From the IMG/VR virus record IMGVR_UViG_3300009071_000006: DNA of 64,000 nucleotides. The stretch is one strand, 5' to 3'. The stretch comes from a virus. Below the pieces are notes generated by a model that was not told the origin of the DNA, did not search any database, and saw only the letters and a list, made by a program, of their open reading frames with translations. The position numbers were made by a program, and so were the translations under genes. Of this stretch, positions 1 through 64,000 are shown piece after piece; position 1 is the first letter of the stretch, and the number at the start of each line of letters is the position of its first letter.

Positions 1-1320
1 CTGACCTACATGATCATAAAACCAAAAGCCATCTCCTAGCCAATTCATAGCACCTGTAAGCTCTTCTCTTGAACTAGGTGCGTCTTTCCCTAGTGTTTGT
101 GCAACAAGGCAGGATATTGTCTCTTCTACCCTGATTTCTAATGAAGCAATACAAACTTTATTACCTGTGCTTGCCAAATGACAGCATAAGTAATTTAGCA
201 ACATAGTTTTACCACTACCGCTAAACCCTGTCATTATACTCAACTCGTTCATCCTTATAAAAAAAGGAATGTTGAAAGGTAAAGGAATACCTCTGTAGTT
301 TTTTTCAGGATTAAAAAATCTTTCTGCTAATTCCCCTTCATAAGTTGATGCATTTTTTAAGTTTTCAGGTTCATAGTTTTTTGCATCCTCAATGATTTTT
401 TTAAGATCACCTTCCTTCAGCATAACCTCGTTAGCATCTTTGTATTCGCCAAAATCTACAGACCTACATCTTTCCCTACCTAATCTCTTAACTATTGACT
501 TCGTAGCTGACTCTCCTGCCTCATCGTTATCTAAGGCAAGTATGATAGTTTCAAATCTACTTAAATAATCAAAGTCGTTAGAAATCCACTCGCTATTAGG
601 ATCATTTCCATTCTGCGCTTCCCATTTTGCCCCAAAAGGAACGCTTACTATTCCATGCTCTTCGCTTTTTAACTCTTGCCATAAAGTCATGCAATCAATC
701 TCTCCTTCCGTTATAATAAGTGTATGCGCATTATCAGAAGTAAGGCTTTTTCCAAATAAAGTTTTGGCTGTATTTGAAGATGACCACATTTGCTTCTTTT
801 TGTTGCCTTCTTTTTTTAAAAACTTTGCCATCTCGCAAGTGCCACCATCTGTAGAATAGTACGGAAACATTACCTCCACACCTTTAGTGCTTACACCAAA
901 AGCCTTAATTGTATCTTTTGACATTCCTCTTTTTTCAATCAAGTAGTTCATTCCGTCTGAGTGTTTTATTTTCCACTCTGAGGAAATCTTAAAAGGCTCA
1001 AATTTTGGTTTAGTACCCTTGATGTATTCTTCTTCATATACACCCAAGTATTTTTTTGCCTCTAAGTATGCATCTACAAAACTTATACGTTTAACCTTTG
1101 CCCAAAGCTCTAATAAGTTATTACCCCCATCATCTCCTGCAAAATCTTTCCATGTTCCTATTTTTCTGCCTGAGGTAACTACTTTTAAGCTTCTGCCTTC
1201 TTCTCCTGCAATACTGCCAACACACCAATCGTTTCGTTCTAATTTTCCGTTAGGTAATAGAAGTTCGCATATACTTAAAGCATCATTGTGTAGCATATCT
1301 TTTATTTCACTAGCATCCAT
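1..1320 (-). CDS. DNA primase-helicase (Toprim primase fused to DnaB/T7 gp4-like helicase); 3' end beyond left window edge
   Basis: My own minus-strand translation from the ATG at 1320-1318 stays open to base 1 (440 codons). It is absent from the ORF track because it is truncated. Toprim motifs LIITEGEIDCMTLW and ILALDNDEAGE, then Walker A MTGFSGSGKT. Confidence 0.85.
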   Translation of the reverse strand, partial: MDASEIKDMLHNDALSICELLLPNGKLERNDWCVGSIAGEEGRSLKVVTSGRKIGTWKDFAGDDGGNNLLELWAKVKRISFVDAYLEAKKYLGVYEEEYIKGTKPKFEPFKISSEWKIKHSDGMNYLIEKRGMSKDTIKAFGVSTKGVEVMFPYYSTDGGTCEMAKFLKKEGNKKKQMWSSSNTAKTLFGKSLTSDNAHTLIITEGEIDCMTLWQELKSEEHGIVSVPFGAKWEAQNGNDPNSEWISNDFDYLSRFETIILALDNDEAGESATKSIVKRLGRERCRSVDFGEYKDANEVMLKEGDLKKIIEDAKNYEPENLKNASTYEGELAERFFNPEKNYRGIPLPFNIPFFIRMNELSIMTGFSGSGKTMLLNYLCCHLASTGNKVCIASLEIRVEETISCLVAQTLGKDAPSSREELTGAMNWLGDGFWFYDHVGQ

Positions 1321-2210
1321 TACACTACCTCCACTACTTTTTTAAGATTTTGTACATCGTCAAATCCTACTACTCTGTACTTAGGGTCAGTAAGGTCTAC
1401 CTTCTGTTTGCCACCGCCACCTACTATAATAACCTCAGTTAAAGCTTCTTTCTTTGCTTTCTCCAATGCAAATGACATCCTATCATTGGCATACTTGCCC
1501 TCCATTATTTTCATGGCATTCATCGTGCCATCCTGCCCAAGCTTAAATATCCAAGACCAATCAGGGTCTTTAATTTGCACAGGTGGATTGTGACCATTCC
1601 GTCCCATAAGAAAATCGCTTTCCTCCAATCTGTCACACAGGTCATAAAAACATTGTGTGTCCTTGTTGTTCTCTCTGTAAAATTTGCCTATGTTTTTTTC
1701 AGTAGTTCCGTATTGCTTTCGCCTAATAAACTTCTTGTGTGGTCTCTGCTTAGTAAGGATTGCAATTATTTCTGCAAATGGCGTGCTTTTAGGTCTTTTA
1801 TCAAAAGTTTCAACAGGTACTTCTAATAATAATTTATTATTATTACTTATTCTTTCTTTATTATTATGGTGGTGGTTTTCCACGTGTGGATTTTCCACGT
1901 GTGGGCTTTTGAAGTATGGATAGTCAGCAAAATCGTATTGATATCCACCTATACTACCATCAGGGTTTTTAAGTTGAGTGCCTTGACAGTATCCAAGTTC
2001 CATCAATTCTTTTAAAGCGCTTCTAACAGAACTTTCTCCGTCTGTAGATTTATTAATTATGTCTGCAACTCTGATTTCCCAATTTTCAGGTTTGCTCATA
2101 CAGTAGGCTAATAAGCCTTTTGATTTCCAACTTAGTTTGGAATCATTTAATATTCTGTTTGGTATTCTTGCGTATGGATCAAATATTTTTTCTTTTATTT
2201 TTATTATCAT
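1320..2210 (-). CDS. Putative replication initiator / winged-helix DNA-binding protein
   Basis: ORF track. The N-terminal RIPNRILNDSKLSWKSKGLLAYCMSKPENWEI...SVRSALKELMELGY looks like a wHTH. TAATG overlap with the primase-helicase start. The gene contains a tandem repeat plus an AT tract. Confidence 0.45.
   Translation of the reverse strand: MIIKIKEKIFDPYARIPNRILNDSKLSWKSKGLLAYCMSKPENWEIRVADIINKSTDGESSVRSALKELMELGYCQGTQLKNPDGSIGGYQYDFADYPYFKSPHVENPHVENHHHNNKERISNNNKLLLEVPVETFDKRPKSTPFAEIIAILTKQRPHKKFIRRKQYGTTEKNIGKFYRENNKDTQCFYDLCDRLEESDFLMGRNGHNPPVQIKDPDWSWIFKLGQDGTMNAMKIMEGKYANDRMSFALEKAKKEALTEVIIVGGGGKQKVDLTDPKYRVVGFDDVQNLKKVVEVV
1876..1905. repeat. Tandem 15-bp direct repeat TTTTCCACGTGTGG(A/G) x2, each with a CACGTG palindrome, next to an AT-only tract (1821-1868)
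   Basis: Read directly: 1876-1890 and 1891-1905 are 14/15 identical. They encode PHVENPHVEN in the linker of the initiator-like gene. Confidence 0.8.
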
Positions 2211-2244
2211 TCGATAGTTATTTTGTAGTTATTTTATGGTTACG

Positions 2245-2496
2245 TTATGTGTCTTCTTGAAAGAAGCCTTCTTCTTCTAGTTTGCTTTCTAGGTAAAAAT
2301 CAAGCTTTATTTTTTCAAGGATTCCAATTATTGCCACAAATGGAACATTTTCCTTAGGTCTTATTTGCAAAGACTCTAACTCTTCATCAAGATCACAAAA
2401 TTCAGCAGTATAATGATTGATCATCCCTTGGAGTTCCATTTCCAAGGCATCGCATTTTTTTGCTACATCCCATTCTTCTCCGTTAGGTTCTATCAT
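2245..2496 (-). CDS. Hypothetical protein (acidic, 83 aa)
   Basis: ORF track. Same strand as its neighbours and overlaps the next gene by 4 nt. Confidence 0.55.
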   Translation of the reverse strand: MIEPNGEEWDVAKKCDALEMELQGMINHYTAEFCDLDEELESLQIRPKENVPFVAIIGILEKIKLDFYLESKLEEEGFFQEDT

Positions 2497-3479
2497 CGGT
2501 CAGATAAAAACACTTCAGGGTATATCCCTCTTTTTGTTTTATCATGACTGCTACCCATCCAAGAGATTTTTATCCATGCGGCGCCTAAAGGTTTTGGAGG
2601 AGCGCCTCGCTCTATATGCCATCCTCCGTATCCATCGCCATACTCTTCTTTGTATCCCGCAATCTTGATATGATATTGAGTGTCTTGGTAAAGTGTTCCT
2701 GTGTCTTTAATTCTATCTCTTGCAATAGGCACAATCCATTGATCGTGTGTGTGACCACTTACGCAGAACGAAGGATCGGGGTGGAATACTGCCTCTCGAT
2801 TTGTTCCGATTACACCTCTTGTTACAGGACCGCCTCCACCTGAACCATGAAAATAGTGTAGCCATTTTCCATCTTGAGCGCCATGACTTTTTCCAACTAA
2901 ACGAACCCATCCACCATATCCTCCCATATAAACTCTATGATTACTTCCTTCGTCTTTAAGGTGTCTATTAAGACCAATCCTGAGCCTGTCAGTTAAGTTT
3001 GTTTCATGGTGTTTTAAAATTGCTGTTTCATGATTTCCCTGTCCAAGAATAGCAAACTGTTTAGCATATGGACTATAAAACTTGACCGCTTCATTTACTA
3101 AGCTATCTAGGTAATCTCCATTTTTGTACTCAGGAAGCAAATCATCTTTTGATGCTCTTCTATCAAACTTACCCTGCATTGCATCGTACAAGTCTCCATT
3201 ATCTAGCACAACTGCATTTCTTTTTACCGCTAATTCTAGATGACGCTTTTCCATCGATCTATCACAATGCTTAGAATCGTGATGGGCATCACTTCGCAAT
3301 AAAACCCAAGCGCACTCTTCTTTACTCTTGAAGTCCCAAGTTATTTTGTGAACATTTCTGCTTACTCTTGTAAGCTTCCAAGGGACGCTTTTTTCTGTTG
3401 CCATGACAAATAATGGAACAGCATTATTGTGTGCGTCAAGTTTTGTAAAGCCATACCAATCCTGCACATATAACAACAA
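2493..3479 (-). CDS. Calcineurin-like metallophosphoesterase
   Basis: Motifs LLRSDAHHD, DNGDLYD, GQGNHE, HG, SGHTHDQW in canonical order. The listed start is TTG at 3479; an ATG at 3404 is an alternative. Confidence 0.8.
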   Translation of the reverse strand: MLLYVQDWYGFTKLDAHNNAVPLFVMATEKSVPWKLTRVSRNVHKITWDFKSKEECAWVLLRSDAHHDSKHCDRSMEKRHLELAVKRNAVVLDNGDLYDAMQGKFDRRASKDDLLPEYKNGDYLDSLVNEAVKFYSPYAKQFAILGQGNHETAILKHHETNLTDRLRIGLNRHLKDEGSNHRVYMGGYGGWVRLVGKSHGAQDGKWLHYFHGSGGGGPVTRGVIGTNREAVFHPDPSFCVSGHTHDQWIVPIARDRIKDTGTLYQDTQYHIKIAGYKEEYGDGYGGWHIERGAPPKPLGAAWIKISWMGSSHDKTKRGIYPEVFLSDR

Positions 3480-3503
3480 TAATGCAGAATATGGTAATTA
3501 AGC

Positions 3504-3767
3504 TCAATTTAAATCACATTCAATGTTTTCACCTTTTTTCTCAATAAGCATACAGCACACTATAGCATCAACTTCTATTTCTGCATCTAATTCATGGACG
3601 CCCTCAATCTTCATGTATTCTTTAACTAATTGACTGTATGCACGCTTTCTTAATTTTTTTGCAGTAGCTTCTGATATTAAACTTTTGGTAGAATCACTAG
3701 TAAGAAATATATCCAACAAGGCTACATCTTCATATCCTAGTGACTGCGAATCCATGCCCCTACTCAT
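3504..3767 (-). CDS. Hypothetical protein
   Basis: ORF track. 4-nt overlap with the downstream gene. Confidence 0.55.
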   Translation of the reverse strand: MSRGMDSQSLGYEDVALLDIFLTSDSTKSLISEATAKKLRKRAYSQLVKEYMKIEGVHELDAEIEVDAIVCCMLIEKKGENIECDLN

Positions 3768-4354
3768 AAAAGCTGAGAGGGCATAGATTTTCCAAGGTTT
3801 TGTTTATTTCCCTCAATAAAGAAGCATGAAGTAATAGCCTGAAATTGGTCATCTGTCATATTGGGATATTTAGTTCTTAGCGTGGTTGCTCCTTGTATGC
3901 ATAAATCCATAAGATTAATATTCTGAACCAATGGAACAGGTAGCATAGAAGCAGTTGAACTAGAAGTGTTTTCTGCAACGCTTATAGGTGCTTCTGTAGT
4001 AACTTCAGTCTGATCGCTGTATTCATCAATTTGAACTATCCCTGCTTTGTCTCCTACGTTTAATTCTTTGTTAACTTGCCCTTTGTACTCGTTATCCTTG
4101 ATAGTAAGACCTTTGCCTTGAGAAGTAGGAGTAATTAAAATCTTAGTTCCTTCTCCATATGGAAATTCTGCTCTTCCCCAAAATGCACACCTAATTGAGC
4201 TTCCACTTGTGTCCTTTATAATGACCTTCTGTACACTATTTTCAGAGTCGCCTTTTGAGAAGACAGAGCGTTTATAAATGTTGGATACTTCGCCTTCTAT
4301 TCCTGTGCATACATATCCTTCAGGTGCAGTTAATAGTTGAGATATTTTATTCAT
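3764..4354 (-). CDS. Hypothetical protein, possible OB-fold ssDNA-binding protein
   Basis: ORF track. The beta-rich N-terminal half (VIIKDTSGSSIRCAFWGRAEF...ILITPTSQGKGLTIKD) is followed by an acidic/Ser-rich linker. The gene sits in the replication region. The fold call is tentative. Confidence 0.35.
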   Translation of the reverse strand: MNKISQLLTAPEGYVCTGIEGEVSNIYKRSVFSKGDSENSVQKVIIKDTSGSSIRCAFWGRAEFPYGEGTKILITPTSQGKGLTIKDNEYKGQVNKELNVGDKAGIVQIDEYSDQTEVTTEAPISVAENTSSSTASMLPVPLVQNINLMDLCIQGATTLRTKYPNMTDDQFQAITSCFFIEGNKQNLGKSMPSQLL

Positions 4355-4401
4355 ATTATTTTGTGTTTATTTTGTTATATTTTTCTGACTTAGGTTTAAT
4401 T

Positions 4402-4430
4402 ATTTGTACAAATTGCTTTCTTTCTGTCAA
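4402..4430 (-). promoter_or_regulatory. Sigma70-type promoter (-35 TTGACA at 4430-4425, A-tract UP element) overlapping the 12-bp perfect palindrome ATTTGTACAAAT (4402-4413)
   Basis: Minus strand reads AAAAAAAAGTCTTGACAGAAAGAAAGCAATTTGTACAAATAATTAAACC, upstream of the 4354 start. Confidence 0.4.
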
Positions 4431-4516
4431 GACTTTTTTTTGCCTTTCCATGTATTCCTTGTCTGACTTTTTTGCTGACACTAGAAGAGTGTCGCTTGAT
4501 ATAAAAACCCACGCAT

Positions 4517-5692
4517 TCATGCAACTTTTTCCATGTTTACAGGATATGGCATTACCCATTTGTTTACAGGTATTTTCCTACCTTTACCTGTCCAATAAAT
4601 CCGATATGTGCCACTTCTCCAATGTGGCTTCATCCTTTTATTGCCCATTAGTTTTTCCTGTTTACTGATATACCCTTTGTATTTAGCGCCTAAGAAATTT
4701 GCCGAGTATAAATTTGATACAGTACTTCCTTTATGTTGGAACTTAATTTTCTTAGATTCTGTTTTGTACTCTGTAGCTTTAGAGGACATATACAAAATTA
4801 AAGTAACCACTAGCTTAGTTAGGTTTTGCATTGAACTTACTTCATTGCGTACGCCTTTAATATCATCTAGATTTTTAAGTTTTTCGTTCTCAAAATAAAA
4901 AGTATTATCATAAGATTTTACTATCTCTCCTAGCCCCTTATCTTTTTCTATTGGGTAACAAGTTACACCAATATCACCTGTGTCGTATGCCATAACTACA
5001 CTAAAGCTTGGAACTATTCTGCAAGGCTCACCCATCTGTTGCTCTAAGCCTTCTAAGATAATTTCTTGAGCTTTATGTTGCTGATCTTCTTCTAGTGATA
5101 ATGTCTCTGTCCATAATCTAGATATCTGTGGTAGATAATGGCGTCCGTCTGTAGACTGCAAGCCTTTTGCTTTTGCATTTAACTCTTGGGTCATAGTTTG
5201 AACATCAAATGATCTAGCATATGCAAGTTGAGTAAGGTAGCACTTATTGTATTCAAAAGACGCACCAAGTTTTTCTCTAGGCTTTTCTCTGTCTAAGTCT
5301 GAATATACATCTTGAATCATATTTATAGGCAGAGTAAACAGACAAGAGTCGAATGGGTATTTTATTTTAGCTAAATCTACCTCATTTGTCATCTGAGTCA
5401 TGCCCATAAGTTTTACTAAATCCTTATCTAGAAAGTAATGTGGAAACATATATGTAGATAGCATTTCACCTACCTTAAATGATATGTCTGCTTGAAAACT
5501 ATAATCAGGACTATCTACACCCTCAATTTTCCCACCTGATGTTGCAAGTTGAAGAGTTGAATACCAAGCAGGATTATAATATCCCTTAGGTACTTTATAC
5601 TCTTTTGGGCAATGCTTTTTCCAATCAGGTGTAAGCTTTGCTTTTGATATAATTTTTTCGTGCAACGATAATATTTTGTCTGTCTTGCTCAT
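4517..5692 (-). CDS. Hypothetical protein (391 aa) with basic C-terminal PHWRSGTYRIYWTGKGRKIPVNKWVMPYPV motif
   Basis: ORF track. I moved the start to the ATG at 5692 (MSKTDK), which forms an ATGA overlap with an upstream micro-ORF. Confidence 0.6.
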   Translation of the reverse strand: MSKTDKILSLHEKIISKAKLTPDWKKHCPKEYKVPKGYYNPAWYSTLQLATSGGKIEGVDSPDYSFQADISFKVGEMLSTYMFPHYFLDKDLVKLMGMTQMTNEVDLAKIKYPFDSCLFTLPINMIQDVYSDLDREKPREKLGASFEYNKCYLTQLAYARSFDVQTMTQELNAKAKGLQSTDGRHYLPQISRLWTETLSLEEDQQHKAQEIILEGLEQQMGEPCRIVPSFSVVMAYDTGDIGVTCYPIEKDKGLGEIVKSYDNTFYFENEKLKNLDDIKGVRNEVSSMQNLTKLVVTLILYMSSKATEYKTESKKIKFQHKGSTVSNLYSANFLGAKYKGYISKQEKLMGNKRMKPHWRSGTYRIYWTGKGRKIPVNKWVMPYPVNMEKVA

Positions 5693-5781
5693 AGGATCAT
5701 ATCGATTATGATTGCTAACCACCCTAGTGCAAATAATGCAGGAATTATAATGTTTTCTTTGTTAAGTATTTTATCTGTCAT
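5689..5781 (-). CDS. Micro-ORF, 30-aa single-pass membrane peptide
   Basis: Own translation: MTDKILNKENIIIPALFALGWLAIIIDMIL. Stop overlaps the next ATG (ATGA). Below the ORF-track size cutoff. Confidence 0.3.
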   Translation of the reverse strand: MTDKILNKENIIIPALFALGWLAIIIDMIL

Positions 5782-5880
5782 TGTGTTGTCCTTTATGTTT
5801 ATGTTTACGATTGTATTTTGACTTATCCTTATGAGGACGTGCCTTGGTGAATACAAATGGAATCCTTGCTTTGGCTCTCA

Positions 5881-6030
5881 TTAGCTTGCTCTGCAAATTC
5901 TTAATGCTTCAGCATCCCAAATTTCAGAAAGCCTTGACAGTATCCAAGTCTGACTGTTTTGAACTCTTGCTCTTGTTAAGGCAGAAGTGATTCTTTGAAG
6001 TCTTGGTTGGTGTTGATTTAAGTTGTTCAT
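5881..6030 (-). CDS. Small protein (49 aa), predicted leaderless
   Basis: Own translation: MNNLNQHQPRLQRITSALTRARVQNSQTWILSRLSEIWDAEALRICRAS. The ATG lies exactly 29 nt downstream of the TTGACA at 6065-6060. Confidence 0.4.
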   Translation of the reverse strand: MNNLNQHQPRLQRITSALTRARVQNSQTWILSRLSEIWDAEALRICRAS

Positions 6031-6036
6031 GATTAC

Positions 6037-6065
6037 ACCCTATGAGATGTTTTTCTTTATGTCAA
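6037..6065 (-). promoter_or_regulatory. Sigma70-type promoter: UP A-tract, TTGACA (6065-6060), N17, TAGGGT (6042-6037)
   Basis: Minus strand AAAAAAGTATTGACATAAAGAAAAACATCTCATAGGGTGTAATCATG. Confidence 0.55.
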
Positions 6066-6083
6066 TACTTTTTTAAAGTTTTT

Positions 6084-6488
6084 TTAACTTTTTTCAATTG
6101 CCCACTTACCTTTTTTTAGGCAGTTCATCATAGTCACTATTTCATTTTCAGTAAAACACGCAAAGTCTGCCAATCCAAGATCATGCACCCATAGCTTATA
6201 TCCATTTCTTACTAGCACTTGCGAGTTAGGATATAATAAAGCGTCGTTCGACATTTTAATACACTCGCCCTCAAGTTTTGGTTCTTGTGATTGTCTTAAA
6301 TACATCCTGTCTATACTTCTTTTTATATAAAGTTTTTTTCTTGAATACTGCAAAGCGCTTTTACTTTGATGTAGATAGTGACCTTTTGATGTTTGGTCAT
6401 TTACCCATTGTTTAAATTCGCTAAAAGGAATTGTAGATTCAAACTCTACTTCCGAGAGCCTTTGTTTTAGATATTTTTGATAAAACAT
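6084..6488 (-). CDS. Hypothetical protein (134 aa)
   Basis: ORF track. Start moved to the ATG at 6488, which follows AGAGG and sits just after the stop of the upstream gene (6490). Confidence 0.55.
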   Translation of the reverse strand: MFYQKYLKQRLSEVEFESTIPFSEFKQWVNDQTSKGHYLHQSKSALQYSRKKLYIKRSIDRMYLRQSQEPKLEGECIKMSNDALLYPNSQVLVRNGYKLWVHDLGLADFACFTENEIVTMMNCLKKGKWAIEKS

Positions 6489-6489
6489 A

Positions 6490-6840
6490 TTACCAACCTC
6501 TTGGATGTTCGCCTGTTTTTTGAAAATGGCGTGCTTCTGATACTGAGCATTTAAGATCATCGCAGATATCTGCCAAACGCTCTTCGTCACGCTCTTGTTG
6601 CTGTCTTACTGCTTCGTAAGGATCGTTGTGAGTCTGTGGAAGACTTTGAAGAACCTTCATAAGCTTGTTGAACTTAGCAAAGCTTTTCTTTTGCTCGCAG
6701 TATTTATAAGCAATTTGCTTTAGGCTAAAACCTGTAAGAAAAATTCTTTGTCCGTCAAGGTTTGCATTAAGAGTTACGGATAAAACTTTCTTTCCGTTGC
6801 TTGTGTATTTGTATTCTATTTGGTGTTTAATGTTGTTCAT
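6490..6840 (-). CDS. Hypothetical protein (116 aa), predicted leaderless
   Basis: ORF track. ATGAACAAC start 29 nt after the TTGACA at 6875-6870. Confidence 0.6.
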   Translation of the reverse strand: MNNIKHQIEYKYTSNGKKVLSVTLNANLDGQRIFLTGFSLKQIAYKYCEQKKSFAKFNKLMKVLQSLPQTHNDPYEAVRQQQERDEERLADICDDLKCSVSEARHFQKTGEHPRGW

Positions 6841-6846
6841 GCCTTA

Positions 6847-6875
6847 AACCTACTAAAGAATTTACAACTTGTCAA
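6847..6875 (-). promoter_or_regulatory. Sigma70-type promoter: UP A-tract, TTGACA, N17, TAGGTT
   Basis: Minus strand TTTAAAAAAGTATTGACAAGTTGTAAATTCTTTAGTAGGTTTAAGGCATG. Confidence 0.6.
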
Positions 6876-6903
6876 TACTTTTTTAAAAAAAAATTAAAAA
6901 AAA

Positions 6904-7068
6904 TTAAAGACCCATTTTATTAATCAGATAATTCACGGCTACTTCGCTATTGCCTACTTGCTCTAGTTTATAGCAGTTATCTGATATAATTCCCCAATCT
7001 TGAAGTATTTCGAGTATTTGGCTATCTGAGTATACAGTACCAATTATCCACTTCTGTAAAATATTCAT
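6904..7068 (-). CDS. Small hypothetical protein (54 aa)
   Basis: Own translation: MNILQKWIIGTVYSDSQILEILQDWGIISDNCYKLEQVGNSEVAVNYLINKMGL. ATGA overlap with the stop of the upstream gene. Confidence 0.45.
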   Translation of the reverse strand: MNILQKWIIGTVYSDSQILEILQDWGIISDNCYKLEQVGNSEVAVNYLINKMGL

Positions 7069-7298
7069 GTTAAGACAGCTTTACCTTTTAATAATATAGC
7101 ATTCCCTAGAATTTCAAATCCTGCATATACTGAAGCTTTAACATTAAAGGGCAGATTTAATCTTCGCCCATCTTCATTAATTAGTATCATTTCTTTCTTT
7201 GGGAGATACTGAGCTTCAACATATCCACCTACAAATTCCTGAAGGTATTCTAGGGTAGGTTCTTTGTCATCTTTGGTTTCAAATTTAGGTGCGTCCAT
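7065..7298 (-). CDS. DUF3846-like protein
   Basis: TLEYLQEFVGGYVE...ILINEDGRRLNLPFN matches my memory of the DUF3846 pattern (LQ..VGG.IE...EEG...P.N). Confidence 0.45.
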   Translation of the reverse strand: MDAPKFETKDDKEPTLEYLQEFVGGYVEAQYLPKKEMILINEDGRRLNLPFNVKASVYAGFEILGNAILLKGKAVLT

Positions 7299-7476
7299 TA
7301 TATTTCCTTTCTAGTTCTTTGATTCTTTCCGTAAGAAGTCTTATTTCGTATATAAAATAACTTCTTATGTTTTGAATAGCTACTTCGCTTTCTTTTGACC
7401 CAAAGTATGACCCAATAATAAAACCAATGATTGCAGACACTACAATTGTTGCTACAAATTCAATTATTGTTTCCAT
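7285..7476 (-). CDS. Small membrane protein (N-terminal TM helix, coiled-coil tail)
   Basis: ORF track. Hydrophobic stretch IIEFVATIVVSAIIGFIIGSYFG. Confidence 0.55.
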   Translation of the reverse strand: METIIEFVATIVVSAIIGFIIGSYFGSKESEVAIQNIRSYFIYEIRLLTERIKELERKYNGRT

Positions 7477-7715
7477 ATGCTTAGTTGTTCCTTTGTTAGC
7501 TCAGAAGTCATTCCTAACTCGTTAATATACCACCATACTACATTTTTGGTTTCTCCATTTAAGGCATTAAACCATTCCATGTCACAATCCTGTATAGGGA
7601 TTAAGTCATCTAGTTCCTGTAAGGGCAATCCACTTGCGTTAAGAGTGCCTACGCATCTTTGATGTAAGTAACTACCTATGTCACTTAATACTATCTGTTC
7701 ACTTGCTATTGTCAT
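7464..7715 (-). CDS. Hypothetical protein, predicted leaderless
   Basis: ORF track frame. I prefer the ATG at 7715 (MTIASEQ), exactly 29 nt after the TTGACA at 7750-7745, over the listed GTG at 7724. Confidence 0.5.
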   Translation of the reverse strand: MTIASEQIVLSDIGSYLHQRCVGTLNASGLPLQELDDLIPIQDCDMEWFNALNGETKNVVWWYINELGMTSELTKEQLSIWKQ

Positions 7716-7721
7716 GCCCTC

Positions 7722-7750
7722 CACTAAAAAGGGCTATAGATAGATGTCAA
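7722..7750 (-). promoter_or_regulatory. Sigma70-type promoter: UP A-tract, TTGACA, N17, TTAGTG
   Basis: Minus strand TGTAAAAAAAGTATTGACATCTATCTATAGCCCTTTTTAGTGGAGGGCATG. Confidence 0.5.
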
Positions 7751-7758
7751 TACTTTTT

Positions 7759-8097
7759 TTACAAATTAGGTCTTTTAAAATCCTCAAAGATTTTTTTATT
7801 TTTATTTTCTACCTTATTGCACACGCCTAATGTGTGTATTTGCAGGAAGTCCATAAAGCTATCAAAAACCCAATTTAAAGAAGCTGATGCAAAAGGTATA
7901 TAAATCAATTCTACTAAGTTTCTGTCAGTATAGTATTTTGCACTTGCAAGAGCCAAACCTACCCAAAAGCCTAAGCACAGAGAACATGATAATAATTTCT
8001 TTATTAATCCTATCTTGCATAGCAGTTTTCTTGGTGCGTTAAAAATTGACCCATACATAAGGATCATTGTTATTCCTATAGATGCTAGTAAGATCAT
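7759..8097 (-). CDS. Membrane protein, DUF1360-like
   Basis: Three hydrophobic segments and a CSLCLGFW motif resembling the C.WC..FW signature I associate with DUF1360. Confidence 0.4.
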   Translation of the reverse strand: MILLASIGITMILMYGSIFNAPRKLLCKIGLIKKLLSCSLCLGFWVGLALASAKYYTDRNLVELIYIPFASASLNWVFDSFMDFLQIHTLGVCNKVENKNKKIFEDFKRPNL

Positions 8098-8303
8098 GCC
8101 CTTGCCTCCAATATATCAATAGCCCCTTGAATCATCTTGGCTCTTTCTTTTGGGATTTTTACTTCTCCCCCAAAATCATCTTTAATGACAATGTAATTTT
8201 CTTCCCTAACTTCTACAGAAGGGCAATTAGCTTTACCACAGCAAAGTAAAATTTGATCGCCTTTAATTCTGTAGCTTGTATCTTCAGTTTTATTCTTCTT
8301 CAT
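8094..8303 (-). CDS. Hypothetical protein
   Basis: ORF track. Overlaps both neighbours. Confidence 0.5.
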   Translation of the reverse strand: MKKNKTEDTSYRIKGDQILLCCGKANCPSVEVREENYIVIKDDFGGEVKIPKERAKMIQGAIDILEARA

Positions 8304-9414
8304 AATTTGTTATTCGCCTCGCTATCCATTCTGTACAATGAGATGTAATAGCGTTGCCTAGTATTTTATACCTTTGGTTGTCTGATAAATCAATAGTTCC
8401 ATTTTCTAAAATCCAACTGTTGTCGTCAAGCTTCAGTTTTTTTCCTTTTTTTGTAAAGTTATCAGGAAGCCCCTGCAGTCTTTCGCATTCTATTGGTGTT
8501 ATTTTTCTAACTCCTTCTTTGGTAGCAACTCCTACGCCCTCGCCTCCTTGTTGACTTCTCAATGTCATGCAAACATTGATTGACGATTTTGGAGTAGTAT
8601 CCCCATTCCAACTTACTGCAATTTTAGGACCGCTTCCATGAGTACCACCTACTGCTGTAGTGAGAGTGGAAGCTGTTTCTCCTGTGTGGCATCCGTTGTA
8701 AACATCAACTCCTGTAGAGACATATTTGCCGACTTCAGTAGGTTCTCCTTCAATACCTGAGGCATATTCTCTAACTTTCCTCTTCTCTTCGCCCTCAATA
8801 AGATACCCTTTGCCCCTTTCTCTGAAAGATAATATTTTTGAGATGGATTCTCCACTAATATCTCCGAAAGCGCCAAGTACAAAGATTCTTCTCCTGCGTT
8901 GAGGTACGGCTTGCCTAACTCCTCTTTTGTTGCTCCCTCCACTTTGTGGAAAACTGAATCCGACGTATCTAGAGTCCAATATCGTCCATCCGATTGAATT
9001 ATGCCCGACGTTGAGTAAGTCGTTGATGAGCCTCGCAAAGTCATCCCCATTGTTTGATGTGTGGAGTCCAACGACATTCTCAGCCAAGGAATACCTAAGT
9101 CCTCTAGTTCTGAGATGCTGAATAATTCTGATTGCGTGTTCATAAAGAGTAGATCGATTTCCCTTAAATCCTTTTCCTTTCCCTGCTATGCTTAAATCCT
9201 GACAAGGGAAAGAATAGATTAAGCCGTCGGCATCAGGCAAGTCTGCGGGATCAAGTTTTTGCACATCCGCAAACAAAGGTATATTGGGAAAGTTGTATTT
9301 AGCGACAGCAGAGGCATACTTGTCCCATTCAACCATAGCAACCACTTCATGTCCTGCTCTATGTAATCCTAAGTCTCCACATCCTGCTCCACTAAAGAGT
9401 GAAATCCACTTCAT
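8290..9414 (-). CDS. DNA (cytosine-5)-methyltransferase
   Basis: Canonical C5-MTase motifs in order: I LFSGAGCGDLG, IV SFPCQDLS, VI ENV, VIII QRRRRIFVLG, then TLRSQQGG, and IX/X ITPIECERLQGLPDNFT and GNAIT. Confidence 0.9.
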   Translation of the reverse strand: MKWISLFSGAGCGDLGLHRAGHEVVAMVEWDKYASAVAKYNFPNIPLFADVQKLDPADLPDADGLIYSFPCQDLSIAGKGKGFKGNRSTLYEHAIRIIQHLRTRGLRYSLAENVVGLHTSNNGDDFARLINDLLNVGHNSIGWTILDSRYVGFSFPQSGGSNKRGVRQAVPQRRRRIFVLGAFGDISGESISKILSFRERGKGYLIEGEEKRKVREYASGIEGEPTEVGKYVSTGVDVYNGCHTGETASTLTTAVGGTHGSGPKIAVSWNGDTTPKSSINVCMTLRSQQGGEGVGVATKEGVRKITPIECERLQGLPDNFTKKGKKLKLDDNSWILENGTIDLSDNQRYKILGNAITSHCTEWIARRITNYEEE

Positions 9415-9665
9415 TGAAATATGGAAGAGCGAGGAATATCTATTAACTCACAGGAGTTTTCTTTGTTAACTAAACAAGAGCGCAAAGAATTATCTAACCT
9501 AAGTGCCTCATTATGAATTTCCCTAATATCTTCCTGTAACCTTACAGCATTTCTATCTAAATTATTTATTGATATTTTTGCCTCTAAAGCCCCAAGCTTA
9601 AATGCTTGATCAATAAGTTGCTGTGTTTGTTTATATATTACTTGTGTTATTGTTCCTGTTCCCAT
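9411..9665 (-). CDS. Hypothetical coiled-coil protein, predicted leaderless
   Basis: ORF track frame. The ATG at 9665 (MGTGTITQ) lies 30 nt after the TTGACA at 9701-9696. Confidence 0.5.
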   Translation of the reverse strand: MGTGTITQVIYKQTQQLIDQAFKLGALEAKISINNLDRNAVRLQEDIREIHNEALRLDNSLRSCLVNKENSCELIDIPRSSIFQ

Positions 9666-9672
9666 TGTTAGG

Positions 9673-9701
9673 AACACAAAATAATACTTTAATTATGTCA
9701 A
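9673..9701 (-). promoter_or_regulatory. Sigma70-type promoter (TTGACA 9701-9696; weak -10)
   Basis: Minus strand GGTCTTGACATAATTAAAGTATTATTTTGTGTTCCTAACAATG. Confidence 0.4.
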
Positions 9702-9839
9702 GACCTATTTACTTTTTAATCTTTTGCTTAATTTGGATAATTAAATGAATAATTGTAAGTAGACCGCAAGTTGCACCAATCCAAGGAAGACCATAATTGC
9801 TCATCCAAAAGGTTATACCTGTGCCTGTCGCTCCTAATA

Positions 9840-10043
9840 TTACAGGGAATGATTCTCTGATTGTTTCCATGCTCTAACTTCTTGTTTAATTTTTCCTGAT
9901 TTTTTTTGTGTTATAAGAACAGGAGAAATTTTATGATTCAACACAGATGAAGCTTCTACTAGTTCCTTTGAAAGAAATAAAGCTAAACTCTTTGTATATC
10001 CTATTTTTTTAAACCTGTTGTACAATTGATTTCTCAATCTCAT
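9840..10043 (-). CDS. Hypothetical basic protein (67 aa)
   Basis: ORF track. The ATG lies 30 nt after the TTGACG at 10079-10074. Confidence 0.5.
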   Translation of the reverse strand: MRLRNQLYNRFKKIGYTKSLALFLSKELVEASSVLNHKISPVLITQKKSGKIKQEVRAWKQSENHSL

Positions 10044-10050
10044 GAATACA

Positions 10051-10079
10051 CTTAATCAAAAAAAATTAAATTGCGTCAA
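10051..10079 (-). promoter_or_regulatory. Promoter-like element (TTGACG -35) overlapping the stop of the upstream gene
   Basis: Minus strand TTGACGCAATTTAATTTTTTTTGATTAAGTGTATTCATG. Same -35-to-ATG geometry as the TTGACA set. Confidence 0.3.
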
Positions 10080-10294
10080 TTGGTTTTACCCAAAAGGACA
10101 TCCTCGCACCACTTGGATGCTTCTGCTAATGTTCCAAATTTATTACTCTCAACTATTTCTTCTTCTTTTCTTTTTTCCACTAACCATAATCCCTCATTGT
10201 ATAATAATTCTATTTTACAATTAGTTATTGTAGTTGTAGGTGTCGTTATAGTTGCAGATTCCTTATACCATTTAACATTTAGATTTCTATTCAC
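10076..10294 (-). CDS. Hypothetical protein (72 aa, GTG start)
   Basis: ORF track. The GTG lies 29 nt after the TTGACG at 10329-10324. Confidence 0.45.
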   Translation of the reverse strand: MNRNLNVKWYKESATITTPTTTITNCKIELLYNEGLWLVEKRKEEEIVESNKFGTLAEASKWCEDVLLGKTN

Positions 10295-10300
10295 AAAAGA

Positions 10301-10329
10301 CTAAATCTTTTTTATCTTAAGTACGTCAA
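10301..10329 (-). promoter_or_regulatory. Promoter-like element (TTGACG -35) immediately after a terminator
   Basis: Minus strand TTGACGTACTTAAGATAAAAAAGATTTAGTCTTTTGTG. Confidence 0.3.
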
Positions 10330-10334
10330 ACAAA

Positions 10335-10382
10335 ACCAAAAAAATAGCCCCCTCTCGTCACACCAAGTAAACGAGAGAGGGC
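10335..10382 (-). terminator. Rho-independent terminator
   Basis: Minus strand GCCCUCUCUCG-N14-CGAGAGGGGGC (11-bp stem with one G-U; 10382-10372 / 10357-10347), followed by UAUUUUUUUGGUUUUG. Confidence 0.75.
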
Positions 10383-10829
10383 AGAACAACAACAGTCTTT
10401 AAAATAACTGTGGTTGGTTTTTTATGTCAACGGAATTGGAAAAATTTATAAAAATGATTTCTATGAAAAACCATCTTACCCTGCCCTTCGCTTATCTCCA
10501 TTGAAGGAGTATGGGAATTTTACACACAATTTAATGCATAACCAATTTCACGAAGGACAGGATTTGACGGAAGAAGTAGATCATCAAATTAATGTTTTGT
10601 GGCTTATATTTATGTTTAAGTTTATGATGGAAGGCGCTGATTTTCTCGCTTTTCGATATTTCAATCTCTACTTCTTTTCTTATCTAGTAGTAGCTAATTC
10701 TATACAGTTGTCGTACGTCTTGACTACTTTTAGATAAAGTTTAAAAGTTTTTTTTTGGTTTTGAACTTTTGTTCCCTTCTTATTAGTCGTTTTGCTTGAT
10801 CTGTCGGTCACAAGTCCGTTGCTTAATAT
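10383..10829 (-). ncRNA. Candidate non-coding transcript (~450-490 nt) between promoter 10864-10859 and terminator 10382-10335
   Basis: No minus-strand ORF over 25 codons. Starts with the same ATCATATT sequence as the large RNA. Helices: AAGAAGUAGA (10677-10668)/UCUACUUCUU (10581-10572) and CUGUCCUUCG (10560-10551)/CGAAGGGCAG (10490-10481). Confidence 0.3.
10402..10430 (-). promoter_or_regulatory. Internal promoter-like element (TTGACA 10430-10425, N17, TTATTT) about 40 nt upstream of the terminator hairpin
   Basis: Minus strand CCGTTGACATAAAAAACCAACCACAGTTATTTTAAAGACTG. It shares the TTGACATAAA start with other promoters in the window. Confidence 0.3.
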
Positions 10830-10835
10830 GATTTA

Positions 10836-10864
10836 ATAAAACCATAAGTTATTATTTATGTCAA
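10836..10864 (-). promoter_or_regulatory. Sigma70-type promoter: UP A-tract, TTGACA, N17, TTTTAT, then TAAATCATA
   Basis: Minus strand AAAAAGGGTTGACATAAATAATAACTTATGGTTTTATTAAATCATATT. Near-identical to the promoter at 18401-18373. Confidence 0.55.
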
Positions 10865-10899
10865 CCCTTTTTGATATTTTATTTTAAAAAAGTTTTTCC

Positions 10900-10937
10900 A
10901 AAAGTCCTAGAACCCTTATAAACACTAGGGTTTAGCC
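10900..10937 (-). terminator. Rho-independent terminator-like hairpin after the large RNA
   Basis: Minus strand GGCUAAACCCUAG-UGUUUAU-AAGGGUUCUAGGAC (stem with one bulge), then UUUUGG. Confidence 0.5.
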
Positions 10938-10989
10938 TTTTTATTTTTTTAAAAAAACTTTAATTTTTTATTAAACAATTTGCAGTTTT

Positions 10990-12180
10990 CTAATTTAAAG
11001 AGTGCTAGACAAGGTAGGAGTCGAACCTACAAGAGGATAGATTAGACTGCATTCCGCACCTCTCTTATCACCACCTATTTGCAGTTAAGTTAGAACTTGT
11101 TAGCATATAAAATTGATTCGCCCTCACACTCAGCATTGGATTCCGTGTACTTTGGAAGTCGGCTCTAGTGTAAGGACTTGGACTTTGCCACAGGCAGATT
11201 TGACTGATTACCCTGCGAAGTTCTGATGTTATCTCACGGATTGATTCCGTCCGTCCCATTAAAATGTATCCATTGGCTTATCGTCACCTTGGTCAGATGA
11301 TCCGTTGCCTTGTCTTAACGCTTGCCTCACGTAATGCTCGCTTTCACTAAACGCATAGGAGGATTCTATAAGATAGGCTTAGGTATCTGAGTCAAGTTCA
11401 CTCGATGTAAGCACAACCTCAATGGATTAAAATAATTAGATGGCTCTCTGCGCCTCATGGAGTCGTTCGTTGCTCCATGCACCTTCTTCGATAGGGTGTG
11501 TGACTGAGGGTCAGTTGGCACTTACGCATACCTGTTTTATATCTCCGCTTATTAAGGATTCTCTATAATCCTCTGACCTACGACTTGCTTAACGCTTGTC
11601 TCTCCCGAAGAAGGGAAAGCCTACCATTCACAAGCCTTGGTTATTACCACGCTTTAAAGCGCAGAGAGCCATCTAAAAATTAATTTGCCTTTAGGTATGG
11701 TCTAGTACGACTATCGTGTATCACATTGCTCTAACCTATGAGATGGCATCATGAAAGTGGCAGTATCCACAGACATAACACTTGACTCAATAGGGAGTGT
11801 TTTAACACGAATAGCGTAGGCACATTGACCTAAAGACAAGATATTAACTTAGAGTCTACTTTCGTAGGAGAGTAGCTGATTTTCTCTATCCCTCGGTGTT
11901 TCATCTCTCTAAGCTAATATCAAAGTTACTCAATAAAACCTTCCGTTAGCAGGGGCGCCGTCTTCATCTAGGAGCGTCAAGTGGTATTGCCATAGATAGC
12001 AGGGACAAGCGTTAACTTGTTTGCCTCGTTCGATAAGAAAGATTCCTGTGAGCCTAATCGAAAAGTTTTACTGAATAACTTTTGTTATAGTTTTTGTTTT
12101 GATCGGCTTTTGGCTGATCCCCTCTTTAGTCTTTTTGGTCGTGTTGCCTTTTCTTTAGCTCAAGGTGCTTTGTTGAATAT
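10990..12180 (-). ncRNA. Large (~1.2 kb) structured non-coding RNA candidate, class unknown
   Basis: It has its own promoter and terminator and no credible ORF, and it is GC-enriched relative to its flanks. Helices: an 18-bp perfect helix (11676-11659/11453-11436) and a 15-bp helix (11921-11907/11854-11840) capped by a GAAA tetraloop hairpin, plus many local hairpins. The 3' end is tRNA-like. Confidence 0.6.
11004..11104 (-). ncRNA. tRNA-like module (T-arm plus acceptor-like helix) at the 3' end of the large RNA; not a canonical tRNA
   Basis: Minus strand GUAGG-UUCGACU-CCUAC (11030-11014) is a textbook T-arm. It is followed directly by CUUGUCUAGC, which pairs with GCUAACAAG (11104-11096). 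I could fold no anticodon arm. Confidence 0.4.
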
Positions 12181-12186
12181 GATTTA

Positions 12187-12215
12187 AACCTATTGCTTTT
12201 TTTCATAAATGTCAA
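12187..12215 (-). promoter_or_regulatory. Sigma70-type promoter of the large RNA: UP A-tract, TTGACA, N17, TAGGTT, then TAAATCATA
   Basis: Minus strand AAAAAAAATTTCAAAGTAGCTTGACATTTATGAAAAAAAGCAATAGGTTTAAATCATATTC. Confidence 0.6.
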
Positions 12216-12249
12216 GCTACTTTGAAATTTTTTTTAAAACTTTTTTTCT

Positions 12250-12288
12250 TAAAACGGCTAAGTCCCTGTATTCATAAGGGATTCAGCC
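12250..12288 (-). terminator. Rho-independent terminator-like hairpin after gene 12312..12500
   Basis: Minus strand GGCUGAAUCCCU-UAUGAAUAC-AGGGACUUAGCC (11/12 paired, including one G-U), then GUUUUAAG. Confidence 0.5.
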
Positions 12289-12311
12289 TGTAAAAAAAAG
12301 TTAAATATTTT

Positions 12312-12500
12312 TTATTTTTTTTCTGCACTTTTTGATTTTTCTGCAATTCTTGCTTGATCTATTAAGTTTTTTAGCGTCTCTAGCCTGTGCTTAATATTGC
12401 TCATAACTAAGTCTGACCCATTCCAATTTCTCACTTGCTGACTAAGTGCTTCGCGTTCTTCGTATATTGATTTATCTTTAGGTAAGTTTCTTGCTTTCAA
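12312..12500 (-). CDS. Hypothetical protein (62 aa)
   Basis: ORF track. Last gene of an operon, followed by a terminator. Confidence 0.5.
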   Translation of the reverse strand: MKARNLPKDKSIYEEREALSQQVRNWNGSDLVMSNIKHRLETLKNLIDQARIAEKSKSAEKK

Positions 12501-13080
12501 TGTTTTTTAATATTTGTTTTTGTTCATTTAATAATTCTTCCGCTTTTCTCCAAATTTTCATTCCAAACTGTGCCGTTTTTGTTCCGCATCTTTTTAATTT
12601 GGTAAGATTCCTTAATATTTCTTTATCTGTATATTCTATTATTTCATTTGTAAAAGGCTGTCCTGTAGCTGACTTCATAAGTTCCCCTATAAGGTAATGT
12701 CTAGTATTATAGAAATTATAAACATTTAAAAGCCTAATTAAAAATTGATCATCTAGAAGCTCAGGAAGAAACACATGGCAAAAATCCCATATTTCGCATT
12801 GCAGTAAATTATTTATCACATTATCTGCCTTGTCTGATATTTTCTTGTTTTCTTTTTCTTCAGGTGAAAGACAAAGGTAATCTAGTTTTTCTAGTGCATT
12901 AGATAATTTATCTTCTAGTGATTTTATTTGTTTAGCTTGGTTTTCGTTATCGCTAACAATCTGCTGTAGTTGGCGACTAAGCACCCCTAGCTTATCTCCT
13001 AAAATCGTAGGCATAGGATCGTAATGCTTTGGGTATCCATTGCCTTGGTAGTGGCTGTATGAGTGGCTTGAGTATATCAT
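12478..13080 (-). CDS. Hypothetical protein (200 aa)
   Basis: ORF track. No motif recognised. Confidence 0.6.
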   Translation of the reverse strand: MIYSSHSYSHYQGNGYPKHYDPMPTILGDKLGVLSRQLQQIVSDNENQAKQIKSLEDKLSNALEKLDYLCLSPEEKENKKISDKADNVINNLLQCEIWDFCHVFLPELLDDQFLIRLLNVYNFYNTRHYLIGELMKSATGQPFTNEIIEYTDKEILRNLTKLKRCGTKTAQFGMKIWRKAEELLNEQKQILKNIESKKLT

Positions 13081-13244
13081 TTTATAGCCTTTCTTAAATC
13101 CGCTTCATAGTCTTCTATATGACAAAATGGGCATTTACCATGCCCTTCGTCAGGACAGCACAATTTTCTTTTACAGACTGTAGAGCATGATGTTCCTAAA
13201 AGTATAAAAACTATACCTAGAAGAATCAGATTTATATTAAACAT
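13077..13244 (-). CDS. Small Cys-rich secreted/lipoprotein-like peptide (55 aa)
   Basis: Own translation: MFNINLILLGIVFILLGTSCSTVCKRKLCCPDEGHGKCPFCHIEDYEADLRKAIK. Signal-like N-terminus and 8 Cys residues. ATGA overlap with the next gene. Confidence 0.4.
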   Translation of the reverse strand: MFNINLILLGIVFILLGTSCSTVCKRKLCCPDEGHGKCPFCHIEDYEADLRKAIK

Positions 13245-13539
13245 ACTCTGTCTCTCTTATCTTTTTTTGAATCTCTTTGATAGATGTCGTGTTTTGACAT
13301 ACCGCATCTATGACCTTATTAAGAGTTTCTTTGATTTGTGCAATTTCATCTAGAGATAATACCGCAGAGTTAGATGCAAGCTTGTATGCTCCGTTTACTG
13401 AATGCGAACCTTCTATCTCAGGATGCGTCCATTTGCGTTTTTGTTTTCCGTCTTCTGTAATTATTACTTCAGACCACCCTTGTGATTTTAAATTATCCTT
13501 TTGGGCTTTGAGTTTCTTGTAGTAGCTTTTTTCTTTCAT
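13237..13539 (-). CDS. Hypothetical protein
   Basis: ORF track. Confidence 0.55.
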   Translation of the reverse strand: MKEKSYYKKLKAQKDNLKSQGWSEVIITEDGKQKRKWTHPEIEGSHSVNGAYKLASNSAVLSLDEIAQIKETLNKVIDAVCQNTTSIKEIQKKIRETEYV

Positions 13540-13768
13540 TTTCTATTAAATAATCTAGTTCTGTGTATACTTCGTCTAGAGATTCTCTGTCATTATACTT
13601 TTCCATAAACATAATTGCTGAGTTTAAATTTTTATGGAGTCTGTAAAGTTCTTTTAAAACATCTGCGCGAGCATTTAAATTGTGAGATAGTTGCATTACC
13701 CTACTTGCTTTGTGAGTAGGAGTATATAAGGAACTTGCTATGCGTTGTTTTATATCCATTTTTCCCAA
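13493..13768 (-). CDS. Hypothetical protein
   Basis: ORF track. Confidence 0.55.
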   Translation of the reverse strand: MGKMDIKQRIASSLYTPTHKASRVMQLSHNLNARADVLKELYRLHKNLNSAIMFMEKYNDRESLDEVYTELDYLIENERKKLLQETQSPKG

Positions 13769-13974
13769 GTGTGTGCGCTGTACCTTACACCCTCGTATTT
13801 AAAGGTCAATAAATCCCTACCAAATATGTCTTCTTCTATTCCTAGAAACTCGCAGTTATCTACCTGTACATCTATAAGTTTTCCGTTATGAATCATACTT
13901 ACCATTGCAACTCTTACAGGCTCTGCATTTTGCTCATCAATGTTTTTTTCACTCATGTAGCTCATAATTTCCAT
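13750..13974 (-). CDS. Hypothetical protein
   Basis: ORF track. Confidence 0.55.
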   Translation of the reverse strand: MEIMSYMSEKNIDEQNAEPVRVAMVSMIHNGKLIDVQVDNCEFLGIEEDIFGRDLLTFKYEGVRYSAHTWEKWI

Positions 13975-14192
13975 TCCTTATCTGTTGCAGACCACATGAG
14001 TTTACCAAAAGTTTCTAACTCATGTTGTGCTGTTCTATAATTAAAAACTTCTTCTTCTATTTCATCAGAATCAATTTCTGCTCCTGTGCGAGAAAATAAA
14101 TTTAATACCTTTCCTGTTTCTTCACAGGTGTAAACCTCAATATCGTCATTTACTACAAGGCACTCGCTTTTTGCATCTTCAAATATTTTCAT
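13962..14192 (-). CDS. Hypothetical acidic protein
   Basis: ORF track. Confidence 0.55.
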   Translation of the reverse strand: MKIFEDAKSECLVVNDDIEVYTCEETGKVLNLFSRTGAEIDSDEIEEEVFNYRTAQHELETFGKLMWSATDKEWKL

Positions 14193-14416
14193 ACAGGTAC
14201 TACCCTTCCTACTCTTGCTCCAAAGTTAAACCTACGAAAGTTGTCTACTTCTAAATCATAAACTACTTCTGAGGTTTCGTCTTGTAGTGCTACAACTACT
14301 TTATGAGGGTGAGCGCGAAACTTCATGGTGCGAACCTCTCCGCTTGCTTTGGTGAAAGTTCCTACGTAAACCTTAAACTCGCTAAGGTCAATTTCTGTGT
14401 TGTTGTCTTGTGGCAT
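14189..14416 (-). CDS. Hypothetical protein (75 aa)
   Basis: ORF track frame. Start moved to the ATG at 14416, which is preceded by AAGGAGA with 8-nt spacing. Confidence 0.6.
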   Translation of the reverse strand: MPQDNNTEIDLSEFKVYVGTFTKASGEVRTMKFRAHPHKVVVALQDETSEVVYDLEVDNFRRFNFGARVGRVVPV

Positions 14417-14438
14417 TGTTGTTGTCTCCTTTTTATAA

Positions 14439-14588
14439 TTATTTAATGCGGATAAATTTTGCAATTTGGTAATTAGTGTAAAACTTCCACTCTCCTGTTG
14501 CGATTACTTTGAAGTCTACTCCATGAGAAGTTGCTTTAGTTGCTTGAAGTTTTTCGTTAGTGATTAAGTTGGTGTATGTGTTGCTCAT
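14439..14588 (-). CDS. Small protein (49 aa), predicted leaderless
   Basis: Own translation: MSNTYTNLITNEKLQATKATSHGVDFKVIATGEWKFYTNYQIAKFIRIK. The ATG lies 29 nt after the TTGACA at 14623-14618. Confidence 0.45.
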   Translation of the reverse strand: MSNTYTNLITNEKLQATKATSHGVDFKVIATGEWKFYTNYQIAKFIRIK

Positions 14589-14594
14589 ACCCTT

Positions 14595-14623
14595 AACTAT
14601 ATGGAAGAAATGTTTTCTGTCAA
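14595..14623 (-). promoter_or_regulatory. Sigma70-type promoter: UP A-tract, TTGACA, N16-17, TATAGT
   Basis: Minus strand TTTTTTTAAAAAAGTCTTGACAGAAAACATTTCTTCCATATAGTTAAGGGTATG. Confidence 0.6.
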
Positions 14624-14651
14624 GACTTTTTTAAAAAAAGTTTAAATTTAT

Positions 14652-14975
14652 TCAACTTCTTTTTTTCCATCTGTCATTAATCTTATAGTAAGTAGTTGAC
14701 TTTATGCACTTGCCGTTGTGTGTGCTTGCCACTTGCACTTCTATCATGCCCATTGCTAATAACTGCTTTACCACACTAGTAGGCTTTTCTTCCCTGTCTA
14801 ATAGTGTAGCTACATCATTTGCTACCCAATTAATAATTCTCTCTCGCTCATCTTCTATTGCCTTGAGGATTGTTTTTTCTGTTCTCCAATTCCACTCAGG
14901 TTTTAATAATTCTATCAAAACTCTTCTTTGTAAAAAAGTAAATTCACACAATGATATAGTTTGGTAATTTTTCAT
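14652..14975 (-). CDS. Hypothetical protein, possible winged-helix DNA-binding
   Basis: ORF track frame. The start at 14975 forms an ATGA overlap with the upstream stop. The wHTH idea is only a weak impression. Confidence 0.5.
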   Translation of the reverse strand: MKNYQTISLCEFTFLQRRVLIELLKPEWNWRTEKTILKAIEDERERIINWVANDVATLLDREEKPTSVVKQLLAMGMIEVQVASTHNGKCIKSTTYYKINDRWKKRS

Positions 14976-15205
14976 TTTAATCTTTCTAAGAACATTGCGC
15001 ATTGTTCAATCTGATAAGTGTATTTTAACTTACTGACTATCTCAGTTCCTTTTTCATTATCCTCAAAATGTACATCACCTTCCATTGCTACTAAGATTGC
15101 CTCAAGTCTTTCTATTTCATGCTTTATCATGCTTGCTATGCTTTGACGCGCATCACTTACTCCTCTCTGATACATGACATCGCAGGCAATATCTTCACCC
15201 ATCAT
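14972..15205 (-). CDS. Hypothetical protein
   Basis: ORF track. Confidence 0.55.
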   Translation of the reverse strand: MMGEDIACDVMYQRGVSDARQSIASMIKHEIERLEAILVAMEGDVHFEDNEKGTEIVSKLKYTYQIEQCAMFLERLK

Positions 15206-15543
15206 AACTCTACTCCTTTATATCTCATTGAGTAATCTTCTATTGCTCCTTTTTCTGCGTTTGTAATTTCCATATAATCCATAAGTATATCAATTTCAGT
15301 TTTTGGTATGTGTGAGTCTATTTTTGAATTTCTTAAATCCATCCATGACTCTTTAAAATTAATTTCTCCGTTTTCGATTTTTACATTGAATGGAACTTTA
15401 TCAAAAAACCATTCATCCTTGTAAGTTCTATTTCGAGAATCAGTAACAGATAGAAAAACATGAACTTCTAATTCTTTGTTTCTAGTTAAGTAGGTTTCCA
15501 CTTCTACTTTTTTCCCATTTCTATTTAAGGTTATTACTGCCAT
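15202..15543 (-). CDS. Hypothetical protein
   Basis: ORF track. Confidence 0.55.
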   Translation of the reverse strand: MAVITLNRNGKKVEVETYLTRNKELEVHVFLSVTDSRNRTYKDEWFFDKVPFNVKIENGEINFKESWMDLRNSKIDSHIPKTEIDILMDYMEITNAEKGAIEDYSMRYKGVEL

Positions 15544-15544
15544 C

Positions 15545-15943
15545 TTAATAACTATGGTTGTAATTTACGTAGCAATTTTCTGAACTTAGCTCTCCTTCTT
15601 CTTCGTCTACTATTGGTCTAGCAAGATGTAAAAATCTTAATTCAACGTAAGGCAACTCAACTCCATTAGGATCAAACTGACGAACTTCTGAAATTTCATT
15701 TTCTTGTGCGTATGCCATTTGATGAACTTCTGAAACTTGATCTCCCCAAAGTGATTCTGTTTCTTCTTCCCTTACTCCACCTTCAATCTGAAGCCATCCT
15801 CCATTAAGGTCTGATACTGATGCATCAAAGCCATCTTCTGTTATCTCAATGTCATCTAGTTCTAATCTATCGAACCTTGAGTCATTTACATTTGATGCAT
15901 TTAAGGTTTCTGCGAATGGGCGAATAATTTCTATTAAGTTCAT
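15545..15943 (-). CDS. Hypothetical highly acidic protein
   Basis: ORF track. First gene after promoter 16007-16002. Confidence 0.55.
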   Translation of the reverse strand: MNLIEIIRPFAETLNASNVNDSRFDRLELDDIEITEDGFDASVSDLNGGWLQIEGGVREEETESLWGDQVSEVHQMAYAQENEISEVRQFDPNGVELPYVELRFLHLARPIVDEEEGELSSENCYVNYNHSY

Positions 15944-15978
15944 TTTATTTTATGTTGTTGGTTTTGTTGTCTGTCCTT

Positions 15979-16007
15979 AACCTCTTATATTTATTTCAAT
16001 GTGTCAA
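15979..16007 (-). promoter_or_regulatory. Sigma70-type promoter: UP A-tract, TTGACA, N17, GAGGTT, then AAGG
   Basis: Minus strand ATTAAAAAGGTATTGACACATTGAAATAAATATAAGAGGTTAAGGACAG. This one has a ~35-nt leader. Confidence 0.45.
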
Positions 16008-16039
16008 TACCTTTTTAATATTTTTTCAAAAAAACTTTA

Positions 16040-16105
16040 AAATAAAATAAGTAGTCCCCAAGGGCATCCATTTGTAGAGCGGAATTTGGGATACCCAAGG
16101 GGACT
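16040..16105 (-). terminator. Structured terminator after the amidotransferase gene
   Basis: Minus strand AGUCCCC-UU-GGG ... CCC-UU-GGGGACU (16105-16094 / 16064-16053), followed by ACUUAUUUUAUUUU. Confidence 0.5.
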
Positions 16106-16122
16106 AACAACACAATGTAAAA

Positions 16123-16941
16123 TTATTCTAGAGTATCATCTTCTGCACAATCAAAACCTTCTGACGTGTTACAGTCTAATTGATTTTGCTCCATCTGATC
16201 TTGCACATCTCCCCATAAGTCAACTTGCCCTTGCAGTTCGTCTTCCACTTCATCTATTAAACTTCTACCTGATCGAAGCTTTCCGTAGTTTATTGGCAAT
16301 CCCTGTACAATTTCATTAGGTATAGCCTTAGGCTTGCGAGAAAGGTGCTTATATCCCTTTATAGATTTTCTGCTAGTAAACGAGTGGGATGGGAGATGCC
16401 TCGCCTTGTAGGTCTCGTTTGAGTACCAACATCCCATAGACCAATGCCCCAAGTCTCCATTTATAAAAGTAGGTGTTCCATGATGATTCATGAAAACTAG
16501 TTTATTGGTCTGCATTGAAATCATTCCCTTCATCCAACGCTTGCCATTTGAAGAGTTTACAAAATCGCTTTTAATATTAACCATTGGCTTAACGTATGAA
16601 TGAGCAAATGTCCTAGAGTCTGAACGCTCATGACTAGTACCATCTAAATCCTGTATAGTCCCATTATGAGTCATGACTAGATTTTTATTTATACGAAATG
16701 GATGACAATTAATTTTTTCCTTTTTACCCTTTGTGGCAAATCGAAAATGTATTAAGCAATCAAACTTACTTACCTTGCTGTATTTCTCTAGAAATAAATC
16801 AAAGTCCATTGTTTTGAAGATATGCAACTTTTTCTTGAATGCCCATGAAATTCCGAATCCATGAGGGTTGCGATCCTTAGCGTTGAATAGTCTTTCCAAA
16901 GGAACGGATTTTCCTTTGGGTTTATAAATTATGATACACAT
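16123..16941 (-). CDS. Class-II (Ntn-type) glutamine amidotransferase-like protein
   Basis: N-terminal MC (Cys2 nucleophile), then HFRFATKG, NCHPF, VMTHNGTI, typical of the GATase_4/YafJ-like Ntn fold. Confidence 0.65.
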   Translation of the reverse strand: MCIIIYKPKGKSVPLERLFNAKDRNPHGFGISWAFKKKLHIFKTMDFDLFLEKYSKVSKFDCLIHFRFATKGKKEKINCHPFRINKNLVMTHNGTIQDLDGTSHERSDSRTFAHSYVKPMVNIKSDFVNSSNGKRWMKGMISMQTNKLVFMNHHGTPTFINGDLGHWSMGCWYSNETYKARHLPSHSFTSRKSIKGYKHLSRKPKAIPNEIVQGLPINYGKLRSGRSLIDEVEDELQGQVDLWGDVQDQMEQNQLDCNTSEGFDCAEDDTLE

Positions 16942-16975
16942 TGTGATGTCTCCTTATTTTATTATGTTATAGTTA

Positions 16976-18037
16976 TTAGAACCAAGTGAATGTGGAATTG
17001 GCAATCTTGTCAAGCATTGCACGCTTAGGGTCTTTTGTGTAATTGTAGCGAGTCTCTGCACCACTCATAAGCCTATCCCATTTGCGTGCCATGCGCATTG
17101 ATGTTGCCCACATTCTTGTGAAGTTAGCCTTGTAGATTTCTGAGAAATTAAACATTGCACGTCCATCTTGGTTTTTACGAAAATCGTTTACCAAGTAGTT
17201 TAATGCACGCTGTCCACGTGTAGCATTATCTCCACGATGGATGTGGTTTTGTCTGTGCTTAGTGCAGTTGGTTGGATAACCTTTTGAGCGCCATGCACGA
17301 CGTGCGATATATTCGCAAGTGAACAAGTGACTGAGAAACTTTTGAATGTTAAGAGTCCCTGCACCCCAACGAAACTCTATCGTAGCTTTTCTGTTGATGG
17401 TAGTAAGGTTTAAGAATGAACCTCTTGCACAAGTATTAGCAAAATCTTGAACATCACTTCTATTAAAGCTATTTCCTACGCCATGCTTCTTAGTGCGACG
17501 TGCAATCTTTTGAGTCATGGTATTGATGATATTGCTGTTTACTGCAATCTCTCTAGAGTAGCCATTACGATTCCTGTCAGTTCCTGTTTGTGCATATGCA
17601 CTATACTGAAGGTTTGAACTTTTCTTCATGATCTCTGCAAGAAACATTGTTACCTGTGAAGGAGTTGCTGTGCGTCCTGTAATTGACTCTAATCCTAAAT
17701 GGATATGCTGACCACATGAGCGATTTACTTTGCCACCTACAAGCTTGATGAAGTCAAAAAGGTCTATCATGAACTGACGCCCTTCCTCACCTTTAAGTAT
17801 TGGAGTTACGATTTCTACGCCTACTCTGTTGTAACCTCTAGTGCGAAGGCTTGAATCAGTTTCACACTTGGCACGCTTGCCATTAAATGAAGGAGCTTGA
17901 ACAGTCTCTCCATTGATAGTGTAAGATGCGTCCATCTCTATTCCGTTATGGTATCCACCTACTCTGAAAGGATGGCTTGATGGTAAGATGCATTCGACTT
18001 CTACGCCAAATGTGATTTCGTTAACTTTAGGATTCAT
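16976..18037 (-). CDS. Amidoligase_2-family (glutamine synthetase-like) putative amidoligase
   Basis: FGVEVEC, ETDSSL, GVEIVTPILKG and CGQHIHLG occur in the order characteristic of the putative amidoligase enzyme family (Pfam Amidoligase_2, from memory). Confidence 0.65.
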   Translation of the reverse strand: MNPKVNEITFGVEVECILPSSHPFRVGGYHNGIEMDASYTINGETVQAPSFNGKRAKCETDSSLRTRGYNRVGVEIVTPILKGEEGRQFMIDLFDFIKLVGGKVNRSCGQHIHLGLESITGRTATPSQVTMFLAEIMKKSSNLQYSAYAQTGTDRNRNGYSREIAVNSNIINTMTQKIARRTKKHGVGNSFNRSDVQDFANTCARGSFLNLTTINRKATIEFRWGAGTLNIQKFLSHLFTCEYIARRAWRSKGYPTNCTKHRQNHIHRGDNATRGQRALNYLVNDFRKNQDGRAMFNFSEIYKANFTRMWATSMRMARKWDRLMSGAETRYNYTKDPKRAMLDKIANSTFTWF

Positions 18038-18064
18038 TGTGTTGTTCTCCTTGGTTGTGGTTAA

Positions 18065-18316
18065 TTAGTTAACTGCTACAGGAGCAGTAATTGATGTTGA
18101 AAGGTCGAATCGTGACATTCTCTTTTTTTCGCAATCGTAGAATGAAGCATATCCGCTTGACTTGGTTTCTTGGTCTACCTTCCAAGCAGGGCTTGCGATG
18201 TGGCGTGACTGAACGTCTCCGTTTGCTTTTACGATTGTTACTAACCACTCTTGGTTAGCGTTGAGTTGTCCGTTTGACTTGTTGAACTTGCGAGTTGTGA
18301 TGTTGATTGATTTCAT
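18065..18316 (-). CDS. Small protein (83 aa) heading the amidoligase operon
   Basis: ORF track frame. The ATG at 18316 (MKSINITT) lies downstream of promoter 18401-18373 and a ~50-nt CA-rich leader containing GAGGGAGA. Confidence 0.55.
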   Translation of the reverse strand: MKSINITTRKFNKSNGQLNANQEWLVTIVKANGDVQSRHIASPAWKVDQETKSSGYASFYDCEKKRMSRFDLSTSITAPVAVN

Positions 18317-18372
18317 GGTGTGTAATATTTTGGTGTTTGTTGTTGTGAGGTCTCCCTCGTTGTTATGATTTA

Positions 18373-18401
18373 ATAAAACCATAGATTATGATTTATGTCA
18401 A
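18373..18401 (-). promoter_or_regulatory. Sigma70-type promoter: TTGACA, N17, TTTTAT, then TAAATCATA
   Basis: Minus strand GATGTCTTGACATAAATCATAATCTATGGTTTTATTAAATCATAAC. Near-duplicate of the promoter at 10864-10836. Confidence 0.55.
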
Positions 18402-19069
18402 GACATCTTCAAAAAAAAGTTAAATATTTCTTGTAGCATTATGCTTCATTACGGCTAGAACCCTCTTGTTTACTGACATTGCGAGCTGTTAATTTATTTT
18501 AAAAAAAAGGTAAAAAAATTTTAAAATAGTTTTGCTGAAATTGATTTAAAGCAAAATTCACCTTGTAAATCTAGTATTACATTACTGATTTTCGAGGTAA
18601 GTTATGATAGAAGGGGCAAGGAAGAATACCAATAAAAACTTCCCTGCCCCCCTGTCATGCAAAGGAGCTTTTGGATCATCATTGAGATTTTCTGCCTCAA
18701 CTCGCCTTATCGCTTGCGACCATAATAATAAATAAGAAAGAAATGGTCTCCCATATATAATAGGTCAGGCAAATAGTAAAAGCGCAACCTCTAGAAAAGT
18801 TTTTTTTAAAAATTCCGAAAAAAATAATCTATCCCTACTCTTATATATATGTGTCCCATATAACACAGTTTAAGATAGTGACTCGAATAACGAATGGAAA
18901 CGTCGTAAGGTACAGCTTGCTTGTAGTGATGTCCAAATGGATGAGCCAAGTAAGTCGGTAGGTGCAGTTAGAACTCATTGTAGTTTCCCTGAAACCTTGG
19001 AGGTAATGCAATATCCCTCCCTATCTTTTCTTTCTTTTAAATTTATTTTAAAATATTTGAATAAAAGTA

Positions 19070-19099
19070 TTGACAAGTATATTTGATCCATGCTAAAAT
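19070..19099 (+). promoter_or_regulatory. Strong plus-strand sigma70 promoter: TTGACA (19070-19075), extended -10 TGCTAAAAT (19091-19099)
   Basis: Plus strand AAAAGTATTGACAAGTATATTTGATCCATGCTAAAATCCGAGGG. It is the only plus-strand TTGACA promoter I found. Confidence 0.6.
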
Positions 19100-19124
19100 C
19101 CGAGGGTGGGGAGGGGCTGATCTA

Positions 19125-19514
19125 TTGACGCACACAGGATTTGAATTTCAAAATGTATGTGTGTACTTAGTATTAGATGCTCCTTTATGCTGTCCTCCTT
19201 CTGAGTTGTCATCCTTTAGGGATATTTCTCTCTATGCAAAAATTTGCGAGTATGAGGATATTCTTCTCACAGCAGAAAAAGGGACAAGGTCATATTATTG
19301 GAAGTGGATGAAGAAAAATGGAATCAGGGATTACATATCAGATATAATAACTCCGCAGGAGTTGGAAAATTTTAAAGCCATTAGGCTTTCAGAAGACGGC
19401 ACTCTGCCTTGGGCTGAGATTGGTTTTTTTAATAATGGATTAAGAATTAAGGCTGTCCATCAATTCAATCTAACTGTAATCCTAGAATACATAAGATTAG
19501 TAAATAGCGATTAG
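19125..19514 (+). CDS. Hypothetical protein (129 aa), the only plausible plus-strand gene
   Basis: ORF track frame 19083..19514. I place the start at TTG 19125, 8-9 nt after the GGGGAGGGG Shine-Dalgarno and downstream of the predicted TSS. There is no minus-strand ORF opposite. Confidence 0.5.
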   Translation: MTHTGFEFQNVCVYLVLDAPLCCPPSELSSFRDISLYAKICEYEDILLTAEKGTRSYYWKWMKKNGIRDYISDIITPQELENFKAIRLSEDGTLPWAEIGFFNNGLRIKAVHQFNLTVILEYIRLVNSD

Positions 19515-19537
19515 GAGAAAGTATATATAAATGTCAA
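19509..19537 (-). promoter_or_regulatory. Weak promoter-like element (TTGACA 19537-19532, poor -10), antisense to the plus-strand gene
   Basis: Minus strand ATATATGTCTTGACATTTATATATACTTTCTCCTAATCGC. Confidence 0.25.
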
Positions 19538-19609
19538 GACATATATTATATTTTCCCAAATTGGTAGAAGCTGTTTATTTAAGAAATAAGAATCCAAGTC
19601 GGGGAATTT

Positions 19610-19831
19610 TTACTTAAATCGAGCGTGCAATTCCTTCACGTCACGCCTTCTATCCTCTAGTACCTTCTCTATGTGGCGCATCTGCTCCTGCTGTCTAGCA
19701 TTTAGTATCTGATCTCTTCTTACCTGTTCCTTTAAGTCATCCACCTCTGTCTTTATCTTCTTTAAGAAGAAGCCTAATATGGATAGGGCTACCCCTATAC
19801 CACAAAAGATATATAGAGGCGGTAGTTCCAT
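19610..19831 (-). CDS. Small membrane protein (N-terminal TM helix plus charged coiled coil)
   Basis: ORF track. PPLYIFCGIGVALSILGFFL followed by a K/E/R-rich helix. Confidence 0.55.
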   Translation of the reverse strand: MELPPLYIFCGIGVALSILGFFLKKIKTEVDDLKEQVRRDQILNARQQEQMRHIEKVLEDRRRDVKELHARFK

Positions 19832-19834
19832 CTG

Positions 19835-20311
19835 CTAATCCCTAGCCTTATGTAGCTTACTCATGATGTCAGAGATTTCATCGTCAGTAATTTCCTTCTC
19901 ACTAATCACTTTCATTTCCATAGCACCACCATCTGCTCCTGTCATCTCAACCTTCTCTCTTTTTCCCCAATGATCAGGATCGGATCTTTCCAACCACCAA
20001 GCAGCCGCAGTCCAATTCTTTACGGCGTGCTTTTGTATTATGGTGACGTTCCTAGCCCTTGCTTCTGCTATTGCCTTTTTTATGGACTCACAAAATTGCC
20101 ACGCTTCGCTACCTTCTGAAGCATTCTCTCCTTCTCTCAACCACCTGTAAAATGTTTGCTCAGAGATACTTGCGAGAGAACAGGCATCCTTTTTGGTGCA
20201 TCCTGCCTTTAATGCTTTTGTTATAGCTGATATTACATCAGGGTCTGCTCTCTTATCCCTTGCACCTACTCTTATGTTAGTCACTCTGTTTGTGTTCTCT
20301 ATTATGTCCAT
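19835..20311 (-). CDS. Terminase small subunit-like HTH protein
   Basis: ACSLASISEQTFYRWLREG ... NWTAAAWWLERSDPDHWGKRE resembles the HTH plus W..AWWLER..P..WG pattern seen in many annotated small terminase subunits. Confidence 0.5.
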   Translation of the reverse strand: MDIIENTNRVTNIRVGARDKRADPDVISAITKALKAGCTKKDACSLASISEQTFYRWLREGENASEGSEAWQFCESIKKAIAEARARNVTIIQKHAVKNWTAAAWWLERSDPDHWGKREKVEMTGADGGAMEMKVISEKEITDDEISDIMSKLHKARD

Positions 20312-20898
20312 AGCTGTAATTTGTTTGTAGCTAATTCCGCAAGTTGTCCACTATCTCTGAACTTCTTTCTTAGCTGTATAAATTCTTTCTTTTGTTCCGC
20401 GTTATCAAATATAATACTAGAGCAGTACTTCTCTTCTTGCAAACTATCTGTATCCAACTCCTTTAAAAAATTTTCAATTTTATTTTCATCAAATCCTAGT
20501 AGGTCAACTTCCATGTCGTCTGCCTCATTTACGCTTTGTATAACATTCCTTAGCATATCCTCATCAAACTCACCAAAATGATTATTCAACATATACATAG
20601 CCAAGCAATGATCTTGTTCACTTAGGTCTACCACCCATACGTCGATTTCTTCTATTCCTTTCGACTTATATGCCTTCACACGTTGATGCCCTGAACATAT
20701 GCAATCCAATCTCTCATTCCATACAATGGGCTGTATCGTCCCTAAGGTGTCTATTGATACCTCTAGCTTACCTAATGCCTCAGAGGTAATCCTACGGGTC
20801 TTCTCGTTTAAGGAATGCTCCTTTAGCTCACTTACCTTTTTCTTTATTAGCTTCACTCTTCTGCCATTGATACTATGTGTGGATGTTTGATTCTCCAA
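20302..20898 (-). CDS. ParB N-terminal (ParB/Srx-like nuclease) domain protein
   Basis: LGTIQPIVWNERLDCICSGHQRVKAYKSKGIEEIDVWVV matches the ParBc core (..QP..V....DGHHR..A....G...). Confidence 0.7.
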   Translation of the reverse strand: MENQTSTHSINGRRVKLIKKKVSELKEHSLNEKTRRITSEALGKLEVSIDTLGTIQPIVWNERLDCICSGHQRVKAYKSKGIEEIDVWVVDLSEQDHCLAMYMLNNHFGEFDEDMLRNVIQSVNEADDMEVDLLGFDENKIENFLKELDTDSLQEEKYCSSIIFDNAEQKKEFIQLRKKFRDSGQLAELATNKLQLWT

Positions 20899-21314
20899 AA
20901 CATATCTCTTCTTAACTTAGATGCCTGACATAAATACTCCCTGCATATCTTAGGTCTATCTTCATATATCGTACATCTGTTATCTTCCCCCAATAAATTA
21001 CAGGTATGATTGATAACTACTGATATACTTGTATCGCTATCTTCCTCGCCATCGAAGTGTGCATTAGCAAATGCTTCCATATCTTCTCCACCCTCACTCA
21101 TGGCTTTCTTTACATTTATCTTATGAGTAAAAGCCTTACAGCATAATCCCTTACCCACACAACCATCCCAATCCTGTAATCCTTCTTCTACCTTCTGCAT
21201 TACCTGATCATAGCATTTCTCTATAGATTCAGTTGTTCGTATGTCTCCATACTTTGGAGCAAAGTCCTTACCCATTTCTTTGGTGTAATATTCTACAGCT
21301 TCTTCTTTAGTCAT
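20853..21314 (-). CDS. YkgJ-family (CxxCxGxCC) cysteine-cluster protein
   Basis: CVGKGLCCKAF and NRCTIYEDRPKICREYLC. Start moved to the ATG at 21314. Confidence 0.6.
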   Translation of the reverse strand: MTKEEAVEYYTKEMGKDFAPKYGDIRTTESIEKCYDQVMQKVEEGLQDWDGCVGKGLCCKAFTHKINVKKAMSEGGEDMEAFANAHFDGEEDSDTSISVVINHTCNLLGEDNRCTIYEDRPKICREYLCQASKLRRDMFWRIKHPHIVSMAEE

Positions 21315-21549
21315 TGTTCTTCTCATGCTCCTTTATTGCTTCCTTTAATCCGTGCGTAAGTCCTATGTTAAAGTAATCTTCATCTGTTGCTACTTCCTTC
21401 CCCATATCAACTATGACCTTTATAGCATCTACTTCTCCCTCTATATCCATCTCCACATATGGTATATCTCTTGTTTCCAATATCCTAAGTATAGGTAAAG
21501 GGTTTTCTGTACTTTGCCTAATCTTTCCTTCTAATATGTCATCACTCAT
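21307..21549 (-). CDS. Hypothetical protein
   Basis: ORF track. Confidence 0.55.
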   Translation of the reverse strand: MSDDILEGKIRQSTENPLPILRILETRDIPYVEMDIEGEVDAIKVIVDMGKEVATDEDYFNIGLTHGLKEAIKEHEKNND

Positions 21550-22138
21550 TATTCCATCCTCTCATTGCTTCTAATATTGCGTCAATTGTTCCTGCCCTCT
21601 GCTGAAACTGCTCCCATGCTATCTTCTGATCTAGGCTATCCCACTCCAATACCAACTTATGCTTCTTCTCATATTCATCCAACTCTTCTCTTTCTTCCCG
21701 CTCATCTTTTTCCCATTCTTCCAAAAATAAAAATTTGCCTGTATCGCTCCCAAATCCTGCTAACCCCACTTCTGCCATCTCCTCACTTAAATCTTTTAAG
21801 CTCTCACTAACTCCTTCTTCTATCCATTCCCCATAGCTGTTGTTTAGCGCCACGCTTGCTACTTGCTCTTTCTCACTATCTAGCCATACGCAGTATACAG
21901 GTACTTCATCTTCATCCGATACATCCTCTAGCCTCATATGCCCATCTAGCAGGGTCTTTGTTCTCGCATTCCATGTCAAAGGCTGTAGCCAACCAAAATG
22001 CTCTAATGACTCTCCTGCCTTTCCTTCATTTCTCTCAGGAAGTGTTCTTGGATTCCATTCTGCTCTCCTTATATCTCCTGCCTTCATTACGGCTAGGCAT
22101 GGATATTTATCTTCCTGATTCTCCATTGGTTGACTCAT
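21542..22138 (-). CDS. ParB N-terminal domain protein
   Basis: FGWLQPLTWNARTKTLLDGHMRLEDV...VPVYCVWLD. Confidence 0.65.
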   Translation of the reverse strand: MSQPMENQEDKYPCLAVMKAGDIRRAEWNPRTLPERNEGKAGESLEHFGWLQPLTWNARTKTLLDGHMRLEDVSDEDEVPVYCVWLDSEKEQVASVALNNSYGEWIEEGVSESLKDLSEEMAEVGLAGFGSDTGKFLFLEEWEKDEREEREELDEYEKKHKLVLEWDSLDQKIAWEQFQQRAGTIDAILEAMRGWNNE

Positions 22139-23625
22139 TCTACTTTTAGTGTTGGGTCAAGTTTTAGCATTCTGTTAATAATTACTTGGCAATACTTTGG
22201 GTCTAACTCCATGCCATAGCATTTTCTCTTTAGTTGATGTGCTGATGCCATAGTAGACCCCGAACCCAAAAACATATCAATAACCAATCCGCCAACAGGG
22301 CAACTGCTTTTAATAGCCCTACCACAAAGTGATAAAGGCTTAGGGGTTGCGTGATTACCTACAGCCTCCCTCTCTTTGTTTGATGTCCTGTCGATGTGCC
22401 ACACATTATTCATGTTGTCGTGCATATTATCAAAATATGTCCGTTTGTTATAAAATTCTTGAAGTATTTCATTGGATTCTTCCTCCAACTCTTCGTATGA
22501 CCTCAAGAATGCCTTACCCTTTGAGGCATTTCTAAGTTTGTAATAATGTTCTTTTGTCGGAATGAAAAACTGAGACTTTGTGAAGTAGTGAGATGCGGAC
22601 GACTTTCCTGTTATCTTTATGCAGTCGTTTGTCGTCCATTCCATCTTATCTTTTTCTCCTACAAGATATGTCAACAAAGGCATCCACTCCTTCATAAAGA
22701 AATCCTTATTTTGTCCTGCCTCCTGCTCTCCCATCATGGCAAATAATAAATGCTCTGCGTGTAGGCACTTCTCGTCTGCTGTGGCAAACATACGAGTATT
22801 TTCACTTTTCTGCCCCTGCCCATGTCCCTTGTCCCAAGTTATGAGATTTCTAAATTTTAATTTTTTTTCAATTTGATATGGCTTTAGAATAACATGATAC
22901 ACATCCATAAGTGGCTCGTCTATTCCCCAACAATACCACGATCCGTTTTCCTTAATGTACGAAAACTGCAAAGGAATCCACGCCTTATTAAACTCTAGTA
23001 GTGCATCAAAGTTTAGATTGTCATTCATAACCCCATCTTTTTCTTTCTTCATTCCGTAAGGTGGGTCGTTGTGTGCAAGGTCTGCCCTCTCTTCTCCCAT
23101 AAGTCTCTCGACGTCTTCGGGCTTCGTGGAGTCCCCGCATAAAATTCGATGATCTCCTATTTGTATTAAATCACCCAATTTAATGTCTGTTTCAATTTTT
23201 TCTACTTCTTCAGAAGCTACATCAAAATTATCCTCTTTGATTTCCAAAACTTCGTCGACGGCATAGTCAATCGGAACATCAAGACCCCATTCATTTAAAT
23301 CTTCCGCTTTCCATTCGTTTAAAAGTTGCTCCATATCCCATTCGCCAAAACTAGAGTTGTCCTTAATTATAAACTCTTTCTGCTGATCCTCAGTCAACTC
23401 GCTTGCGCGTATTATAGGTACTTCCTTGAGTCCTGCCTCCACGCAAGCTTTAAGCCTCATATTTCCACCAAGAACTATACTTTCGCTGTTCACTACAATC
23501 GGTCTCAGTTTCAGCATTTCGGGGAAGTCCTTAATGCTTTTCACCAACTGCTTAAATTTTTCATCTTTTATAATTCTAGGATTATCAGGGTTTGGCTTAA
23601 TGTTTTTTATTAGTTCTGTTTTCAT
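22135..23625 (-). CDS. ParB-domain / DNA N6-adenine or N4-cytosine methyltransferase fusion
   Basis: N-terminus: IKPNPDNPR...LRPIVVNSESIVLGGNMRLKA (ParB). Middle: NDPPYG (motif IV). C-terminus: VIDMFLGSGST (motif I). Confidence 0.85.
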   Translation of the reverse strand: MKTELIKNIKPNPDNPRIIKDEKFKQLVKSIKDFPEMLKLRPIVVNSESIVLGGNMRLKACVEAGLKEVPIIRASELTEDQQKEFIIKDNSSFGEWDMEQLLNEWKAEDLNEWGLDVPIDYAVDEVLEIKEDNFDVASEEVEKIETDIKLGDLIQIGDHRILCGDSTKPEDVERLMGEERADLAHNDPPYGMKKEKDGVMNDNLNFDALLEFNKAWIPLQFSYIKENGSWYCWGIDEPLMDVYHVILKPYQIEKKLKFRNLITWDKGHGQGQKSENTRMFATADEKCLHAEHLLFAMMGEQEAGQNKDFFMKEWMPLLTYLVGEKDKMEWTTNDCIKITGKSSASHYFTKSQFFIPTKEHYYKLRNASKGKAFLRSYEELEEESNEILQEFYNKRTYFDNMHDNMNNVWHIDRTSNKEREAVGNHATPKPLSLCGRAIKSSCPVGGLVIDMFLGSGSTMASAHQLKRKCYGMELDPKYCQVIINRMLKLDPTLKVE

Positions 23626-24437
23626 TTTTCTTTTAATTTAAATTCATACTTTTTATTTTTAATCTCATCCCAATCAATATCCTTTCTCCTTATTAATGGA
23701 TGCGTGAATTGATTCCAAGAATTTTTAACAACGTGCTGTGGTCTGCCAAATCTCCATTTAGTTTCCACTAGCTCTTTGCCCCACACTTCTTCCAATGACC
23801 TCGCCATCAATAATCTTCCATCCTTTTCGTAAAGGTCTGTAGTGTTGCCTCCACTTACTTTCATTGTGGTTATCTTCTCTATAAAAAATGTACAGAAGTT
23901 AATAGTGCATAAATTATTGGTCACGCATTGTAGGCATAAGTCTGTGTCATCGTTATAATACAGCCTGTGCTTGTATGGCATCTCGTTGTTTATTAAACTT
24001 GCTGAGTATACCCTTGTGTTAAGTATGTAGGGCTTTTTCTGCCTCGCTACAAACATTCTATAGTTTAATCCGCTCACTCCTATATTAGAGTACCTGTCTG
24101 TAAATTCTTCTACTATAGAAATTGCTTTGTTTGCATTGCACCTAATCCGTTCTCCTTTGTGTAGCCTACCTACATATCTAATGTTGTCATCAAACTGCCA
24201 ATGCCTAGCAAAGCCGTTCTTTAATGAATGCTCTCTGATCCAAAGCCTTGACCCTAATAATCTCAGATTATTTTCAGGTAGCACTAGCATAATATCTTTA
24301 AACTCTTTGTAGTTTTCTACCTGAGATGGCTCTACTACTATCTTGAAATCTACACCATCCTCAAGAAAGCACCTTATCGTGTGTGCTAACTTATGCCTGT
24401 TTTTTGTTGGCACATAAATTGGGTATTTAGGATTCAC
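23622..24437 (-). CDS. Hypothetical protein, tentatively GT-A-fold glycosyltransferase-like
   Basis: PIYVPTKNR N-terminal strand-loop and acidic QFDDNI / YNDDTD (DxD-like) motifs. The gene is flanked by ParB/methylase genes. A weak call that needs HHpred. Confidence 0.3.
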   Translation of the reverse strand: MNPKYPIYVPTKNRHKLAHTIRCFLEDGVDFKIVVEPSQVENYKEFKDIMLVLPENNLRLLGSRLWIREHSLKNGFARHWQFDDNIRYVGRLHKGERIRCNANKAISIVEEFTDRYSNIGVSGLNYRMFVARQKKPYILNTRVYSASLINNEMPYKHRLYYNDDTDLCLQCVTNNLCTINFCTFFIEKITTMKVSGGNTTDLYEKDGRLLMARSLEEVWGKELVETKWRFGRPQHVVKNSWNQFTHPLIRRKDIDWDEIKNKKYEFKLKEK

Positions 24438-25036
24438 TCGTATTTTTTACTTTTCCAATCACCTTTTCCCTTATATGGATACCATGTAGTCCAAGTTTTA
24501 TTTCCTTCTTTTGCGTATGTAAATTCAATGTTCATTTTTTCGGCAAACTCTTTCCTTAGTCCATCGTTTTCAAACTTGACTACAATTTGTAAAGGATCTT
24601 CCTTTGTCTCAAAATCAGGCATACCAACCCACTCTTCATTTTCAAGGTCGTTAACTTTTTCAACTTTCTCTAAGTCTCCCAAGTTTGGCACTTCTATAGC
24701 CCAATCAAATAGTTCCTTTTGCCCAAACTCTTCTAATAATAAATCCCAATCCCATCCACCATATGAAGCATTATCCTTCACTATGAACTCCCTTTCTTCT
24801 TCAGGAGTAAATGACATTATCTTTACCCAAGAATCAGGAATTGATTCGTATCCTAATTGGATTAATGCTTTTAATCTTTGATTACCTCCAACTACCCTCA
24901 TGTCTTCAGTTACAACTAAAGGTCTAGCTTCCATCATTTTTTCAAAGCCTTTTATACTGCTTTTTAATTTATTTAAATTTTCTTGGGAAATGATTCTAGG
25001 ATTCTGCTCGCTAGGTATAAGTGTACTTATGTTCAT
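24434..25036 (-). CDS. ParB N-terminal domain protein
   Basis: LIPSEQNPR...ARPLVVTEDMRVVGGNQRLKALIQLGYESIP. Confidence 0.7.
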   Translation of the reverse strand: MNISTLIPSEQNPRIISQENLNKLKSSIKGFEKMMEARPLVVTEDMRVVGGNQRLKALIQLGYESIPDSWVKIMSFTPEEEREFIVKDNASYGGWDWDLLLEEFGQKELFDWAIEVPNLGDLEKVEKVNDLENEEWVGMPDFETKEDPLQIVVKFENDGLRKEFAEKMNIEFTYAKEGNKTWTTWYPYKGKGDWKSKKYE

Positions 25037-25914
25037 TGGTGCTTGTAGTTTTGGATTATTCGCATTGGGTCTAGTGATAGCCCTATTTTATGTTGGCAAG
25101 CTTTGCGAGAGTCCAAAGTCGTAAAACTTCTTTCCGCTAATCCTTTTGCCCTCATGTCTTCATTAAACTTCTGACAAGTAACATATTTTTTTTCATACCC
25201 TAAAGTGTCTAGTATTTGACTAGTCATCACAGGCACAGGATGCGTTATATTATAAGTTCCAAAAGGAGGATTTAAATTTATGCATTTTATAATGGATACA
25301 CAAAACTCTCCTATGTGTGTAACGCTGTTAATTGCGTTTACTATAGTGTCATACTCTATAATTTTTGAGATAAAATTTTTATTATGTTTTCCCAATCCAA
25401 AAAACATTCTAGGTCTCAAAATCCAACAATCTACATTTTCTAGTTGTTGCTCTCCCTCTATTTTAGTTTGAGCATAATAACTGCCTCTAAAGTTTGGTGC
25501 ATTCCTCTCTGACCAACTATCATGTTGCCAATCGTCTATAGTAAAATGCTTTCCTATGTAATCTGTTCTTTCTCTAAGTCTTCCTGTTCTGCCCTGTCCT
25601 TGATATAGGCATCCGCTAGACACATGGACAAATGGAATGTCTTTACAAAACTCCGCTAATCTTTTTGGAATTTTTACATTTGCTGTATGGACGGCTTCTC
25701 TATTTTCAGGTAATTCGCAAGCGTCTACATTTGGCGTTCCTGCATATCCTGCACAGTTCACTACTGCATCTACATTTTTTAAATAATTATTAAATTCTTC
25801 GTCCATCCAAAATTCTGTCCTGCTTATTGTGTGGCACTCATGCCCTGACCTGTTTGCGTTCCACCACACTTGCTCACCAACCCATCCTGTTGAACCTATA
25901 ATTAAAATTCTCAT
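25033..25914 (-). CDS. NAD(P)-dependent sugar epimerase/reductase (extended SDR, RmlD-like)
   Basis: Rossmann MRILIIGSTGWVG, NCAGY, and catalytic YAQTK (YxxxK). Confidence 0.7.
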   Translation of the reverse strand: MRILIIGSTGWVGEQVWWNANRSGHECHTISRTEFWMDEEFNNYLKNVDAVVNCAGYAGTPNVDACELPENREAVHTANVKIPKRLAEFCKDIPFVHVSSGCLYQGQGRTGRLRERTDYIGKHFTIDDWQHDSWSERNAPNFRGSYYAQTKIEGEQQLENVDCWILRPRMFFGLGKHNKNFISKIIEYDTIVNAINSVTHIGEFCVSIIKCINLNPPFGTYNITHPVPVMTSQILDTLGYEKKYVTCQKFNEDMRAKGLAERSFTTLDSRKACQHKIGLSLDPMRIIQNYKHQ

Positions 25915-27335
25915 GCCATTAGTAATTTCGTTGTTTGCTGTTTAAATACCATACCAAATGCTAAGCTGACCGCATCTACTTGGTCATCATTTTTTGAATC
26001 AGGAAAGGCTCTTAGCTCATCTAAAAAATCATAGTTCCATGAGCCTCTAACCATTTTCACTCTTCCTGCATCCACCATACTTAACCAAGGGTTTGCCCTG
26101 CTTAACTTATCCTTAGATACATTTATATTCTGCACTACATTTTTACCTACTCTATCCTCTTTAATCTGTTCGTAAGATGTGTGAAACCCGCCCACGCTTT
26201 CTATGCCTATTCTGTTCTGCTCTAAGTCTCCGTATCTTCCTATGGCTTGTTTAGTAGCGTGCCAATTAAGCTTATCTCTCATTACGTGACTAATGTAGAA
26301 AATTTCTGTTTCTTTATCATATCCGCATAATGCTGAAGCACTATAATCGCTTGTCTTCTTAGAGGTCGCCGCTAAATCCCAAGCTCTCACTAATTCTACT
26401 TCTGTAGGTATTTCGCTTCTTTCACAGTATTCTATTTTTTCTATATCTACAATGTTACCACCTTTAGAAATAGGATTACCCCTGTATAAGGCATTATACT
26501 CATATTGACCTAATACCTGTCTTCTTCCCTCCAAGAAGTGTACAGGCTTATTCTCGCTCCACAAAGCTTCTCCTTCAACTCTGCCAATAATATCATCTTC
26601 TTCTTCACAGATTGCAGGAAAGTTCCATTGCTCAAATACCTGATCCTCAAAGCCTCTTTCTTTTAAGTCTTCTACATAATGCTTTGCCGTAAGCCTTCCG
26701 CATAAATCGTCCTCATGCCATCTAGTCATAATTAAAATAATTGTAGAGTTTGGAGTTAATCGAGTCATTGCTGTTGATGTAAACCAATCCCATATTCTAT
26801 TTCTATATGTGGCTGACTCTGCCTCTGCTCTGTCTTTGTGAGGGTCATCTATTATTAATGTGCTTACCCTGTTTCCTGTAAGTCCTGTACCCACACCAAC
26901 AGCCTTAACTCCACCACCTACTGAAGTAGTCCAATTTGATTGAGTCCTTGTATCTTCTCCTAAATGGGTATTAGGAAATATCTTTTTATATATCGTAGAT
27001 TTAATGCGCTCCCTTAATTTTTTGCAGTTTTTCGTTGGCAAGTCTAAGCCGTATCCTGCTAAAGCTATATTTTCAGTTGGGTCTTTACCTAAAAGAAAAC
27101 TTGCAAACTCTTCACACACAGCACGACTTTTTCCATGCTGTGGAGGCATATTAATTATTATTCTTTTTTCGCCTTCTTTGCCAACAAGCTCTTGTAGTTT
27201 TTTGAGTAAAAAAGCATGAACTTTTGCTACTTGATATTTAGGATCGTGTGCCAATACATAAGCCAATAAATCATCATGTGCTAATCTAGTTAATGCTAAT
27301 CTTGCTTTGTCTACGTCCTCCACGCAAACAAGCAT
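25911..27335 (-). CDS. terL: Terminase large subunit
   Basis: Walker A-like NMPPQHGKS, Walker B LIIDDPHKD, coupling motif TRWHEDDL, and a C-terminal nuclease acidic motif NDDQVDA. Confidence 0.85.
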   Translation of the reverse strand: MLVCVEDVDKARLALTRLAHDDLLAYVLAHDPKYQVAKVHAFLLKKLQELVGKEGEKRIIINMPPQHGKSRAVCEEFASFLLGKDPTENIALAGYGLDLPTKNCKKLRERIKSTIYKKIFPNTHLGEDTRTQSNWTTSVGGGVKAVGVGTGLTGNRVSTLIIDDPHKDRAEAESATYRNRIWDWFTSTAMTRLTPNSTIILIMTRWHEDDLCGRLTAKHYVEDLKERGFEDQVFEQWNFPAICEEEDDIIGRVEGEALWSENKPVHFLEGRRQVLGQYEYNALYRGNPISKGGNIVDIEKIEYCERSEIPTEVELVRAWDLAATSKKTSDYSASALCGYDKETEIFYISHVMRDKLNWHATKQAIGRYGDLEQNRIGIESVGGFHTSYEQIKEDRVGKNVVQNINVSKDKLSRANPWLSMVDAGRVKMVRGSWNYDFLDELRAFPDSKNDDQVDAVSLAFGMVFKQQTTKLLMA

Positions 27336-27362
27336 GACTTTTTAAACTGCGCCTGTCTACTT

Positions 27363-27677
27363 TTAAATAAGTCCTAACTCGCCTAAAGTGTAACCTTCAA
27401 ATGGAACAAGAACTTCCGCAAGCTTTGCTTGATGCTCCTCTTCTTCCTTTTCTTCCTTCGCTACCCAATCGCACTCTTTGCGTATTTGATCTGCTACAGC
27501 ATCATGCATTTTTGCAATCTCAGATGCTAAAGTTGATAAAGAATAATCTTCTCTACCAATCCAACGAGGGCGAACATTCCATGCATCCTTATACATATCT
27601 GAAAAGTAACCATAGAGGTAGTCCCTTGGGCTTTCCTCCTTTAGTGCGTCTTCTAGTATTTCTTTTTGTAAGCTCAT
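27363..27677 (-). CDS. Hypothetical acidic protein
   Basis: ORF track. AAGGGGGA Shine-Dalgarno upstream. Confidence 0.6.
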   Translation of the reverse strand: MSLQKEILEDALKEESPRDYLYGYFSDMYKDAWNVRPRWIGREDYSLSTLASEIAKMHDAVADQIRKECDWVAKEEKEEEEHQAKLAEVLVPFEGYTLGELGLI

Positions 27678-27687
27678 TGTTTCCCCC

Positions 27688-27858
27688 TTAGTTAACTTCT
27701 CTTATTGAATCGATGTAATCGTAGTTTCCGCTTTCCTTAGCAATCTTATAGATAAGTAATCTTGCTTCGTTCTTGCTAGGAGCTTCTACTGAAATAACTC
27801 TCAAGAAAGTTGGCTTTGCTGTGGTGAAATAAACTCTTCCGTTATATGTGTTGTTCAT
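27688..27858 (-). CDS. Small protein (56 aa), predicted leaderless
   Basis: Own translation: MNNTYNGRVYFTTAKPTFLRVISVEAPSKNEARLLIYKIAKESGNYDYIDSIREVN. The ATG lies 29 nt after the TTGACA at 27893-27888. Confidence 0.5.
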   Translation of the reverse strand: MNNTYNGRVYFTTAKPTFLRVISVEAPSKNEARLLIYKIAKESGNYDYIDSIREVN

Positions 27859-27864
27859 GCTCTT

Positions 27865-27893
27865 AACCTAAGAGAATAAATAATACTTGTCAA
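27865..27893 (-). promoter_or_regulatory. Sigma70-type promoter: UP A-tract, TTGACA, N17, TAGGTT
   Basis: Minus strand AAAGTTTTAAAAACGCTTGACAAGTATTATTTATTCTCTTAGGTTAAGAGCATG. Confidence 0.6.
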
Positions 27894-27980
27894 GCGTTTT
27901 TAAAACTTTTTTTAATATTTTTTTTATTACTTTCGTAAGTTGCTGTTTTTAAGCATTTTACAGGAGAAACTTTTTTTGCT

Positions 27981-28580
27981 TTATTTTAAAATATCTTTGG
28001 TTTTATTGTTATTAATACTAACTTTGTTAAATAGCTGTTCTAGGGTTTTATAATCTAAGGCTAAGTGTTCTTTTAGTTTCTCTCTTTCTTTGCTTGTTAA
28101 CTCATACTCACTAGTACCCTTGTTGTCCCATAGGTCATCAAATTCTTTGCCATACATTTTGCCTAAATCTTCTTTTATTGAATTTGTAAACACTAGTCCT
28201 TTTAATAATTGTGGAGTTAATACTTTTAAATAATTTGCTAAGTACCAATGGTATCCTTCGCCTATGTGGTGTACATAATTTGTCTGCAACTCTTCTAGGT
28301 TGTCGATCAAACTATTTATGTCTTTATGCTTATCTAAAAAATTCTTCTCTCCATTAAATCTTAATTTTTGATTATGGCTTGTCTTTTTCTTTCTCCAATA
28401 AAATGCTGAGCAAAATCTTTCTACAGGATTGCGTATTGGTATTATGCTTTTAAATTGCGAATCTAACATGGGCGCTTGCACATGAATTGCAAAAAAAAGT
28501 ATAGACTGACTTTTAAGCATATTTCTTATAGTCATGCCTCCGCATTTTCCCACATGAATAAATTGTAAATTAGTTTTCAT
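27981..28580 (-). CDS. Family-2 sulfotransferase-like protein (paralogue 5, outside the main cluster)
   Basis: 5'-PSB-like FIHVGKCGGMTI and 3'-PB-like PIRNPVERFCSAFYW. Confidence 0.6.
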   Translation of the reverse strand: MKTNLQFIHVGKCGGMTIRNMLKSQSILFFAIHVQAPMLDSQFKSIIPIRNPVERFCSAFYWRKKKTSHNQKLRFNGEKNFLDKHKDINSLIDNLEELQTNYVHHIGEGYHWYLANYLKVLTPQLLKGLVFTNSIKEDLGKMYGKEFDDLWDNKGTSEYELTSKEREKLKEHLALDYKTLEQLFNKVSINNNKTKDILK

Positions 28581-28812
28581 TTTTTCTTTTATCTATTTCG
28601 CGTTTTTCATTCTCAGGATTTTCTAAATATTTTATTTGCCTGACACAGCTTGTTCTTGTCCAAAAAGCATCATCAAACATTTCCATATTTTCTTCCCTGC
28701 AACTCATTGCCCATTGATTACTTCCATGTTTGGATTGTCTCCATATGCTCCAATCCCTGTCTCTCCAATCTGTATATAAAAAGTGTTCGTCTGCTATTTT
28801 TTTATAGTGCAT
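28570..28812 (-). CDS. Hypothetical protein
   Basis: ORF track. Confidence 0.5.
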   Translation of the reverse strand: MHYKKIADEHFLYTDWRDRDWSIWRQSKHGSNQWAMSCREENMEMFDDAFWTRTSCVRQIKYLENPENEKREIDKRKNEN

Positions 28813-29026
28813 TGTTTGTTTTATTACTCCTCATTCTCAGGAAATCAATTAAGTCATCCATCGGATAAACGTGGTCTACTGTTTGAATAAGCTTATTATG
28901 GATTTGTAATACTTGTATTACCTCTTCCATTTCTTCAGTAAACTCTTCCCATTGTGGTCTGCCTTCGCCTTCGCTTACCATTCCACGAATAGAATGTATG
29001 TGACTATCAAAATTTTTAACTTTCAT
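28802..29026 (-). CDS. Hypothetical protein (74 aa)
   Basis: ORF track frame. Start moved to the ATG at 29026 (MKVKNF) to remove a 125-nt overlap. Confidence 0.45.
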   Translation of the reverse strand: MKVKNFDSHIHSIRGMVSEGEGRPQWEEFTEEMEEVIQVLQIHNKLIQTVDHVYPMDDLIDFLRMRSNKTNNAL

Positions 29027-29447
29027 AATTGAGTGCTTGTGTTCCGTAAACCTCGTCAGACCATCTAGGAAAATTTTTGCAATCCGCAAAATACTCAGCC
29101 CTTTGGTAGTGACCATTCGTAAGCTTGTGAGCCATGTCATCTATCGACTTAGCAAACATTAATGGGTGTGCAGTTTTAATTGCTCTTCGTAAGTTTCTGT
29201 ATATGCCTAACATTCCTTTGTGATTGGTTGGCATAAAAAAGTATTCTGTTTCACTTAACTCACTAAACATATCTATCCTGCCATAATAAAAAAGCTCTGA
29301 CAGGTTGGTGTGTATTTCATCAAGAATCCATTGATACTTACCACCATATTTCTTTGTGCTTACACAATGTTTTTGCAAAAGCTTCATGGCGCAGTAGCAC
29401 CACTTTTGAGAGATGTTAATCCTTCCGTTAGCTTCGTACAGATTCAT
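29016..29447 (-). CDS. Hypothetical protein (143 aa)
   Basis: ORF track. Confidence 0.55.
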   Translation of the reverse strand: MNLYEANGRINISQKWCYCAMKLLQKHCVSTKKYGGKYQWILDEIHTNLSELFYYGRIDMFSELSETEYFFMPTNHKGMLGIYRNLRRAIKTAHPLMFAKSIDDMAHKLTNGHYQRAEYFADCKNFPRWSDEVYGTQALNYES

Positions 29448-29751
29448 TGCTGTGATTTAGTAGTGCGTATCCTTCTTCGCCTTCTTCGTAATAATTTATT
29501 CTACCCTGCAAGGAGCATACTTGGAAATTAAGAGTATCTACTTTTGCTTGCTCTACCCTAACTTGATTGTAAGCATTTTCATAATTGGTAGTGTTTTGCT
29601 CGTTGTAGTCCTTATTAAGAACCTCATACAGCTTAGCACTTAGTTCTCTAGCTTCTAGGAGCTTTGCCCTTGCTCTCTTTAAGTCTTCTAGCATATCAAC
29701 TTTTAAATCAATGAATGCTCTGTGTCTTGAGTCGTAATTTGGTGTTGTCAT
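29428..29751 (-). CDS. Hypothetical coiled-coil protein (107 aa)
   Basis: ORF track frame. The start at 29751 (MTTPNY) lies just after the upstream stop at 29757. Confidence 0.5.
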   Translation of the reverse strand: MTTPNYDSRHRAFIDLKVDMLEDLKRARAKLLEARELSAKLYEVLNKDYNEQNTTNYENAYNQVRVEQAKVDTLNFQVCSLQGRINYYEEGEEGYALLNHSNESVRS

Positions 29752-29756
29752 AATTA

Positions 29757-29990
29757 TTATGCGTTGATGATTGGGGACATTGAGTAAGTTCCTAAAGGTG
29801 AAAAGTATTGCTGTCCGTTGTAGCTTTTTACTGCTCTGCGTTGCACTCCCTTTGTGCATGATCCTGTAAACCATACTGAAGACTTAGATGTCTTTACGAT
29901 ATTAAATGAAAAGATGCAGTCATAATCACAGGCTGATCTAGTTGTGTAAGTTTTTCCTACTTGGAATTGATTTGGTGTTGTGTTGTTCAT
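29757..29990 (-). CDS. Small protein (77 aa), predicted leaderless
   Basis: ORF track. ATGAACAAC start 29 nt after the TTGACA at 30025-30020. Confidence 0.55.
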   Translation of the reverse strand: MNNTTPNQFQVGKTYTTRSACDYDCIFSFNIVKTSKSSVWFTGSCTKGVQRRAVKSYNGQQYFSPLGTYSMSPIINA

Positions 29991-29996
29991 GACTTT

Positions 29997-30025
29997 AATA
30001 ATGCATATCTAAAAATAGATGTCAA
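29997..30025 (-). promoter_or_regulatory. Sigma70-type promoter: UP A-tract, TTGACA, N16-17, CATTAT/ATTATT
   Basis: Minus strand TTTAATAAAAGTATTGACATCTATTTTTAGATATGCATTATTAAAGTCATG. Confidence 0.55.
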
Positions 30026-30058
30026 TACTTTTATTAAAAAACTTTGCTTTTCTTTAAA

Positions 30059-30265
30059 TTATTTTTTTTCGTATTTACTTTCGTCTCCCATTGCTTCTGC
30101 CATCGCTTGCTCTTCTGCTTCTCTCTCATGACGAAAAGGGTCTAACTGATCAAGGGCTTCTTCTTGCTCTATAGGATCATCGTAGGTTTCTGTGCGTTGC
30201 GACTGTGGGCGAACGAAACGATTGCTAGGCGTTCCGTATCCGTAGATGTCTGATAGATTTCTCAT
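30059..30265 (-). CDS. Hypothetical acidic protein (68 aa)
   Basis: ORF track frame. ATG at 30265 after GGAAGG, with ATGA coupling to the upstream micro-gene. Confidence 0.5.
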   Translation of the reverse strand: MRNLSDIYGYGTPSNRFVRPQSQRTETYDDPIEQEEALDQLDPFRHEREAEEQAMAEAMGDESKYEKK

Positions 30266-30435
30266 CCGAACACCTTCCCTTCTATTTTGGTTGTGTACCA
30301 ATTGCCTTTACCTACCATTGCATTTGCAAAAGTCTCAAGGTCTAGTCCTGCCTGTACAGAATCTTTTGCTTCTGTGGTAGCTATGAGGCGCGCGTTTCCG
30401 TTTTTAGTGAATGAGTATAATCCGTATTTATTCAT
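30262..30435 (-). CDS. Small protein (57 aa)
   Basis: Own translation: MNKYGLYSFTKNGNARLIATTEAKDSVQAGLDLETFANAMVGKGNWYTTKIEGKVFG. AAGGAGA Shine-Dalgarno 7 nt upstream. Confidence 0.55.
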   Translation of the reverse strand: MNKYGLYSFTKNGNARLIATTEAKDSVQAGLDLETFANAMVGKGNWYTTKIEGKVFG

Positions 30436-30446
30436 TGTTGTTCTCC

Positions 30447-30665
30447 TTATATTACCATGTTGTTCATTTGTGCTGTAATAAAAGCACCTTCGTTAATTTG
30501 TGAAAGCTCTTCTTCAAAGCATTCGTCTCCAAAGTCTTGTACTAATACTTGTGGCTCAGGAAGTGATGCAAGCGTTTTAAGGATCAACTCACGATCTTCA
30601 AACTCTACGTCTGTGATTCCGAAGGTGTGGGCTGTGCGATCTAATGTATCTGTGTTGTTGTTCAT
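30447..30665 (-). CDS. Small acidic protein (72 aa), predicted leaderless
   Basis: ORF track frame. ATGAACAACAAC at 30665, 31 nt after the TTGACA at 30702-30697. Confidence 0.5.
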   Translation of the reverse strand: MNNNTDTLDRTAHTFGITDVEFEDRELILKTLASLPEPQVLVQDFGDECFEEELSQINEGAFITAQMNNMVI

Positions 30666-30672
30666 GCCCATA

Positions 30673-30702
30673 TATATACATGGAAACATGAATAGATGTC
30701 AA
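30673..30702 (-). promoter_or_regulatory. Sigma70-type promoter: UP A-tract, TTGACA, N18, TATATA
   Basis: Minus strand TTTTAAAAAGGTGTTGACATCTATTCATGTTTCCATGTATATATATGGGCATG. Confidence 0.55.
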
Positions 30703-30773
30703 CACCTTTTTAAAATAAATTTAAATCTATTTCATAAGTAGCTGTTTATAAGCTATATAAAATTTAAAAAAAA

Positions 30774-31085
30774 TTAAGAAAATAAATCCATTTGTTTTAC
30801 TTCATGCATTCTCTCTTCTTTGCTTTTGGCTAATTTAGACCATTTCCAACTTACCAAGCTAAAAGTTTTTCTGCCATCAGGTAGTGGGTATTTGGGCGTT
30901 ATCCCTTGTGCTGTTACTTCGCCCTTGTCTACTTCCTCAGGATGCACAAACCTACTCTCTCCTTCGTGCGTGAACTGAATGCCCATACCGCTTCTCTGAC
31001 AAGCCTCTACTATGTAGCACCTAGCATCTGCTAATCCTCTGTAAATCTTCGTTACCTTTACAGGCATATATCGTACTTCACTCAT
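30774..31085 (-). CDS. Hypothetical protein
   Basis: ORF track. Confidence 0.55.
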   Translation of the reverse strand: MSEVRYMPVKVTKIYRGLADARCYIVEACQRSGMGIQFTHEGESRFVHPEEVDKGEVTAQGITPKYPLPDGRKTFSLVSWKWSKLAKSKEERMHEVKQMDLFS

Positions 31086-32040
31086 GTTCTTGATCCTCCT
31101 CTGCTTCTTGCATTCTTTGTTTAAGTTTTTGCCATTTCTCTTCTGCTGTTTCTTCCTTCACCTCATCCGCATTAATTGCTGTGGCTAAATCTTTATCTAT
31201 TTGCTCTACCTCTTGTGCAAAGTACTCCAATGCTTTGTCTTCTACATTATCCTCATTTACCTCACATCCATTAATAATCGACATTTCTTCTTCTGTAGGG
31301 TTTACAGGAGCAACACTTACCCAATCTTGTGGCGTGCTTTTTATTTCTTGCTTGTCGCATAGTCCTGAGAACTCACAGTACTTGCATTGCCATTCCTCGT
31401 CCTTTTTTAGCTTAGCCTCTGCATCAGGAAGTATATTATTTAATAGCGCTTGATGAAGATCATTAGCTTTCCTCCACAAGTCCTGTAGTGCAAATTTATC
31501 TCTTTTAACTTCAAAGAATGCTGTCTTCAATGTGTTTGGTTCTAGGTATAATATTCCTGCCTTAGCACTTGGTGAAAACATTAAGTAAGGCATTACTTGT
31601 GCTACATGGTGTGGCATAGGCATTGTCTTTCTTCCCCTTGGGCTAGGTATCCTTGCTGTTGTCTTTACCTCAATAATCTCATAACCATCGTCTGTTGTTA
31701 TTAGGTTGTCTATCCTTCCCCTAATAACAAAGTCTTCCCTAAGGTCAGGCATTACTATTGAAACCTCATCCCTAAGAGTTCCACCTATTTGATCTACGTG
31801 CATTCTGAGCCTGTCAGTAATCCATTCGTGCAATAGATTTCCACGCTCAAACACTTTAAGCATCCTGACCTCTTCTTCCCTGTCTGCTTCCTCTAGTTCT
31901 ATGCCTTGATACTTGTACCAAGTTTTACGAATGCAATTACCAAGGTCTGTGCAGTAATACTCGCCTACTTGCCTTTCCCTGTTGTGGCTTTCGTTCTCCT
32001 TGATTAACTGATCGCCAATAATCTTTTCAATATCAATCAT
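31078..32040 (-). CDS. PD-(D/E)XK nuclease, Cas4/RecB-like with Cys cluster
   Basis: N-terminal C (YYCTDLGNC), nuclease core GRIDNLI...IIEVKT, QVMPY, and C-terminal CKYCEFSGLC. This is the Cas4-type four-Cys arrangement. Confidence 0.65.
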   Translation of the reverse strand: MIDIEKIIGDQLIKENESHNRERQVGEYYCTDLGNCIRKTWYKYQGIELEEADREEEVRMLKVFERGNLLHEWITDRLRMHVDQIGGTLRDEVSIVMPDLREDFVIRGRIDNLITTDDGYEIIEVKTTARIPSPRGRKTMPMPHHVAQVMPYLMFSPSAKAGILYLEPNTLKTAFFEVKRDKFALQDLWRKANDLHQALLNNILPDAEAKLKKDEEWQCKYCEFSGLCDKQEIKSTPQDWVSVAPVNPTEEEMSIINGCEVNEDNVEDKALEYFAQEVEQIDKDLATAINADEVKEETAEEKWQKLKQRMQEAEEDQEHE

Positions 32041-32210
32041 TTAATTTTTTCTAGTATTTGACTGCCTTGCATAATTTTATTCTCTAGTAACCTAGACATA
32101 GGTATCCCTAGCTTATCTGCTTCCTCTTTAAGCTTTTCTTTGCACTCTTTCGATAATCGAAATGTATGGCGCTTCTTTTTTAAGTCATTTGGTAGTTTAT
32201 GTCTGCCCAT
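32037..32210 (-). CDS. Ribbon-helix-helix (CopG/Arc-like) DNA-binding protein (57 aa)
   Basis: Own translation: MGRHKLPNDLKKKRHTFRLSKECKEKLKEEADKLGIPMSRLLENKIMQGSQILEKIK. It has a strand-helix-helix pattern. ATGA overlap with the nuclease gene. Confidence 0.5.
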   Translation of the reverse strand: MGRHKLPNDLKKKRHTFRLSKECKEKLKEEADKLGIPMSRLLENKIMQGSQILEKIK

Positions 32211-32213
32211 TGT

Positions 32214-32681
32214 TTATCCTATATTTATGTAGTTTATATCGTTTTCTATAGATTCTGAAAATTCGTGAGTCCACTCATCTGTAAATATACAATCGTCTAA
32301 TTGCATTTCATGTCTCTTACTTGAGTCTAAATAAATTCTGCATGGCAATTGCATTCCTCCCATGTCTATTATCTCTTGATGGGCATGGTAGTGGTGTGGC
32401 GCTCCCTCTAATCTATCTATGGCATTGATGTCTCGCACTGAGTACACTTCGCCTTTTATTTGATGTCCATGAGTTTCCCATCCATCACGATTAGAAACAT
32501 ATGGTAAGCCCCAATGCTTATATAATAAAAATGGCGTTTCTGTTTTTCCTTCCGAAATAAAGGTTTCGTTTTCTAAAAACCTATGATTGTGAAAGGTGCG
32601 TTTAAGTGTCCCATAAACAAACAAAGGTATTCCTCCTCCAAGCTTGTTTAAGATTTCGTTTGTTGTTGGTATTATTGTCAT
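32214..32681 (-). CDS. Gamma-glutamylcyclotransferase (AIG2/GGACT-like)
   Basis: LFVYGTLKRTFHNH...GEVYSV...IDRLEG...Y matches the GGCT-like fold signature (YGTLK ... G.LY ... LD..EG). Confidence 0.65.
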   Translation of the reverse strand: MTIIPTTNEILNKLGGGIPLFVYGTLKRTFHNHRFLENETFISEGKTETPFLLYKHWGLPYVSNRDGWETHGHQIKGEVYSVRDINAIDRLEGAPHHYHAHQEIIDMGGMQLPCRIYLDSSKRHEMQLDDCIFTDEWTHEFSESIENDINYINIG

Positions 32682-32688
32682 GCTGTAA

Positions 32689-32718
32689 ATATATCAACAT
32701 GACTAACTTATTTGTCAA
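32689..32718 (-). promoter_or_regulatory. Sigma70-type promoter (TTGACA 32718-32713 overlapping the upstream stop codon), 31 nt from the GGCT ATG
   Basis: Minus strand AAAAAAACTTTAAAGTCTTGACAAATAAGTTAGTCATGTTGATATATTTACAGCATG. Confidence 0.45.
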
Positions 32719-32897
32719 GACTTTAAAGTTTTTTTAATTCTGTAGTATTTATCTACAGATATGCCAACTTTCCTGCAAGCATCAGTAATTGAAAAGTTTT
32801 TCTTTTCAAGAATACTGTTTACTTTTTTTATTTGTTTTAGCGATTCCTTTAGCCTTTTAGCATCATTAGCTTTTTTAACTGCTCTCGCTTTTTCCAT
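32715..32897 (-). CDS. Small HTH DNA-binding protein (60 aa)
   Basis: ORF track. FSITDACRKVGISVDKYYRIKK is a typical helix-turn-helix. Confidence 0.5.
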   Translation of the reverse strand: MEKARAVKKANDAKRLKESLKQIKKVNSILEKKNFSITDACRKVGISVDKYYRIKKTLKS

Positions 32898-33013
32898 TAT
32901 TTTAGAAGCTCTATAACGCCTATGGCTACAACTAGCCCTGCTATAATAAATATAATCTTTCCTTTATTAGAAAGCTTTGAGTAATAAGATTTTAATAATA
33001 ATAAGTTTTTCAT
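32897..33013 (-). CDS. Micro-ORF, 38-aa membrane peptide
   Basis: Own translation: MKNLLLLKSYYSKLSNKGKIIFIIAGLVVAIGVIELLK. Coupled at both ends (ATGA and TAATG overlaps). Confidence 0.35.
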   Translation of the reverse strand: MKNLLLLKSYYSKLSNKGKIIFIIAGLVVAIGVIELLK

Positions 33014-33486
33014 TTTCGCTCTGAAGGTTTAATTGGGAAGGGTGGGCGTGTCTCAGAGGTTAACTTCTCTAAGTGTTCCCTGTTACTCTTTGAGCATGAC
33101 GTAGCAGTCTTACGCGCTACAAGTATAGGAATGAATAAATATAACACTAATGCAATTGCGGCGACTATTAGCCATTTCTCAACTTTTCCTATAAACTCTT
33201 GAAACTTACCCTCTTGCGACTCCATACCTTTTTCTAAAGCATTCTTTGCTATAGTCTCTACATCTCCTGTAGAAAGTAGTTCAACAGTCTCTTGAAGTTC
33301 TTTATTTTCATCTAACAACTGTGCGCCTTTGCCTACGCCATAACCAATAATTGCACCTCCTCCTGCCATTGCAGGACCGCCTAAGCTTCCCACAACTGCT
33401 CCACCTGTAGCCCCCGCAGGAGCATAAAAAGATGACATCTTACAGCTTGTTAGTAAGATTAACACACTTAACCACCACCACTTCAT
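33010..33486 (-). CDS. Lipoprotein with glycine-zipper region and C-terminal TM helix (u-spanin-like topology)
   Basis: Signal peptide plus lipobox LLTSC. GATGGAVVGSLGGPAMAGGGAIIGYGVGKG glycine zipper. C-terminal WLIVAAIALVLYLFIPILVA. Confidence 0.55.
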   Translation of the reverse strand: MKWWWLSVLILLTSCKMSSFYAPAGATGGAVVGSLGGPAMAGGGAIIGYGVGKGAQLLDENKELQETVELLSTGDVETIAKNALEKGMESQEGKFQEFIGKVEKWLIVAAIALVLYLFIPILVARKTATSCSKSNREHLEKLTSETRPPFPIKPSERK

Positions 33487-33528
33487 ATAATATATTATAT
33501 CACAATACCTTGCTAGGTCAACGGCTGA

Positions 33529-34122
33529 CTATGCCCATGCCATACCCTTCTCACGAAGTAGCTTATAATCTTCTTTGTATAACTGTGCAAGGTCTTGCTT
33601 TAGCGAGTATGGCATTTTTTCTCTGCCTCTTGATCTAGATATGCTTTTTCTCTCAAGCTGTCTATCAAACGGCAAGCTCCACTCATCCACCATCGCTTCC
33701 CAATCGTTTTGTAGGTTGTGAAAATCTAGTAGCCTTAAATCATCTATGCCCTTATACATAAAAGAATATGAAGCAAAATGACAGTAGTGTCCCTTTGTGT
33801 TTTTATTTCTTTTACATATCTGCCAAAAAATTTCATGCATTGTAGTATTTCTTTGTAACGCTATGCTCCTCCAATTGTCATAACCCAAGAACCACTCTGA
33901 CTGTAGCCTCATGACGGGATCTCTTACTACAGAAAATGATTTATCCCACTCTTGCCCTAGTCCTTCAATCTGCAACCCTGTGTAGTGTTGATACCCTTTG
34001 TGTGGACAGTACAGGTATTCCTCTTGGCTCTTCCTTAGTTTTTTTATGCCCATAGCTTTCGTTATGGACGTGCCTCCTGTCCTTGGTATATGAAGAAATA
34101 ATATATTATCTTTTAATGGCAT
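33529..34122 (-). CDS. Family-2 sulfotransferase-like protein (paralogue 1)
   Basis: LFLHIPRTGGTSI and VVRDPVMRLQSEW. The start is uncertain: ATG at 34122, or TTG at 34149 as in the ORF track. Confidence 0.65.
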   Translation of the reverse strand: MPLKDNILFLHIPRTGGTSITKAMGIKKLRKSQEEYLYCPHKGYQHYTGLQIEGLGQEWDKSFSVVRDPVMRLQSEWFLGYDNWRSIALQRNTTMHEIFWQICKRNKNTKGHYCHFASYSFMYKGIDDLRLLDFHNLQNDWEAMVDEWSLPFDRQLERKSISRSRGREKMPYSLKQDLAQLYKEDYKLLREKGMAWA

Positions 34123-34155
34123 TACCTCTTTACTAATGCATGATGTCAATAAGCA

Positions 34156-34416
34156 TCAAACTGAAAGAATTGCGAGTGTTTCTAATTCCTTTTTTAGTTC
34201 GGGATATTTATTAGCTATCTTCCTCATTGCTTTTTTCTCTATTTGATATACTGCCTGTTTTGACATTACGCAATATTCAGCAATCTCTGCACAAGTATGT
34301 GGGTGAGTCATATTATCTACCATCTCTGATAGCTTTTCATTGATCTTCTTCGTCCTAACACCCGTCTTCTTGACGTTTCCTGCGTAACTTCGATTTTCTT
34401 TTCCTCGTTCATTCAT
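34156..34416 (-). CDS. Sigma-70 region-4-like HTH protein (86 aa)
   Basis: HTCAEIAEYCVMSKQAVYQIEKKAMRKI resembles sigma region 4.2 (..eEIAe.lg.S...V..ie.rAl.KL). Confidence 0.5.
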   Translation of the reverse strand: MNERGKENRSYAGNVKKTGVRTKKINEKLSEMVDNMTHPHTCAEIAEYCVMSKQAVYQIEKKAMRKIANKYPELKKELETLAILSV

Positions 34417-35038
34417 TGTTTATATAGCAAATATCTCCGTGTCCATTCTTCTTAAAATATTTATCTTCGTGTACTTTAGAAAAGTTGTTGTTTAACAAGA
34501 AAGCATTTAATTCATTTGCCAAGCACCCACCTTTATAAAATTCTTTTACCGAAGCTTCTACTACTAGCCTTTTAACATTATTTATGTATTCGCCAAAGCC
34601 TTTCAAGGCAAGTAGTTCCGCACCTTGGACATCCAATACTACATCAAGTAACCTGTCCTGCCATTTGGAAGTATCTAATATTTTTTCAATTGTAGTAGAC
34701 GTCAAATCTATAGAGTTAGTCTTTTCAAGCATATATTTCCACGCTTGAAGCTCATAGATAGAAGATGATCCTGCGTGTGAGTCTTTTTTATTTAAAATTA
34801 TATTAAACTGATAACTTTGTCCTGCCTTGTCTGTAATCAACTCATTCAAAGGAATGAAATTAGTTTTATGCATTGCATTGCAATTTTTTACATTGGCTTC
34901 CATGTATTCAAACTCTTCGGGAATAGCTTCTATAATAATTCCGTGACGATATTTTATATACTGACTGACGAATGCAAATCGACTTGACCCAATAAACAAT
35001 AGATCAACTCCATCCCCACTAGGTATTCTTTTATCCAC
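34409..35038 (-). CDS. FkbM-family SAM-dependent methyltransferase
   Basis: DLLFIGSS..., EAIPEEF, and LDVQGAELLALKGF...VVEA, matching the FkbM-type D.QG.E...L.G signature. Confidence 0.55.
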   Translation of the reverse strand: MDKRIPSGDGVDLLFIGSSRFAFVSQYIKYRHGIIIEAIPEEFEYMEANVKNCNAMHKTNFIPLNELITDKAGQSYQFNIILNKKDSHAGSSSIYELQAWKYMLEKTNSIDLTSTTIEKILDTSKWQDRLLDVVLDVQGAELLALKGFGEYINNVKRLVVEASVKEFYKGGCLANELNAFLLNNNFSKVHEDKYFKKNGHGDICYINNE

Positions 35039-35684
35039 AATAAGTCTCCCTTACATACTTCATATATTCTGCGTTCTGAATGTAATCTAAATCCTCGTCT
35101 GTCAAATTGGGTGTTTCTACATCAACTCTTGTGTTTCCTTTATGCGACAAAGTCCATTTAATTTTTTCGCCATTAGACTCATACAAATTTTTGAACCACT
35201 TAGTAAGGTCACCCAACCTTACAACTTCATCAAACATGACTCCCTTTTGCTTCTCTAAAATAAAGAAGTCCTTTAGTCTTGCCTCAACCCATAACAATGC
35301 CTTTCGCACACCTTGCTCGTTACACTCTAATGATCCCCATTGGTTAGGTTTTTCTCCGAATCTTTCATTGTGTTTAACAAACTGATTGAGCAAAGATTTA
35401 CATTGATCTATTGGGTTTCTAACGACTATGTATTTTTTATACTCATCGAATTTTTCTCTCCCATATAATCTGACGAATGCACCTGTGCCTCCATGCCCGT
35501 AATCTCTCGTATCGATGCCGTCACCTTGCTTCCTAAAAGATTCCATAGTGCATTCTTGGGGATGTATATTCTGACGATATGGTGGCTCTTTGTCGTAGTG
35601 AGACCTTGACCAAGTTGCCATCGTTGAACCCCCACATTTAGGATTATGGAACACTAGAAATTTATATTTATCTGATATTATCAT
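35031..35684 (-). CDS. Family-2 sulfotransferase-like protein (paralogue 2)
   Basis: FLVFHNPKCGGSTM and VVRNPIDQCKSLL. Confidence 0.6.
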   Translation of the reverse strand: MIISDKYKFLVFHNPKCGGSTMATWSRSHYDKEPPYRQNIHPQECTMESFRKQGDGIDTRDYGHGGTGAFVRLYGREKFDEYKKYIVVRNPIDQCKSLLNQFVKHNERFGEKPNQWGSLECNEQGVRKALLWVEARLKDFFILEKQKGVMFDEVVRLGDLTKWFKNLYESNGEKIKWTLSHKGNTRVDVETPNLTDEDLDYIQNAEYMKYVRETYCG

Positions 35685-35688
35685 AGCC

Positions 35689-36429
35689 TCAATCTAATTG
35701 AACAAAGTTGCAATTTGGTTTGTAGGATTTCTTAATATACCTGTAAACATTACTTGATCTAGTGCCTATAAATGTGGAAGATTTTTTTGCAATTTCTATT
35801 TCCGCAAAGAACTGTAAAAGTTCTTGTTTTAGGTATATTTTTTTATTGTTCTCTTTTTCTGAGTGTCCATCCTGCGATTCCTTTGTTAAGTGCAAAACTT
35901 TTAAAGATAATTTTTGCCTATCAATAAACTCTTTAGCTTCCTTTATGCTTTTGTAGTCATCTGTCATAAGGAAGATTGTATCTATATTGGTGGGGCAGTA
36001 ATGAATATAATCCGAGGACTCGAATCGCTTTCCCTCAATTACTCCTGTAGTGCTTGCCTGTCTGCACTCCTTTTCTCCTACTTTATCCCCTCTCCTTATA
36101 TGAGCGCATACATAGGAATCAGGAAGGATTAGCTCATTTATTATATTGTCAATTTCAGATTTAAAATTCTCTGTGTAGTCAAAAGTAAATCCGAAAGGAA
36201 AATATTTATGATAAAGCTTCTCTCGTTTGTGTTTAACCAAATCCCTTCTTCCGAATGTAAAATTATTTGGAAATTGAAATAGAGATGAAATGCAGAACTT
36301 TCTAAAATATGGAGAGGCAGACTCTACATGAATTTTGTTTTCTGTGCCATGAATATATTTGTAATAAAATCCAATCAAGTTTTGCAATTCTGCACATAGC
36401 CCACTCCTGCCAATTGTAAATGTTTTCAC
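35689..36429 (-). CDS. Fucosyltransferase-superfamily (GT11/GT23/GT65-like) glycosyltransferase
   Basis: N-terminal GRSGLCAELQN (compare GGLGNQ), CAHIRRGDKV (HxRRGD motif), and C-terminal FIGTRSSNV. Confidence 0.45.
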   Translation of the reverse strand: MKTFTIGRSGLCAELQNLIGFYYKYIHGTENKIHVESASPYFRKFCISSLFQFPNNFTFGRRDLVKHKREKLYHKYFPFGFTFDYTENFKSEIDNIINELILPDSYVCAHIRRGDKVGEKECRQASTTGVIEGKRFESSDYIHYCPTNIDTIFLMTDDYKSIKEAKEFIDRQKLSLKVLHLTKESQDGHSEKENNKKIYLKQELLQFFAEIEIAKKSSTFIGTRSSNVYRYIKKSYKPNCNFVQLD

Positions 36430-37118
36430 ACGAATTTAATTTTCTTACTTTTTATTTTTTCTAGAATAGTAAGAGCTTCTCTTTCTCTTTCCTGCGAATT
36501 GAATTTTTGATTATCCTTATCCCATCGAGTGACTGCGGATCGAAATCCTGCGGTGTGATGATATACGAGGTCTGCATATACTCCAAACATCACAGGATGA
36601 ATGCCCATAGATTTAGTTCTGTAGAGCTTTTTCCATTTAAGATTTTTTTCTTCAACTTGATCCTTTAATACTCCTCCTGTGTCAAATTTCACTTTCCATG
36701 TTAAGCCTTGGTTTCTCCATGTTCCAAATTTGCAAAATGCAAAAGATGGATGCGGAAAAGTGTGATTCATTTCTTTTCTCACAATCGACACAAAGTCATA
36801 TTTACTAATCCAATTTTCTATGAATTTATTTAAGGGTGCTATAGGAAAAGAATCACCATCAAGAAATAAAATTATGTCATCATCTGATGCATCTTTTATT
36901 TCTGACACAAGCTGATCAAGTTTTTTTGCGTGACCTTTGCTTCCGTCAATTTCAATAGAGCTTTGTCCTGTAAATGTAAAATTGATATCATCCAAATCAA
37001 TCTCAATCCCATCAATGTAGCTATAAACTTGGTAATGCTTTAAGTTTTGCTTGAGATAGCTAGTTTGAATAGGAATCCATTGGCTAGACTTGTAATGTAT
37101 TGTTAGGACATAAATCAT
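36426..37118 (-). CDS. GT-A-like glycosyltransferase (DxD)
   Basis: IILFLDGDSFP DxD-type motif after an alternating beta/alpha N-terminus. Tentative. Confidence 0.4.
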   Translation of the reverse strand: MIYVLTIHYKSSQWIPIQTSYLKQNLKHYQVYSYIDGIEIDLDDINFTFTGQSSIEIDGSKGHAKKLDQLVSEIKDASDDDIILFLDGDSFPIAPLNKFIENWISKYDFVSIVRKEMNHTFPHPSFAFCKFGTWRNQGLTWKVKFDTGGVLKDQVEEKNLKWKKLYRTKSMGIHPVMFGVYADLVYHHTAGFRSAVTRWDKDNQKFNSQEREREALTILEKIKSKKIKFV

Positions 37119-37723
37119 TTTTTTATAGCAAAACTACGATCCGAGAATGTTGCGATGTTTTCTTTTATAAATTCACTTCCAAAGAACTCATCTAATGCAT
37201 CCTTTACCCTATCTTCTACGGGAGGATGATAATCATGCCCACAAAGAAACCCACCCTGCTTGATCTTAGGAAGCCAATTCTCAATATCTTTTATCACCGC
37301 ATCCTTTGAGTGATCTCCATCTAAGTAAACAAAATCTAATGAGCTTTCATCTGCTGATAAAGAAGCTCTGTCGGAGTAGTCGTGAAACACTTTGATTATC
37401 GTCTTGTCCTTATACCTTCCAACTCTTTCAATAAATTCTTTTTTTATTTCATCCCAATAAATTTTCTTTTTATCAAACGCCCAATTTGACTGACGATAAC
37501 TTTCATCCTTTCCCCAAATATCCACAAAGGTAGCTTCTTTTGGCTGATGTGATAGAAATACCTCAGAAGAAACTCCCCTAAAAGAACCTACCTCACAGAT
37601 TTTTTTGTCATTAATCCCACCGATATAATCAATTAAATCAAAAAGCCCTTGGGTATGACTAGGTATGTCATTCCCGTTCGGGTTCATTCTTCTTTCATTT
37701 AGCAGTCTTTCTTTAGTATTCAT
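37115..37723 (-). CDS. Class I SAM-dependent methyltransferase (Methyltransf_24/TylF-like)
   Basis: ICEVGSFRGVSS (motif I) and VYLDGDHSKDAVIKDIENWLPKIKQGGFLCGHDY. Confidence 0.6.
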   Translation of the reverse strand: MNTKERLLNERRMNPNGNDIPSHTQGLFDLIDYIGGINDKKICEVGSFRGVSSEVFLSHQPKEATFVDIWGKDESYRQSNWAFDKKKIYWDEIKKEFIERVGRYKDKTIIKVFHDYSDRASLSADESSLDFVYLDGDHSKDAVIKDIENWLPKIKQGGFLCGHDYHPPVEDRVKDALDEFFGSEFIKENIATFSDRSFAIKK

Positions 37724-38297
37724 AATTAAAATATTCTATATCCTTTGCGTATTTTTCCGCAACGATTTGACGAGTTTCATCATCGTAGTATTTAGTGTAA
37801 TGCATATGTGACGATTTGTTTCTATGGGGAAGCTCTTCATCAATACCTACCTTTACGCAGAAAGCCTTGAAGTCTTTTTCTATGTTTTCAAATCTTATAA
37901 AGTTTTTTATTTTGTATTTTTTAGATTCAATCTTATCTAGCAGAGGAGTTGTTTTAAAATTTAATACAAACTGCTTAAAGTCTTTAGGGTCTTGACTCGC
38001 CTTTCTCCTTGTCCATTTCCACCAAGAAACCTCCCTGTCAAAAGGGTTTCGTATAGACACGCATAGATGGTATTCATCTAGTGATCCATATACTTGATCA
38101 TCCCATAATTTTTCATAACGAGACAGGGGTAAATGCTTTGCATATTTAGTTCCAAAACTATCACCAAAATCAAAGCAATCTTTCCGTTGCTCTGTTACTT
38201 TAGAAAAGTCTATGTATTTCCTAAGAGCAGTAACCAAGGAAACCGAACCTGTTTTTTCGGGAGTAATGAGTATAAACTTTTTCTCAAAGCTAATCAT
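37713..38297 (-). CDS. Family-2 sulfotransferase-like protein (paralogue 3, divergent PSB loop)
   Basis: FILITPEKTGSVSL and SIRNPFDREVSWW. Confidence 0.5.
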   Translation of the reverse strand: MISFEKKFILITPEKTGSVSLVTALRKYIDFSKVTEQRKDCFDFGDSFGTKYAKHLPLSRYEKLWDDQVYGSLDEYHLCVSIRNPFDREVSWWKWTRRKASQDPKDFKQFVLNFKTTPLLDKIESKKYKIKNFIRFENIEKDFKAFCVKVGIDEELPHRNKSSHMHYTKYYDDETRQIVAEKYAKDIEYFNYEY

Positions 38298-38949
38298 TTA
38301 AAACCCAAAAGTCATCCTGTGCGCATCCTGCTAGGTTTCCTGCAATCTCTAAAGTGTATCCTTTATCTGATAGGAATTCTCTTTGTATGTTCATCTGCTC
38401 ACCATTATCAGTATAGGCGTTATGCTCTATGGTGATAACTCGAAACTTGTACTTATCCCAAGGGATCAATTTCATAGCAGGAGTAGTTGCTTCCTCAATG
38501 TCAATTGTTAGGTAGTCGATTACTTCGGGGAAACCTTGCTTATTGAACTCTTCTTCGTAATTCAATTCTAATGCATCACAGGGAGCGTATAGCATATCTT
38601 TGTTTCTTACTCCTTGCCAATCCCTTGGAATCCAATCGAGCATATCTATGGATATCCCTCGCCAACCTAAATTACGCTCAAGGAAATATGTGTTTGATAG
38701 AGAAATCGATTGATTGCAACCAATGTCTACCCATACCCCATCTCTTTTTCCGTTTAGATGCTCAACCACAAACTTGTCCTGCCCAAGTTGGGAGTAAAAT
38801 ACTACTTCAGATGGCAATCCTTCTGCATTGACAGGCTGATGCGTTCGCAAAGTTTGATACTTTGGATAAGGTGATGCTCGTACAAAACCATCCCATTCTT
38901 CATTAATAATCGGTGCTTCTAATTTATTTATTTTATATGTGTCTTTCAT
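38290..38949 (-). CDS. FkbM-family (Methyltransf_21) methyltransferase
   Basis: SQLGQDKFV...GVWVDIGCNQSISLSNTYFLERNLGWRGISID and ITIEHN. Confidence 0.55.
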   Translation of the reverse strand: MKDTYKINKLEAPIINEEWDGFVRASPYPKYQTLRTHQPVNAEGLPSEVVFYSQLGQDKFVVEHLNGKRDGVWVDIGCNQSISLSNTYFLERNLGWRGISIDMLDWIPRDWQGVRNKDMLYAPCDALELNYEEEFNKQGFPEVIDYLTIDIEEATTPAMKLIPWDKYKFRVITIEHNAYTDNGEQMNIQREFLSDKGYTLEIAGNLAGCAQDDFWVLND

Positions 38950-39815
38950 CTATAGAATTTTAAATTTTCGGGCTGTCCGTAATATTTCATCTTGTCGTAT
39001 TGTCCGCCAAATACTGATTCGTTAATATATGTATTACCAAATTGTTTTGCATAGTAAATCGCTTTCGTAAATCCACTATGATTTATAAACAAATGAGAGC
39101 ATCCAAGCATCTGTAGGACTTGCCTATCAAAGTCGTGATAGTCCCCAATATCTACACGAACTCGATCTATCTCTCCTAGTTTTAAGAGATCATTACTTGT
39201 TCCTGCCCTTCCTGCATCCGAGGATATTATTGTTATCTTCATTTCTGCACCCGAAGACATAGAGATATTATTTTTTATCCAATCAATTAGACTTACATAG
39301 TAATCATATGTATATCCGCACTCTCTCATATAATCTGATCTATCTCCTCGCCTTACTTGAATAATGACCTCATCAATTTTCTCTATCTCAAATCCATAGT
39401 AAAATAATTTTTGGTATTCTACTTTTGGTCTATTCTCAACTTTCCATTTAATGAGTTTATCGTGATGCCACATATTTAACTTCCAAGGCTCTACCCTTGG
39501 TGTTCCTTTTACTATGCAAAGAGTGCCATCATCGGAGTCTTCTATAGCATTGCAAATTTCTTTAAAGTCTGCATAAGGTAATCCGTTCCATTTAATTGTG
39601 TCTGCAACAATAATTTGTTTATCAAATTCACTCGGTGCCTTCATGTGTTTCTTGCATCCTTCTTCATTGAAGAATCTGCTATGTATTTTATCCCAATAAA
39701 ACTCATTCCACACAGGATGCACACCTGCTTCTTCCGCAAAAGCCCATAATGAATAGAGAGTCCTAGCTTGATCCCCACTTCGTCCACCATGCATATCAAA
39801 TTGTACTCCCTTCAA
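38946..39815 (-). CDS. Fucosyltransferase-superfamily (GT11-like) glycosyltransferase
   Basis: HGGRSGDQARTLYSLWAFA (compare GGLGNQMFQYA), IIQVRRGDRSDY, and C-terminal LGCSHLFINHSGFT. Confidence 0.45.
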   Translation of the reverse strand: MKGVQFDMHGGRSGDQARTLYSLWAFAEEAGVHPVWNEFYWDKIHSRFFNEEGCKKHMKAPSEFDKQIIVADTIKWNGLPYADFKEICNAIEDSDDGTLCIVKGTPRVEPWKLNMWHHDKLIKWKVENRPKVEYQKLFYYGFEIEKIDEVIIQVRRGDRSDYMRECGYTYDYYVSLIDWIKNNISMSSGAEMKITIISSDAGRAGTSNDLLKLGEIDRVRVDIGDYHDFDRQVLQMLGCSHLFINHSGFTKAIYYAKQFGNTYINESVFGGQYDKMKYYGQPENLKFYR

Positions 39816-40471
39816 AACTCAAATCCCCACTTTTCTATATCACGCATAAAATAATCTTCTACAATTTTTTTACTTTCTTCGTTATATGTATCTTGCCTAT
39901 TTGATTTGGTCGAGGATTTATTAACATGACCTAATTTATTTTCTATCTTTAATTTTTTACAGAGTGTATCGTAATCTGCATTTAGATTTTCATATCTTCC
40001 AATAAAATCCATTTCCCTGTCGGCATTATCGAAGAAGGAAACTTGATCGCCCTGCATCCAATCGTAATTTGTTTTTATCCACTCATTAAAATCTACACCT
40101 TTTGTAGACTTTTCTTTTTCTATATAGTGATCATCTCCTTCCTTCCACCTTTCGTAACCCATATCTTCTAAGACTGCCCAATTGACGGGCTTCCAAGGAA
40201 TAATCTTTTCATTCTGATAATATGTCCAAAAAGATAGAACTAAATCCCACGGGTTTCTAATAAATGAAAAGCAAAAATATTCCGACAAATCTATCAAATG
40301 CTCATAGAACCAATCTAATTTAGAATGCTTTCTTATCCACGGATATTTCTCAAATTGCTCATCCCAAGTTAGTTCATCATCTTTGAATGCTTGAGTAAGT
40401 GTATATTCAATTGATGAGGTTGCAGTCTTCGGGACTTTAATGTAGATAAATTTATTTTTTTCCGAGATCAT
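39812..40471 (-). CDS. Family-2 sulfotransferase-like protein (paralogue 4, divergent PSB loop)
   Basis: FIYIKVPKTATSSI and FIRNPWDLVLSFW. Confidence 0.5.
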   Translation of the reverse strand: MISEKNKFIYIKVPKTATSSIEYTLTQAFKDDELTWDEQFEKYPWIRKHSKLDWFYEHLIDLSEYFCFSFIRNPWDLVLSFWTYYQNEKIIPWKPVNWAVLEDMGYERWKEGDDHYIEKEKSTKGVDFNEWIKTNYDWMQGDQVSFFDNADREMDFIGRYENLNADYDTLCKKLKIENKLGHVNKSSTKSNRQDTYNEESKKIVEDYFMRDIEKWGFEF

Positions 40472-42554
40472 TTATCGAGTTGTCACGAAGTATGAATTTT
40501 TTTGGTGATCCTGCAAGCTCCCAATCTTTTTTATTTTGATCCTCACCCATATATTGCGGAACTCCACGATAATGATTATATCTTGCTACCTCCTTATCGA
40601 TCCAAATTATATCTGAACTATCTATCGGATTTGCTTCATGTACATTTAGTCCGTCTTGCATCTTGCCCAAAACTAAATTTTTAGGCATATGAGATTCGTA
40701 TCCCCAATTTATTATATCCTTTACTGCTTTTCCTCTTATTCGTTGATCAAATATTCGTTGCTTAAATTTTATTACTTTAGCATTTGGATATTCATCAATT
40801 AATTCTCTAATGTCATTGTGTTTTTTTAGAACTAAATATTCATCAGGGTCAGCAAAGAACCAAAAGGTCGAAGGTTCTTTGATCGTAGAATCCTTCAATG
40901 ATTCCCATTGACTAAGAGGATAATTATATTCGTGATCTTTTCCTTTTTCCCAAGGAATAACTTCGACATTAGGATAGTCTGCTTCAATCTGTTTTAGCAT
41001 TTCTAATATTTTATCATCTGAAAGATCGTCAAAGTATTCAATGTCGGGTTTTTTCTTCCATCGTTTTTTTGCTTTTTCCTCTTCGGTTAATTCTCTTCCT
41101 CCCTCTGCCCACTCACTATCATCGAATGACAAAGTGCCATTGTCATAGATTCTGATTTTCTCAAATCCTAAATCCATGTGATGATCTATCCATTCCTTTA
41201 GCCAAGGCACTTCAATTCGCCTAAGAATAATTGCTGATAGTCCTGTATTTTCATAACGATTTATTCTTTTTGAATATATAATTTTATCAAAAGGTGGACT
41301 GCCTTCATCCATATATATTTTTTTTCTTGATTGATCTTTGTGATCAAGCGGAGAACCGCAATAATGATATATTTCTATATCATCCCTATCTGCGTAATTG
41401 TGACTATCTCCAACTTTTAAATTATGTATTGTAGAGTTCCTAGATACTTCTCCATCTATTAAGCATTTTCTCATTTTCTCATCCATGCTCCAATTGGTGA
41501 TAGAAGATACAGACTTGCCTATTTTTCTTTCGCTAAACAACTTTGATGGAATCCTGATACTTGAACTATTAATGAGACCACTTTCAGTTAAGTAGCCTTG
41601 TATGTTATTGTGTTTATGTAAGTGTAGAAACTCATCAGGGTCTATGTATAGCCACTTATACTTTATGTCTTTGCAGGAGTCGTACACCATCTGCATTTGA
41701 CTTTCAGGGTAAGGGTAGTCGTGGTTTACTCCCTGCACCCACTCTACTATTTCTACTTCAGGATGTGCATTTGCTATATTATAAAGCTCTCTAGTTGTTT
41801 CTTCGTTATCCTTGTCGGTAATATAATATATGTTTGGTTTTTTGCTCCACTTGTACTGTTTTTCAAATTGATCAAATTCGTTTTCATATTGAGTATCATT
41901 ACTTATGAACCCATTATTATATATTAAAAATTTTGTTACTCCTAATCTTTTATGGTGATTAATCCATTCATTTAACCAAGGTAATTCTATTCTAGGTAAT
42001 ACAATAGTTGCTATACCTATATTAATTTCTTGTGGTGCAAAAGTATGATTATAAATAAAAGTAGTTTTACGAAAGGTTTCTACTTTAGTATTACTTCCAT
42101 TAAAATTAAATAAATTCCAATTGTCTAGTGCATTGTAGTTTTTAAAATCATATTTAGTTAAAGGTTTACTATATATCTTTTTTGCTCTTTTTTCTTCCTT
42201 ATATCTTTTTGATTTTATTAAACTCCATGTTTTCCAAAATTCTTTGTGTAACCTAAATAATTTTATAAATGTTTTTGTATCTTTATGCCTTAGGTCTAAA
42301 CATATTACACCCAAGTCCCACTTACATATAGCAAAAGCTTTGTCATCTAAGTGTATATTTACTTCTTGCTCAGATATCCATTTAACATGATCTTGTATTA
42401 TTATAATTTTGTCATGAGAATAAATAAACTTCTCTAACAAATTAATCAGATTTTTTACCTCACTTGTTACGAGATAAGAATATCCAAATTTTATACAGTA
42501 TTGTAAAACTTGTTTGTTTGACTCTGAAAATACAAATATCGTTCTATCATTCAC
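40452..42554 (-). CDS. Tandem GT92/DUF23-like glycosyltransferase (two catalytic repeats plus N-terminal domain), GTG start
   Basis: Repeat 1: TIVLPRIELPWLNEWINHHKRLGVTKFLIYNNG...YIDPDEFL. Repeat 2: SAIILRRIEVPWLKEWIDHHMDLGFEKIRIYDNG...FADPDEYL. Confidence 0.55.
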   Translation of the reverse strand: MNDRTIFVFSESNKQVLQYCIKFGYSYLVTSEVKNLINLLEKFIYSHDKIIIIQDHVKWISEQEVNIHLDDKAFAICKWDLGVICLDLRHKDTKTFIKLFRLHKEFWKTWSLIKSKRYKEEKRAKKIYSKPLTKYDFKNYNALDNWNLFNFNGSNTKVETFRKTTFIYNHTFAPQEINIGIATIVLPRIELPWLNEWINHHKRLGVTKFLIYNNGFISNDTQYENEFDQFEKQYKWSKKPNIYYITDKDNEETTRELYNIANAHPEVEIVEWVQGVNHDYPYPESQMQMVYDSCKDIKYKWLYIDPDEFLHLHKHNNIQGYLTESGLINSSSIRIPSKLFSERKIGKSVSSITNWSMDEKMRKCLIDGEVSRNSTIHNLKVGDSHNYADRDDIEIYHYCGSPLDHKDQSRKKIYMDEGSPPFDKIIYSKRINRYENTGLSAIILRRIEVPWLKEWIDHHMDLGFEKIRIYDNGTLSFDDSEWAEGGRELTEEEKAKKRWKKKPDIEYFDDLSDDKILEMLKQIEADYPNVEVIPWEKGKDHEYNYPLSQWESLKDSTIKEPSTFWFFADPDEYLVLKKHNDIRELIDEYPNAKVIKFKQRIFDQRIRGKAVKDIINWGYESHMPKNLVLGKMQDGLNVHEANPIDSSDIIWIDKEVARYNHYRGVPQYMGEDQNKKDWELAGSPKKFILRDNSINDLGKK

Positions 42555-42555
42555 A

Positions 42556-45500
42556 TTACTCTGTAAAACATTCGTTTTCTGCTGTGAGAAGCCTTGTGTG
42601 ACTGAATGTATTTATTTCATACCATGATGTAGGAGAAGGTGATCGATTATAATAATCGTTTATCGGATTGTATGGAGGTTCAGGTTTTCTCCATCTATCT
42701 CTCCTATCAGGCATAGTAGAACTGAGACTGTGTGGAAAGTTTTGCCTATAATCATCAAAGTCTCGAAATCCTCCCTGTGTTGTACTTCCATGATCAGGTC
42801 TCGGCCATGCACCATTCCTTGCTTGATTGTAAGGTGCAAGCTCTGCTGATAAACGCTTGTCCTGCACTAGTAGCTTTGTGTTACCCGCTATGTTTTTCCA
42901 TGATGAGCTTTGTGCGCTTGTTGACCATTTAGTAAATGTACTATCATCGGCTGACTGTGTTGTCACTCTTATGTTAACAGGTCTTGAGCTTGATGTATTT
43001 GTTCCTCGTCTTACCTCTCCCCAAAATGCATCTCCTGCACCTGTAGCATAAAAGGAGTGTCCTGACTTTGCTTGATTTCTAGTAAACTCTCTGTGTCCTC
43101 TATGATACTGTCTTCGTTGCTTTGCTATTCGTTGCCTTTGTTCGTAATCTGCCCCTGCAACAACTGCTTCCATGATCTTTCCGTTTTTAAGTTGATCATT
43201 TAAATATTCAAATTCTACAAAATTATTAATTGGGTCATCGCCATATGTGTTTAGTCGTCTATATCTTGCATGATTTCGATCTTCATTTATTTGATCGTAT
43301 CTTTTTGCTATATTTACATTAAATCTATCAGAGTATGCTTCATAAAAGTCATCTTTGTAATTTGTATTAGTGTATGCACTAGGATTGCTTACCCACAATT
43401 GCCCTGTATCTGTTCCTTTATATTGATGCAAAAAGCTAATTCCTTCTGTCTCACTTTTCTCACCGCACAGACCATAATGCTTTATGTCTGTAGAGTCCTT
43501 GTCCATATTTTCGTAACTAAGAGCATTCATCGTAGTAGTAAACGACCCCAATGCTGTAGTTTCAAATGTCCTAATTAAGGTATAATCAGAAGTCTTCACA
43601 AGCTCATACTTCATTGTCTTAAACTCTGTCTCGCCTCCCTTAAATGCCACCTCACTTGTGCTTGCTGTAGATGTAGTGTAATAATCTCCGTAGTACTGTG
43701 ATGTCCCTTCTACTTGAGTAATGTCTGTCGTTGTAAACTCATTTGCTACGGAGTCGTCCTCAAACACACGAAATGTATAAGGAGGTGCAGTTATATCAAA
43801 AACTACATACGATATAATTTCATCAGGCTTGAAGTTTTTATTATCATAAGCACCTAAAGCTAAACTTGAAACTTCTGAAAACTTTCCATATGCTTCAACA
43901 CTTGGGTACTCACTTTTTATTGTGCTACTTGATTGTAGTATTGTCTTCGTAGTAAATGTTTCGTCTACCATTGCGGTATAAGGAAACACATCTCTTATTG
44001 GTGTTACGTATGTCCATGAGCCTCCAAAGTATTTAGGCTTACAACTTACATATGCAAATCCACGAATTTCATTATAGGTTAAAGTAGTTGATCCTGTTGT
44101 TGACTGACTTCCTTCTGCAATAACATCATTCTTTGCGTACAAATTAGTTACTGTGTATGTAATGTCAGACAAAACATGAGCGCCATGACTTATATCTACG
44201 ATTCTACCTGTCATACTATTTAAGTATGTTACATACTTGCCAATATCTTTGGTAGAACGAGGTGAAGTGTAAGCTTTAGGCTTTGACCAAACTGAAGAAG
44301 TTAATTTATGTTCTCCTTGCGCCCCTACAGTAGTTTCGTATGTAAGGCTTTTTACTCCTTTTAAAAATGCATTTAATCTGTTTTTTAATTTATTTCTTCC
44401 TCTGTCCACAGGTGGCACGCAAGGAATTGGAAATATCTCTGCTGAAGAAGTAGGAATGCCAAAAGGACCGTATATATTCCACGTCCAATCAGATTTCGTT
44501 TCCCCTGATTGACCCCATACTGAAAGGGTGTCAGATAAATCTGTACAGTCTGTACCTGTGTTTCCTGATTGATCTGTTGTTACTGTTTCCTGTGATGCAG
44601 TTCCTGCTACCAACTCCGTGCGAAAAAACTGTTCTGTCTGTGGAGTTGTTGCTGTAGTTTCATATATTGTTTCATAGGTGTGACTCCAAAATGTCCAAGA
44701 AACCTGAGTGAAGCAACAAGTAGCAATAGGTGGCTCAATTTCAGGAACATCTTTAGGTGGTTGTTGAAACTTACATTGTTTCCATTTGCCTATTTCTTCT
44801 AATCCATTCAGCCACGGGTATCCATACTTACATCTAAGATAAGAAAAGATGTAAAGCATATCGTCATTTACTTCATCTAGCTTAGTAGGTGAGTATGTAA
44901 ACATACGATTTCCACCATTCTCTGAAAGTAGTTCTTGATCAAAGAACATCCATTCAAAATGCCTAATTCTTCTTTCTTTACTTATGCTTGCTGAATCAAC
45001 TTCGGTAACAGATGATGCATTTCCTATAGTTATATTTTCTGCTGAAAGCGAATAGCATAATTTAGATGTTACTGTATACCAAGCTTGCCCATTGTATGTG
45101 CAATTTAAGCCATTGGCATTTGCTACTATTGCAAATAAGTCTAGCTTTTGAGCATCTAGACCAACTTCAATAGAGTATTCTTTATTAAAAGCTGTTTCGT
45201 CATCTGACTTACCTGATATATCTAACGAGCAATCAGTTTGTGTTGATGACCACCACTTCCCATGTGTTGGCGATATGATATGTGTTGTTACAGCAGGAAA
45301 ACCCATGCTATCCCTGTCACTTCTTTTTAATGTAAATTCATTTGTGCCTTCATTTATGCTCTTTACTACATATTCTTCTGATGCCTGTCCTTCTTTATTA
45401 AAAGGATTAAGAATGTGTACATTACCTACGCTTTTTACAACTCCACTTTTTATTGGCTGTTTTATGCTTTCGTAAAGCTTGATAGTAAACGATCCTACTG

Positions 45501-46353
45501 TGTTTGTTCTATCAAAGTCTTCTAATCTAAATCCAATTGTTGCATTTTTAGTTGCCGTAAAAGATTTGGTATATTCGCCTCCGTTTATGTAGGTTGCATT
45601 GTAGTCACTTATTGGAATCCCTTGAGAGTTTGATATTCCAAAACTTATAACATTAGCCTTCCCGACGTTTCCTTGTGGGATTTGAAAATTGCCATCTACA
45701 ATAGTTCCATCTTCTCTTGTAGCCTTGCCTGTTACCTTAATTGTATAATGGTTGCCCTGCTTTAGCTCTGTAGTGCTGTGTGTATATTCATACTCAGATG
45801 CAGAGTAAGTAATTTCCTCTAAGTAGTTTGACTTAATGTATTCCGCAAAAAAGTCTTCCCTGAATTTTATTTTATCTCCTACTTCAGGTAGGTTTCTTTT
45901 GTATCTTACCTCTATATAGCTTGAGGTCTTTGTTGTGTCGCCCATAAACAACAGAGTTTGATCACCTCCGTCTTTAAGGCTTATCTTACTATCTCCTGTG
46001 CCATGAATTAGCTCAGTAAGCCCTACTGCCATCCAAGAGTCCTTAACTCCTTGTATCGCATCTGTTGATCCTTGTACTCCATCTAGGAAACTTAATGCCT
46101 TTACTGTTCTGCTATGCCCTCCATCAATATCTTTACACGCATCTTCGTGAGTCCATAACTCCCAATTGTTTACTCCCTTAACATTAAGTATACTAGAGTC
46201 TCGTCCTGCCCTGTCTTTTGTTTGTATTTCCTCAAATTTTTCAACGCGCGGGTATTGTCCTGTAAAAACTAGATTATTTGTTTTTGGATTTTGCCTAGTG
46301 TCTCCGCAATGATCTAAGCTGTGAATGTCTATAAGTTCTGTTAAATTACTCAT
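42556..46353 (-). CDS. Giant virion/tail-associated protein (1265 aa)
   Basis: ORF track. Beta-rich and Thr/Ser/Tyr-rich, in the tail module. Shares the C..SWTFWS motif with the 1617-aa protein. Confidence 0.6.
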   Translation of the reverse strand: MSNLTELIDIHSLDHCGDTRQNPKTNNLVFTGQYPRVEKFEEIQTKDRAGRDSSILNVKGVNNWELWTHEDACKDIDGGHSRTVKALSFLDGVQGSTDAIQGVKDSWMAVGLTELIHGTGDSKISLKDGGDQTLLFMGDTTKTSSYIEVRYKRNLPEVGDKIKFREDFFAEYIKSNYLEEITYSASEYEYTHSTTELKQGNHYTIKVTGKATREDGTIVDGNFQIPQGNVGKANVISFGISNSQGIPISDYNATYINGGEYTKSFTATKNATIGFRLEDFDRTNTVGSFTIKLYESIKQPIKSGVVKSVGNVHILNPFNKEGQASEEYVVKSINEGTNEFTLKRSDRDSMGFPAVTTHIISPTHGKWWSSTQTDCSLDISGKSDDETAFNKEYSIEVGLDAQKLDLFAIVANANGLNCTYNGQAWYTVTSKLCYSLSAENITIGNASSVTEVDSASISKERRIRHFEWMFFDQELLSENGGNRMFTYSPTKLDEVNDDMLYIFSYLRCKYGYPWLNGLEEIGKWKQCKFQQPPKDVPEIEPPIATCCFTQVSWTFWSHTYETIYETTATTPQTEQFFRTELVAGTASQETVTTDQSGNTGTDCTDLSDTLSVWGQSGETKSDWTWNIYGPFGIPTSSAEIFPIPCVPPVDRGRNKLKNRLNAFLKGVKSLTYETTVGAQGEHKLTSSVWSKPKAYTSPRSTKDIGKYVTYLNSMTGRIVDISHGAHVLSDITYTVTNLYAKNDVIAEGSQSTTGSTTLTYNEIRGFAYVSCKPKYFGGSWTYVTPIRDVFPYTAMVDETFTTKTILQSSSTIKSEYPSVEAYGKFSEVSSLALGAYDNKNFKPDEIISYVVFDITAPPYTFRVFEDDSVANEFTTTDITQVEGTSQYYGDYYTTSTASTSEVAFKGGETEFKTMKYELVKTSDYTLIRTFETTALGSFTTTMNALSYENMDKDSTDIKHYGLCGEKSETEGISFLHQYKGTDTGQLWVSNPSAYTNTNYKDDFYEAYSDRFNVNIAKRYDQINEDRNHARYRRLNTYGDDPINNFVEFEYLNDQLKNGKIMEAVVAGADYEQRQRIAKQRRQYHRGHREFTRNQAKSGHSFYATGAGDAFWGEVRRGTNTSSSRPVNIRVTTQSADDSTFTKWSTSAQSSSWKNIAGNTKLLVQDKRLSAELAPYNQARNGAWPRPDHGSTTQGGFRDFDDYRQNFPHSLSSTMPDRRDRWRKPEPPYNPINDYYNRSPSPTSWYEINTFSHTRLLTAENECFTE

Positions 46354-48335
46354 GATCTATTGAAAGGTGGAAACTCAAAAACAAATATAGCATCACCTCC
46401 TGCGTTGTTAAACCATATTGGCATCATTGCACCATCTCTTAGATTTTTTGTTAGGTTCATTTTAGATCCGTGACTAAATATTACACTTAGGTTTCTAATT
46501 CTTAACTCTTCATTGTGAGCCTTGAAATAAAAATCTAATCTGTTATTTAAAGTCTCCTCTCCACTAAATGAGCTTTGCGTAGTCCAACCATCGTCCCACC
46601 ATCTATTAGTTTTAATGGTTTGTATGTTTGCTGTTTGAAAGTCATGTAAAAATTCTATCTCAGGATGCCCTAATACCCATTTTAAATCTTGTGTCCCAAA
46701 CTCAGTAAACTGCCATGTGTATTCTTTCCACGCTGTCCACGTGTAAGTAATTTTTCGATTAAAATCAATTGCTCTTCTTATATAGTCTGCTCCCCCAACT
46801 AGATCATCTTGATTTTGTGGATATCTTTTAAACCATGTTATTCTAAAAGTTGGAAGTACTTCTGCATTTCCTATATTCCACGTCTTAAAGTAGGGATAAT
46901 TTGTTTCTGAGAAGTCAGGAGTATTTGTATTTAATTTCCATATATTAGGATAGTATTCCCAAAACTTAAACCTCAAAGAAGAATCCGTTGGTGTATTTGA
47001 GTTTCCTACAGGGTCTTCTAGAGCAGGAGCGGGTCTTATCAACTCTTTCTCTTTTTCCTTTTGGATTTCATCTTTAACTTTTTCTTTTTCTACCTCAAGT
47101 TCGTAGTTGGACTCTTTAGGTTGCAATGGTGATCTATCAAGCTCTTCTATTAGGTTGTTCACACCATCTTGCTTTTCCTCTGACACGTAGGGTTCTGCAT
47201 CTAAGTCATCTTCACTTAACTCATTTTCCGATAATGTGAGTGGATAGTTTCGAGAATTTGCTACTCTTGAACCTATGTCTATTGCTACGCTATCATAGTT
47301 TATATCGTTCTTAGTATCATCATCTATAAAGTAAAATATTTTTTCCGCACTAAATTCAAAAAGTCTAGCCAATGGAATAAGTGCTATATGACCTTCATAA
47401 CCTAATGTGCATGAAGCCTCTGTTAACACACTTGGGCTGTTTGTCCAAAAAGGATCGTCATATGAATTTTCTCTAATTGCATATACAGGATTTGAACCTG
47501 TTCCATATTTTGTAATTACTGCTACATGAGTAATCTCTCCATCTTCATTTAGCTTAACTCCCTGCACTCGTACTCTTACCCAATCTGTAGGGTAAATTAC
47601 TCCGTCTAGTGTTTGAGTCCACTTGTCTTGAATTTCCGTAAACAAAGGAGTGTAGCCTTTGTCGTGAGGATTGTGATGGTTGTATCTCCATAAAAAAGCA
47701 CCACTTACAAAACCCTCTAAGCCTTGATAGATTTTTTGCTTGTTCGATATAGCTGAAATGCTTGATGCAAGCTTCCCTTCGCTAAAATAATTTTTATATG
47801 TTTCTGTTTGTATTCCTGCTTCTAGTATACCTGTTTGCTCTAAAGCTCCTTGATACTCTTCTGTTGCATCATCATTGTATGCATGAATTTTCTTTTTTAC
47901 GCCCCACGCAGGATGCCCTTTGTCTGCCATGTACCATTTTGCTAAACCGCAAACCCCTAAAGGATGCCAAGGCATTGCATTCTCCACTAGGTATGACTGC
48001 TTGTTTTCTATAGGTCTCCACTTCGGAATAGTTTCTGTAAATGTTCCTTTAGTTGTGATTGGTGGATATGTATTAATTGTTGACTTACAAGTCTCGCAAG
48101 TTTCAGATTTTCCTGTAGTTGTAGCTATAGTAGTTCTTGTTACAGGCGGTATTGTAACAGTCTTTGTCTTTGTACAATCTGAGTAAGATGTATACTCACT
48201 ACTAAACTTATCTGAAAAGGTAACAGGGCACTTAGTTTCATGCGTAGTTGTGTCTTCAGTTTTTGTATATGTAACAACAGTATGCTGAATTGCACGCGAG
48301 AAATCTCTAATGCCTTTATTAAGTGGAGTAGGCAT
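46350..48335 (-). CDS. Virion/tail-associated protein (661 aa), Thr-rich N-terminus
   Basis: ORF track. ATGA-type overlaps with its neighbours. Confidence 0.6.
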   Translation of the reverse strand: MPTPLNKGIRDFSRAIQHTVVTYTKTEDTTTHETKCPVTFSDKFSSEYTSYSDCTKTKTVTIPPVTRTTIATTTGKSETCETCKSTINTYPPITTKGTFTETIPKWRPIENKQSYLVENAMPWHPLGVCGLAKWYMADKGHPAWGVKKKIHAYNDDATEEYQGALEQTGILEAGIQTETYKNYFSEGKLASSISAISNKQKIYQGLEGFVSGAFLWRYNHHNPHDKGYTPLFTEIQDKWTQTLDGVIYPTDWVRVRVQGVKLNEDGEITHVAVITKYGTGSNPVYAIRENSYDDPFWTNSPSVLTEASCTLGYEGHIALIPLARLFEFSAEKIFYFIDDDTKNDINYDSVAIDIGSRVANSRNYPLTLSENELSEDDLDAEPYVSEEKQDGVNNLIEELDRSPLQPKESNYELEVEKEKVKDEIQKEKEKELIRPAPALEDPVGNSNTPTDSSLRFKFWEYYPNIWKLNTNTPDFSETNYPYFKTWNIGNAEVLPTFRITWFKRYPQNQDDLVGGADYIRRAIDFNRKITYTWTAWKEYTWQFTEFGTQDLKWVLGHPEIEFLHDFQTANIQTIKTNRWWDDGWTTQSSFSGEETLNNRLDFYFKAHNEELRIRNLSVIFSHGSKMNLTKNLRDGAMMPIWFNNAGGDAIFVFEFPPFNRS

Positions 48336-48339
48336 CTTG

Positions 48340-51300
48340 TTACTTTATTGAACTTGTTACTGTAAATGCTTCTTCATAAGTTCTTACATTACCAATAACT
48401 AACCATGTGTTGCCTGAAGCGTGCCATGTTGCAGTACAAGAGTCTCCGTTATTTTTCATCCAACTAGCACTTGATAAATCTCCTGATACTGCCCATCCTC
48501 CATCAGGAATAACATTGTCAATTGCTCCTCCTGCGTCTTTTGCTAAAATCCTAACAGGGAAATCGTTTCGATTGATAAAATTGCATTGCCATCCATCAGC
48601 AGGATCATACGGAAGAATTAAATCCATCGCATTCACTTTACCATCTGCCAATATTGTTGCTCCATGTGCGCTAACATCTACATCATACTGTGGGTCTATT
48701 CCTGTGGTGAGAAATCTATTGTATGGAGTTTGATCTGCCCATGCTACATCATAGTCTCCTTCGCCTACTTTAATTAGTACCTGTCCCCTTGTTCCTCCTT
48801 GAGTTACAGGTCTAGTTGTTTTATGTGGATGCGTTGAACTGAGGTTATCTGTAAGCCCCCATTTATGAGCAAGGTAGCCTTCTTTCTGTAAAGCTTGAGC
48901 ATCTGTAATGTGAGATAATCCAAGAACCCATTCGCAATGTTTTGATATTGCTGTAGCAGTTTCTGCGGGATCTCCTATTGAAAAATCTTTTGCATTAATT
49001 GATCCTGTTATATCCGCAGATATGGCTGATCCTATTAAGCCACCATTTAACCTGACTTCGTAATCTACAGACCTTGCTTTAATTCCCAAAACAAAAACAT
49101 TTCCTGTAGTTACGGAGGATGCTAAAGTTGTCGTGCTAATTGAGTTAGTGTTACTTGTAGTAGTAAGTTTTAAATTGCCTGTATCTATATGCACCTTAAA
49201 TGATCCTGTGGTGCTTCCATTACCATAATCTATGATTATTCCATCCACAGTATTATCAATTTGAAATACTCCAAATATATTAAAGTCGCCATCAGCAGAT
49301 GCAGGATTTGAATTAGTTTTTAATGTATCAGTTACTCCGTCTAATGTAACAACATTAAGTGCGCTAAATCCTGCTGTTACTCCTGTGTATGAAGCTAATG
49401 CAGGGAAATTAACAATAGATGGATTAACCATATTAACTCCCTGAGCATATGCGTCAGCCCATGTAAGTATACCGCTAACATTAGATGTAATAGTAGAAGC
49501 TTTAGACGAGTCTACCCAAAATTCACTATTTACTTCAGCAGGAGTAAAGTCTGTATCTCCTGTTCCTGTTCCTGTAGTTTCTCCTCCACCGCCTGTAGGT
49601 AATCCTGCGGCGCTTCCGTTTGCTCCTGTATCTCCTTTTAATGAAGATGAAGTAAATTCAGTTCCATCATCTAGAGTTATTGTTATTGAAAATGCGGGTT
49701 TACCTTCTTCCGTTCCATCATTTTCTTCAATAGTAGATACACTTACTCCGTCTGCTCCGCTCGATGTATTAACCCTAACTACCCATACTCCGTTTTCTTT
49801 CCTAGAAATATCTTTAGTTGTGAAGTTAAAATAATAATCTCCATCGCTTCCTAGATCATCAGAAGGTAATGAGTAACCCCCATACCAAGCTGTAGCATCT
49901 AGGGTAGCCAAACCCCATTCCTGAAGCGACTCACTCCATCTTATTAGTTGACCATCAGTTAGCGGTGAATCCGCAAGACGATTAACATTTGTGAGTCCTC
50001 CTAGCGTAAGCCCTTCAGGATTGGCAACATCTACTATTTTATTCCAACAAGTAGTAAGATTTAAATATTTTAAATATGATACAGAAAGATTTACCTCATC
50101 TTTTGTAAGCAGTTGGAAGTGAACTTCAGGATAATCTGAGGTATCACTAAGCTCTTCAAGGAATATCTCGCCACTAAACGCTGAGCCAAAAGATATAGTG
50201 TCTGCCGTTCCTGTGTTTGTGTGAGTGTTACCTTCGGCATCCGACAACGCACCTATTGTTAAGCTCTTTCGCTCAGGGTAAAAATTTAATAAGTTTGTTT
50301 CAGAACGAGTTAAAGTGCTTGGGTCTTCTACTCCTTGTGTTGTTATTTCTCTTACAGCGAATCCTCCGCTTGAGTCCCTGATAGCCCATGCTGTATTATC
50401 CCAAGTAATCCATTTAGAGTTGTTGTTTAAATATGCATTTTTACCGCTTACTTCTGCCAACTGTAATGTGTAAACGCCTTCATAGGCAGAACCAATCCCT
50501 ATACTGTCATCATCTGTAACTACAATATTGTCAGATGTTTTTGCATAAATTAAAATTTCGCAAGCCCCTGTAACTTCTAGATGTACTTTATTAAGCTTCC
50601 AATCTACAGATAAAGATGAGGAATCTTCTACATTTTCTGATGCATCCGTATGTATTGCTCCTGTCATCTTAACGCCATCCGTCGTGTGCGTTACTCCAAA
50701 ATATGGAACACCTCTTACATAGCCTTTTTTCTGCGGAATCGTTAAGGCTGTTTTTACACCTTCATTTACAAAACTCCCTACTTGAGTTACTGCTTTTTCT
50801 TTTAAGAAAATATACTCGTCAGTAGTTTCATTACCTGAAACACTAGGAAGAGTTGAAGAAGGGTAGTTCTGATTCTCAACATCCCATTTAGCTGTATTTA
50901 AATATACACCACATTCTCCATCTATGTTGGCATCAGGGCATCTAGCTAATGGCGGTGGAACAGGATCAGTATTAGATATTAATTCCCATTCGTTTTCCGT
51001 TTCGTCAAATACTATTTTGTAATCAGGAGCAGGATTTCCATTATCTCTATCTAGTGCATACTCTGCTCTTAGCCTTCCATCTACAGTCTCCATGAAGCCT
51101 GTAAATTCATATCGTCCATTTGGGTCTAAAGTGTTGTCATCGCCTGAAAAATCAGCAAAAGAAATTGTGAGTGAACTAACATGAGAAGTCTCCTTTTTTT
51201 GGTAAAGCTTTCCCTCTTCGCTATCTACATGAATTTGCCCTATATCTCCTGAGTCTCTTGTAATTATCTCAGTCCTCGTAAATGTAGTTCCATCAACTCC

Positions 51301-52083
51301 GTCTGCACCTGATGCACCATCTACACCTCTAGGGATAGTAAAGTTTAGAACCTTATTTAGTGCTGTTGAAGAACTATCAAGAGATACACTTGCTGAAGTT
51401 CCCGCACTTCCTGTTGTTACTGTTCCTATAACAATTGTTGGAGTTCCTCCGCTTGCTCCTAAAACCTGTCCTGCATTGATCACATTACCATCACTAAGCG
51501 TAATTACAAGATCGCCTGTCGTTGCAGTTGCGCTTGTTACATCTACGCCATCTTGTCCATTAATGTTTAATGAAGATGTTCCCCATGCACCACCTGCCCT
51601 CGGTCCATAAAAATCTCCTGAGTCTGTATCTACATATAAATCGCCATCTGTGCCTGTTACACCATCCTGAGGCGCTCCTGTTCCTGTAAGATATGTTGAG
51701 GAAGTTCCGTCTACACCTCTTAGGTCTTGTGTTACGACATCTGCATTTCCATTTTCTCCTGTAAATGTAATTTGCCCTGACGTTGCGTCATAAACCGCTC
51801 CTGAGTATCCTGCTCCGTCTACGCCATTAGTTCCTGCAAAGATTCCTTGATCTTGAAAATTACTTGAGGTAGTTGGGGCTAAATTCTTAGGTAATTTCCA
51901 CAACCTAAAGTTACTAACATTTATAGCATATTGATCAAATTGCTCTTGATTGATTATAGCACCACCCACGAAAGGATCACTATCACCAACGCTTGAGTAT
52001 GTTTCTATTGTTGAACCATCTACCCCTGAAGCACCTGTGCCTCCTGCTGTAGTTCCGCTAGTATTTGATAGTGACCAACTCAT
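48340..52083 (-). CDS. Tail fibre protein with G-x-DG repeats and LamG/ConA-like lectin domain
   Basis: Repeated GVDG/GTDG/GADG motifs and DGDLYVDTDSGDFYGP. The C-terminal part has NIFGVFQ...LNGGLIGS...EGYLAHKWGL, typical of Laminin_G_3 domains. Confidence 0.7.
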   Translation of the reverse strand: MSWSLSNTSGTTAGGTGASGVDGSTIETYSSVGDSDPFVGGAIINQEQFDQYAINVSNFRLWKLPKNLAPTTSSNFQDQGIFAGTNGVDGAGYSGAVYDATSGQITFTGENGNADVVTQDLRGVDGTSSTYLTGTGAPQDGVTGTDGDLYVDTDSGDFYGPRAGGAWGTSSLNINGQDGVDVTSATATTGDLVITLSDGNVINAGQVLGASGGTPTIVIGTVTTGSAGTSASVSLDSSSTALNKVLNFTIPRGVDGASGADGVDGTTFTRTEIITRDSGDIGQIHVDSEEGKLYQKKETSHVSSLTISFADFSGDDNTLDPNGRYEFTGFMETVDGRLRAEYALDRDNGNPAPDYKIVFDETENEWELISNTDPVPPPLARCPDANIDGECGVYLNTAKWDVENQNYPSSTLPSVSGNETTDEYIFLKEKAVTQVGSFVNEGVKTALTIPQKKGYVRGVPYFGVTHTTDGVKMTGAIHTDASENVEDSSSLSVDWKLNKVHLEVTGACEILIYAKTSDNIVVTDDDSIGIGSAYEGVYTLQLAEVSGKNAYLNNNSKWITWDNTAWAIRDSSGGFAVREITTQGVEDPSTLTRSETNLLNFYPERKSLTIGALSDAEGNTHTNTGTADTISFGSAFSGEIFLEELSDTSDYPEVHFQLLTKDEVNLSVSYLKYLNLTTCWNKIVDVANPEGLTLGGLTNVNRLADSPLTDGQLIRWSESLQEWGLATLDATAWYGGYSLPSDDLGSDGDYYFNFTTKDISRKENGVWVVRVNTSSGADGVSVSTIEENDGTEEGKPAFSITITLDDGTEFTSSSLKGDTGANGSAAGLPTGGGGETTGTGTGDTDFTPAEVNSEFWVDSSKASTITSNVSGILTWADAYAQGVNMVNPSIVNFPALASYTGVTAGFSALNVVTLDGVTDTLKTNSNPASADGDFNIFGVFQIDNTVDGIIIDYGNGSTTGSFKVHIDTGNLKLTTTSNTNSISTTTLASSVTTGNVFVLGIKARSVDYEVRLNGGLIGSAISADITGSINAKDFSIGDPAETATAISKHCEWVLGLSHITDAQALQKEGYLAHKWGLTDNLSSTHPHKTTRPVTQGGTRGQVLIKVGEGDYDVAWADQTPYNRFLTTGIDPQYDVDVSAHGATILADGKVNAMDLILPYDPADGWQCNFINRNDFPVRILAKDAGGAIDNVIPDGGWAVSGDLSSASWMKNNGDSCTATWHASGNTWLVIGNVRTYEEAFTVTSSIK

Positions 52084-52397
52084 TATTCAAAAACGTACCT
52101 GATTGACCCTGCCTGATTTCCGTAAACTTGAACAGGAGCTTTAACTCTTGTCCCTTCTCTTCTTAAATCAAATGCAAATGTCTCGCCTGACTCTACAGGG
52201 AATCCATTACTTGCATCCACATCTATAATAGCACCAACGCCATCTCTTTCTTCAGTCCATCCTACATAAACTACAAAGGGCGCAGCCGATGTGTTTTTAA
52301 TTATTCCATGAGTAAGAATTTTCTTCTCATTACCTCGTCCACCTTCAGGGATTAATTCATGCATTCCTGCACCTGTAAAATTGTACGCACCTCTCAT
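52083..52397 (-). CDS. Small beta-rich virion-associated protein
   Basis: ORF track. ATGA overlap with the fibre gene. Confidence 0.55.
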   Translation of the reverse strand: MRGAYNFTGAGMHELIPEGGRGNEKKILTHGIIKNTSAAPFVVYVGWTEERDGVGAIIDVDASNGFPVESGETFAFDLRREGTRVKAPVQVYGNQAGSIRYVFE

Positions 52398-52475
52398 AAT
52401 ATATTTGATTTAATTTTAATACCTTATCTTACTTTACATTTATAAAGTAGGTACTCAATTAAATGTGCGTCAAAG

Positions 52476-53669
52476 CTATTTTTTTGGCTTAGCTTTTTTT
52501 GGCTCTTCTAGTACTTCAACTTCGACTGCTTCTACATCTTCAACATTTACTTCTTCAGGTGGAGGATCAGGATATATGCGTCCGTCATTTTCTTCATTAT
52601 ATTTTTCGCCCTGCACAAAAGAATAATGTGGATTATGTCTTTGCCTTAGGTGTCCTGCATAATCTCCCTCAGGTTCATGAAATGCTTGAACATGAATAAA
52701 TTTATTAAAGTCCTGACCATGTTCTTCGTCATTTGAATCTTTTGCCCTAGCTCTAACTACATGATCGCATATCACATGAGTACAAACAGCCATATTCAAT
52801 CCATGAGGATTCCACCAATTCCAACATAAAAATAAATCTTGAGTGCCACCTCCTTGATATCCGTCAAAGTGCGCCATAGCTAACGCTTTTTTACTAAGCA
52901 TTGTGCATCCCATTCCCACCCAATCTGTAGGCAAGATAGCACCCTTACCCAAAGCAGGATATGCCGACTCCATCCACCCTCGCTTTCTCCATCCATGTTC
53001 GCCTATTATTTTAAACACATTATCTTTTGGTGGATGCTTTTTTATTTCATCATGTAGCTCAGCCCTTTCTTTATACCAATCCTCATCAGGTCTAAAATCC
53101 TTGTCTTCCATTTGAGCATCTCTTTTTTCTATTTTCTTTTGAAGCTCTTCAGGTAAATCCCTTTCTTCAGGTAAATAGTCCTCTGCTATTGGATGCTGAT
53201 ACGATCCTCTACCACCCAAGAATGATCCTCCTCCCTGCGAAGGATAGGTACACATTACTACATCATAATATCCGTCATCAAATTTTAATAGTTCCTTGCT
53301 TGTGCTTAATGCATTGTAAGGTACTAGCACATCTGCCTCCACGCTCCAAAGCTTGCTTACGTTTAATTTTCTTGCCTCCGTAAACGCATAGCTTTGCATT
53401 TGTGCAATCATTAACTGAGCATCATTTTTGTAATTCCTTTTTTCCTCGTCATCTATGTCTAAAGGTAAAATAATAGGAATCCACCCTTTTGGTAATGCAT
53501 CAATAATAAATGTTTTTATCACACTATCCATTACTTCGCTTCTGTCTGTCACGAAGATAAAGTATCCTTTTTTCTCGTTTGCGTGTTGAATTGCAGAAAC
53601 AATCCTTCTGCTAAAATTCGGAATGGCGTAAGAATATCTTTTGGTGGCAAAGGTGGCTATAGCTATCAT
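52476..53669 (-). CDS. Glycosyltransferase-like protein (GT-A, GT6-like N-terminal signature) with Lys-rich C-terminal tail
   Basis: MIAIATFATKRYSYAIPNF...YFIFVTD resembles the GT6-type start (..A.gKY...F..S......Y.FTD). Start chosen at 53669, just after the upstream stop. Tentative. Confidence 0.35.
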   Translation of the reverse strand: MIAIATFATKRYSYAIPNFSRRIVSAIQHANEKKGYFIFVTDRSEVMDSVIKTFIIDALPKGWIPIILPLDIDDEEKRNYKNDAQLMIAQMQSYAFTEARKLNVSKLWSVEADVLVPYNALSTSKELLKFDDGYYDVVMCTYPSQGGGSFLGGRGSYQHPIAEDYLPEERDLPEELQKKIEKRDAQMEDKDFRPDEDWYKERAELHDEIKKHPPKDNVFKIIGEHGWRKRGWMESAYPALGKGAILPTDWVGMGCTMLSKKALAMAHFDGYQGGGTQDLFLCWNWWNPHGLNMAVCTHVICDHVVRARAKDSNDEEHGQDFNKFIHVQAFHEPEGDYAGHLRQRHNPHYSFVQGEKYNEENDGRIYPDPPPEEVNVEDVEAVEVEVLEEPKKAKPKK

Positions 53670-53679
53670 ATTTTCTTTA

Positions 53680-56600
53680 TTATTCGGTGGTGTGAAACAT
53701 TGCATATTTGTTAAACTCACTTGTTATGTAATAGTCAAGCCCCGATGGTTGCCTACCGATAGCAGGATGTTTTAATGCTTCAGGCTGAGCGTTTTGTAGT
53801 CTTGCATAATTAGTATCATTTACGTGTACCATGTGGTAATCTACATAATCATCGCCTGTGTTTTGTCTTGTGCTTTGATTTCTTTGTATTCTTCTGTTAA
53901 TTAGCAACTCAGGGTACTCACTCCACTCTCCATATGCTACTTCTTCTATATACGATCCCATAAAAGAATATTGGTTATGTGCATTTAGATATGCTTCTAA
54001 TATATTTACATCTACTCCAATTCTTTCATATTTATCATAAATGCAAGGTCTTTTAATGTGTAAGAAATAATCTATGGTGAAAGTGCTGTGATTTTTCAAC
54101 TCTACGCCAAAAGGTTTGTGTGGATGCATTAGGTACATCTCAGGCACTTCGTATGAAATTATTTCATTATCTAGGCTCATTATATCGCTTCCCGCAGGTG
54201 GTAAGTTTGCAAATAAATCATTATACGACCATGTAGCAACATTCATGGACTTTCTGTATAACCTTATAGGAAGTGGAATGTGATCAAAACTATCAAAGTT
54301 TACGTGAGGAGAAACAGGAAGCATAGCAACAGTCAAGTGTCCACCAATTACATTTTCATGTTTAGCCCTATACTGCCCCCCTATGTCTCTACTAAAGTTA
54401 TCAACTTGACCACCCTTTGTCCACTTCTGCTCGTTAAACGTATGGTATGTTTTACAACCACAACAGTCAGGCTGAACTATTGGAAAAGTTTGTCTATGGA
54501 CTAAGTAATATCTTGGATCGCTTGAGCCTAGTATGAAGTTGCCACTAAGGTAAGTCTTTGATTCGGCTCTTTGTGACTCTATACTAAACGGAATTGTTCC
54601 TGATGTTCCCGATTCTCGTATCGCCCTCCAAACTCCATCATTTCCTGATTTTAGAGTAGAAATTTTTTGACTACTTGTTTTATAAAACCATCTATCTCGT
54701 ATGTTAGGATGTGACCCTGATGAAGTTAAAGTAAAATGCGTGTTTTCTAAATAATCTTTATAAAATCCTGAATCACTTGTAAATCGTGCATCCAAACTTT
54801 CTGTCTCCATTACATAAACATCATTATATGAAGTTGTCTTATCTTCCCTGCTATGTGCTATTGCATATACACCTTTTTGGAAAATTTTCGTTTCTAGGAT
54901 AAGTTTTTTTATTACCCTTCTTCCATCTACCCAATTAGTTCTATACTCAGGATGATTTTGGTACATCTCGTAGTTGTCTCCTTCAGCGCCCATTCCCTGT
55001 GCATAAAATGGTTGAAGGTGACCATTGTATCCTTCGCAATGTTCTGTTCTTGTATATATTTTTTGTGACCTTAGATAAGGCTGAATCAAGTCCTCATTCT
55101 TTATATGCTCATACAAACCAAAATTTAAAGGTTCTGTTCGTGCTTGTAAAAAAACATACTGAGTGTTGTTGAATGATGTATCAAAGAGTCTTAAAGGAGG
55201 CTCACGACCAAAAGCAAATGCAGGAGTTTCACCAACTGCATATTGGGGGAATTGAAAATGATAATTAACTGATCCGATATTCCTGTCGAATATTTTCTGT
55301 ACCCAATCTCCGTGAAATTCTGCATTAGTGTCATTCCAAGGACTAAACCATCCATTCTGAGGAAGCCAAATATCTCCACTTGTGTATCTTGGTACAGGAT
55401 AATGCATTGCCCCATAGTATGACTGCATGCCGTAATAAGGAGGTGCTATATCACTTCCCTCAAGCTTAATACTAACGACTGTGGAGGACTTAATTTCTTT
55501 TGTCATTGTGGAGTGATGAAATGTACTCCAAAATGTCCAAGAATAAGGATCACAAGATGGATCTCTTTTCTGAGGTTGATTATTAGAATTAGGTGGATTC
55601 CAAGGATTGCCAAATTGGTCAAGAACTTGCTTGTCTCCATTGTTATCTATATATGAATATGACTGTAGCTGATTCATTCCACCACTTGACATTCCCATTC
55701 CTGAACTACCCATACCAACTCCAAACTCTTTTGAATTACCGCAGTTATCCATGTATACAACTTGGTAACATCCGTTCATGTTAAAAGGATCGGTTAAGTT
55801 GTTCCAATTAAGCTCTGTTATTACTGTATCGGAATCATAGTCTGATAAACAAAACTCCATCCATCCATCCATATCGTGATATATTGTATGCTGATAGGAC
55901 TCCCAATATGTTACTACTGCATCTGTTAAATATGTTCGTGTTATTATTCCACCGTTTATGGCGCTAAACATAGACCCATTAACCACAGGAGGTTGTGCCC
56001 TGTCACCTTGCTGTCTATACCCTAACTCCCATCCTCCTGTAGTTAGAATTAAAGGGTTTTTATATGCTTTAAAGTCTGAGACTTCAAGTCCTCCATATGC
56101 TAAAACTGAATACACTTGTTCTGATGTTCCACCATAAGTTTCTCCTGTTGTTCTAGCTGAGTGTATAAATACATTTCCGTGATACCCTGAAGAGTACGTG
56201 TGGCAAACTATATAAGGTCTATCCGCGCTCCCTTCCCTACCCCATATTTTTATTTTATAATCATATGAGGTTTTCCCTTGCTTTGTTCTCGTACTTCCTG
56301 CCGTAGCTGTATAATCTGTTTTTTGTGCGTCATGTGATCCATTTTCATCCCCTAAATCTGTAAAACCTTTTACTACTGCGGGAGTTTTTCTACTATTTCC
56401 ACCTTGTGCTTCAAGAGAAGTATAAGAGGCTTTCATATTCTTATATGCTGTTTTAGACGCTCTAGTAGTTACACACGATGCTGTATTTATTTGATATTGT
56501 CCCCACTCTCCACCTACTCCCCATTGTTCAAATTGTTGTGATCCTTTTGATGAGAAATGTTTCGCATACCAAACCTCAGGTGAAGTAGTCTCCTCGCTAA

Positions 56601-58533
56601 AAGAGAATCGATCTCGCTGTCCGTCCTTATATTTTACTGCTTGTCCTCCTGTAGTTACATCTTTAAGATTATAGTGATCAGATGCTTGTACTTTTTTTGT
56701 TGCTGTATATTTTACATAAAAGAGTTCTCTTCCATCCGCATCTGCTGTGTTGCCGTTTGCATCTGTGTATGGCACTTTACTAGGAAGTTCGTATACAGCT
56801 AATGTTTTCTCAAATTGCATCGGATTCTTGTCGTCTATTAATCCGTGATCAAAATTTACTTGAGTTGTTACTCCTGTCGTAGGTAAAACCTGAACCCACT
56901 TTGGTAAATTGACTCCCACGTTAGAACCAACATGAAAGTGTTTTTCTGCTGTTATTTCAGGAATTTCTATAGACTCTATATCTGTAGGGTTTTGATCTCT
57001 TATTATTTCTAAGGTTTCTGCTGTTCGCACAGTTATGGTTATTGCTGAAGAGGAAAAATCAACGCCTGTATAATTACCTTGATCTCTCCATGAACCCATA
57101 TCCCTTGTTGCTTCTTCCGCATAATGCATAGATTTATCCCAAGGGCTGTGCATTGGCATTAATGTAGAAGACATTACTGTAACCTCGCTTTCGCTATTCG
57201 CTATTTCCCTAACCCATTTTCCATTGGTGTCTGATTCCAATCCTCTTCTTGTATGAAATCTCGCCTCGTCATTATTAACCTCTTGATGCATAAAGTCGTA
57301 TGTTACGGCATTATGTGTAGTTCCTCCTCCGCTTCTACCGTCTTCCTTTCTACCATAGAAGGTTCGCATTATGTTTTCCGTTTTTGGGTCATCTGAGTGT
57401 GACCCTGTTGATCCTACAGGTGCTTTTGTTCCTGCATTAGCACCCGTAAACTCGGTTTCTGTTGTAGAAGAAAGTGTTATATTATTTTGTTTTGGTTGCG
57501 TTCTTGTATTTGTTGCTTCCCCTGTAGATCGAAAATATGATCCATCAAAAACAAAAGTACTACTAACTTCACTAAATGCATCAGGAGGATCAGAATCCGA
57601 AAACCAATGGTACAGGGTTGTTTTGTCATATGAATGCTTTGTATGAACGTATACAGTATCTTCGTATGCATCTTCATCATGGTTTGATCGCCTATATGGA
57701 ATTACCTTTAGTTCCACACAACGCATATCTCCTACTCCAAAACTTAGAGTGTTATACTTTAGTATAGTGTTTCCTCTTCTTGTGGTAAGCGTAATGGTTT
57801 CAAAGTCCTGTTGCCTCTCGCCTTTAGAATTGTCCCTTTGAGTGCCTACCTCATATGTTGTTGTATCGTCAGAAGCATCTTTGTGTACTACTATTGTTCC
57901 TTGATAAGTGGGATTCCAAGATGACGAAGTCACATAAGTTTCACCATTTACTTGCTGTCCCCTATTTCCTTGTACTTGGATTGCTTGGCTTGTTATGTAG
58001 TAGGATGCTTGTCCTTTGTGCAATCTTTCTGTTGTAGTATATCCGTCAGTCGTGTATTCAATATTGGTTACTTGTGCAATTTGTACTGTTTGCTTGTTTG
58101 CAAATAAGTTATTATTATGCTCTGTGTCAGGTCTTGATCGAGCAGGGTCTTGAAATGTGTATTTTTCATTTATTTTTTCTTCGCCTCGCTCAATTTCTGT
58201 TACTAATGAACTTTTATACTCTCCACATTGCAATCCGCAAGATACGTCCTCTCCCTTTACGGTTCTTTGTATAGACATATTTTGTATGCGTACTTCTACA
58301 GATTTTGTATACCCTATAGGCACACCCTGTCCGCAATTACTAAATGGTGCTACTGTTACTTTTGTTGTCCCATCATTAGTCTCACTAAACTTGTATGCAT
58401 TTTTTGAATAGTTAGGGTAATTAGCATTTTCTGTAGCACTATGATGGTTACGCTGTGTGTGCGTGCCTGAATATGTGTAGCTTGCTAATGTGTCATCATA
58501 GCTACCTGTAGTTAAGTAAGTTATGTATGGCAT
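53680..58533 (-). CDS. Giant virion/tail-associated protein (1617 aa)
   Basis: ORF track. Tyr/Thr/Ser/Trp-rich and beta-rich. Contains the SCDPYSWTFWS motif. Confidence 0.6.
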   Translation of the reverse strand: MPYITYLTTGSYDDTLASYTYSGTHTQRNHHSATENANYPNYSKNAYKFSETNDGTTKVTVAPFSNCGQGVPIGYTKSVEVRIQNMSIQRTVKGEDVSCGLQCGEYKSSLVTEIERGEEKINEKYTFQDPARSRPDTEHNNNLFANKQTVQIAQVTNIEYTTDGYTTTERLHKGQASYYITSQAIQVQGNRGQQVNGETYVTSSSWNPTYQGTIVVHKDASDDTTTYEVGTQRDNSKGERQQDFETITLTTRRGNTILKYNTLSFGVGDMRCVELKVIPYRRSNHDEDAYEDTVYVHTKHSYDKTTLYHWFSDSDPPDAFSEVSSTFVFDGSYFRSTGEATNTRTQPKQNNITLSSTTETEFTGANAGTKAPVGSTGSHSDDPKTENIMRTFYGRKEDGRSGGGTTHNAVTYDFMHQEVNNDEARFHTRRGLESDTNGKWVREIANSESEVTVMSSTLMPMHSPWDKSMHYAEEATRDMGSWRDQGNYTGVDFSSSAITITVRTAETLEIIRDQNPTDIESIEIPEITAEKHFHVGSNVGVNLPKWVQVLPTTGVTTQVNFDHGLIDDKNPMQFEKTLAVYELPSKVPYTDANGNTADADGRELFYVKYTATKKVQASDHYNLKDVTTGGQAVKYKDGQRDRFSFSEETTSPEVWYAKHFSSKGSQQFEQWGVGGEWGQYQINTASCVTTRASKTAYKNMKASYTSLEAQGGNSRKTPAVVKGFTDLGDENGSHDAQKTDYTATAGSTRTKQGKTSYDYKIKIWGREGSADRPYIVCHTYSSGYHGNVFIHSARTTGETYGGTSEQVYSVLAYGGLEVSDFKAYKNPLILTTGGWELGYRQQGDRAQPPVVNGSMFSAINGGIITRTYLTDAVVTYWESYQHTIYHDMDGWMEFCLSDYDSDTVITELNWNNLTDPFNMNGCYQVVYMDNCGNSKEFGVGMGSSGMGMSSGGMNQLQSYSYIDNNGDKQVLDQFGNPWNPPNSNNQPQKRDPSCDPYSWTFWSTFHHSTMTKEIKSSTVVSIKLEGSDIAPPYYGMQSYYGAMHYPVPRYTSGDIWLPQNGWFSPWNDTNAEFHGDWVQKIFDRNIGSVNYHFQFPQYAVGETPAFAFGREPPLRLFDTSFNNTQYVFLQARTEPLNFGLYEHIKNEDLIQPYLRSQKIYTRTEHCEGYNGHLQPFYAQGMGAEGDNYEMYQNHPEYRTNWVDGRRVIKKLILETKIFQKGVYAIAHSREDKTTSYNDVYVMETESLDARFTSDSGFYKDYLENTHFTLTSSGSHPNIRDRWFYKTSSQKISTLKSGNDGVWRAIRESGTSGTIPFSIESQRAESKTYLSGNFILGSSDPRYYLVHRQTFPIVQPDCCGCKTYHTFNEQKWTKGGQVDNFSRDIGGQYRAKHENVIGGHLTVAMLPVSPHVNFDSFDHIPLPIRLYRKSMNVATWSYNDLFANLPPAGSDIMSLDNEIISYEVPEMYLMHPHKPFGVELKNHSTFTIDYFLHIKRPCIYDKYERIGVDVNILEAYLNAHNQYSFMGSYIEEVAYGEWSEYPELLINRRIQRNQSTRQNTGDDYVDYHMVHVNDTNYARLQNAQPEALKHPAIGRQPSGLDYYITSEFNKYAMFHTTE

Positions 58534-58535
58534 GA

Positions 58536-59138
58536 CTAACTAGCCATTACTTCGTATGACCAATATGCTGAATCGTCTCCACCTATTCTTATTGGATAAA
58601 TTACCAAGTTATGGCATCCAACTATTCTATGAAATGTCATTCCCTTTCTTACCCCTATAACAATCTTTGCTGAAGTTGGGTATGACTGCTCGGGAGCAGG
58701 GGCATCAGGAATGCTTCCTTCTTCTGAAATACTCCAAGTTTCAATTCCTCCCGTAGTTCCAAATGTAACCTCCAAGCATACATACTGTGGACTAGGATTT
58801 TTTGCTGTTGGGTCTATGCCTGTTTTAAGTTCAGTTTCATCCGTTACTGAATTATTTACCCTACCATAAGTCATTACAGCCTTATATGTTGTAGGGTCAC
58901 TATCTTCTTCTGCCTCAAATTTTACATCCCACGGACAGTTACAGTCAGGCGCTCCTGCTCCTCCTTTACCTCCTGCGGGTGTACCATGTAAAATTACTTC
59001 ATCTACCGATTCTTGCTTTCTTAAATTCTCTCCTGCAATTATTTTTTTATGCTTAGGTATCTTATCTAAGTGATCAGCAATCTTATCAAAAGCTTTTTGT
59101 AATGAGTTGTTGTTAAACCTAAACCTTGGTGCTTTCAT
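58536..59138 (-). CDS. Virion-associated hypothetical protein (200 aa)
   Basis: ORF track. Confidence 0.55.
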   Translation of the reverse strand: MKAPRFRFNNNSLQKAFDKIADHLDKIPKHKKIIAGENLRKQESVDEVILHGTPAGGKGGAGAPDCNCPWDVKFEAEEDSDPTTYKAVMTYGRVNNSVTDETELKTGIDPTAKNPSPQYVCLEVTFGTTGGIETWSISEEGSIPDAPAPEQSYPTSAKIVIGVRKGMTFHRIVGCHNLVIYPIRIGGDDSAYWSYEVMAS

Positions 59139-59212
59139 TCTTTAAATATCCAATCTAATATTATTATTCCTATTAGCATAAATATAAACCAAAATATTAT
59201 TGATGCGTCCAT
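59135..59212 (-). CDS. Micro-ORF, 25-aa membrane peptide
   Basis: Own translation: MDASIIFWFIFMLIGIIILDWIFKE. GAGGAAG Shine-Dalgarno 7-8 nt upstream. ATGA overlap with the next gene. Confidence 0.35.
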   Translation of the reverse strand: MDASIIFWFIFMLIGIIILDWIFKE

Positions 59213-59214
59213 CT

Positions 59215-60963
59215 TTAATCTTCCTCGTATAGGCTATCATTGTATCCTCTATTGCCTGACAGTCTGTATGTTGCCGAAACTTTATACCCTGATTCAAAGT
59301 CTGTTGAAACCATCTCCCACTTAACATCTATAAGCAACCAATTTCTTACCCCTGCTGACCTTACTGCACTTTTTACTCTAGGTGGAGATGGATCATCAGA
59401 TTCAGGTTCTTTTATATAGCCTATTTTTTTTAATATATCAATAGATTGACTTACATCTGTGAAGTATTTTTCTTCTGTCCATTCTACTCCTGCTTCTACA
59501 TAGCTTTCTGTTTTTGCCATTGCATTGGGCATATGATCGTCAAGGATTTGATCGCTATCTAGTTTTGTCTTCCACCATGATTGAGAGTCTGAATCTTCAG
59601 GGACAAATGCAGAAAAATTTTGAAATGCTCCTTTCTCATTAAAGTTTGCTCCGTTTTTTGGCTCTTCTAATGTGCCTCCAATTACATCCCCCGAAGAGCC
59701 TCCTTCGTGGAAATTAGGGTGTGCATCAATAGGTTCTATTTGTGTGCTTACTCCCATATTTGGCTTCCATTCTCCTTCTTCTTGAACTCCCGCAAATCTT
59801 ATTTCTACTTGCTCTATTCCTCCTTCTAGCCCTGTTATGGTTACTTGCCTTGCACTTAAAAAAGAATATGGATGAGTATTATTTCCTGTAATCCAATCTT
59901 TTCCTAGCCTCATTCCTTCCCCTGCCTCTACTATATATGTATAACTTCCATTGACGTGCTTATCTTCATCAATCTCATATGTGGAATCTTTTGGCGGGTC
60001 TGAAAGGGATTGAAACTCTCCTGCCATTTTTATTCTTTCATCATTTAAATCTGCTACCGCTGATGTACCCTGACCATATGCTTGCGGGTTTCTTTGCGTA
60101 GCACCAACTGCATCTTTTCCTTTTTGATAAACAAGCTCATTCCATCCGTATATTCCACTAAGCCTCCATTTTCGCGTGAGTATCCCACCTTCTCCCTTAG
60201 GAGTGTAATCTGACGAAACTAAAAGCCAATCTGCCTCATCGTAATCTGATGGTAAAAAATCAGGAATGTCTTTTGTTTTACCTGATGGGGAAATCATCCT
60301 ATCAGGAACTGAGTTAAATCTTTCCCCTAAATTATCTATTAAGTTTTGTGTTGCTGACTGTGTTAATCCATCACCTAATGTTCTCTGCTCAACAAAAACT
60401 ATTTCAGGTCTCAGGTATTGCTCTAAGCCAACTAATGAGTCTGTTTGTCTTCCATTGTTGTCAGTTCCTGTAGTGACAAACCCTTGAAAACTTGCAGAAA
60501 GATCATTTGTATCTGAAAATACTGCTCCTGTATTAGGTACATATCCTATATTTTCATCCATATCGCTAGGCTTCCCTGCTATCTCCGCAAATCTTGGATG
60601 AGTATCTATTGGCTCTTCTGTTAAACTCATCTCTATTGAGCATTTTGAGGCTTCTACATTTTTAAACACTCCTTTATAGGAACAGGTAATAAAAGAAATT
60701 CCAACTTGATGACTAACGCTTGCTTTTTCACAAATTAACCAATCTGCATAGTAGTGCTTTTCTCCTATTGCTTTTAAAGCTAGGTCGTCTGCTTTTTCAT
60801 TTATATTCCCTGATCCTTGCCCGTCTGCTCTTCTTACTGCAAAAGTGTTTGTTGCTTCTGTAGCCCCAAACTCACCCATTTGAATCATCCACCCTGCTTG
60901 AAGTATTCCTTCATCTTCAAAATTCGCTGAATAACCTCCTCCTGCAAACTTTTGTCCGCTCAT
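59215..60963 (-). CDS. Tail/baseplate-associated protein (582 aa) with an internal duplication
   Basis: ORF track. Immediately downstream of the tape-measure-like gene. Repeated EPID(T/A)HP(R/N)F ... GA.F ... F.(G/A)FV segments. Confidence 0.55.
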   Translation of the reverse strand: MSGQKFAGGGYSANFEDEGILQAGWMIQMGEFGATEATNTFAVRRADGQGSGNINEKADDLALKAIGEKHYYADWLICEKASVSHQVGISFITCSYKGVFKNVEASKCSIEMSLTEEPIDTHPRFAEIAGKPSDMDENIGYVPNTGAVFSDTNDLSASFQGFVTTGTDNNGRQTDSLVGLEQYLRPEIVFVEQRTLGDGLTQSATQNLIDNLGERFNSVPDRMISPSGKTKDIPDFLPSDYDEADWLLVSSDYTPKGEGGILTRKWRLSGIYGWNELVYQKGKDAVGATQRNPQAYGQGTSAVADLNDERIKMAGEFQSLSDPPKDSTYEIDEDKHVNGSYTYIVEAGEGMRLGKDWITGNNTHPYSFLSARQVTITGLEGGIEQVEIRFAGVQEEGEWKPNMGVSTQIEPIDAHPNFHEGGSSGDVIGGTLEEPKNGANFNEKGAFQNFSAFVPEDSDSQSWWKTKLDSDQILDDHMPNAMAKTESYVEAGVEWTEEKYFTDVSQSIDILKKIGYIKEPESDDPSPPRVKSAVRSAGVRNWLLIDVKWEMVSTDFESGYKVSATYRLSGNRGYNDSLYEED

Positions 60964-63900
60964 AACTCAGTTCCTGTTATCAGGTTTGTTCCGCTTGAAA
61001 CATTTTGTTGCTGTGCTAGTTGACCGCTTATTTTTGTTAACAATCTGTTAGTTTCATTAATTCGATCATCTCCCCCAACTACAGATTCACTACCTGTGGG
61101 AATAGGTGGAGGTGTCGTTACTTCACCTTCAAACATTCCTGCGGGAGGCGGTGGCAAAGGTGGAGGTGGCATTAATGTAGGGATAGATTTAGGTTCAGAT
61201 GTATCAACAGTTTCACTTGTGCCAACTTCTGTTTTAGAGGCTCTATTTTCTTCAGTTAACTCAGATGGGTCAGGAAGTTGAAATCTTGCTCCATTTCCTT
61301 GCTCCACTCCTTCAGGCATATCCGCTAATGGAGGAAGTGGAGGAAATAAATCCGCAGGAACATCATCTAAACCTTCAGGTAATGGAGGTATTTTACCTAG
61401 TTCATCTTGGAAGTTTTCGTCTTGTATGTCAGGCAAAGGAGGTAACTTAATTGGATCATCTATATTAGGTTCTTCAATTGCCCCTTCTTTTATTGCTTCC
61501 TCTTTTAGGTCTCCCATTTCTCCTAGATCAGGAAGCTCATCTAAGCCTAATGCGAGGTCTGATCCTTTTGCTTTATCTAATGCATTATTAACTCTTTCTT
61601 CAGCTAAAATTTTATTTGCATCATGAAAGTCTAATTCATTAGCTAGTCTGTCTGCCAACATTTCCGCGCCTTGATCCATGTTTCCAATCATGCCTTCAAA
61701 TACGCTTCTTATTTCGTCAGGGTCTATTCCCTCCATAGGGTTTTCGTTTTTGTCACGAATCGTTTCAAATATAGTATCTGCCCTACGTTTCTGCTCGGGT
61801 AAGTCGTGTAGTCCTCCAACCATTCCTCCTTTTAGTGCATTGAACTGATCCTGCACTCCTGCATCTTGAAATTGTGGTGCTTTAGAAGCCTCTGATTTAA
61901 GTAGGTTAATAATGCCCTTATCTGCATCCTCTGCTTCAAGTTTCTTAATTGCAATTATTTGGTTTTTCGCATCGAACTTTTTAAAGTCGTTTACTAGTTT
62001 TTCTACTTGATCGTTATTAATTGCCTTTGGCGCTTCTGCACGCATTTCTGCCTGACCTATGTTTGCGAGGTTTTGCAAGTTTGCAACTTCTGCTAAATCT
62101 GCGTCTTGGTCTTCTTGTGCTAATAATGCACCAATATTCTTTAACGCTTTTTTTCCTTCATCTGCATCTAAACCTATGCCTCCTGCTTTTTTCTGATCAA
62201 CAAGCTCTTTAATTCTTCCTGCTCCCGCAAGTAAGCCTTTTTGATCTTTTATGTCTAACTCCTTAAAGTTAGCTACACCAAATTCATCTTTAGCTATTTC
62301 GTTTAGAACTCTGAGCATTTCTTCATTGATATTTCTTATATCAACCTGAACATCTTTTTTTGTTCCTGCTCCTCGCCCTACTCCACCGCCACCTCCTATT
62401 TTTGCTAGAGATGAAACCCCTGCTTCTCTATCGCCCCCTTTATCTCCTCCTTCTTTTTCTTCTGCTTTTCCTAAAGCGTTCTGAATGAACTCATTTGCTT
62501 GATCCTGCCTACCTTCTCTTTCTTTTTTAAATTTATCTAGTTCTTCTGCAAATGATTTAATTGCTTTATCTACTTGCTCTGCAAATTTAACCTGTTGAAA
62601 AATTCTTTTTTGTTTTTCTATTAATGCCTCGTACTCCGCATTGCTTATTGCCCTAAGGTTGGCTTCATAGTCTGCTAATTCTTTCTTTTTCTGAGTTGCA
62701 TCTTTTGTGTCATCTTTATTTAACTCCGTTCTCTTTATTGCTACTTCTATCTCAGTTGATTTCTCAATTGCATTTTTTAATTTTCTTGCGAACCTTTCTA
62801 TCTGTGCCTCTCCCTCTTTAATCTCTTTTGCTAAATCTATATCTGCCTGTGTTACTCCCCCTGCTCCCATAGCTAGGTTAGCTTCCATTTCTTTTATTTT
62901 TCCTTCCGCTTGTATATCTGCAATGGTTTGCTTTTGCTTTTCTAGCTGTGTGTGCTGTTTTTCTAATTCCTGTGTTCTTTGCCTGTCTAAGTCCCCAAGT
63001 TCTATTGATGCTTCTACTAACTCATCTTGAGCCATCCCTTGTTTTGTCGTTTGCTGTCTTATCGCTTCTGCACTTAACGCAAGAGTTTTAAATATTTGAT
63101 CCAACTCTTCTGCATCTGCTGTTTTAATCAACTCCCTAAATGCGTGTTCAGAAGATGCCACTCCGTTTAATAAGGCTAGTCCAATTATATCTTCTGCATC
63201 ATTTGAGCCATTCCTAATGCTTTCTCTTAATGCTTCTCCTGCTGTCTTAAAACTTCCTCCTTGAGCAAAGTCATCCGCACCTTCTCCAAATGTTTTTGTT
63301 AGCGCCTGTCGTGTTTTTGCTAATCGCTCTATAGTTGATACTGCACGTGATGCTTCTGCTATGCGTTCTGAATGTAATCCTATTTCATCATCAACTTGAT
63401 CTTTAAATCCATCTAGACCTCGTATTGTAAATGAATCAACTGTACTAGTGTCCATTCCGTTTTCTAAGCCTAATTGGTTTAATACATTGCCTACTACTTT
63501 TAATGCATTACCGCTTTTTAATGCAGTTGTCGATGATACTTCAAGCTCTGCGTTTAATGACATAATTTCTAGTTTTGCTTTTGCTATATTAGCTTCAAGT
63601 GTGGCTAGTGGATTTTTACTTACGTCATTAAATTTTATAGTCGCCTGTAGGTCTTCTATGTCTCTTAATTTTTTTATTGAGGCTTCAAAAGCTTTTATAT
63701 CTCCTCCTGCATCTTTAATATCAGCCTTAATAAATTCAAATATTCCTGATCCTCCTGATTTAACACCTTGCATCTCTTGAAGGATCGCAAGTTGCGTTAC
63801 TGCTTTTTTAACTTGCCTACTAGCCCCTTCAGCACCTCCTGCTAATTTTAAAAGTCCTGCTCTTGTTTTTTGTACATTTTCTTCAAATTTAGGAAGTATT

Positions 63901-64000
63901 TTCTCTGCCCCTTCTAGTTCGCCACCTTCTATACCTACTTTTAGCATACCTGTAATGTTGGCAATTTTCGTAATGTCTCCCTTGCTTACTTCTCTTTGAA
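60960..64000 (-). CDS. Tape-measure-like protein (over 1010 aa), 5' end beyond right window edge
   Basis: The ORF track starts at the ATG at 63947, but the frame stays open to 64000 in my own reading. Long coiled-coil, a Gly-rich patch, and a C-terminal Pro-rich PPLP/PPPP repeats. Confidence 0.6.
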   Translation of the reverse strand, partial: QREVSKGDITKIANITGMLKVGIEGGELEGAEKILPKFEENVQKTRAGLLKLAGGAEGASRQVKKAVTQLAILQEMQGVKSGGSGIFEFIKADIKDAGGDIKAFEASIKKLRDIEDLQATIKFNDVSKNPLATLEANIAKAKLEIMSLNAELEVSSTTALKSGNALKVVGNVLNQLGLENGMDTSTVDSFTIRGLDGFKDQVDDEIGLHSERIAEASRAVSTIERLAKTRQALTKTFGEGADDFAQGGSFKTAGEALRESIRNGSNDAEDIIGLALLNGVASSEHAFRELIKTADAEELDQIFKTLALSAEAIRQQTTKQGMAQDELVEASIELGDLDRQRTQELEKQHTQLEKQKQTIADIQAEGKIKEMEANLAMGAGGVTQADIDLAKEIKEGEAQIERFARKLKNAIEKSTEIEVAIKRTELNKDDTKDATQKKKELADYEANLRAISNAEYEALIEKQKRIFQQVKFAEQVDKAIKSFAEELDKFKKEREGRQDQANEFIQNALGKAEEKEGGDKGGDREAGVSSLAKIGGGGGVGRGAGTKKDVQVDIRNINEEMLRVLNEIAKDEFGVANFKELDIKDQKGLLAGAGRIKELVDQKKAGGIGLDADEGKKALKNIGALLAQEDQDADLAEVANLQNLANIGQAEMRAEAPKAINNDQVEKLVNDFKKFDAKNQIIAIKKLEAEDADKGIINLLKSEASKAPQFQDAGVQDQFNALKGGMVGGLHDLPEQKRRADTIFETIRDKNENPMEGIDPDEIRSVFEGMIGNMDQGAEMLADRLANELDFHDANKILAEERVNNALDKAKGSDLALGLDELPDLGEMGDLKEEAIKEGAIEEPNIDDPIKLPPLPDIQDENFQDELGKIPPLPEGLDDVPADLFPPLPPLADMPEGVEQGNGARFQLPDPSELTEENRASKTEVGTSETVDTSEPKSIPTLMPPPPLPPPPAGMFEGEVTTPPPIPTGSESVVGGDDRINETNRLLTKISGQLAQQQNVSSGTNLITGTEL

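Follow-up and report, generated by a model that had tools for sequence, protein, structure and literature searches.

The classic leaderless mRNA is that of lambda cI, transcribed from PRM, a single, weak, activator-dependent promoter that serves the repressor. Leadered RNAs are produced by UP-element promoters, among them rrnB P1 and the strong early promoters of T5 and T7 (A1). In GeneMarkS-2 group C, which is rare in Proteobacteria (5.6%), an operon's first gene has a -10 box 6-8 nt before its start, and ribosome-binding sites are found on other genes (PMC6028130). Leaderless translation is determined by start-codon accessibility, zero leader length and an AUG (PMC8459731), and it is enhanced by downstream CA repeats (PMC9031893); translational enhancers of the (CAA)n type were described by Martin-Farmer and Janssen (1999, as cited in PMC9031893). 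In F. johnsoniae, promoters show virtually no G at -10/-9 and always a G at -5, their -33 element is weak, and leaders exceed 10 nt for 87% of the transcripts predicted in the probable-promoter set (PMC6847099).

The window, a stretch of 64,000 nt, represents about three quarters of the roughly 84-kb, circularly permuted genome of an uncultivated North Sea phage (37% GC). It contains a family of promoters with phased, UP-like A/T tracts, a perfect TTGACA, a spacer of 16-19 nt, a -10 box of the TAnnnT type, and a purine-rich discriminator with a C at its end. In about half of this family, the start codon lies where transcription should begin. We express this geometry as d, counted from the -35 hexamer (its first T) to the ATG (its A), so that gaps of 29, 30 and 31 nt correspond to d = 35, 36 and 37. 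We consider it likely that these are sigma70-type promoters at which transcription starts with the A of the ATG and produces leaderless first-cistron mRNAs. Read in this way, leaderless expression is a known mode, used unusually systematically in this phage. The sites with leaderless geometry are the following.

5881 to 6095, minus strand: A-tract, TTGACA 6060-6065, TAGGGT, GTAATC, ATG 6030; d = 35, with ATGAACAAC; 49-aa gene.
6490 to 6905, minus strand: T-tract and A-tract, TTGACA 6870-6875, TAGGTT, TAAGGC, ATG 6840; d = 35, with ATGAACAAC; 116-aa gene.
7464 to 7780, minus strand: A-tract, TTGACA 7745-7750, weak -10 TTTAGT, GGAGGGC, ATG 7715; d = 35; 83-aa gene.
9411 to 9731, minus strand (weaker): TTGACA 9696-9701, poor -10 TGTGTT, ATG 9665; d = 36; 84-aa gene.
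9840 to 10329, minus strand (weak): TTGACG 10074-10079 without A-tract, -10 ATTAAG, ATG 10043.
9840 to 10329, minus strand (weak): TTGACG 10324-10329 directly after a terminator hairpin, GTG 10294.
14439 to 14653, minus strand: T-tract and A-tract, TTGACA 14618-14623, 16-nt spacer, TATAGT, ATG 14588; d = 35; 49-aa gene.
27688 to 27923, minus strand: A-tract, TTGACA 27888-27893, TAGGTT, AAGAGC, ATG 27858; d = 35, with ATGAACAAC; 56-aa gene.
29757 to 30055, minus strand: A-tract, TTGACA 30020-30025, CATTAT, ATG 29990; d = 35, with ATGAACAAC; 77-aa gene.
30447 to 30732, minus strand: A-tract, TTGACA 30697-30702, TATATA, ATG 30665; d = 37, with ATGAACAAC; 72-aa gene.
32214 to 32748, minus strand: A-tract, TTGACA 32713-32718, TATATT, ATG 32681; d = 37; 155-aa GGACT-domain gene 32214-32681.
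33010 to 33551, minus strand: TTGACC 33516-33521, 16-nt spacer, TATAAT, 7 nt, ATG 33486; d = 35; 158-aa gene 33010-33486.
L082:14155, just outside the window: d = 36, with ATGAACAACAC.

A sequence-only reading of the window had listed eleven of these pairs of -35 box and start codon, and when the coordinates were rechecked all eleven were confirmed on the minus strand, the gaps being 29, 30 or 31 nt; the sites at 33486 and L082:14155 are additional. Eight of the eleven make good promoters, combining an A-tract and TTGACA with a -10 box that is TAnnnT or similar (6030, 6840, 7715, 14588, 27858, 29990, 30665 and 32681), while those at ATG 9665, ATG 10043 and GTG 10294 are weak. The promoter status of the 10043 and 10294 sites is doubtful, although both ORFs are coding, and the T-run before 10294 is part of the terminator hairpin 10400-10345. 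Given the poor -10 boxes at several sites (7715, TTTAGT; 9665, TGTGTT; 29990, CATTAT or ATTATT), the exact transcription start could be 1-3 nt off. The UP-like A-tract is present as claimed, but at -44 to -40, within phased A/T tracts extending to -65, which is two bases closer to the -35 box than the -46 to -38 quoted.

Like group C of Actinobacteria and Deinococcus-Thermus, the phage appears to combine leaderless first cistrons lacking a Shine-Dalgarno sequence with ribosome-binding sites on other genes; its -10 boxes are of the TAnnnT type (TAGGGT, TAGGTT, TATAGT). Unlike group C, it is a low-GC marine phage with a perfect TTGACA and UP-like A/T tracts, and about 22% of its genes, a low fraction overall, use a Shine-Dalgarno sequence. 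A search for actinophage markers, including WhiB, found none. With lambda cI it would share a phage transcript that starts at the AUG, is translated without a Shine-Dalgarno sequence and is made by a host sigma70 polymerase, here predicted; it differs in having 10 or more constitutive-looking promoters, with consensus -35 and UP elements, at the head of operons of small ORFan genes. The promoters resemble rrnB P1, T5 and T7 A1 in the A/T tracts upstream of a near-consensus -35, the sub-optimal -10 or spacer, the G/C-containing discriminator and the predicted initiation on A, but differ from them in the leaderless geometry. Low Shine-Dalgarno use, A-rich translation starts and a superficially similar TTG-N20-TAnnTT recall the Bacteroidota, with their translation independent of Shine-Dalgarno sequences and their sigma-ABfr promoters (-33 TTTG, -7 TAnnTTTG), from which the -10 TAGGTT or TAGGGT and the perfect TTGACA set the phage apart.

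The geometry is common, and "systematic", the word of the sequence-only reading, applies to about half of the promoter family. That reading's "strong" and "early" are putative labels for these promoters; one member of the family is located directly upstream of the RecU and portal genes. Some seven further members, absent from that reading, have leaders or a +1 off the start codon, so that the leaderless geometry is frequent but neither universal nor obligatory.

4354 to 4460, minus strand: A-tract, TTGACA 4425-4430, A-rich leader of about 40 nt, ATG 4354.
10345 to 10894, minus strand: TTGACA 10425-10430, terminator hairpin 10400-10345 about 30 nt past +1.
10345 to 10894, minus strand: TTGACA 10859-10864, near-duplicate of the promoter at 18401.
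10990 to 12245, minus strand: TTGACA 12210-12215, TAGGTT, predicted +1 at ATATTCAAC; followed by about 1.2 kb without ORFs.
15943 to 16037, minus strand: TTGACA 16002-16007, GAGGTT, predicted +1 AGACAACAAAACC, CA-rich leader of about 29 nt, ATG 15943.
18316 to 18431, minus strand: TTGACA 18396-18401, TTTTAT, predicted +1 at ATAACAAC (18366), CA-rich leader of 50 nt, ATG 18316.
19040 to 19110, plus strand, the only plus-strand member: A-tract, TTGACA 19070-19075, 18-nt spacer, TAAAAT.

The ORF-free stretch behind the 12215 promoter is a candidate non-coding RNA. The leader of about 29 nt before ATG 15943 lacks a Shine-Dalgarno sequence. Gene callers begin the 18316 gene at ATG 18382, within the promoter spacer, and the 19070 promoter precedes the only gene on the opposite strand (ORF 19083-19514).

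The near-invariant distance from TTGACA to ATG goes well beyond chance. An ATG follows 7 of the 26 minus-strand TTGACA hexamers at d = 35, and 10 of them at d = 35-37 (binomial P 2e-6 and 6e-6, respectively). Under a uniform rule (TTGACA, A-rich upstream sequence, first ATG to open an ORF of 40 aa or more), the ATG was at d = 34-38 for 14 of 27 promoters in the phage clade versus 4 of 269 in unrelated IMG/VR contigs (Fisher p = 1.5e-13). At 123 unrelated phage sites with an identical AAAAAAGTATTGACA, the first ORF was mostly at d = 50-90, and at d = 35-38 in only 4.

The spacing also persists in relatives whose TerL is 90%, 71% and 60% identical, and in a relative of 48% GC, despite divergence of the spacer. 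All eight orthologous promoter pairs in L232 have the same d, with -35 boxes 100% and spacers 75% identical; for the 7715 orthologue, d = 35 is retained by a 1-nt deletion together with a 1-nt insertion. In L243 (71% TerL identity), d = 35 was found at 2 of 3 promoters, and in L003, L004/L219 and L005 (about 60%), d = 34-38 at 3, 4 and 4 promoters. The orthologues in L001 have d = 37 for 32681, despite a diverged spacer, and d = 34 for 33486 (TTGACC-16-TATAAT-6-ATG). The 6840 protein has homologues at 93%, 52% and 46% identity, and the gene for the 52% homologue, in L228, the phage of 48% GC, is preceded by TTGACG-N29-ATGAACAACAC.

Across 18 family members, C(-1) occurs in 11, A(+1) in 13 and T(+2) in 11; a C precedes the start codon in only 14% of other genes. 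The leadered members are alike in keeping C-A-T at +1, indicating that C-A-T is a property of the promoter. The first 40 nt of the predicted leaderless mRNAs have a mean minimum free energy of -1.0 versus -3.0 kcal/mol, with 0.0 in 7 of 10 (p = 0.005), and the 5' ends are G-poor, with an A+C content of 0.69 versus 0.58 (p = 0.007). The ORFs often open AUG-AAC-AAC-AC..., which, with the CA-rich starts of leadered transcripts and the CA-rich Shine-Dalgarno spacers, resembles the CA-repeat enhancers. Unlike those, the phage element is natural and sits within a conserved promoter-plus-start module; its enhancer role is putative.

Several of the ORFs offer no alternative start. Within the first 50 codons at 6030, 6840, 14588 and 9665 there is no in-frame ATG, GTG or TTG, and the 14588 gene has no other start codon across the whole ORF. 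Public gene calls begin the 30665 gene at an in-frame ATG, 30689 or 30671, within the promoter. The 32681 gene may have an alternative start at a TTG at codon 20, with a perfect Shine-Dalgarno GGAGGAGG upstream. In the L001 orthologue, conservation of the N-terminal extension begins at residue 1. Differences between orthologues by codon position ([18, 9, 29] for 7715, [4, 2, 24] for 6840 and [6, 2, 31] for 9665) fall mainly at third positions, indicating that the small ORFs are real genes; the 84-aa ORF at 9665 is certainly coding. Independent pipelines also call the small ORFs as genes. Taken together, spacing, conservation, C-A-T context, open 5' ends, start codons and coding pattern support the proposal, already made in the sequence-only reading, that transcription begins with the A of the ATG and yields leaderless mRNAs.

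From these features we infer the transcription start, the polymerase and sigma factor, and translation from the 5' AUG. The non-structural genes would be split into short operons, each headed by a promoter for the host primary (sigma70-type) RNA polymerase. At about half of these promoters, the A of the first gene's ATG would be the base 7-8 nt past the -10 box where transcription begins, and an mRNA starting on its start codon has neither a 5' UTR nor a Shine-Dalgarno sequence. Ribosomes would bind the 5'-terminal AUG of the first cistron directly, assuming a host with the capacity for leaderless translation, and the unstructured A/C-rich coding start may help. Later cistrons would rely on Shine-Dalgarno sequences, start-stop coupling or A/C-rich non-Shine-Dalgarno sites. 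AAGGAGA indeed precedes several second cistrons, including that after the 14588 gene (ATG 14416), and the cistron after the 27858 gene (ATG 27677) has a Shine-Dalgarno-like AAGGGGG.

The promoters might be real and expression nevertheless proceed mainly from leaders of 1-5 nt or from read-through RNA, with the purines that abut the ATG as the ribosome-binding element and only an approximate coincidence of +1 and ATG. The range of d (34-38) among relatives fits this account, as do the purine runs (AAGG, GGAGG) 1-3 nt before many ATGs and the perfect AAGGAGG one base before the ATG in L228. Terminators lie upstream of only a few promoters, so that read-through polycistronic RNA probably carries these genes as well, and the ATG-adjacent purines might aid translation there. 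However, purines only 1-3 nt away are too close for Shine-Dalgarno pairing in studied systems, and the Shine-Dalgarno sequences of downstream cistrons sit 6-8 nt away. Sites 6030, 29990 and 32681 have no such purines, and C(-1)A(+1) with the sharp peak at d = 35 indicates a fixed start on A; we regard the account as unlikely. That the promoter-proximal ORFs are untranslated leaders or small RNAs, their 5' AUG being incidental or recruiting ribosomes for a downstream Shine-Dalgarno cistron, is scarcely credible. Most are short ORFans (49-116 aa) for which PHROG and Pfam searches gave no match, strong Shine-Dalgarno-led genes follow several of them, and regulatory 5'-terminal AUGs have been reported in E. 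coli (PMC4965119). Against this stand the third-position bias, the protein-level homologues at 46-52% identity, a recognisable GGACT enzyme among the products, and 49-155 codons that remain open in an AT-rich genome.

It is distinctly improbable that the fixed distance is a by-product of a duplicated promoter module that includes ATGAACAAC and acts as a junction for gene-cassette recombination, so that the spacing was inherited rather than selected. Different genes have been swapped in behind a conserved module that often contains ATGAACAAC, a sequence found six times on the gene strand, five of them at a promoter +1. L082:14155 and L232:14684 have only ATGAACAACACAAC in common, followed by unrelated proteins; in L001, two copies of ATGAACAAC flank an inserted gene, and the 27893 promoter is joined to a different gene (L001:9263). 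Yet the sequences between -35 and ATG vary widely between sites and diverge in orthologues while d is kept, once by the compensating indels. Furthermore, 32681, 7715, 14588 and 33486 share the geometry without ATGAACAAC, and C-A-T at +1 is also found in leadered members. Since a module that has a start codon at its end already constitutes a cassette for leaderless expression, duplication accounts for the origin of the arrangement and not for its function.

All 11 pairs of a -35 hexamer and a start codon on which the sequence-only reading had based its proposal of leaderless promoters were found in place, with 29-31 nt between hexamer and start. We express the distance as d, the offset between the hexamer's first T and the A of the start ATG, so that gaps of 29, 30 and 31 nt correspond to d = 35, 36 and 37. 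Among the 26 TTGACA hexamers on the minus strand, seven were followed by an ATG at d = 35 and ten by an ATG at d = 35-37 (binomial P = 2e-6 and 6e-6, respectively, for a background ATG frequency of 0.024). TTGACA itself was not enriched in the window (34 occurrences versus 46.8 expected), and a generic promoter/terminator scan did not detect an excess of consensus promoters (54 versus 63.6 expected). The signal is not the hexamer count but the joint occurrence, with a fixed distance, of an A-tract, TTGACA, a TAnnnT-type -10 box and an ATG that opens an ORF. As a matched control, we used 120 unrelated IMG/VR stretches containing the identical 15-mer AAAAAAGTATTGACA. The first ORF-opening ATG of the control sites was mostly found at d = 50-90; just 4 of the 123 sites had it at d = 35-38. 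With a uniform rule (TTGACA, A-rich upstream region, first ATG opening an ORF of at least 40 aa, scored at d = 34-38), 14 of 27 cases in the phage clade were positive, but only 4 of 269 in the control (Fisher p = 1.5e-13).

The eleven sites were not equally persuasive. Eight were convincing (ATG at 6030, 6840, 7715, 14588, 27858, 29990, 30665 and 32681), and the start codon was ATG in all strong sites. The other three were weak, 9665 due to a poor -10 box, and 10043 and the GTG at 10294 due to TTGACG in place of TTGACA, lack of an A-tract and poor -10 boxes. The T-run before 10329 is part of a strong terminator hairpin. Sites that the sequence-only reading had missed, family promoters that lack a start codon at +1, and the large terminase gene are as follows:

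33486, ATG of a missed site, 158 aa, arranged as TTGACC-16-TATAAT-7-ATG
L082 (outside the window), missed site with promoter at 14155 and ATG at 14119, d = 36, ATGAACAACAC, upstream of RecU and portal genes
18401, 16007, 12215, 10864, 10430 and 4430 (minus strand) and 19070 (plus strand), seven family promoters without a start codon at +1
25911-27335, large terminase (TerL) gene of the window

Because of the seven promoters without a start codon at +1, the leaderless arrangement has to be regarded as frequent (10-11 of about 18 promoters), but not as universal, and the description of the arrangement as systematic holds only in the former sense. The promoters at 10859-10864 and 18396-18401 are near-duplicates of each other from -35 to +4 (TTGACATAAAT[A/C]ATAA..TATGGTTTTATTAAATCATA), and their downstream sequences differ.

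A profile of 18 family members, aligned on the -35 element, showed A/T tracts whose phasing approximates a helical turn (A at -65 to -63, T at -58 to -56, A at -55/-54, T at -48 to -45, A at -44 to -40), followed by G at -38, T at -37, an invariant TTGAC, and then A in 17 of 18 members. UP elements are A/T tracts at about -40 to -60 to which the alpha C-terminal domain binds. An A-tract resembling the UP element, as originally suggested, is present, but not in the suggested register of -46 to -38, since the real tract lies two bases nearer to the -35 element. Sigma70-type promoters consist of TTGACA at -35 and, at a spacing of 16-19 bp, a TATAAT-like -10 element (A at -11, T at -7), and the family has this architecture, with a perfect -35 element in 17/18. 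The -10 element is mostly of the TAnnnT type, and poor in three to four members. Further downstream, T at -8 and -7 and A at -5 are favored, and the start context is characterized by C at -1 (11/18), A at +1 (13/18) and T at +2 (11/18). Only 14% of the other genes in the window have a C at -1. Bacterial RNA polymerase prefers a pyrimidine at -1 and a purine at +1 of its start sites. Leadered family members, in which +1 is not a start codon, also have C-A-T at their predicted start (ATAACAAC, ATATTCAAC, ATATTAAGC), and this motif is therefore a property of the promoter rather than of the coding sequence.

At eight to ten sites, a -10 box (TAGGGT, TAGGTT (twice), TATAGT, TATATT, TATAAT or CATTAT) was located 5-7 nt before the ATG. 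By definition, a leaderless mRNA starts on the A of its start codon or a few nt from it. Such a start is predicted for these sites, as a spacer of 16-19 nt and a -10 box of 6 nt make the A of the ATG the 7th or 8th base past the box. In genomes of GeneMarkS-2 group C, operon-first genes have a -10 box 6-8 nt ahead of their start codon (PMC6028130), and the phage, with Shine-Dalgarno sites on later cistrons, shows the dual start pattern of this group. The predicted 5' ends of the ten leaderless candidates were G-poor and rich in A+C (0.69 versus 0.58, p = 0.007), and the minimum free energy of their first 40 nt was 0.0 in 7/10 cases, with a mean of -1.0 versus -3.0 kcal/mol (p = 0.005). The candidates combine AUG, an accessible, unstructured 5' end and a predicted leader length of zero, and accessibility, zero leader and AUG are the reported determinants of leaderless initiation (PMC8459731). 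Downstream CA repeats have been reported to enhance it (PMC9031893). Shine-Dalgarno use was low in the phage overall (about 22% of genes). As the sequence-only reading had noted, purine runs, where present, are only 1-3 nt away from the ATG; three sites lack them altogether, and a Shine-Dalgarno sequence at functional distance was not found. The clearest AAGGAGA sites, with CA-rich spacers of 6-8 nt, often belong to the cistron that follows a leaderless ORF (27677, 14416, 30435). Upstream terminators were present at only a few promoters, and therefore read-through RNAs probably carry the leaderless-candidate genes as internal cistrons. The ATG-adjacent purines might matter on such read-through RNAs.

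Codon-position differences between the window and its relatives L232 or L001 were mainly found in the third position (counts for positions 1, 2 and 3: 4, 2, 24 for the ORF opening at 6840; 6, 2, 31 for 9665; 4, 3, 15 for 10043; 2, 1, 6 for 6030; and 7, 3, 12 for 30665). Judging from this pattern, the small ORFs are under coding selection. The 6840 protein has homologues of 93%, 52% and 46% identity, and the 32681 ORF encodes a GGACT-family enzyme. The first 50 codons of the ORFs at 6030, 6840, 14588 and 9665 do not contain a single in-frame ATG, GTG or TTG, and therefore the promoter-proximal ATG must be the start if these ORFs are translated. The 32681 ORF is an exception, with a TTG at codon 20 that is preceded by GGAGGAGG and located just ahead of the conserved FVYGTLK motif; its 19-residue N-terminal extension is kept in L001. 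Public gene calls place the start of the 30665 gene at 30689 or 30671, inside the promoter (80 versus 74 aa between assemblies), and that of the 7715 gene at the ATG itself or at a GTG at 7724 (83 versus 86 aa between assemblies). Another call, at 18382, falls in a promoter spacer; all these calls, apart from that at the ATG of 7715 itself, use codons within a promoter spacer or discriminator. Start callers based on ribosome-binding sites thus disagree at promoter-ATG sites, and once the geometry is recognized, the N-termini of small phage ORFans are fixed.

In L232, which is about 90% identical to the window, d was kept in 8/8 orthologous promoter pairs, with 100% identity in the -35 element and 75% in the spacer. 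A 1-nt deletion in the L232 counterpart of the 7750 promoter is offset by a 1-nt insertion, and an extra cassette in L232 has its own promoter at d = 35. In L243 (TerL 71% identical), d was 35 at two of three promoters. L003, L004/L219 and L005 (TerL about 60%) have a start at d = 34-38 for 3, 4 and 4 promoters, respectively; this set includes orthologous trios whose spacers are unrelated in sequence, as well as a single GTG start, and a few promoters of these phages are leadered. Even in the more distant L228 (48% GC), the 52%-identical 6840 homologue is found behind TTGACG-N29-ATGAACAACAC. The pattern was not seen in the 20 kb inspected of phages with a TerL identity of only 44-47%.

The sequence-only reading had conceded that the spacing could be a by-product of promoter-module duplication. 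Both duplication and recombination take place, yet the spacing persists where the sequence has diverged, and function and origin are therefore not alternatives. The sequence ATGAACAAC is present in six copies on the gene strand, five of them at a promoter +1, and in none on the other strand. The L082 promoter at 14155 and its positional counterpart in L232 have the promoter and ATGAACAACACAAC (MNNTT) in common, and then continue into unrelated proteins. In both L001 and L243, another gene is joined to the 27893 promoter. L001 also has an extra gene between two copies of ATGAACAAC, and its 30665 orthologue is a second cistron with GGAAGGAGA upstream. Comparison of these arrangements suggests that cassettes are exchanged at a conserved module made up of promoter and start.

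In the most probable reading, host holoenzyme of the sigma70 type would bind the UP, -35 and -10 elements and initiate transcription with ATP on the A of the ATG, ribosomes would bind the 5'-terminal AUG directly, and downstream cistrons would rely on Shine-Dalgarno sequences, coupling or A/C-rich sites. Going further, it is conceivable, but in our judgment rather unlikely, that the marine phage clade uses a portable leaderless expression module, behind which unrelated ORFs have been recombined. Such a module would consist of the UP-like tracts, TTGACA, the -10 box, C-A(+1)-TG and the first codons (AUG-AAC-AAC-AC), and a newly acquired gene behind it would be transcribed and translated without a ribosome-binding site of its own. 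The module would be similar to rRNA promoters with respect to the UP element, the G/C-containing discriminator and ATP as the initiating nucleotide, and could, if this is true, couple early phage expression to the growth state of the host. A module this compact could also serve as an expression part.

Leaderless mRNAs and the -10-to-ATG geometry are already known, lambda cI being a known phage example, and first cistrons without a leader are a typical feature of Actinobacteria, Deinococcus and archaea. Phage transcripts have been remarked to be often leaderless (PMC5312081), and phiKZ has no leaderless transcripts (PMC8244752). What is new is a previously undescribed marine phage lineage with predicted leaderless geometry at about half of its consensus -35/UP promoters; its AUG-AAC-AAC start is conserved, and cassettes are apparently exchanged behind it. 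Use of leaderless starts in a low-GC marine lineage suggests that the uncultured host translates leaderless mRNA well, or alternatively that the phage exploits the leaderless route for rapid expression independent of Shine-Dalgarno sequences. The promoter-ATG geometry could become a feature for host prediction.

A Bacteroidota host was considered because of the low Shine-Dalgarno use, and rejected on the -10 sequence. The Bacteroidota -7 element TAHHTTTG has no G at -10/-9 and has a G at -5, and the -33 element TTTG is weak (PMC6847099), whereas the phage promoters have TAGGTT or TAGGGT (GG at -10/-9), A at -5 and a perfect TTGACA. Moreover, 87% of the predicted transcripts of F. johnsoniae have leaders longer than 10 nt (PMC6847099). 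On the basis of promoter sequence, a Bacteroidota host is unlikely. An actinophage explanation was dismissed, as there was no WhiB-like Cys/WGG motif and there were no close actinophage relatives. A contig of one relative is part of a MAG labelled Legionellales, which was too weak for use. Searches with tblastn of TerL, portal and primase against cultured phages gave at most 37% identity and mixed hosts, the only matches in a scan of 185,579 species genomes with TerL were of 22-35% in unrelated MAGs, and among the TerL homologues in a set of 5.8 billion proteins, the close relatives carried no organism names.

The window has a GC content of 37% and nearly all of its genes on the minus strand. 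It also encodes several DNA methyltransferases, a PD-(D/E)XK nuclease, an amidoligase, a TAGT and other DNA-modification genes. An identical terminase was found on North Sea metagenome contigs of about 84 kb (JGI 3300009508; ENA KRUG19), which are circular permutations of each other. The window represents about three quarters of this genome, and the survey covered all but about 10 kb of it. Megablast detected no close cultured phages (TerL identity below 33%), searches of IMG/VR with the amidoligase and the 6840 protein gave no further relatives, and a metagenome scan with the primase gave short contigs only. The window has no tRNA genes and no Rfam families above threshold, Pfam detected neither RNA polymerase nor sigma factor in the eight largest ORFs, and a search with the 995-aa protein at the window end returned no record.

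A gene set of the base-hypermodification type is present in the window (16123-18037, 23622-24437, 32214-32681), in L081 (14951-15802) and in L243 (6222-7735). It comprises two TAGT glycosyltransferase-like genes, amidoligase, GATase and GGACT, together with several C5 and N6/N4 methyltransferases that include one ParB_N fusion; Tet_JBP is added in relatives. A cluster of glycosyltransferase, sulfotransferase and methyltransferase genes (34000-42554) separates the promoter-rich region from very large unannotatable ORFs (up to 1617 aa, about 42.5-64 kb), and no family promoters were found at 34-64 kb. A 391-aa protein with an AcrVA2-like domain (PF26125; 4517-5692), kept in L228 and L232, is a possible anti-CRISPR protein. 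Among its early genes, L243 encodes a protein of 79 aa (18409-18648) whose Sigma70 region 4 domain (PF04545) makes it a possible modulator of -35 recognition; a counterpart was not identified in the window. In the GC-richer L228 and L230, the 11-mer GACGGGCAACA immediately follows the -35 element (TTGACG-GACGGGCAACA; L228 8334, 9972, 10807 and 11612; L230 9398, 11718 and 12372; in addition to reverse-strand copies). Copies in either orientation are found in the early intergenic regions, and the 11-mer resembles an operator or a phage-specific promoter element; the window showed no equivalent.

Downstream of the 12215 promoter, a stretch of about 1.2 kb (10990-12190, minus strand) is free of ORFs and is a candidate for a large non-coding RNA. 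Terminator-like hairpins flank the 12215 promoter and the stretch, lying 5' of the former and 3' of the latter, immediately ahead of the 10864 promoter, and the stretch ends in a tRNA-like T-arm (GGTTCGACTCC, at about 11020). Two blocks, at about 11428-11682 and 11106-11268, show nucleotide conservation in ORF-free regions of the 48% GC relatives L228 and L230 (nhmmer E = 1.7e-19 and 2e-8). Rfam gave nothing convincing for the stretch, ARAGORN reported a tmRNA/tRNA-like 3' end only at relaxed thresholds, and the conserved 16-mer core had only chance-level matches in other IMG/VR phages. On the plus strand, a sub-threshold match to the manA RNA motif (RF01745; 41.3 bits versus a gathering threshold of 55.2, E = 6.6e-9) at 18859-19030 spans the full model. 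The region around it has few ORFs and directly precedes the sole promoter and gene on the plus strand. Finally, a strong terminator hairpin (GCCCTCTCTCGT...ACGAGAGGGGGC and T-run) in the region 10345-10430 (minus strand) lies about 30 nt after the predicted +1 of the TTGACA at 10425-10430. This arrangement, which is kept in L232 (1065), predicts a transcript of about 60 nt, possibly a small RNA.

Follow-up and report, generated by a model that had tools for sequence, protein, structure and literature searches.

To our knowledge, very few classes of large, elaborate bacterial or phage RNA have been described, GOLLD, ROOL, OLE and raiA being examples. Each of these classes opened new biology, most recently RNA-only cages. 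The GOLLD RNA was reportedly described by Weinberg in 2009. Both GOLLD and ROOL are phage-encoded, are built from a conserved and a variable part and carry tRNAs near or inside the variable region, and the structure of GOLLD has been investigated by cryo-EM (PMC12286853). The locus compared with them here lies within a window of 64,000 nucleotides, the whole stretch of DNA that was analysed, from an uncultured marine phage of ~84 kb whose phage genes, including a terminase, are present. It is an ORF-free, G+C-enriched gene for a non-coding RNA of about 1.2 kb on the minus strand (12215..~10900), and it heads a series of three tandem non-coding units, each transcribed separately, in a gene-free island of 2 kb.

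The initial annotation proposed that this unit (unit 1) encodes a giant structured RNA recalling GOLLD and ROOL, and comparisons with related phages support a large, independently transcribed, structured phage ncRNA that is not coding. The resemblance in kind is also upheld, since the RNA is phage-borne, has a conserved and a variable part and is associated with tRNA. Like GOLLD, unit 1 is a large phage ncRNA (the two span about 0.8-1.2 kb) of this two-part design; the family also resembles GOLLD in its many helices, its GNRA loops and its tRNAs, which lie nearby or within the variable region. In contrast to GOLLD, where one 5′ half is variable, the variable parts here are whole stem-closed modules located at several linkers; moreover, modules are reordered and split over separate transcripts, with two to three paralogous units per phage. 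The likeness to GOLLD is one of context only, and the covariance model, which describes the conserved 3′ region, was not matched. With ROOL the family shares phage or prophage encoding, a position near tRNA islands, large size, an ornate fold and the absence of a known protein partner. While ROOL is a single ~580-nt fold with pseudoknots, no pseudoknot is conserved here and the order of helices is not fixed.

Membership of either class was not borne out by covariance-model searches. With cmscan and all 4227 models of Rfam 15, the whole window contained no GOLLD or ROOL hit at gathering score; no model matched positions 10600-12500 at E <= 10, and none matched the homologous islands of two relatives (L022 and L016) at E <= 5. 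These searches likewise returned no match to tmRNA, RNase P RNA, group I/II introns, OLE, raiA, 6S or any other Rfam 15 family, and ARAGORN found no tmRNA in the window. The locus belongs to a family of large structured phage RNAs for which Rfam 15 has no entry.

Five additional lineages of related uncultured marine phages carry homologues (L008, L014, L016, L022 and L035). BLASTN with the whole RNA gave no match among INPHARED phages, a 60-nt motif query gave a single chance match in a probable coding region of MT838184, and tBLASTN with a 1265-aa structural protein recovered no cultured relative. When five conserved 18-21-mers were searched against IMG/VR, four had no match and one had two chance matches without further similarity. 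An exact-pattern scan of metagenomes retrieved one contig (L017), whose 3′ part is the same phage and which is probably chimeric, its phage part being joined to unrelated bacterial DNA of high G+C content. Two exact-pattern scans of one genome per GTDB species gave no match, and neighbour-guided retrieval found no RNA homologue in L001, L021, L031-L033, L034 or L036. On the 43-kb contig holding P0009/P0130 the genes are densely packed and leave no gap, indicating that the island is accessory within this phage group.

Unit 1 is bordered upstream by the intrinsic terminator of the preceding protein operon (Table 1), and equivalent hairpins occupy the same place in L008, L014 and L016. The promoter assigned to the unit in the initial annotation, TTGACA with TAGGTT (12192-12187), is present; a generic sigma-70 scan gave it no score. 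It is one of 14 minus-strand copies of one phage promoter type and has been kept in L008, L014, L016 and L022. Counted from the first T of TTGACA, the ATG of an ORF of 49-155 aa follows at a distance of exactly 35 nt in eight protein-coding units (nine if one at 37 nt is counted), a fixed spacing that indicates leaderless mRNAs. At the two ncRNA promoters (12215 and 10864), ATA is found where the coding units have the leaderless ATG. From the 35-nt spacing of this promoter type, we infer that transcription of unit 1 starts near 12180. A hairpin followed by a U-tract had been proposed as the 3′ end of the unit; it is present in the sequence, but it is weak, and a terminator scan misses the hairpin. 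An element of the same type closes one of the three units of L022 (U1), directly before the next promoter. As had been claimed, the unit is richer in G+C than its flanks (0.39-0.45 over 11000-12199 vs about 0.26-0.31) and contains no credible ORF, all three stop codons occurring in each of the six frames, which also rules out stop-codon recoding. A small conserved protein, encoded just upstream of the unit at 12312-12500, had no match in Pfam or PHROG.

Table 1. Coordinates of features in and around the non-coding island (numbering of the window)
Feature	Position	Strand	Description
Upstream terminator of preceding protein operon	12251..12288	-	GGCUGAAUCCCU-loop-AGGGACUUAGCC-GUUUU, read from sequence
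Unit 1 promoter	12185..12240	-	A/T tract; TTGACA 12215-12210; TAGGTTTA 12192-12185
Leader	12083..12180	-	H1 12169-12157; invariant GGCAACACGACCAAAAAGAC 12148-12129; SD-like AAAGAGGGGAUC; H2 12119-12101
P-long domain	11922..12082	-	23-bp helix, 12082-12060 with 11944-11922, around ~115 nt
P15 domain	11840..11921	-	15-bp helix, 11921-11907 with 11854-11840
B domain	11685..11839	-	12-bp closing helix, 11839-11828 with 11696-11685
E domain (optional, 241 nt)	11436..11676	-	18-bp perfect helix, 11676-11659 with 11453-11436
C domain	11266..11428	-	closed by AUCCAUUG.../...CCAAUGGAU
D domain	11114..11260	-	two stem-closed subdomains; overlaps 63-codon ORF
tRNA-like 3′ module (optional)	11004..11104	-	9-bp acceptor-like stem, 11104-11096 with 11013-11004
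3′ terminator-like element	10900..10937	-	AACCCU/AGGGUU 6-bp hairpin 10932-10911, then CUAGGACUUUUGG / CUAGGACUUUU; read from sequence
Unit 2	10440..10864	-	TTGACA at 10864, same promoter type; paralogous leader; ~400-nt structured RNA
Unit 3	10338..10430	-	TTGACA at 10430; candidate sRNA ~60 nt

The conserved module set consists of the leader, P-long, P15, B, C and D, each a stem-closed element of a string. Alignments of the relatives contain two pairs of leader hairpin H2 that have changed on both sides. The P-long helix measures 22-24 bp in six sequences, with 97.8% of cells paired, and its interior holds the invariant ACGGCGCCCCUGCUAAC (11961-11945), within which lies the palindrome GGCGCC. 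P15 encloses a signature motif, formed by AGAUGAAACACC and then a bulged hairpin with the loop AGAAAAUCAG (11894-11868), as well as a GNRA hairpin, CUAC-GAAA-GUAG (11867-11856), whose loop changes from GAAA to GCAA in relatives. The 15-bp helix and its inner hairpins, which the initial annotation had paired by eye, are preserved through compensatory changes. P-long, P15 and B adjoin one another directly (0-nt linkers) and are always found together; at least this part behaves as a single composite fold, which counts against a division into separate beads there.

In B, an inner 13-bp helix (11818-11805 with 11719-11706) lies within the closing stem; 40 pairs are predicted for this domain, with 96.3% paired. 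A 47-nt hairpin extension of B (11786-11740) is common only to the window and L022; G.U and U-A pairs have there been exchanged for C-G, so that pairing is retained. The C domain contains GAGGUUGUGCUUACAUCGAGU, which is invariant in all five copies with this block (window, L008, L014, L016 and L022 U1); the domain is 93-95% identical in L014 and L016 and has a 79% identical paralogue in L022 U1. The D domain, 90-94% identical in L014, L016 and L022 U2, has 37 predicted pairs and one C-G to U-A change.

The signature motif carried by P15 has the form GAUGAAA…stem-GAGAAAAUCAG-stem. It was defined as GAUGAAA-N(3-5)-stem-(A/G)GA(A/G)AAUCAG-stem inside a stem-closed domain, and can be written as the pattern GATGAAAN{3,5}…N{8,10}GAGAAAATCAG. 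Ten copies were found in the six lineages, in eight of the nine large units examined (the exception being L022 U2) and in two partial units, and the loop is invariant across all ten. The two copies in the window lie at 11905-11868 in unit 1 and near 10670-10625 in unit 2. For unit 2, 53 pairs are predicted, 18 of them changed on both sides.

The minimum free energy predicted for 991 nt is -315 kcal/mol (z = -7.59 vs dinucleotide shuffles). The sense strand folds better than the antisense strand (-315 vs -288 kcal/mol), and its fold includes 29 G.U pairs, which are A.C on the opposite strand. All of the inner hairpins, the 15-bp helix and the GNRA loop proposed earlier occur in the minimum-free-energy fold. 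Pairs changed on both sides numbered 10 of 79 in the 5′ part (slid controls 0-2; 0/500 shuffles), 7 of 23 in P-long (slid controls 0-1; 0/500 shuffles), 5 of 40 in B (slid control 0-1) and 8 of 51 in C (no control figure), and 6 of the 8 stem pairs of the signature hairpin covary across its ten copies (0/500 shuffles reach the covariation score), these counts being based on 3-10 sequences from six lineages, several of them partial, with statistics that ignore phylogeny. Many base pairs are preserved in the related phages by changes on both strands, and the helices first listed by eye are real. A further proposal, that GUUAACGCUUGUC pairs with two downstream copies of CAAGCGUUAA, holds as far as the complementarity itself; the pairing is not conserved, because the L014 sequence differs there and L016 has a 58-nt insertion at the GUUAACGCUUGUC site, which falls in a local hairpin (ACAAG-loop-CUUGU). 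The corresponding pseudoknot or alternative pairing was therefore rejected.

Sequence conservation within the RNA exceeds that of its surroundings, RNA blocks being 86-96% identical vs 30-60% for the flanking proteins. Two or three paralogous units are present per phage, in non-coding islands of 2-5.9 kb, the largest of which amount to about 7% of the phage genome. Among the relatives, the linker positions are fixed, and what varies is whether E, the tail and other beads are there, missing or exchanged for something else. In L022, a phage whose protein identity is about 50%, the modules are distributed in permuted order among three units, each led by a promoter: U3 comprises P-long, P15 and B, U2 comprises E and D, and U1 is a divergent full-length paralogue. 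Nevertheless, the modules of L022 retain 86-95% identity. In L035, the U3-type arrangement is found at another genomic position than in the window. That whole blocks are nearly invariant could be due to recent lateral exchange during co-infection by different phages rather than to selection on every base.

The linkers separating B, E, C, D and the tail are A/U-rich, and the optional modules sit there. The tRNA-like module noted at the 3′ end of unit 1 is of this optional kind: the acceptor/T-arm minihelix is present, but it is not part of the core. Its T arm, GUAGG-UUCGACU-CCUAC (11030-11014), directly precedes the 3′ strand of the acceptor-like stem, with CUUGUCUAGC following at once and pairing with GCUAACAAG (11104-11096). 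The module therefore has an acceptor-type stem directly after a 5-bp T arm with a 7-nt UUCGANU loop; ARAGORN called no tRNA in the window and did not recognise the 3′ tail as a cloverleaf. L014 lacks the module and in L016 it differs, and a T arm identical to that of the window sits near the 3′ end of L022 U1. In L014, L016 and L022, C and D are separated by analogous acceptor/T-arm beads, with 8 of 37 pairs changed on both sides. L022 U1 also contains a genuine tRNA-Glu(UUC), the sole tRNA that ARAGORN recognises.

Several other explanations of the locus were weighed against these comparisons. That the unit encodes a small protein, either in its longest ORF (63 codons, 11068..11259) or in other micro-ORFs, could draw on this frame being open for ~50 codons in the window, L014 and L022. 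However, in L016 codon 36 of the frame is a stop, and the frame lacks a ribosome-binding site and does not sit at a leaderless start. Most of its substitutions are non-synonymous, and they fall on compensatory RNA pairs (e.g. CGCAGG/CCUGUG to CAUAGG/CCUAUG); with stops throughout all other frames, coding is hardly credible. An element acting at the DNA level or in cis appears very improbable, whether it be a packaging site, a long 5′ regulatory leader or an origin of replication whose transcript serves as primer or R-loop. A strong promoter does lead into untranslated structured sequence, and the weak 3′ terminator could permit read-through into unit 2 and the downstream genes. Against such an element, the pairing is strand-specific and rich in G.U, the covariation obeys RNA rules, the downstream units have their own promoters, and the island differs in genomic position between L035 and the window. 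An origin in particular was rejected, since the cumulative GC skew makes no turn at the locus and the replication genes are many kb distant.

The 18-bp perfect helix of E, the strongest item of the initial annotation, was confirmed as an inverted repeat, and the inner hairpins of E match those listed there. This repeat might instead mark a MITE-like mobile DNA element, in which case the long helix would exist at the DNA level, without RNA function. E shares with MITEs its terminal inverted repeats, its discrete presence/absence polymorphism and its high identity between distant genomes: it is absent from L008, L014 and, as far as the contig reaches, L035, and it is 95% identical in L022 amid different flanks. 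The two known insertions are each flanked by ..UAA within A/T-rich sequence; this might be a short target duplication, but it is too short and too A/T-rich to be diagnostic. However, E is single-copy and confined to the RNA island in sense orientation, in the window and in L022 alike, and no second copy of the repeat was found in the 64-kb window with <=3 mismatches (0.01 expected by chance). Of the 9 differences between the two E copies, 7 fall in stems; none of these 7 breaks RNA pairing, which in some cases is retained as G.U. Furthermore, the interior of E is itself highly structured, and other relatives have different stem-closed modules at this linker, as with recombinational module exchange; in L016 the position holds an unrelated ~150-nt domain with an 11-bp perfect closing helix. 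A mobile element would also account for E alone and not for the conserved core, and we consider this explanation improbable. The refuting condition named in the initial annotation, that the inverted repeat be the termini of an insertion also present elsewhere in related genomes, is half borne out: E is a discrete insertion found in another context in L022, but as a single copy inside the RNA island and with its pairing retained. Placement of E at the tip of a B/C closing stem was rejected, as the comparisons put it in the linker between two independently closed modules. Judged from sequence comparison, E is an optional inserted module outside the conserved core, and the notion, implicit in the initial annotation, of a single giant fold held together by very long helices is not sustained, the 18-bp helix belonging to this module.

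The strongest competing explanation, although still rather unlikely, is an integrated ornate RNA of the GOLLD/ROOL kind, in which the ~1.2 kb transcript would remain intact and adopt a single tertiary fold as an RNA-only scaffold, possibly a homo-oligomer or cage, with the optional domains projecting from the core or enclosed by it. The phage context, the conserved and variable parts and the tRNA-Glu in L022 U1 are all in keeping with such an RNA, as is the very high sequence identity of loops and junctions. The 0-nt linkers of P-long, P15 and B suggest coaxial stacking, and the invariant GGCGCC palindrome could form a kissing dimer. These points are set against the lack of a GOLLD or ROOL covariance-model match at permissive thresholds, and against the relatives compared, among which no conserved inter-module pairing was found, the one proposed earlier included. 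The split and permuted modules of L022, still 86-95% identical, are hard to fit to an intact fold unless the pieces assemble in trans. We favour, with a probability of roughly 0.55, a reading that draws on comparative sequence evidence: the locus would represent a new class of large phage ncRNA in which autonomous modules work as an array.

In an array of autonomous modules, transcription would start from a standard phage promoter at which the AUG of leaderless mRNAs is disabled, and every module would fold independently. The modules, probably cut apart first, would act in trans as stable RNAs, each exposing its invariant loops and junctions to a conserved partner from host or phage. As candidate sites of cleavage, the tRNA and tRNA-like beads would suit RNase P/Z, the 18-24 bp helices RNase III and the A/U-rich linkers RNase E. 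The RNA would then be an operon of RNA modules, and neither one globular ribozyme-like fold nor a cis-regulatory leader. Parts of such an arrangement have parallels elsewhere. The intervening sequences of bacterial 23S and 16S rRNA are optional, 100-250 nt long, have long near-perfect stems and are removed by RNase III. Like these, E is an optional stem-closed insertion in a conserved structured RNA and is sporadic among relatives; unlike these, it is hosted by an RNA other than rRNA and lies in an inter-module linker rather than at a helix tip. tRNA-type elements that punctuate transcripts, as in MALAT1 mascRNA and mitochondrial tRNA punctuation, are substrates of RNase P and RNase Z. Phage tRNA arrays resemble the present RNA in stringing stem-closed units on one transcript, with tRNAs or minihelices between other RNAs, whereas most modules here are not tRNA-like and measure 80-240 nt.

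More tentatively, the islands may represent multi-kb "RNA operons", in which a fixed module set, contiguous or split and permuted, is punctuated by tRNAs or tRNA-like elements, carries exchangeable accessories and cooperates or reassembles in trans; we regard this extension as possible but doubtful. P-long/P15/B, C and D would be the fixed set, and fragmented rRNAs offer a parallel for reassembly in trans. If true, this would be a kind of genetic unit not yet described, with domain shuffling at the RNA level. The locus adds to the known large RNAs a class whose modules are near-invariant, in phages whose proteins are 30-60% identical, yet may be inserted or swapped, put in a new order or divided between transcripts. 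Modules that act separately would make a compact model for the construction of long ncRNAs from autonomous domains and for their later processing; modules that reassemble would constitute a natural multi-piece RNA assembly. The signature motif, the C block and the D block supply short testable RNAs that are candidates for cryo-EM and partner pull-downs.

The candidate sRNA of unit 3 consists of the single-stranded CUGUUGUUGUUCU and an intrinsic terminator (10382-10347). L014 and L016 both retain this unit, and its terminator stem shows compensatory changes.

Unit 1, the minus-strand RNA unit flagged by the initial annotation, lies in 2 kb without any called gene (12312..10295, minus), in a phage whose genes in the window are all on the minus strand; among them are genes for a terminase and two DNA methylases and an amidoligase/GATase pair. 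The TTGACA promoter proposed for this unit was confirmed; including this one, the window contains 14 promoters of near-identical sequence (minus strand; 32718, 30702, 30025, 27893, 14623, 7750, 6875, 6065 and others). In eight protein-coding units the distance from the first T of TTGACA to an ATG is exactly 35 nt (37 nt in a ninth); the ATGs at 35 nt open ORFs of 49-155 aa, and the start often reads ATGAACAAC (Met-Asn-Asn). This fixed distance in eight units indicates that the phage makes leaderless mRNAs, and many of its early genes seem to be expressed in this way. A Shine-Dalgarno sequence is missing from most other phage genes, and both properties together would fit a Bacteroidota host. 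At promoters 12215 and 10864, ATA is found where the coding units have ATG. The start of unit 1 was therefore placed near 12180, and the unit is without the start codon normally used by this phage. As initially noted, unit 1 contains no credible ORF, with all three stop codons throughout all six frames, and is enriched in G+C (0.39-0.45 versus ~0.26-0.31 in the flanks). In the related locus L016 a stop codon interrupts the 63-codon ORF, whose amino-acid changes are found at compensatory RNA pairs.

The same phage, with identical sequence at the island, was found in many marine metagenomes, and divergent relatives were reached via neighbouring genes. Full islands are present in L014 (= L027; JGI) and L016 (Logan), an island of 5.9 kb in L022/L023/L025 (ENA), and partial copies in L008-L010 (Logan, DRR4985xx) and, at a different genomic position, in L035 (TARA). 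Across relatives the RNA blocks are 86-96% identical versus 30-60% for the flanking proteins, while genomic G+C is ~37% in the window phage versus ~45% in L022. Other relatives are without the island, so it is accessory in this phage group. Assemblies of related phages repeatedly break in or beside the island (contig ends in L008-L010, L013, L015, L018 and L035), three independent Logan contigs stop at the same base there, and in L017 the window RNA is fused, at low coverage, to unrelated bacterial DNA of high G+C. These breaks and the L017 junction probably result from near-identical RNA blocks of co-occurring phage strains.

Comparison with the relatives resolved unit 1 into stem-closed modules.

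Features of the RNA island and its flanks (window coordinates)
Feature	Position	Strand	Remark
Upstream small protein	12312-12500	minus	62 aa
Terminator of preceding operon	12288-12251	minus	upstream boundary of unit 1
Unit 1 promoter	TTGACA 12215-12210; TAGGTTTA 12192-12185	minus	read from sequence
Leader	12180-12083	minus	conserved
P-long	12082-11922	minus	conserved
ACGGCGCCCCUGCUAAC	11961-11945	minus	nearly invariant
P15	11921-11840	minus	conserved
B	11839-11685	minus	conserved
E	11676-11436	minus	optional
C	11428-11266	minus	conserved
D	11260-11114	minus	conserved
3' tail	11104-11004	minus	optional
Unit 2	10864..10440	minus	second non-coding unit
Unit 3	10430..10338	minus	promoter and candidate sRNA

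P-long, P15 and B directly abut without a linker and occur together in every relative. The remaining module borders are short A/U-rich linkers, and it is here that the relatives differ. Between C and D, where the window has nothing, L014 contains a 145-nt bead (a stem-closed insert) and L016 575 nt; after D, the tail of the window is replaced by something else in L016 and by nothing in L014. The 5.9-kb island of L022 (1-5911, minus), in which the longest ORF is <= 86 aa, comprises three promoter-led RNA units plus a tRNA-Glu(UUC), so that ~7% of this 83-kb phage genome is non-coding RNA. U1 is a divergent full-length paralogue, U2 combines a type-1 leader with other beads, E and D, and U3 combines a type-2 leader with P-long, P15 and B. 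Thus the conserved set is complete in L022, but split and reordered; the U3-type arrangement is found in L035 too. A signature motif was detected in ten copies. It starts with GAUGAAA, followed after 3-5 nt by a bulged 8-bp stem whose loop, (A/G)GA(A/G)AAUCAG, is invariant. Eight of the nine large units examined carry the motif, as do two partial units; L022 U2 is the large unit without it. Six of its eight stem pairs covary.

All helices listed in the initial annotation are present in unit 1. Its 991-nt core folds with z = -7.59, and the sense strand, with 29 G.U pairs, folds better than the antisense. Within the 5' 340 nt, 10 of 79 pairs are changed on both sides (controls: 0-2 with the partner slid, 0/500 shuffles). 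The corresponding values are 7/23 for P-long across six sequences (slid 0-1, shuffles 0/500), 5/40 for B (slid 0-1) and 8/51 for C. The length of P-long stays at 22-24 bp despite sequence differences in the distal half of the helix, and in the GNRA loop GAAA is exchanged for GCAA among relatives. The near-invariance of ACGGCGCCCCUGCUAAC extends to five of the six lineages (one or two substitutions); the region is predicted to be mostly unpaired, and its 6-nt palindrome GGCGCC could be a kissing-dimer site.

The 18-bp helix that had first drawn attention is real, but it closes the optional module E. L008, L014 and the available part of L035 do not have this module, and L016 has at its position an unrelated 150-nt module closed by an 11-bp perfect helix. 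The L022 copy is 95% identical to that of the window, but is preceded by a different module. The two copies show nine differences. Seven of these are in stems, none with loss of pairing, and two of the seven make the perfect 18-bp helix a G.U-containing one. With a single copy in the window and stem changes that preserve pairing, E does not show the behaviour of a dispersed MITE. Optional, single-copy and differently placed in L022, it behaves as an RNA module that can be exchanged. By analogy, it resembles the rRNA intervening sequences, which are excised by RNase III.

The tRNA-like module of the initial annotation has an acceptor/T-arm geometry: in the window tail, a canonical T arm (GUAGG-UUCGACU-CCUAC) leads straight into the 3' strand of an acceptor-like 9-bp stem. 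This part is optional, and ARAGORN identified no tRNA and no tmRNA over the window. The C-D beads of L014, L016 and L022 U1 share the acceptor/T-arm geometry, with 8 of 37 pairs changed on both sides, and the real tRNA-Glu(UUC) of L022 lies inside U1 (4068-4142).

Reading the locus as a large structured phage RNA held up; its possible membership of GOLLD or ROOL, known giant ornate phage RNAs, found no support. A search of the 64-kb window with Rfam 15 (4227 models) returned no match at gathering score, and relaxing the threshold to E <= 10 for the locus and to E <= 5 for two homologous islands brought up nothing relevant. No relative was detectable, by BLAST or conserved 18-21-mers, among INPHARED phages, an IMG/VR copy and one genome per GTDB species, and we found no description of this RNA in the literature. 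Taken together, comparison of the few homologues shows that the locus, as judged from sequence, encodes a structured ncRNA belonging to a new family, modular and permutable in build. The main alternative is a single GOLLD/ROOL-like fold or assembly, which the genomic context fits (PMC12286853) but which accommodates module permutation less well. On sequence grounds the unit 1 RNA is a putative new class within the known kind of large ornate phage ncRNAs, of interest for its large size, conservation and unusual module shuffling. Its modules would each function autonomously, and processing may take place at the tRNA-like beads, the long helices and the A/U-rich linkers.

Unit 2, directly downstream of unit 1, begins at a promoter of the same type. 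Its RNA of ~400 nt has a leader paralogous to that of unit 1 and contains the signature motif a second time. Across four phages, 18 of its 53 predicted pairs are changed on both sides, and its L016 counterpart is ~1.1 kb. Unit 3 follows, with a candidate sRNA of ~60 nt consisting of single-stranded ACUGUUGUUGUUCU and then an intrinsic terminator. Both L014 and L016 keep it, and the stem of the terminator shows compensatory changes. Its single-stranded portion has complementarity to the 5' ends (AUGAACAACA...) of the phage's leaderless mRNAs; this sRNA may be an antisense regulator.

The gene immediately upstream of the island encodes a small, conserved protein in 4/4 phages with a complete island (58 aa in L014, 105 aa in L016, 129 aa in L022; 39-63% identity), without a match in Pfam or PHROG. 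It could be an RNA partner, or reflect plain synteny. Elsewhere, the phage encodes the amidoligase/GATase pair together with ParB_N-like proteins, and relatives encode TAGT (window 16123-18037, 22135-23625, 8290-9414; L002 17389-18564), a gene set resembling thymidine-hypermodification systems. C5 and N6/N4 DNA methylases and an AcrVA2-like protein are also present.

Follow-up and report, generated by a model that had tools for sequence, protein, structure and literature searches.

A probable tRNA mimic behind a giant phage RNA recurs without the giant RNA in other large marine phages

Does a T-arm stacked on a helix at the end of a giant phage RNA serve only to make that RNA's 3′ end, or does it belong to a gene with a role of its own? 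The question is raised by a locus in a 64,000-nucleotide stretch of viral DNA, the whole of which is called the window here, and which presents the minus strand of a complete 83,952-bp virus record in IMG/VR (IMGVR_UViG_3300009071_000006). The genome is that of a tailed phage with a large terminase subunit, several methyltransferases and an amidoligase. ARAGORN reports no tRNA gene anywhere in the whole phage genome, and no CCA-adding enzyme, DUF932 protein or GP88 protein was found in it. Minus-strand ORFs are absent from about 12312 to about 10737, a region with a G+C content of 43% compared with about 35% around it. A first-pass annotation of the letters alone had described a bare tRNA-like minihelix here, treated it as a module of the large RNA upstream, and suggested that it could define the 3′ processing, stabilisation or CCA-tagging of that RNA. 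Our analysis places the following features in the region, with coordinates counted in the window:

~12215-12187, minus strand: promoter-like site of the giant-RNA unit, from a promoter scan
11105-12215, minus strand: giant-RNA unit upstream of the tRNA-shaped gene, about 1.1 kb without an ORF
11004-11104, minus strand: the whole tRNA-shaped RNA gene, 101 nt, taken from the first to the last base of its closing helix
11003-10938, minus strand: AU-rich 3′ trailer, read from the sequence
10937-10900, minus strand: terminator-like hairpin and U run, read from the sequence and kept, with changes, in a sister-lineage locus (L038)

Neither the promoter scan nor inspection of the sequence found a promoter-like site between ~12215 and 11104, and co-transcription with the giant RNA is therefore the simplest reading for the tRNA-shaped gene. 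A simple terminator scan gave no score to the hairpin at 10937-10900. The trailer holds, at 10987-10978, a second occurrence of a 10-nt motif from the loop of arm 2 (described below). Metatranscriptome contigs from two runs are short and all lie over 11494-11662, within the giant RNA, and none reaches the tRNA-shaped gene. Separately, one contig from run X11 joins 10864 to 12292, bypassing the whole unit, with only 22 nt on one side, too few for the junction to be relied on. The giant RNA matches neither GOLLD nor ROOL in Rfam, its 5′ anchor had no match when scanned through IMG/VR, and a BLAST search with the whole unit and one stand-alone copy of the tRNA-shaped RNA gave no match among 50,697 cultured phage records. 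Two candidate relatives were discarded: a 19-mer match in IMG/VR (L014) is a chance match in GC-rich DNA, and a locus reached through the upstream protein (L002) does not carry the tRNA-shaped RNA.

The tRNA-shaped RNA is predicted, from comparison of its homologues, to be a complete four-way cloverleaf with two non-canonical arms. Its parts, listed from the 5′ end, are:

11096-11104, minus strand: 5′ strand of the acceptor-like helix, 9 nt, paired with 11013-11004
11068-11094, minus strand: arm 2, at the position of a D-arm, with three outer pairs and an inner stem, from RNAalifold and covariation
11031-11066, minus strand: arm 3, at the position of an anticodon arm, with a 5-bp stem (11066-11062 / 11035-11031)
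11014-11030, minus strand: canonical T-arm, with a 5-bp stem (11030-11026 / 11018-11014) and the loop UUCGACU (11025-11019)
11004-11013, minus strand: 3′ strand of the acceptor-like helix, in which one base (11008) is bulged

The closing helix consists of 9 bp with C11008 bulged, and a one-base bulge is found in every member of the family, as C here and as A in the other phage groups. It is followed by one U, arm 2, one base, arm 3, the T-arm and the 3′ strand, in that order. The inner stem of arm 2 has 5 bp (11090-11086 / 11077-11073) and an 8-nt loop (11085-11078) that contains CUGCAA, while arm 3 carries an inner hairpin (11055-11044) with the 6-nt loop AUGCAG and adjoins the T-arm directly, leaving no variable region. 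The T-arm has a 5-bp stem closed by G-C and a UUCRANY loop, both of which are kept in all members. A search for the T-loop motif over the 64-kb window returned two matches against 0.10 expected, the second of them inside a 661-codon ORF. Together the acceptor-like helix and the T-arm form a 14-bp stack with a bulge. The first acceptor pair is G-C in all members, the preceding base is U in most, and the discriminator position is an A (11003), with no CCA encoded. Two further ideas about the arms were set aside. One is a short reading frame running across arm 3, which this window does not preserve. The other, pairing between the loops of arms 2 and 3 (CUGCAA with UUGCAG), is possible and tolerates the single change seen, with compensatory support absent.

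Folding of the single sequence was uninformative, as its energy is no better than that of shuffled sequences (z of -0.1 to -1.5), and comparison with relatives was therefore needed to settle the fold. The alignment holds only nine distinct sequences from about three lineages. The pattern with which most loci were collected took in the 3′ strand of arm 3 together with the T-arm, and invariance in those parts is therefore partly a selection bias; free of this bias are the T-stem change in one locus (L029) and all changes in the acceptor-like helix and arm 2. Across the nine distinct sequences, standard pairs occupy 98.0-99.6% of cells, and eleven pairs change on both sides, distributed over the closing helix (5/9), the inner stem of arm 2 (3/5), the inner hairpin of arm 3 (2/3) and the T-stem (1/5). 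The 9-bp closing helix with its bulged C (11104-11096 / 11013-11004), which the first-pass annotation had drawn by hand, stands, with 100% of cells paired across the nine homologues including its five doubly changed pairs. The T-arm at 11030-11014 had also been placed exactly, and its one compensatory change, from U-A to C-G, occurs in L029, a locus retrieved by a pattern outside the T-arm. The outer stem of arm 3 is invariant except for one A-U to G-U change in L038.

Controls on the alignment agree with this fold. For four of five measures, none of 500 column shuffles came up to the observed value; for the remaining one, the number of further pair types, 11 of 500 did so on A6. With the partner strand displaced by 1-3 columns, pairing fell to about 40%, and RNAalifold, when given no structure, predicts the same four-way junction. 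Two parts of the first-pass description need revision in consequence of the covariation and the RNAalifold prediction. The roughly 80 nt between the strands of the closing helix had been credited with a single stem, and they also contain the covarying hairpins at 11090-11073 and 11055-11044; what had been taken for a bare minihelix is a whole 101-nt cloverleaf.

The covariation also decides the fate of a reading in which the element is dead, being either the decayed 3′ piece of a tRNA or an attachment site that copies the end of a host tRNA, with the pairing to the 5′ strand arising by coincidence. In its favor, a 24-nt stretch made up of the T-arm and 7 nt of the 3′ strand is shared base for base with a bona fide phage tRNA-Trp in an unrelated phage (L003), the only find of an exact scan of IMG/VR with the T-arm and part of the 3′ strand. 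However, compensatory changes occur in four helices, and the RNA is 97% conserved in the sister lineage compared with 85% for its flank. An attachment site is further opposed by the lack of an integrase, with no match to PF00589 in the complete 84-kb genome, and by the absence of the exact 24-mer from one genome each of 185,579 species. Because of the covariation we consider the reading as a remnant refuted in practice, and would give it only a vanishingly small chance.

ARAGORN, which the first-pass annotation had proposed as a check, reports no canonical tRNA or tmRNA at the site in the window, in the whole genome, or in any of the homologous loci. With thresholds lowered to 80%, ARAGORN calls a 'tRNA-Thr' at 11080-11006, which is noise, being one of 30 such calls in 84 kb. 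The earlier reading of the locus as having no canonical anticodon arm or D-arm is borne out by the loops, which measure 8 and 6 nt, with no GG in the loop at the D position, and by the 9-bp bulged acceptor. At gathering scores, no Rfam family matches the tRNA-shaped RNA. Under permissive settings the Rfam tRNA model (RF00005) reaches 15.6 bits compared with a threshold of 29, and does so with a different 5′ partner, while the tRNA-Sec model (RF01852) reaches 19.8-20.8 bits compared with a threshold of 47.

The tRNA-Sec alignment runs over the full length of the RNA with arm 2 as the anticodon arm, and so lends some support to a working but rewired tRNA, in which arm 2 carries a Cys-type 7-mer in its loop and arm 3 is a giant variable arm. 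Several features oppose this. The arm-2 loop is never 7 nt long, measuring 8 nt, or 6 when the bases at its ends are paired. The loop aligned at the tRNA-Sec anticodon carries GCA and not UCA, and this would-be anticodon is GCG in the sister lineage (position 11080). The acceptor/T stack is 14 bp long, the acceptor pairs that usually carry identity vary freely, and all scores lie far under threshold. A functional tRNA of this kind is thus highly improbable. Because a 7-nt anticodon loop is absent, we conclude that the tRNA-shaped RNA is a tRNA mimic and not a decoder.

A mimic with an acceptor helix and T-arm and no anticodon loop invites comparison with tmRNA. One possibility is that the RNA is a divergent, tag-less mini-tmRNA, consisting of the tRNA-like domain only, that titrates SmpB or disturbs ribosome rescue in the host. 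Such an RNA has a precedent in the mycobacteriophage DS6A, which encodes a tag-less 'TLD only' mini-tmRNA proposed to act in just these ways (Hudson et al. 2014, PMC4131195). Two further features fit. Arm 3 abuts the T-arm without a variable region, much like helix 2a of tmRNA, and the 5′ acceptor strand is followed by UUCUG in the members from ~140-kb phages, the same bases as in E. coli ssrA, or by UUCUA in the window (four of five bases as in ssrA), a 5-nt match that is too short to weigh. On the other side, the G3:U70 wobble that marks tmRNA for alanine is absent, the third pair from the end being C-G or U-A and the pair at 3:70 counted from the T-arm being an invariant A-U. The closing helix has 9 bp with a bulge and not 7 bp, and a real, covarying hairpin fills the D position, which in tmRNA is occupied by an unpaired D-loop. 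The tRNA-shaped RNA drew no tmRNA match from ARAGORN or from Rfam, and a covariance model of the family built from eight homologues (R1) gives only 10.7 bits on E. coli ssrA. We regard the mini-tmRNA identity as unlikely.

The tRNA-shaped RNA also differs from another known class. YrlA and bacterial Y RNAs have a permuted tRNA-like domain, and the ends of these RNAs lie in the Ro-binding stem. No Rfam match to them was found at the tRNA-shaped RNA even at E-values up to 10, and they are excluded by topology as well, as the ends of the RNA described here lie in the acceptor-like helix. The RNA is absent from Rfam and constitutes a new family among phage tRNA mimics, a class that was already known. 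Because its members are invisible to ARAGORN and Rfam, the family is unannotated wherever it is found.

Where else the RNA occurs bears directly on whether it is a part of the giant RNA. A scan of JGI metagenome contigs with a 22-mer that covers the T-arm as well as the 3′ strand of arm 3 gave 11 loci, which comprise the same phage (L018), a true tRNA-Phe in a tRNA array (L021) and nine whole-element homologues. Three loci from IMG/VR (L027, L028 and L029) came from two further patterns, which lay in the core and avoided the T-arm. In total 12 loci, nine metagenomic and three from IMG/VR, carry the RNA without the giant RNA, all in large marine phages; the giant RNA was not found in the three IMG/VR records that could be searched whole (G003-G005). 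The R1 model scores 119.3 bits on the window and 135-140 bits on the other complete loci, with one copy per record. Identity of the RNA across the other phages is about 85% or more.

The phages that carry these loci are otherwise unlike the one studied here. A tblastx comparison of seven carrier loci with the whole genome of this phage found nothing shared except the RNA. Contigs of the carriers encode rIIB, PhoH, Gp88-family and DUF932 proteins, and those genomes that were sized, using CheckV completeness, are near 140 kb. A search for Gp23 gave no match, the control genomes included, and we accordingly refer to the carriers as large marine phages with rIIB and PhoH and not as T4-like. Their nearest cultured relatives, Vibrio phages among them, are only about 35% identical in rIIB, and the R1 model run on the three cultured Vibrio phages with the nearest rIIB and on T4 gave only tRNA-level noise of 13-14 bits. 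Two scans of species genomes, the one with the 24-mer included, found nothing.

In these other phages the RNA sits in a short intergenic gap, and a sigma-70-like site (TTGACT, a 16-nt spacing and an extended -10, agreeing at 9-10 of 12 positions) ends about 30 nt before it. The site was scored in two loci, and most of the other flanks that can be aligned carry matching hexamers. In one locus (L022) a further promoter-like site starts right after the last base of the RNA. As judged from this arrangement of the sequence, the tRNA-shaped RNA is a free-standing gene with its own promoter-like site in other marine phages. Its sharing by phages that are otherwise unlike would point to recent transfer or to a target conserved on the host side. 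The near base-for-base conservation in marine phages with no detectable shared protein in the regions compared favors a conserved target in the host over a partner of phage origin; the high identity between unrelated phages could also reflect recent transfer rather than constraint.

The RNA lies behind the giant RNA only in this phage and in a sister lineage from Logan sample DRR498524, whose flanking proteins are 56% and 76% identical to those of this phage. In one sister locus (L009), identity in the giant RNA is about 97% starting at the promoter, compared with only 56% for the protein encoded upstream. This copy does not have two internal domains of the giant RNA, and it shows compensatory changes in one long helix. 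A second locus, L038, begins 78 nt beyond L009 and covers the end of the unit. Relative to the window, the last 138 nt of its giant RNA are 91% identical, the tRNA-shaped gene 97%, the next 66 nt of spacer 85% and the terminator-like hairpin 84%. Only three of 101 nt are substituted in the tRNA-shaped gene. Two of the substitutions keep their pairs (A-U to G-U at 11066 and G-U to G-C at 11044), and the third, at 11080, lies in the arm-2 loop and is the change from GCA to GCG.

These data allow the claim that prompted the analysis to be weighed, namely that the element acts in cis as a 3′ module of the giant RNA, a signal for processing, stabilising or CCA-tagging with no role of its own. It does lie directly behind the giant RNA with no promoter-like site in between, the sister lineage (L009 and L038) has it in the same place, and tRNA-like 3′ modules of long RNAs have a precedent in MALAT1-mascRNA, discussed below. 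However, a module specific to the giant RNA is contradicted by the 12 loci elsewhere that have no giant RNA, with a promoter-like site upstream wherever the flank was read. The strong sequence conservation of arms 2 and 3 would also be needless for a mere processing signal. Since the RNA occurs without the giant RNA in other phages, defining the 3′ end of the giant RNA is at most a local side effect of co-transcription in this phage, and we hold a purely cis-acting module to be distinctly unlikely.

The explanation that we favor, and think probable though far from assured, is that the locus contains a 101-nt tRNA-mimic gene that is autonomous elsewhere and here forms the tail of the giant RNA, from which it would be processed by the host to act in trans. 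In this phage and its sister, the RNA would be transcribed as the tail of the 1.1-kb giant RNA. Host RNase P would then cut on the 5′ side of G11104, releasing the small RNA and, with the same cut, creating the 3′ end of the giant RNA. The AU-rich trailer would next be trimmed, and a host enzyme may afterwards add CCA; no CCA-adding enzyme was found in any of four phage records. Once mature, the RNA would work in trans, its target being a host component able to recognize the tRNA elbow and acceptor end.

RNase P recognizes a T-arm stacked on an acceptor helix, and normally measures 12 bp. The features for recognition are present, including the T-arm stacked on a helix, the G-C first pair, a U at -1 in most members and a U-rich trailer. 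Because a canonical T-arm is stacked on an acceptor-like helix that closes the ends of the RNA, RNase P, RNase Z and CCA-adding enzyme are all plausible processors. The 14-bp bulged stack exceeds 12 bp, and the exact site of the RNase P cut is therefore uncertain. As to the activity of the mature RNA, we would guess at a mimic that engages a host factor in trans, with a decoy for SmpB, in the manner of a mini-tmRNA, as the most concrete version.

We can also speculate that the giant RNA and the mimic are one system, in which the mimic is the cargo, handle or release signal of a large self-assembling RNA, a role already suggested for the tRNAs linked to GOLLD cages. Once freed, it would be a decoy for a host reader of the elbow and acceptor end, such as a tRNA-targeting defence nuclease, SmpB or a 3′-end-modifying toxin, and the family would represent a new class of counter-defence RNA in phages, spread horizontally between unrelated marine ones. 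We give this extended scheme an outside chance, somewhat improbable as it stands.

T4 species 1 RNA (rnaC), which has 139 nt (NC_000866, 70908-71046) and was reportedly found in the 1970s, comes closest in shape among the RNAs already known. Its minimum-free-energy fold (L026:4909-5047; z = -4.6) has its ends paired in an acceptor-like stem and a canonical T-arm immediately preceding the 3′ strand, with non-canonical arms, likewise two, in place of the D and anticodon arms. It is a stable RNA encoded by its phage, lies in a run of RNA genes and is co-transcribed with other RNAs, as the RNA in the window probably is. The two differ in that the rnaC stem has seven positions with mismatches, as opposed to 9 bp with a bulge, in the lengths of their arms, and in that rnaC lies beside tRNAs, whereas this phage has none according to ARAGORN. 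The R1 model gave no match at rnaC, either in L026 or in the whole T4 genome, and the core motif of the tRNA-shaped RNA occurs in none of the papers in the collection searched. Phage tRNA look-alikes have been known since species 1 RNA, and the present work adds a well-defined, covarying family to them.

With canonical tRNA and tRNA-Sec, the RNA shares a cloverleaf four-way junction, a U directly after the acceptor strand and a textbook T-arm, and its long acceptor helix resembles that of tRNA-Sec in particular. Unlike both, it has no 7-nt anticodon loop, no GG in a D-loop and no variable region, and its scores are about half the thresholds or less. The DS6A RNA likewise keeps the acceptor helix and the T-arm, lacks an anticodon, and has a helix set directly against the T-arm in place of a variable region, while the RNA here differs in having no G3:U70, a longer and bulged closing helix, a hairpin at the D position and a length of about 101 nt.

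The attachment of the mimic to a long RNA has counterparts as well. Genes for GOLLD and ROOL frequently lie close to tRNA islands, and the linker of GOLLD sometimes carries tRNAs (bioRxiv 10.1101/2024.12.08.627333); those linked units are real tRNAs, unlike the mimic here. The locus is thus a further case of giant phage RNAs that travel with tRNA-shaped units, and it bears on the role of GOLLD and ROOL. For MALAT1, RNase P cleavage at a tRNA-like unit, mascRNA, is reported to make the 3′ end of the long RNA (PMC8457004). As in MALAT1-mascRNA, a tRNA-shaped unit would here be covalently joined to a long, structured non-coding RNA, although MALAT1 is eukaryotic, and the fusion of the mimic to an ornate 1.1-kb RNA in a single lineage provides a parallel to that system in a bacterial virus.

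The giant RNA, a unit of about 1.1 kb without open reading frames (window 11105-12215, minus strand), is approximately 97% identical to its relative in the sister-lineage contig L009 (L009:6770-7442), whereas the upstream protein of L009 shares only 56% identity. The L009 copy lacks window 11812-11735 and approximately 11680-11445, and the second of these missing domains is closed by a perfect helix of 17 bp. Compensatory changes between the window and L009 occur in one long helix of the giant RNA (~11925-11911 / 11860-11846).

Short contigs of 156 and 172 nt from two metatranscriptome runs of one study match window 11494-11662 at ~97% identity. Their coverage of the giant RNA is confined to this part, which is the domain that is optional in L009, and they give a weak hint that the giant RNA is expressed. 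The giant RNA contains two copies of a 10-nt motif, and a segment of a hairpin in its 5′ domain is exactly complementary to them:

Window 12015-12006, 11598-11589 and 11324-11315, minus strand: the motif copies and the complementary hairpin segment

Given this exact complementarity, long-range or intermolecular pairing is possible.

Ahead of the giant RNA, the terminator and promoter stretch at window 12200-12330 reached a summed contig depth of up to 405-fold in one marine run, with the ends of many unrelated contigs converging on it. We conclude that this short terminator/promoter element is widely repeated across marine sequence.

Downstream, the 10-nt loop motif of arm 2 of the tRNA-shaped RNA (window 11086-11077, minus strand) has an exact second copy in the 3′ trailer (10987-10978, minus strand), 17 nt beyond the end of the gene, and this copy is mostly retained in L038, another sister-lineage contig. 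A second ORF-poor unit follows (window 10864-10347, minus strand) and is conserved in the sister lineage (L038:420-1100). Its first ~100 nt are nearly free of mismatches until a 25-nt insertion in L038, and farther along there are large insertions and deletions, which suggest that this unit would be another modular non-coding RNA.

Large marine phages of two very divergent groups carry a DUF932 gene at a distance of 0.4-1.7 kb upstream from the tRNA-shaped RNA:

L022:1955-2794, DUF932 gene
L015:8751-9590, DUF932 gene
L029:5253-6122, DUF932 gene

The DUF932 proteins of the two groups do not align with each other by BLASTP, and DUF932 is absent from the window's phage. One subgroup has a conserved stretch of ~90 nt on the 3′ side of the tRNA-shaped RNA (L027:7112-7200, also in L016, L017, L019, L020 and L025). 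Within this stretch lies a second inverted repeat that resembles a T-stem, and the stretch may represent a further small structured RNA. Elsewhere in the window, at 18859-19030 (plus strand), there is a match to the manA RNA motif that scores 41.3 bits, below the threshold of 55.2, with a significant E-value of 5.6e-8.
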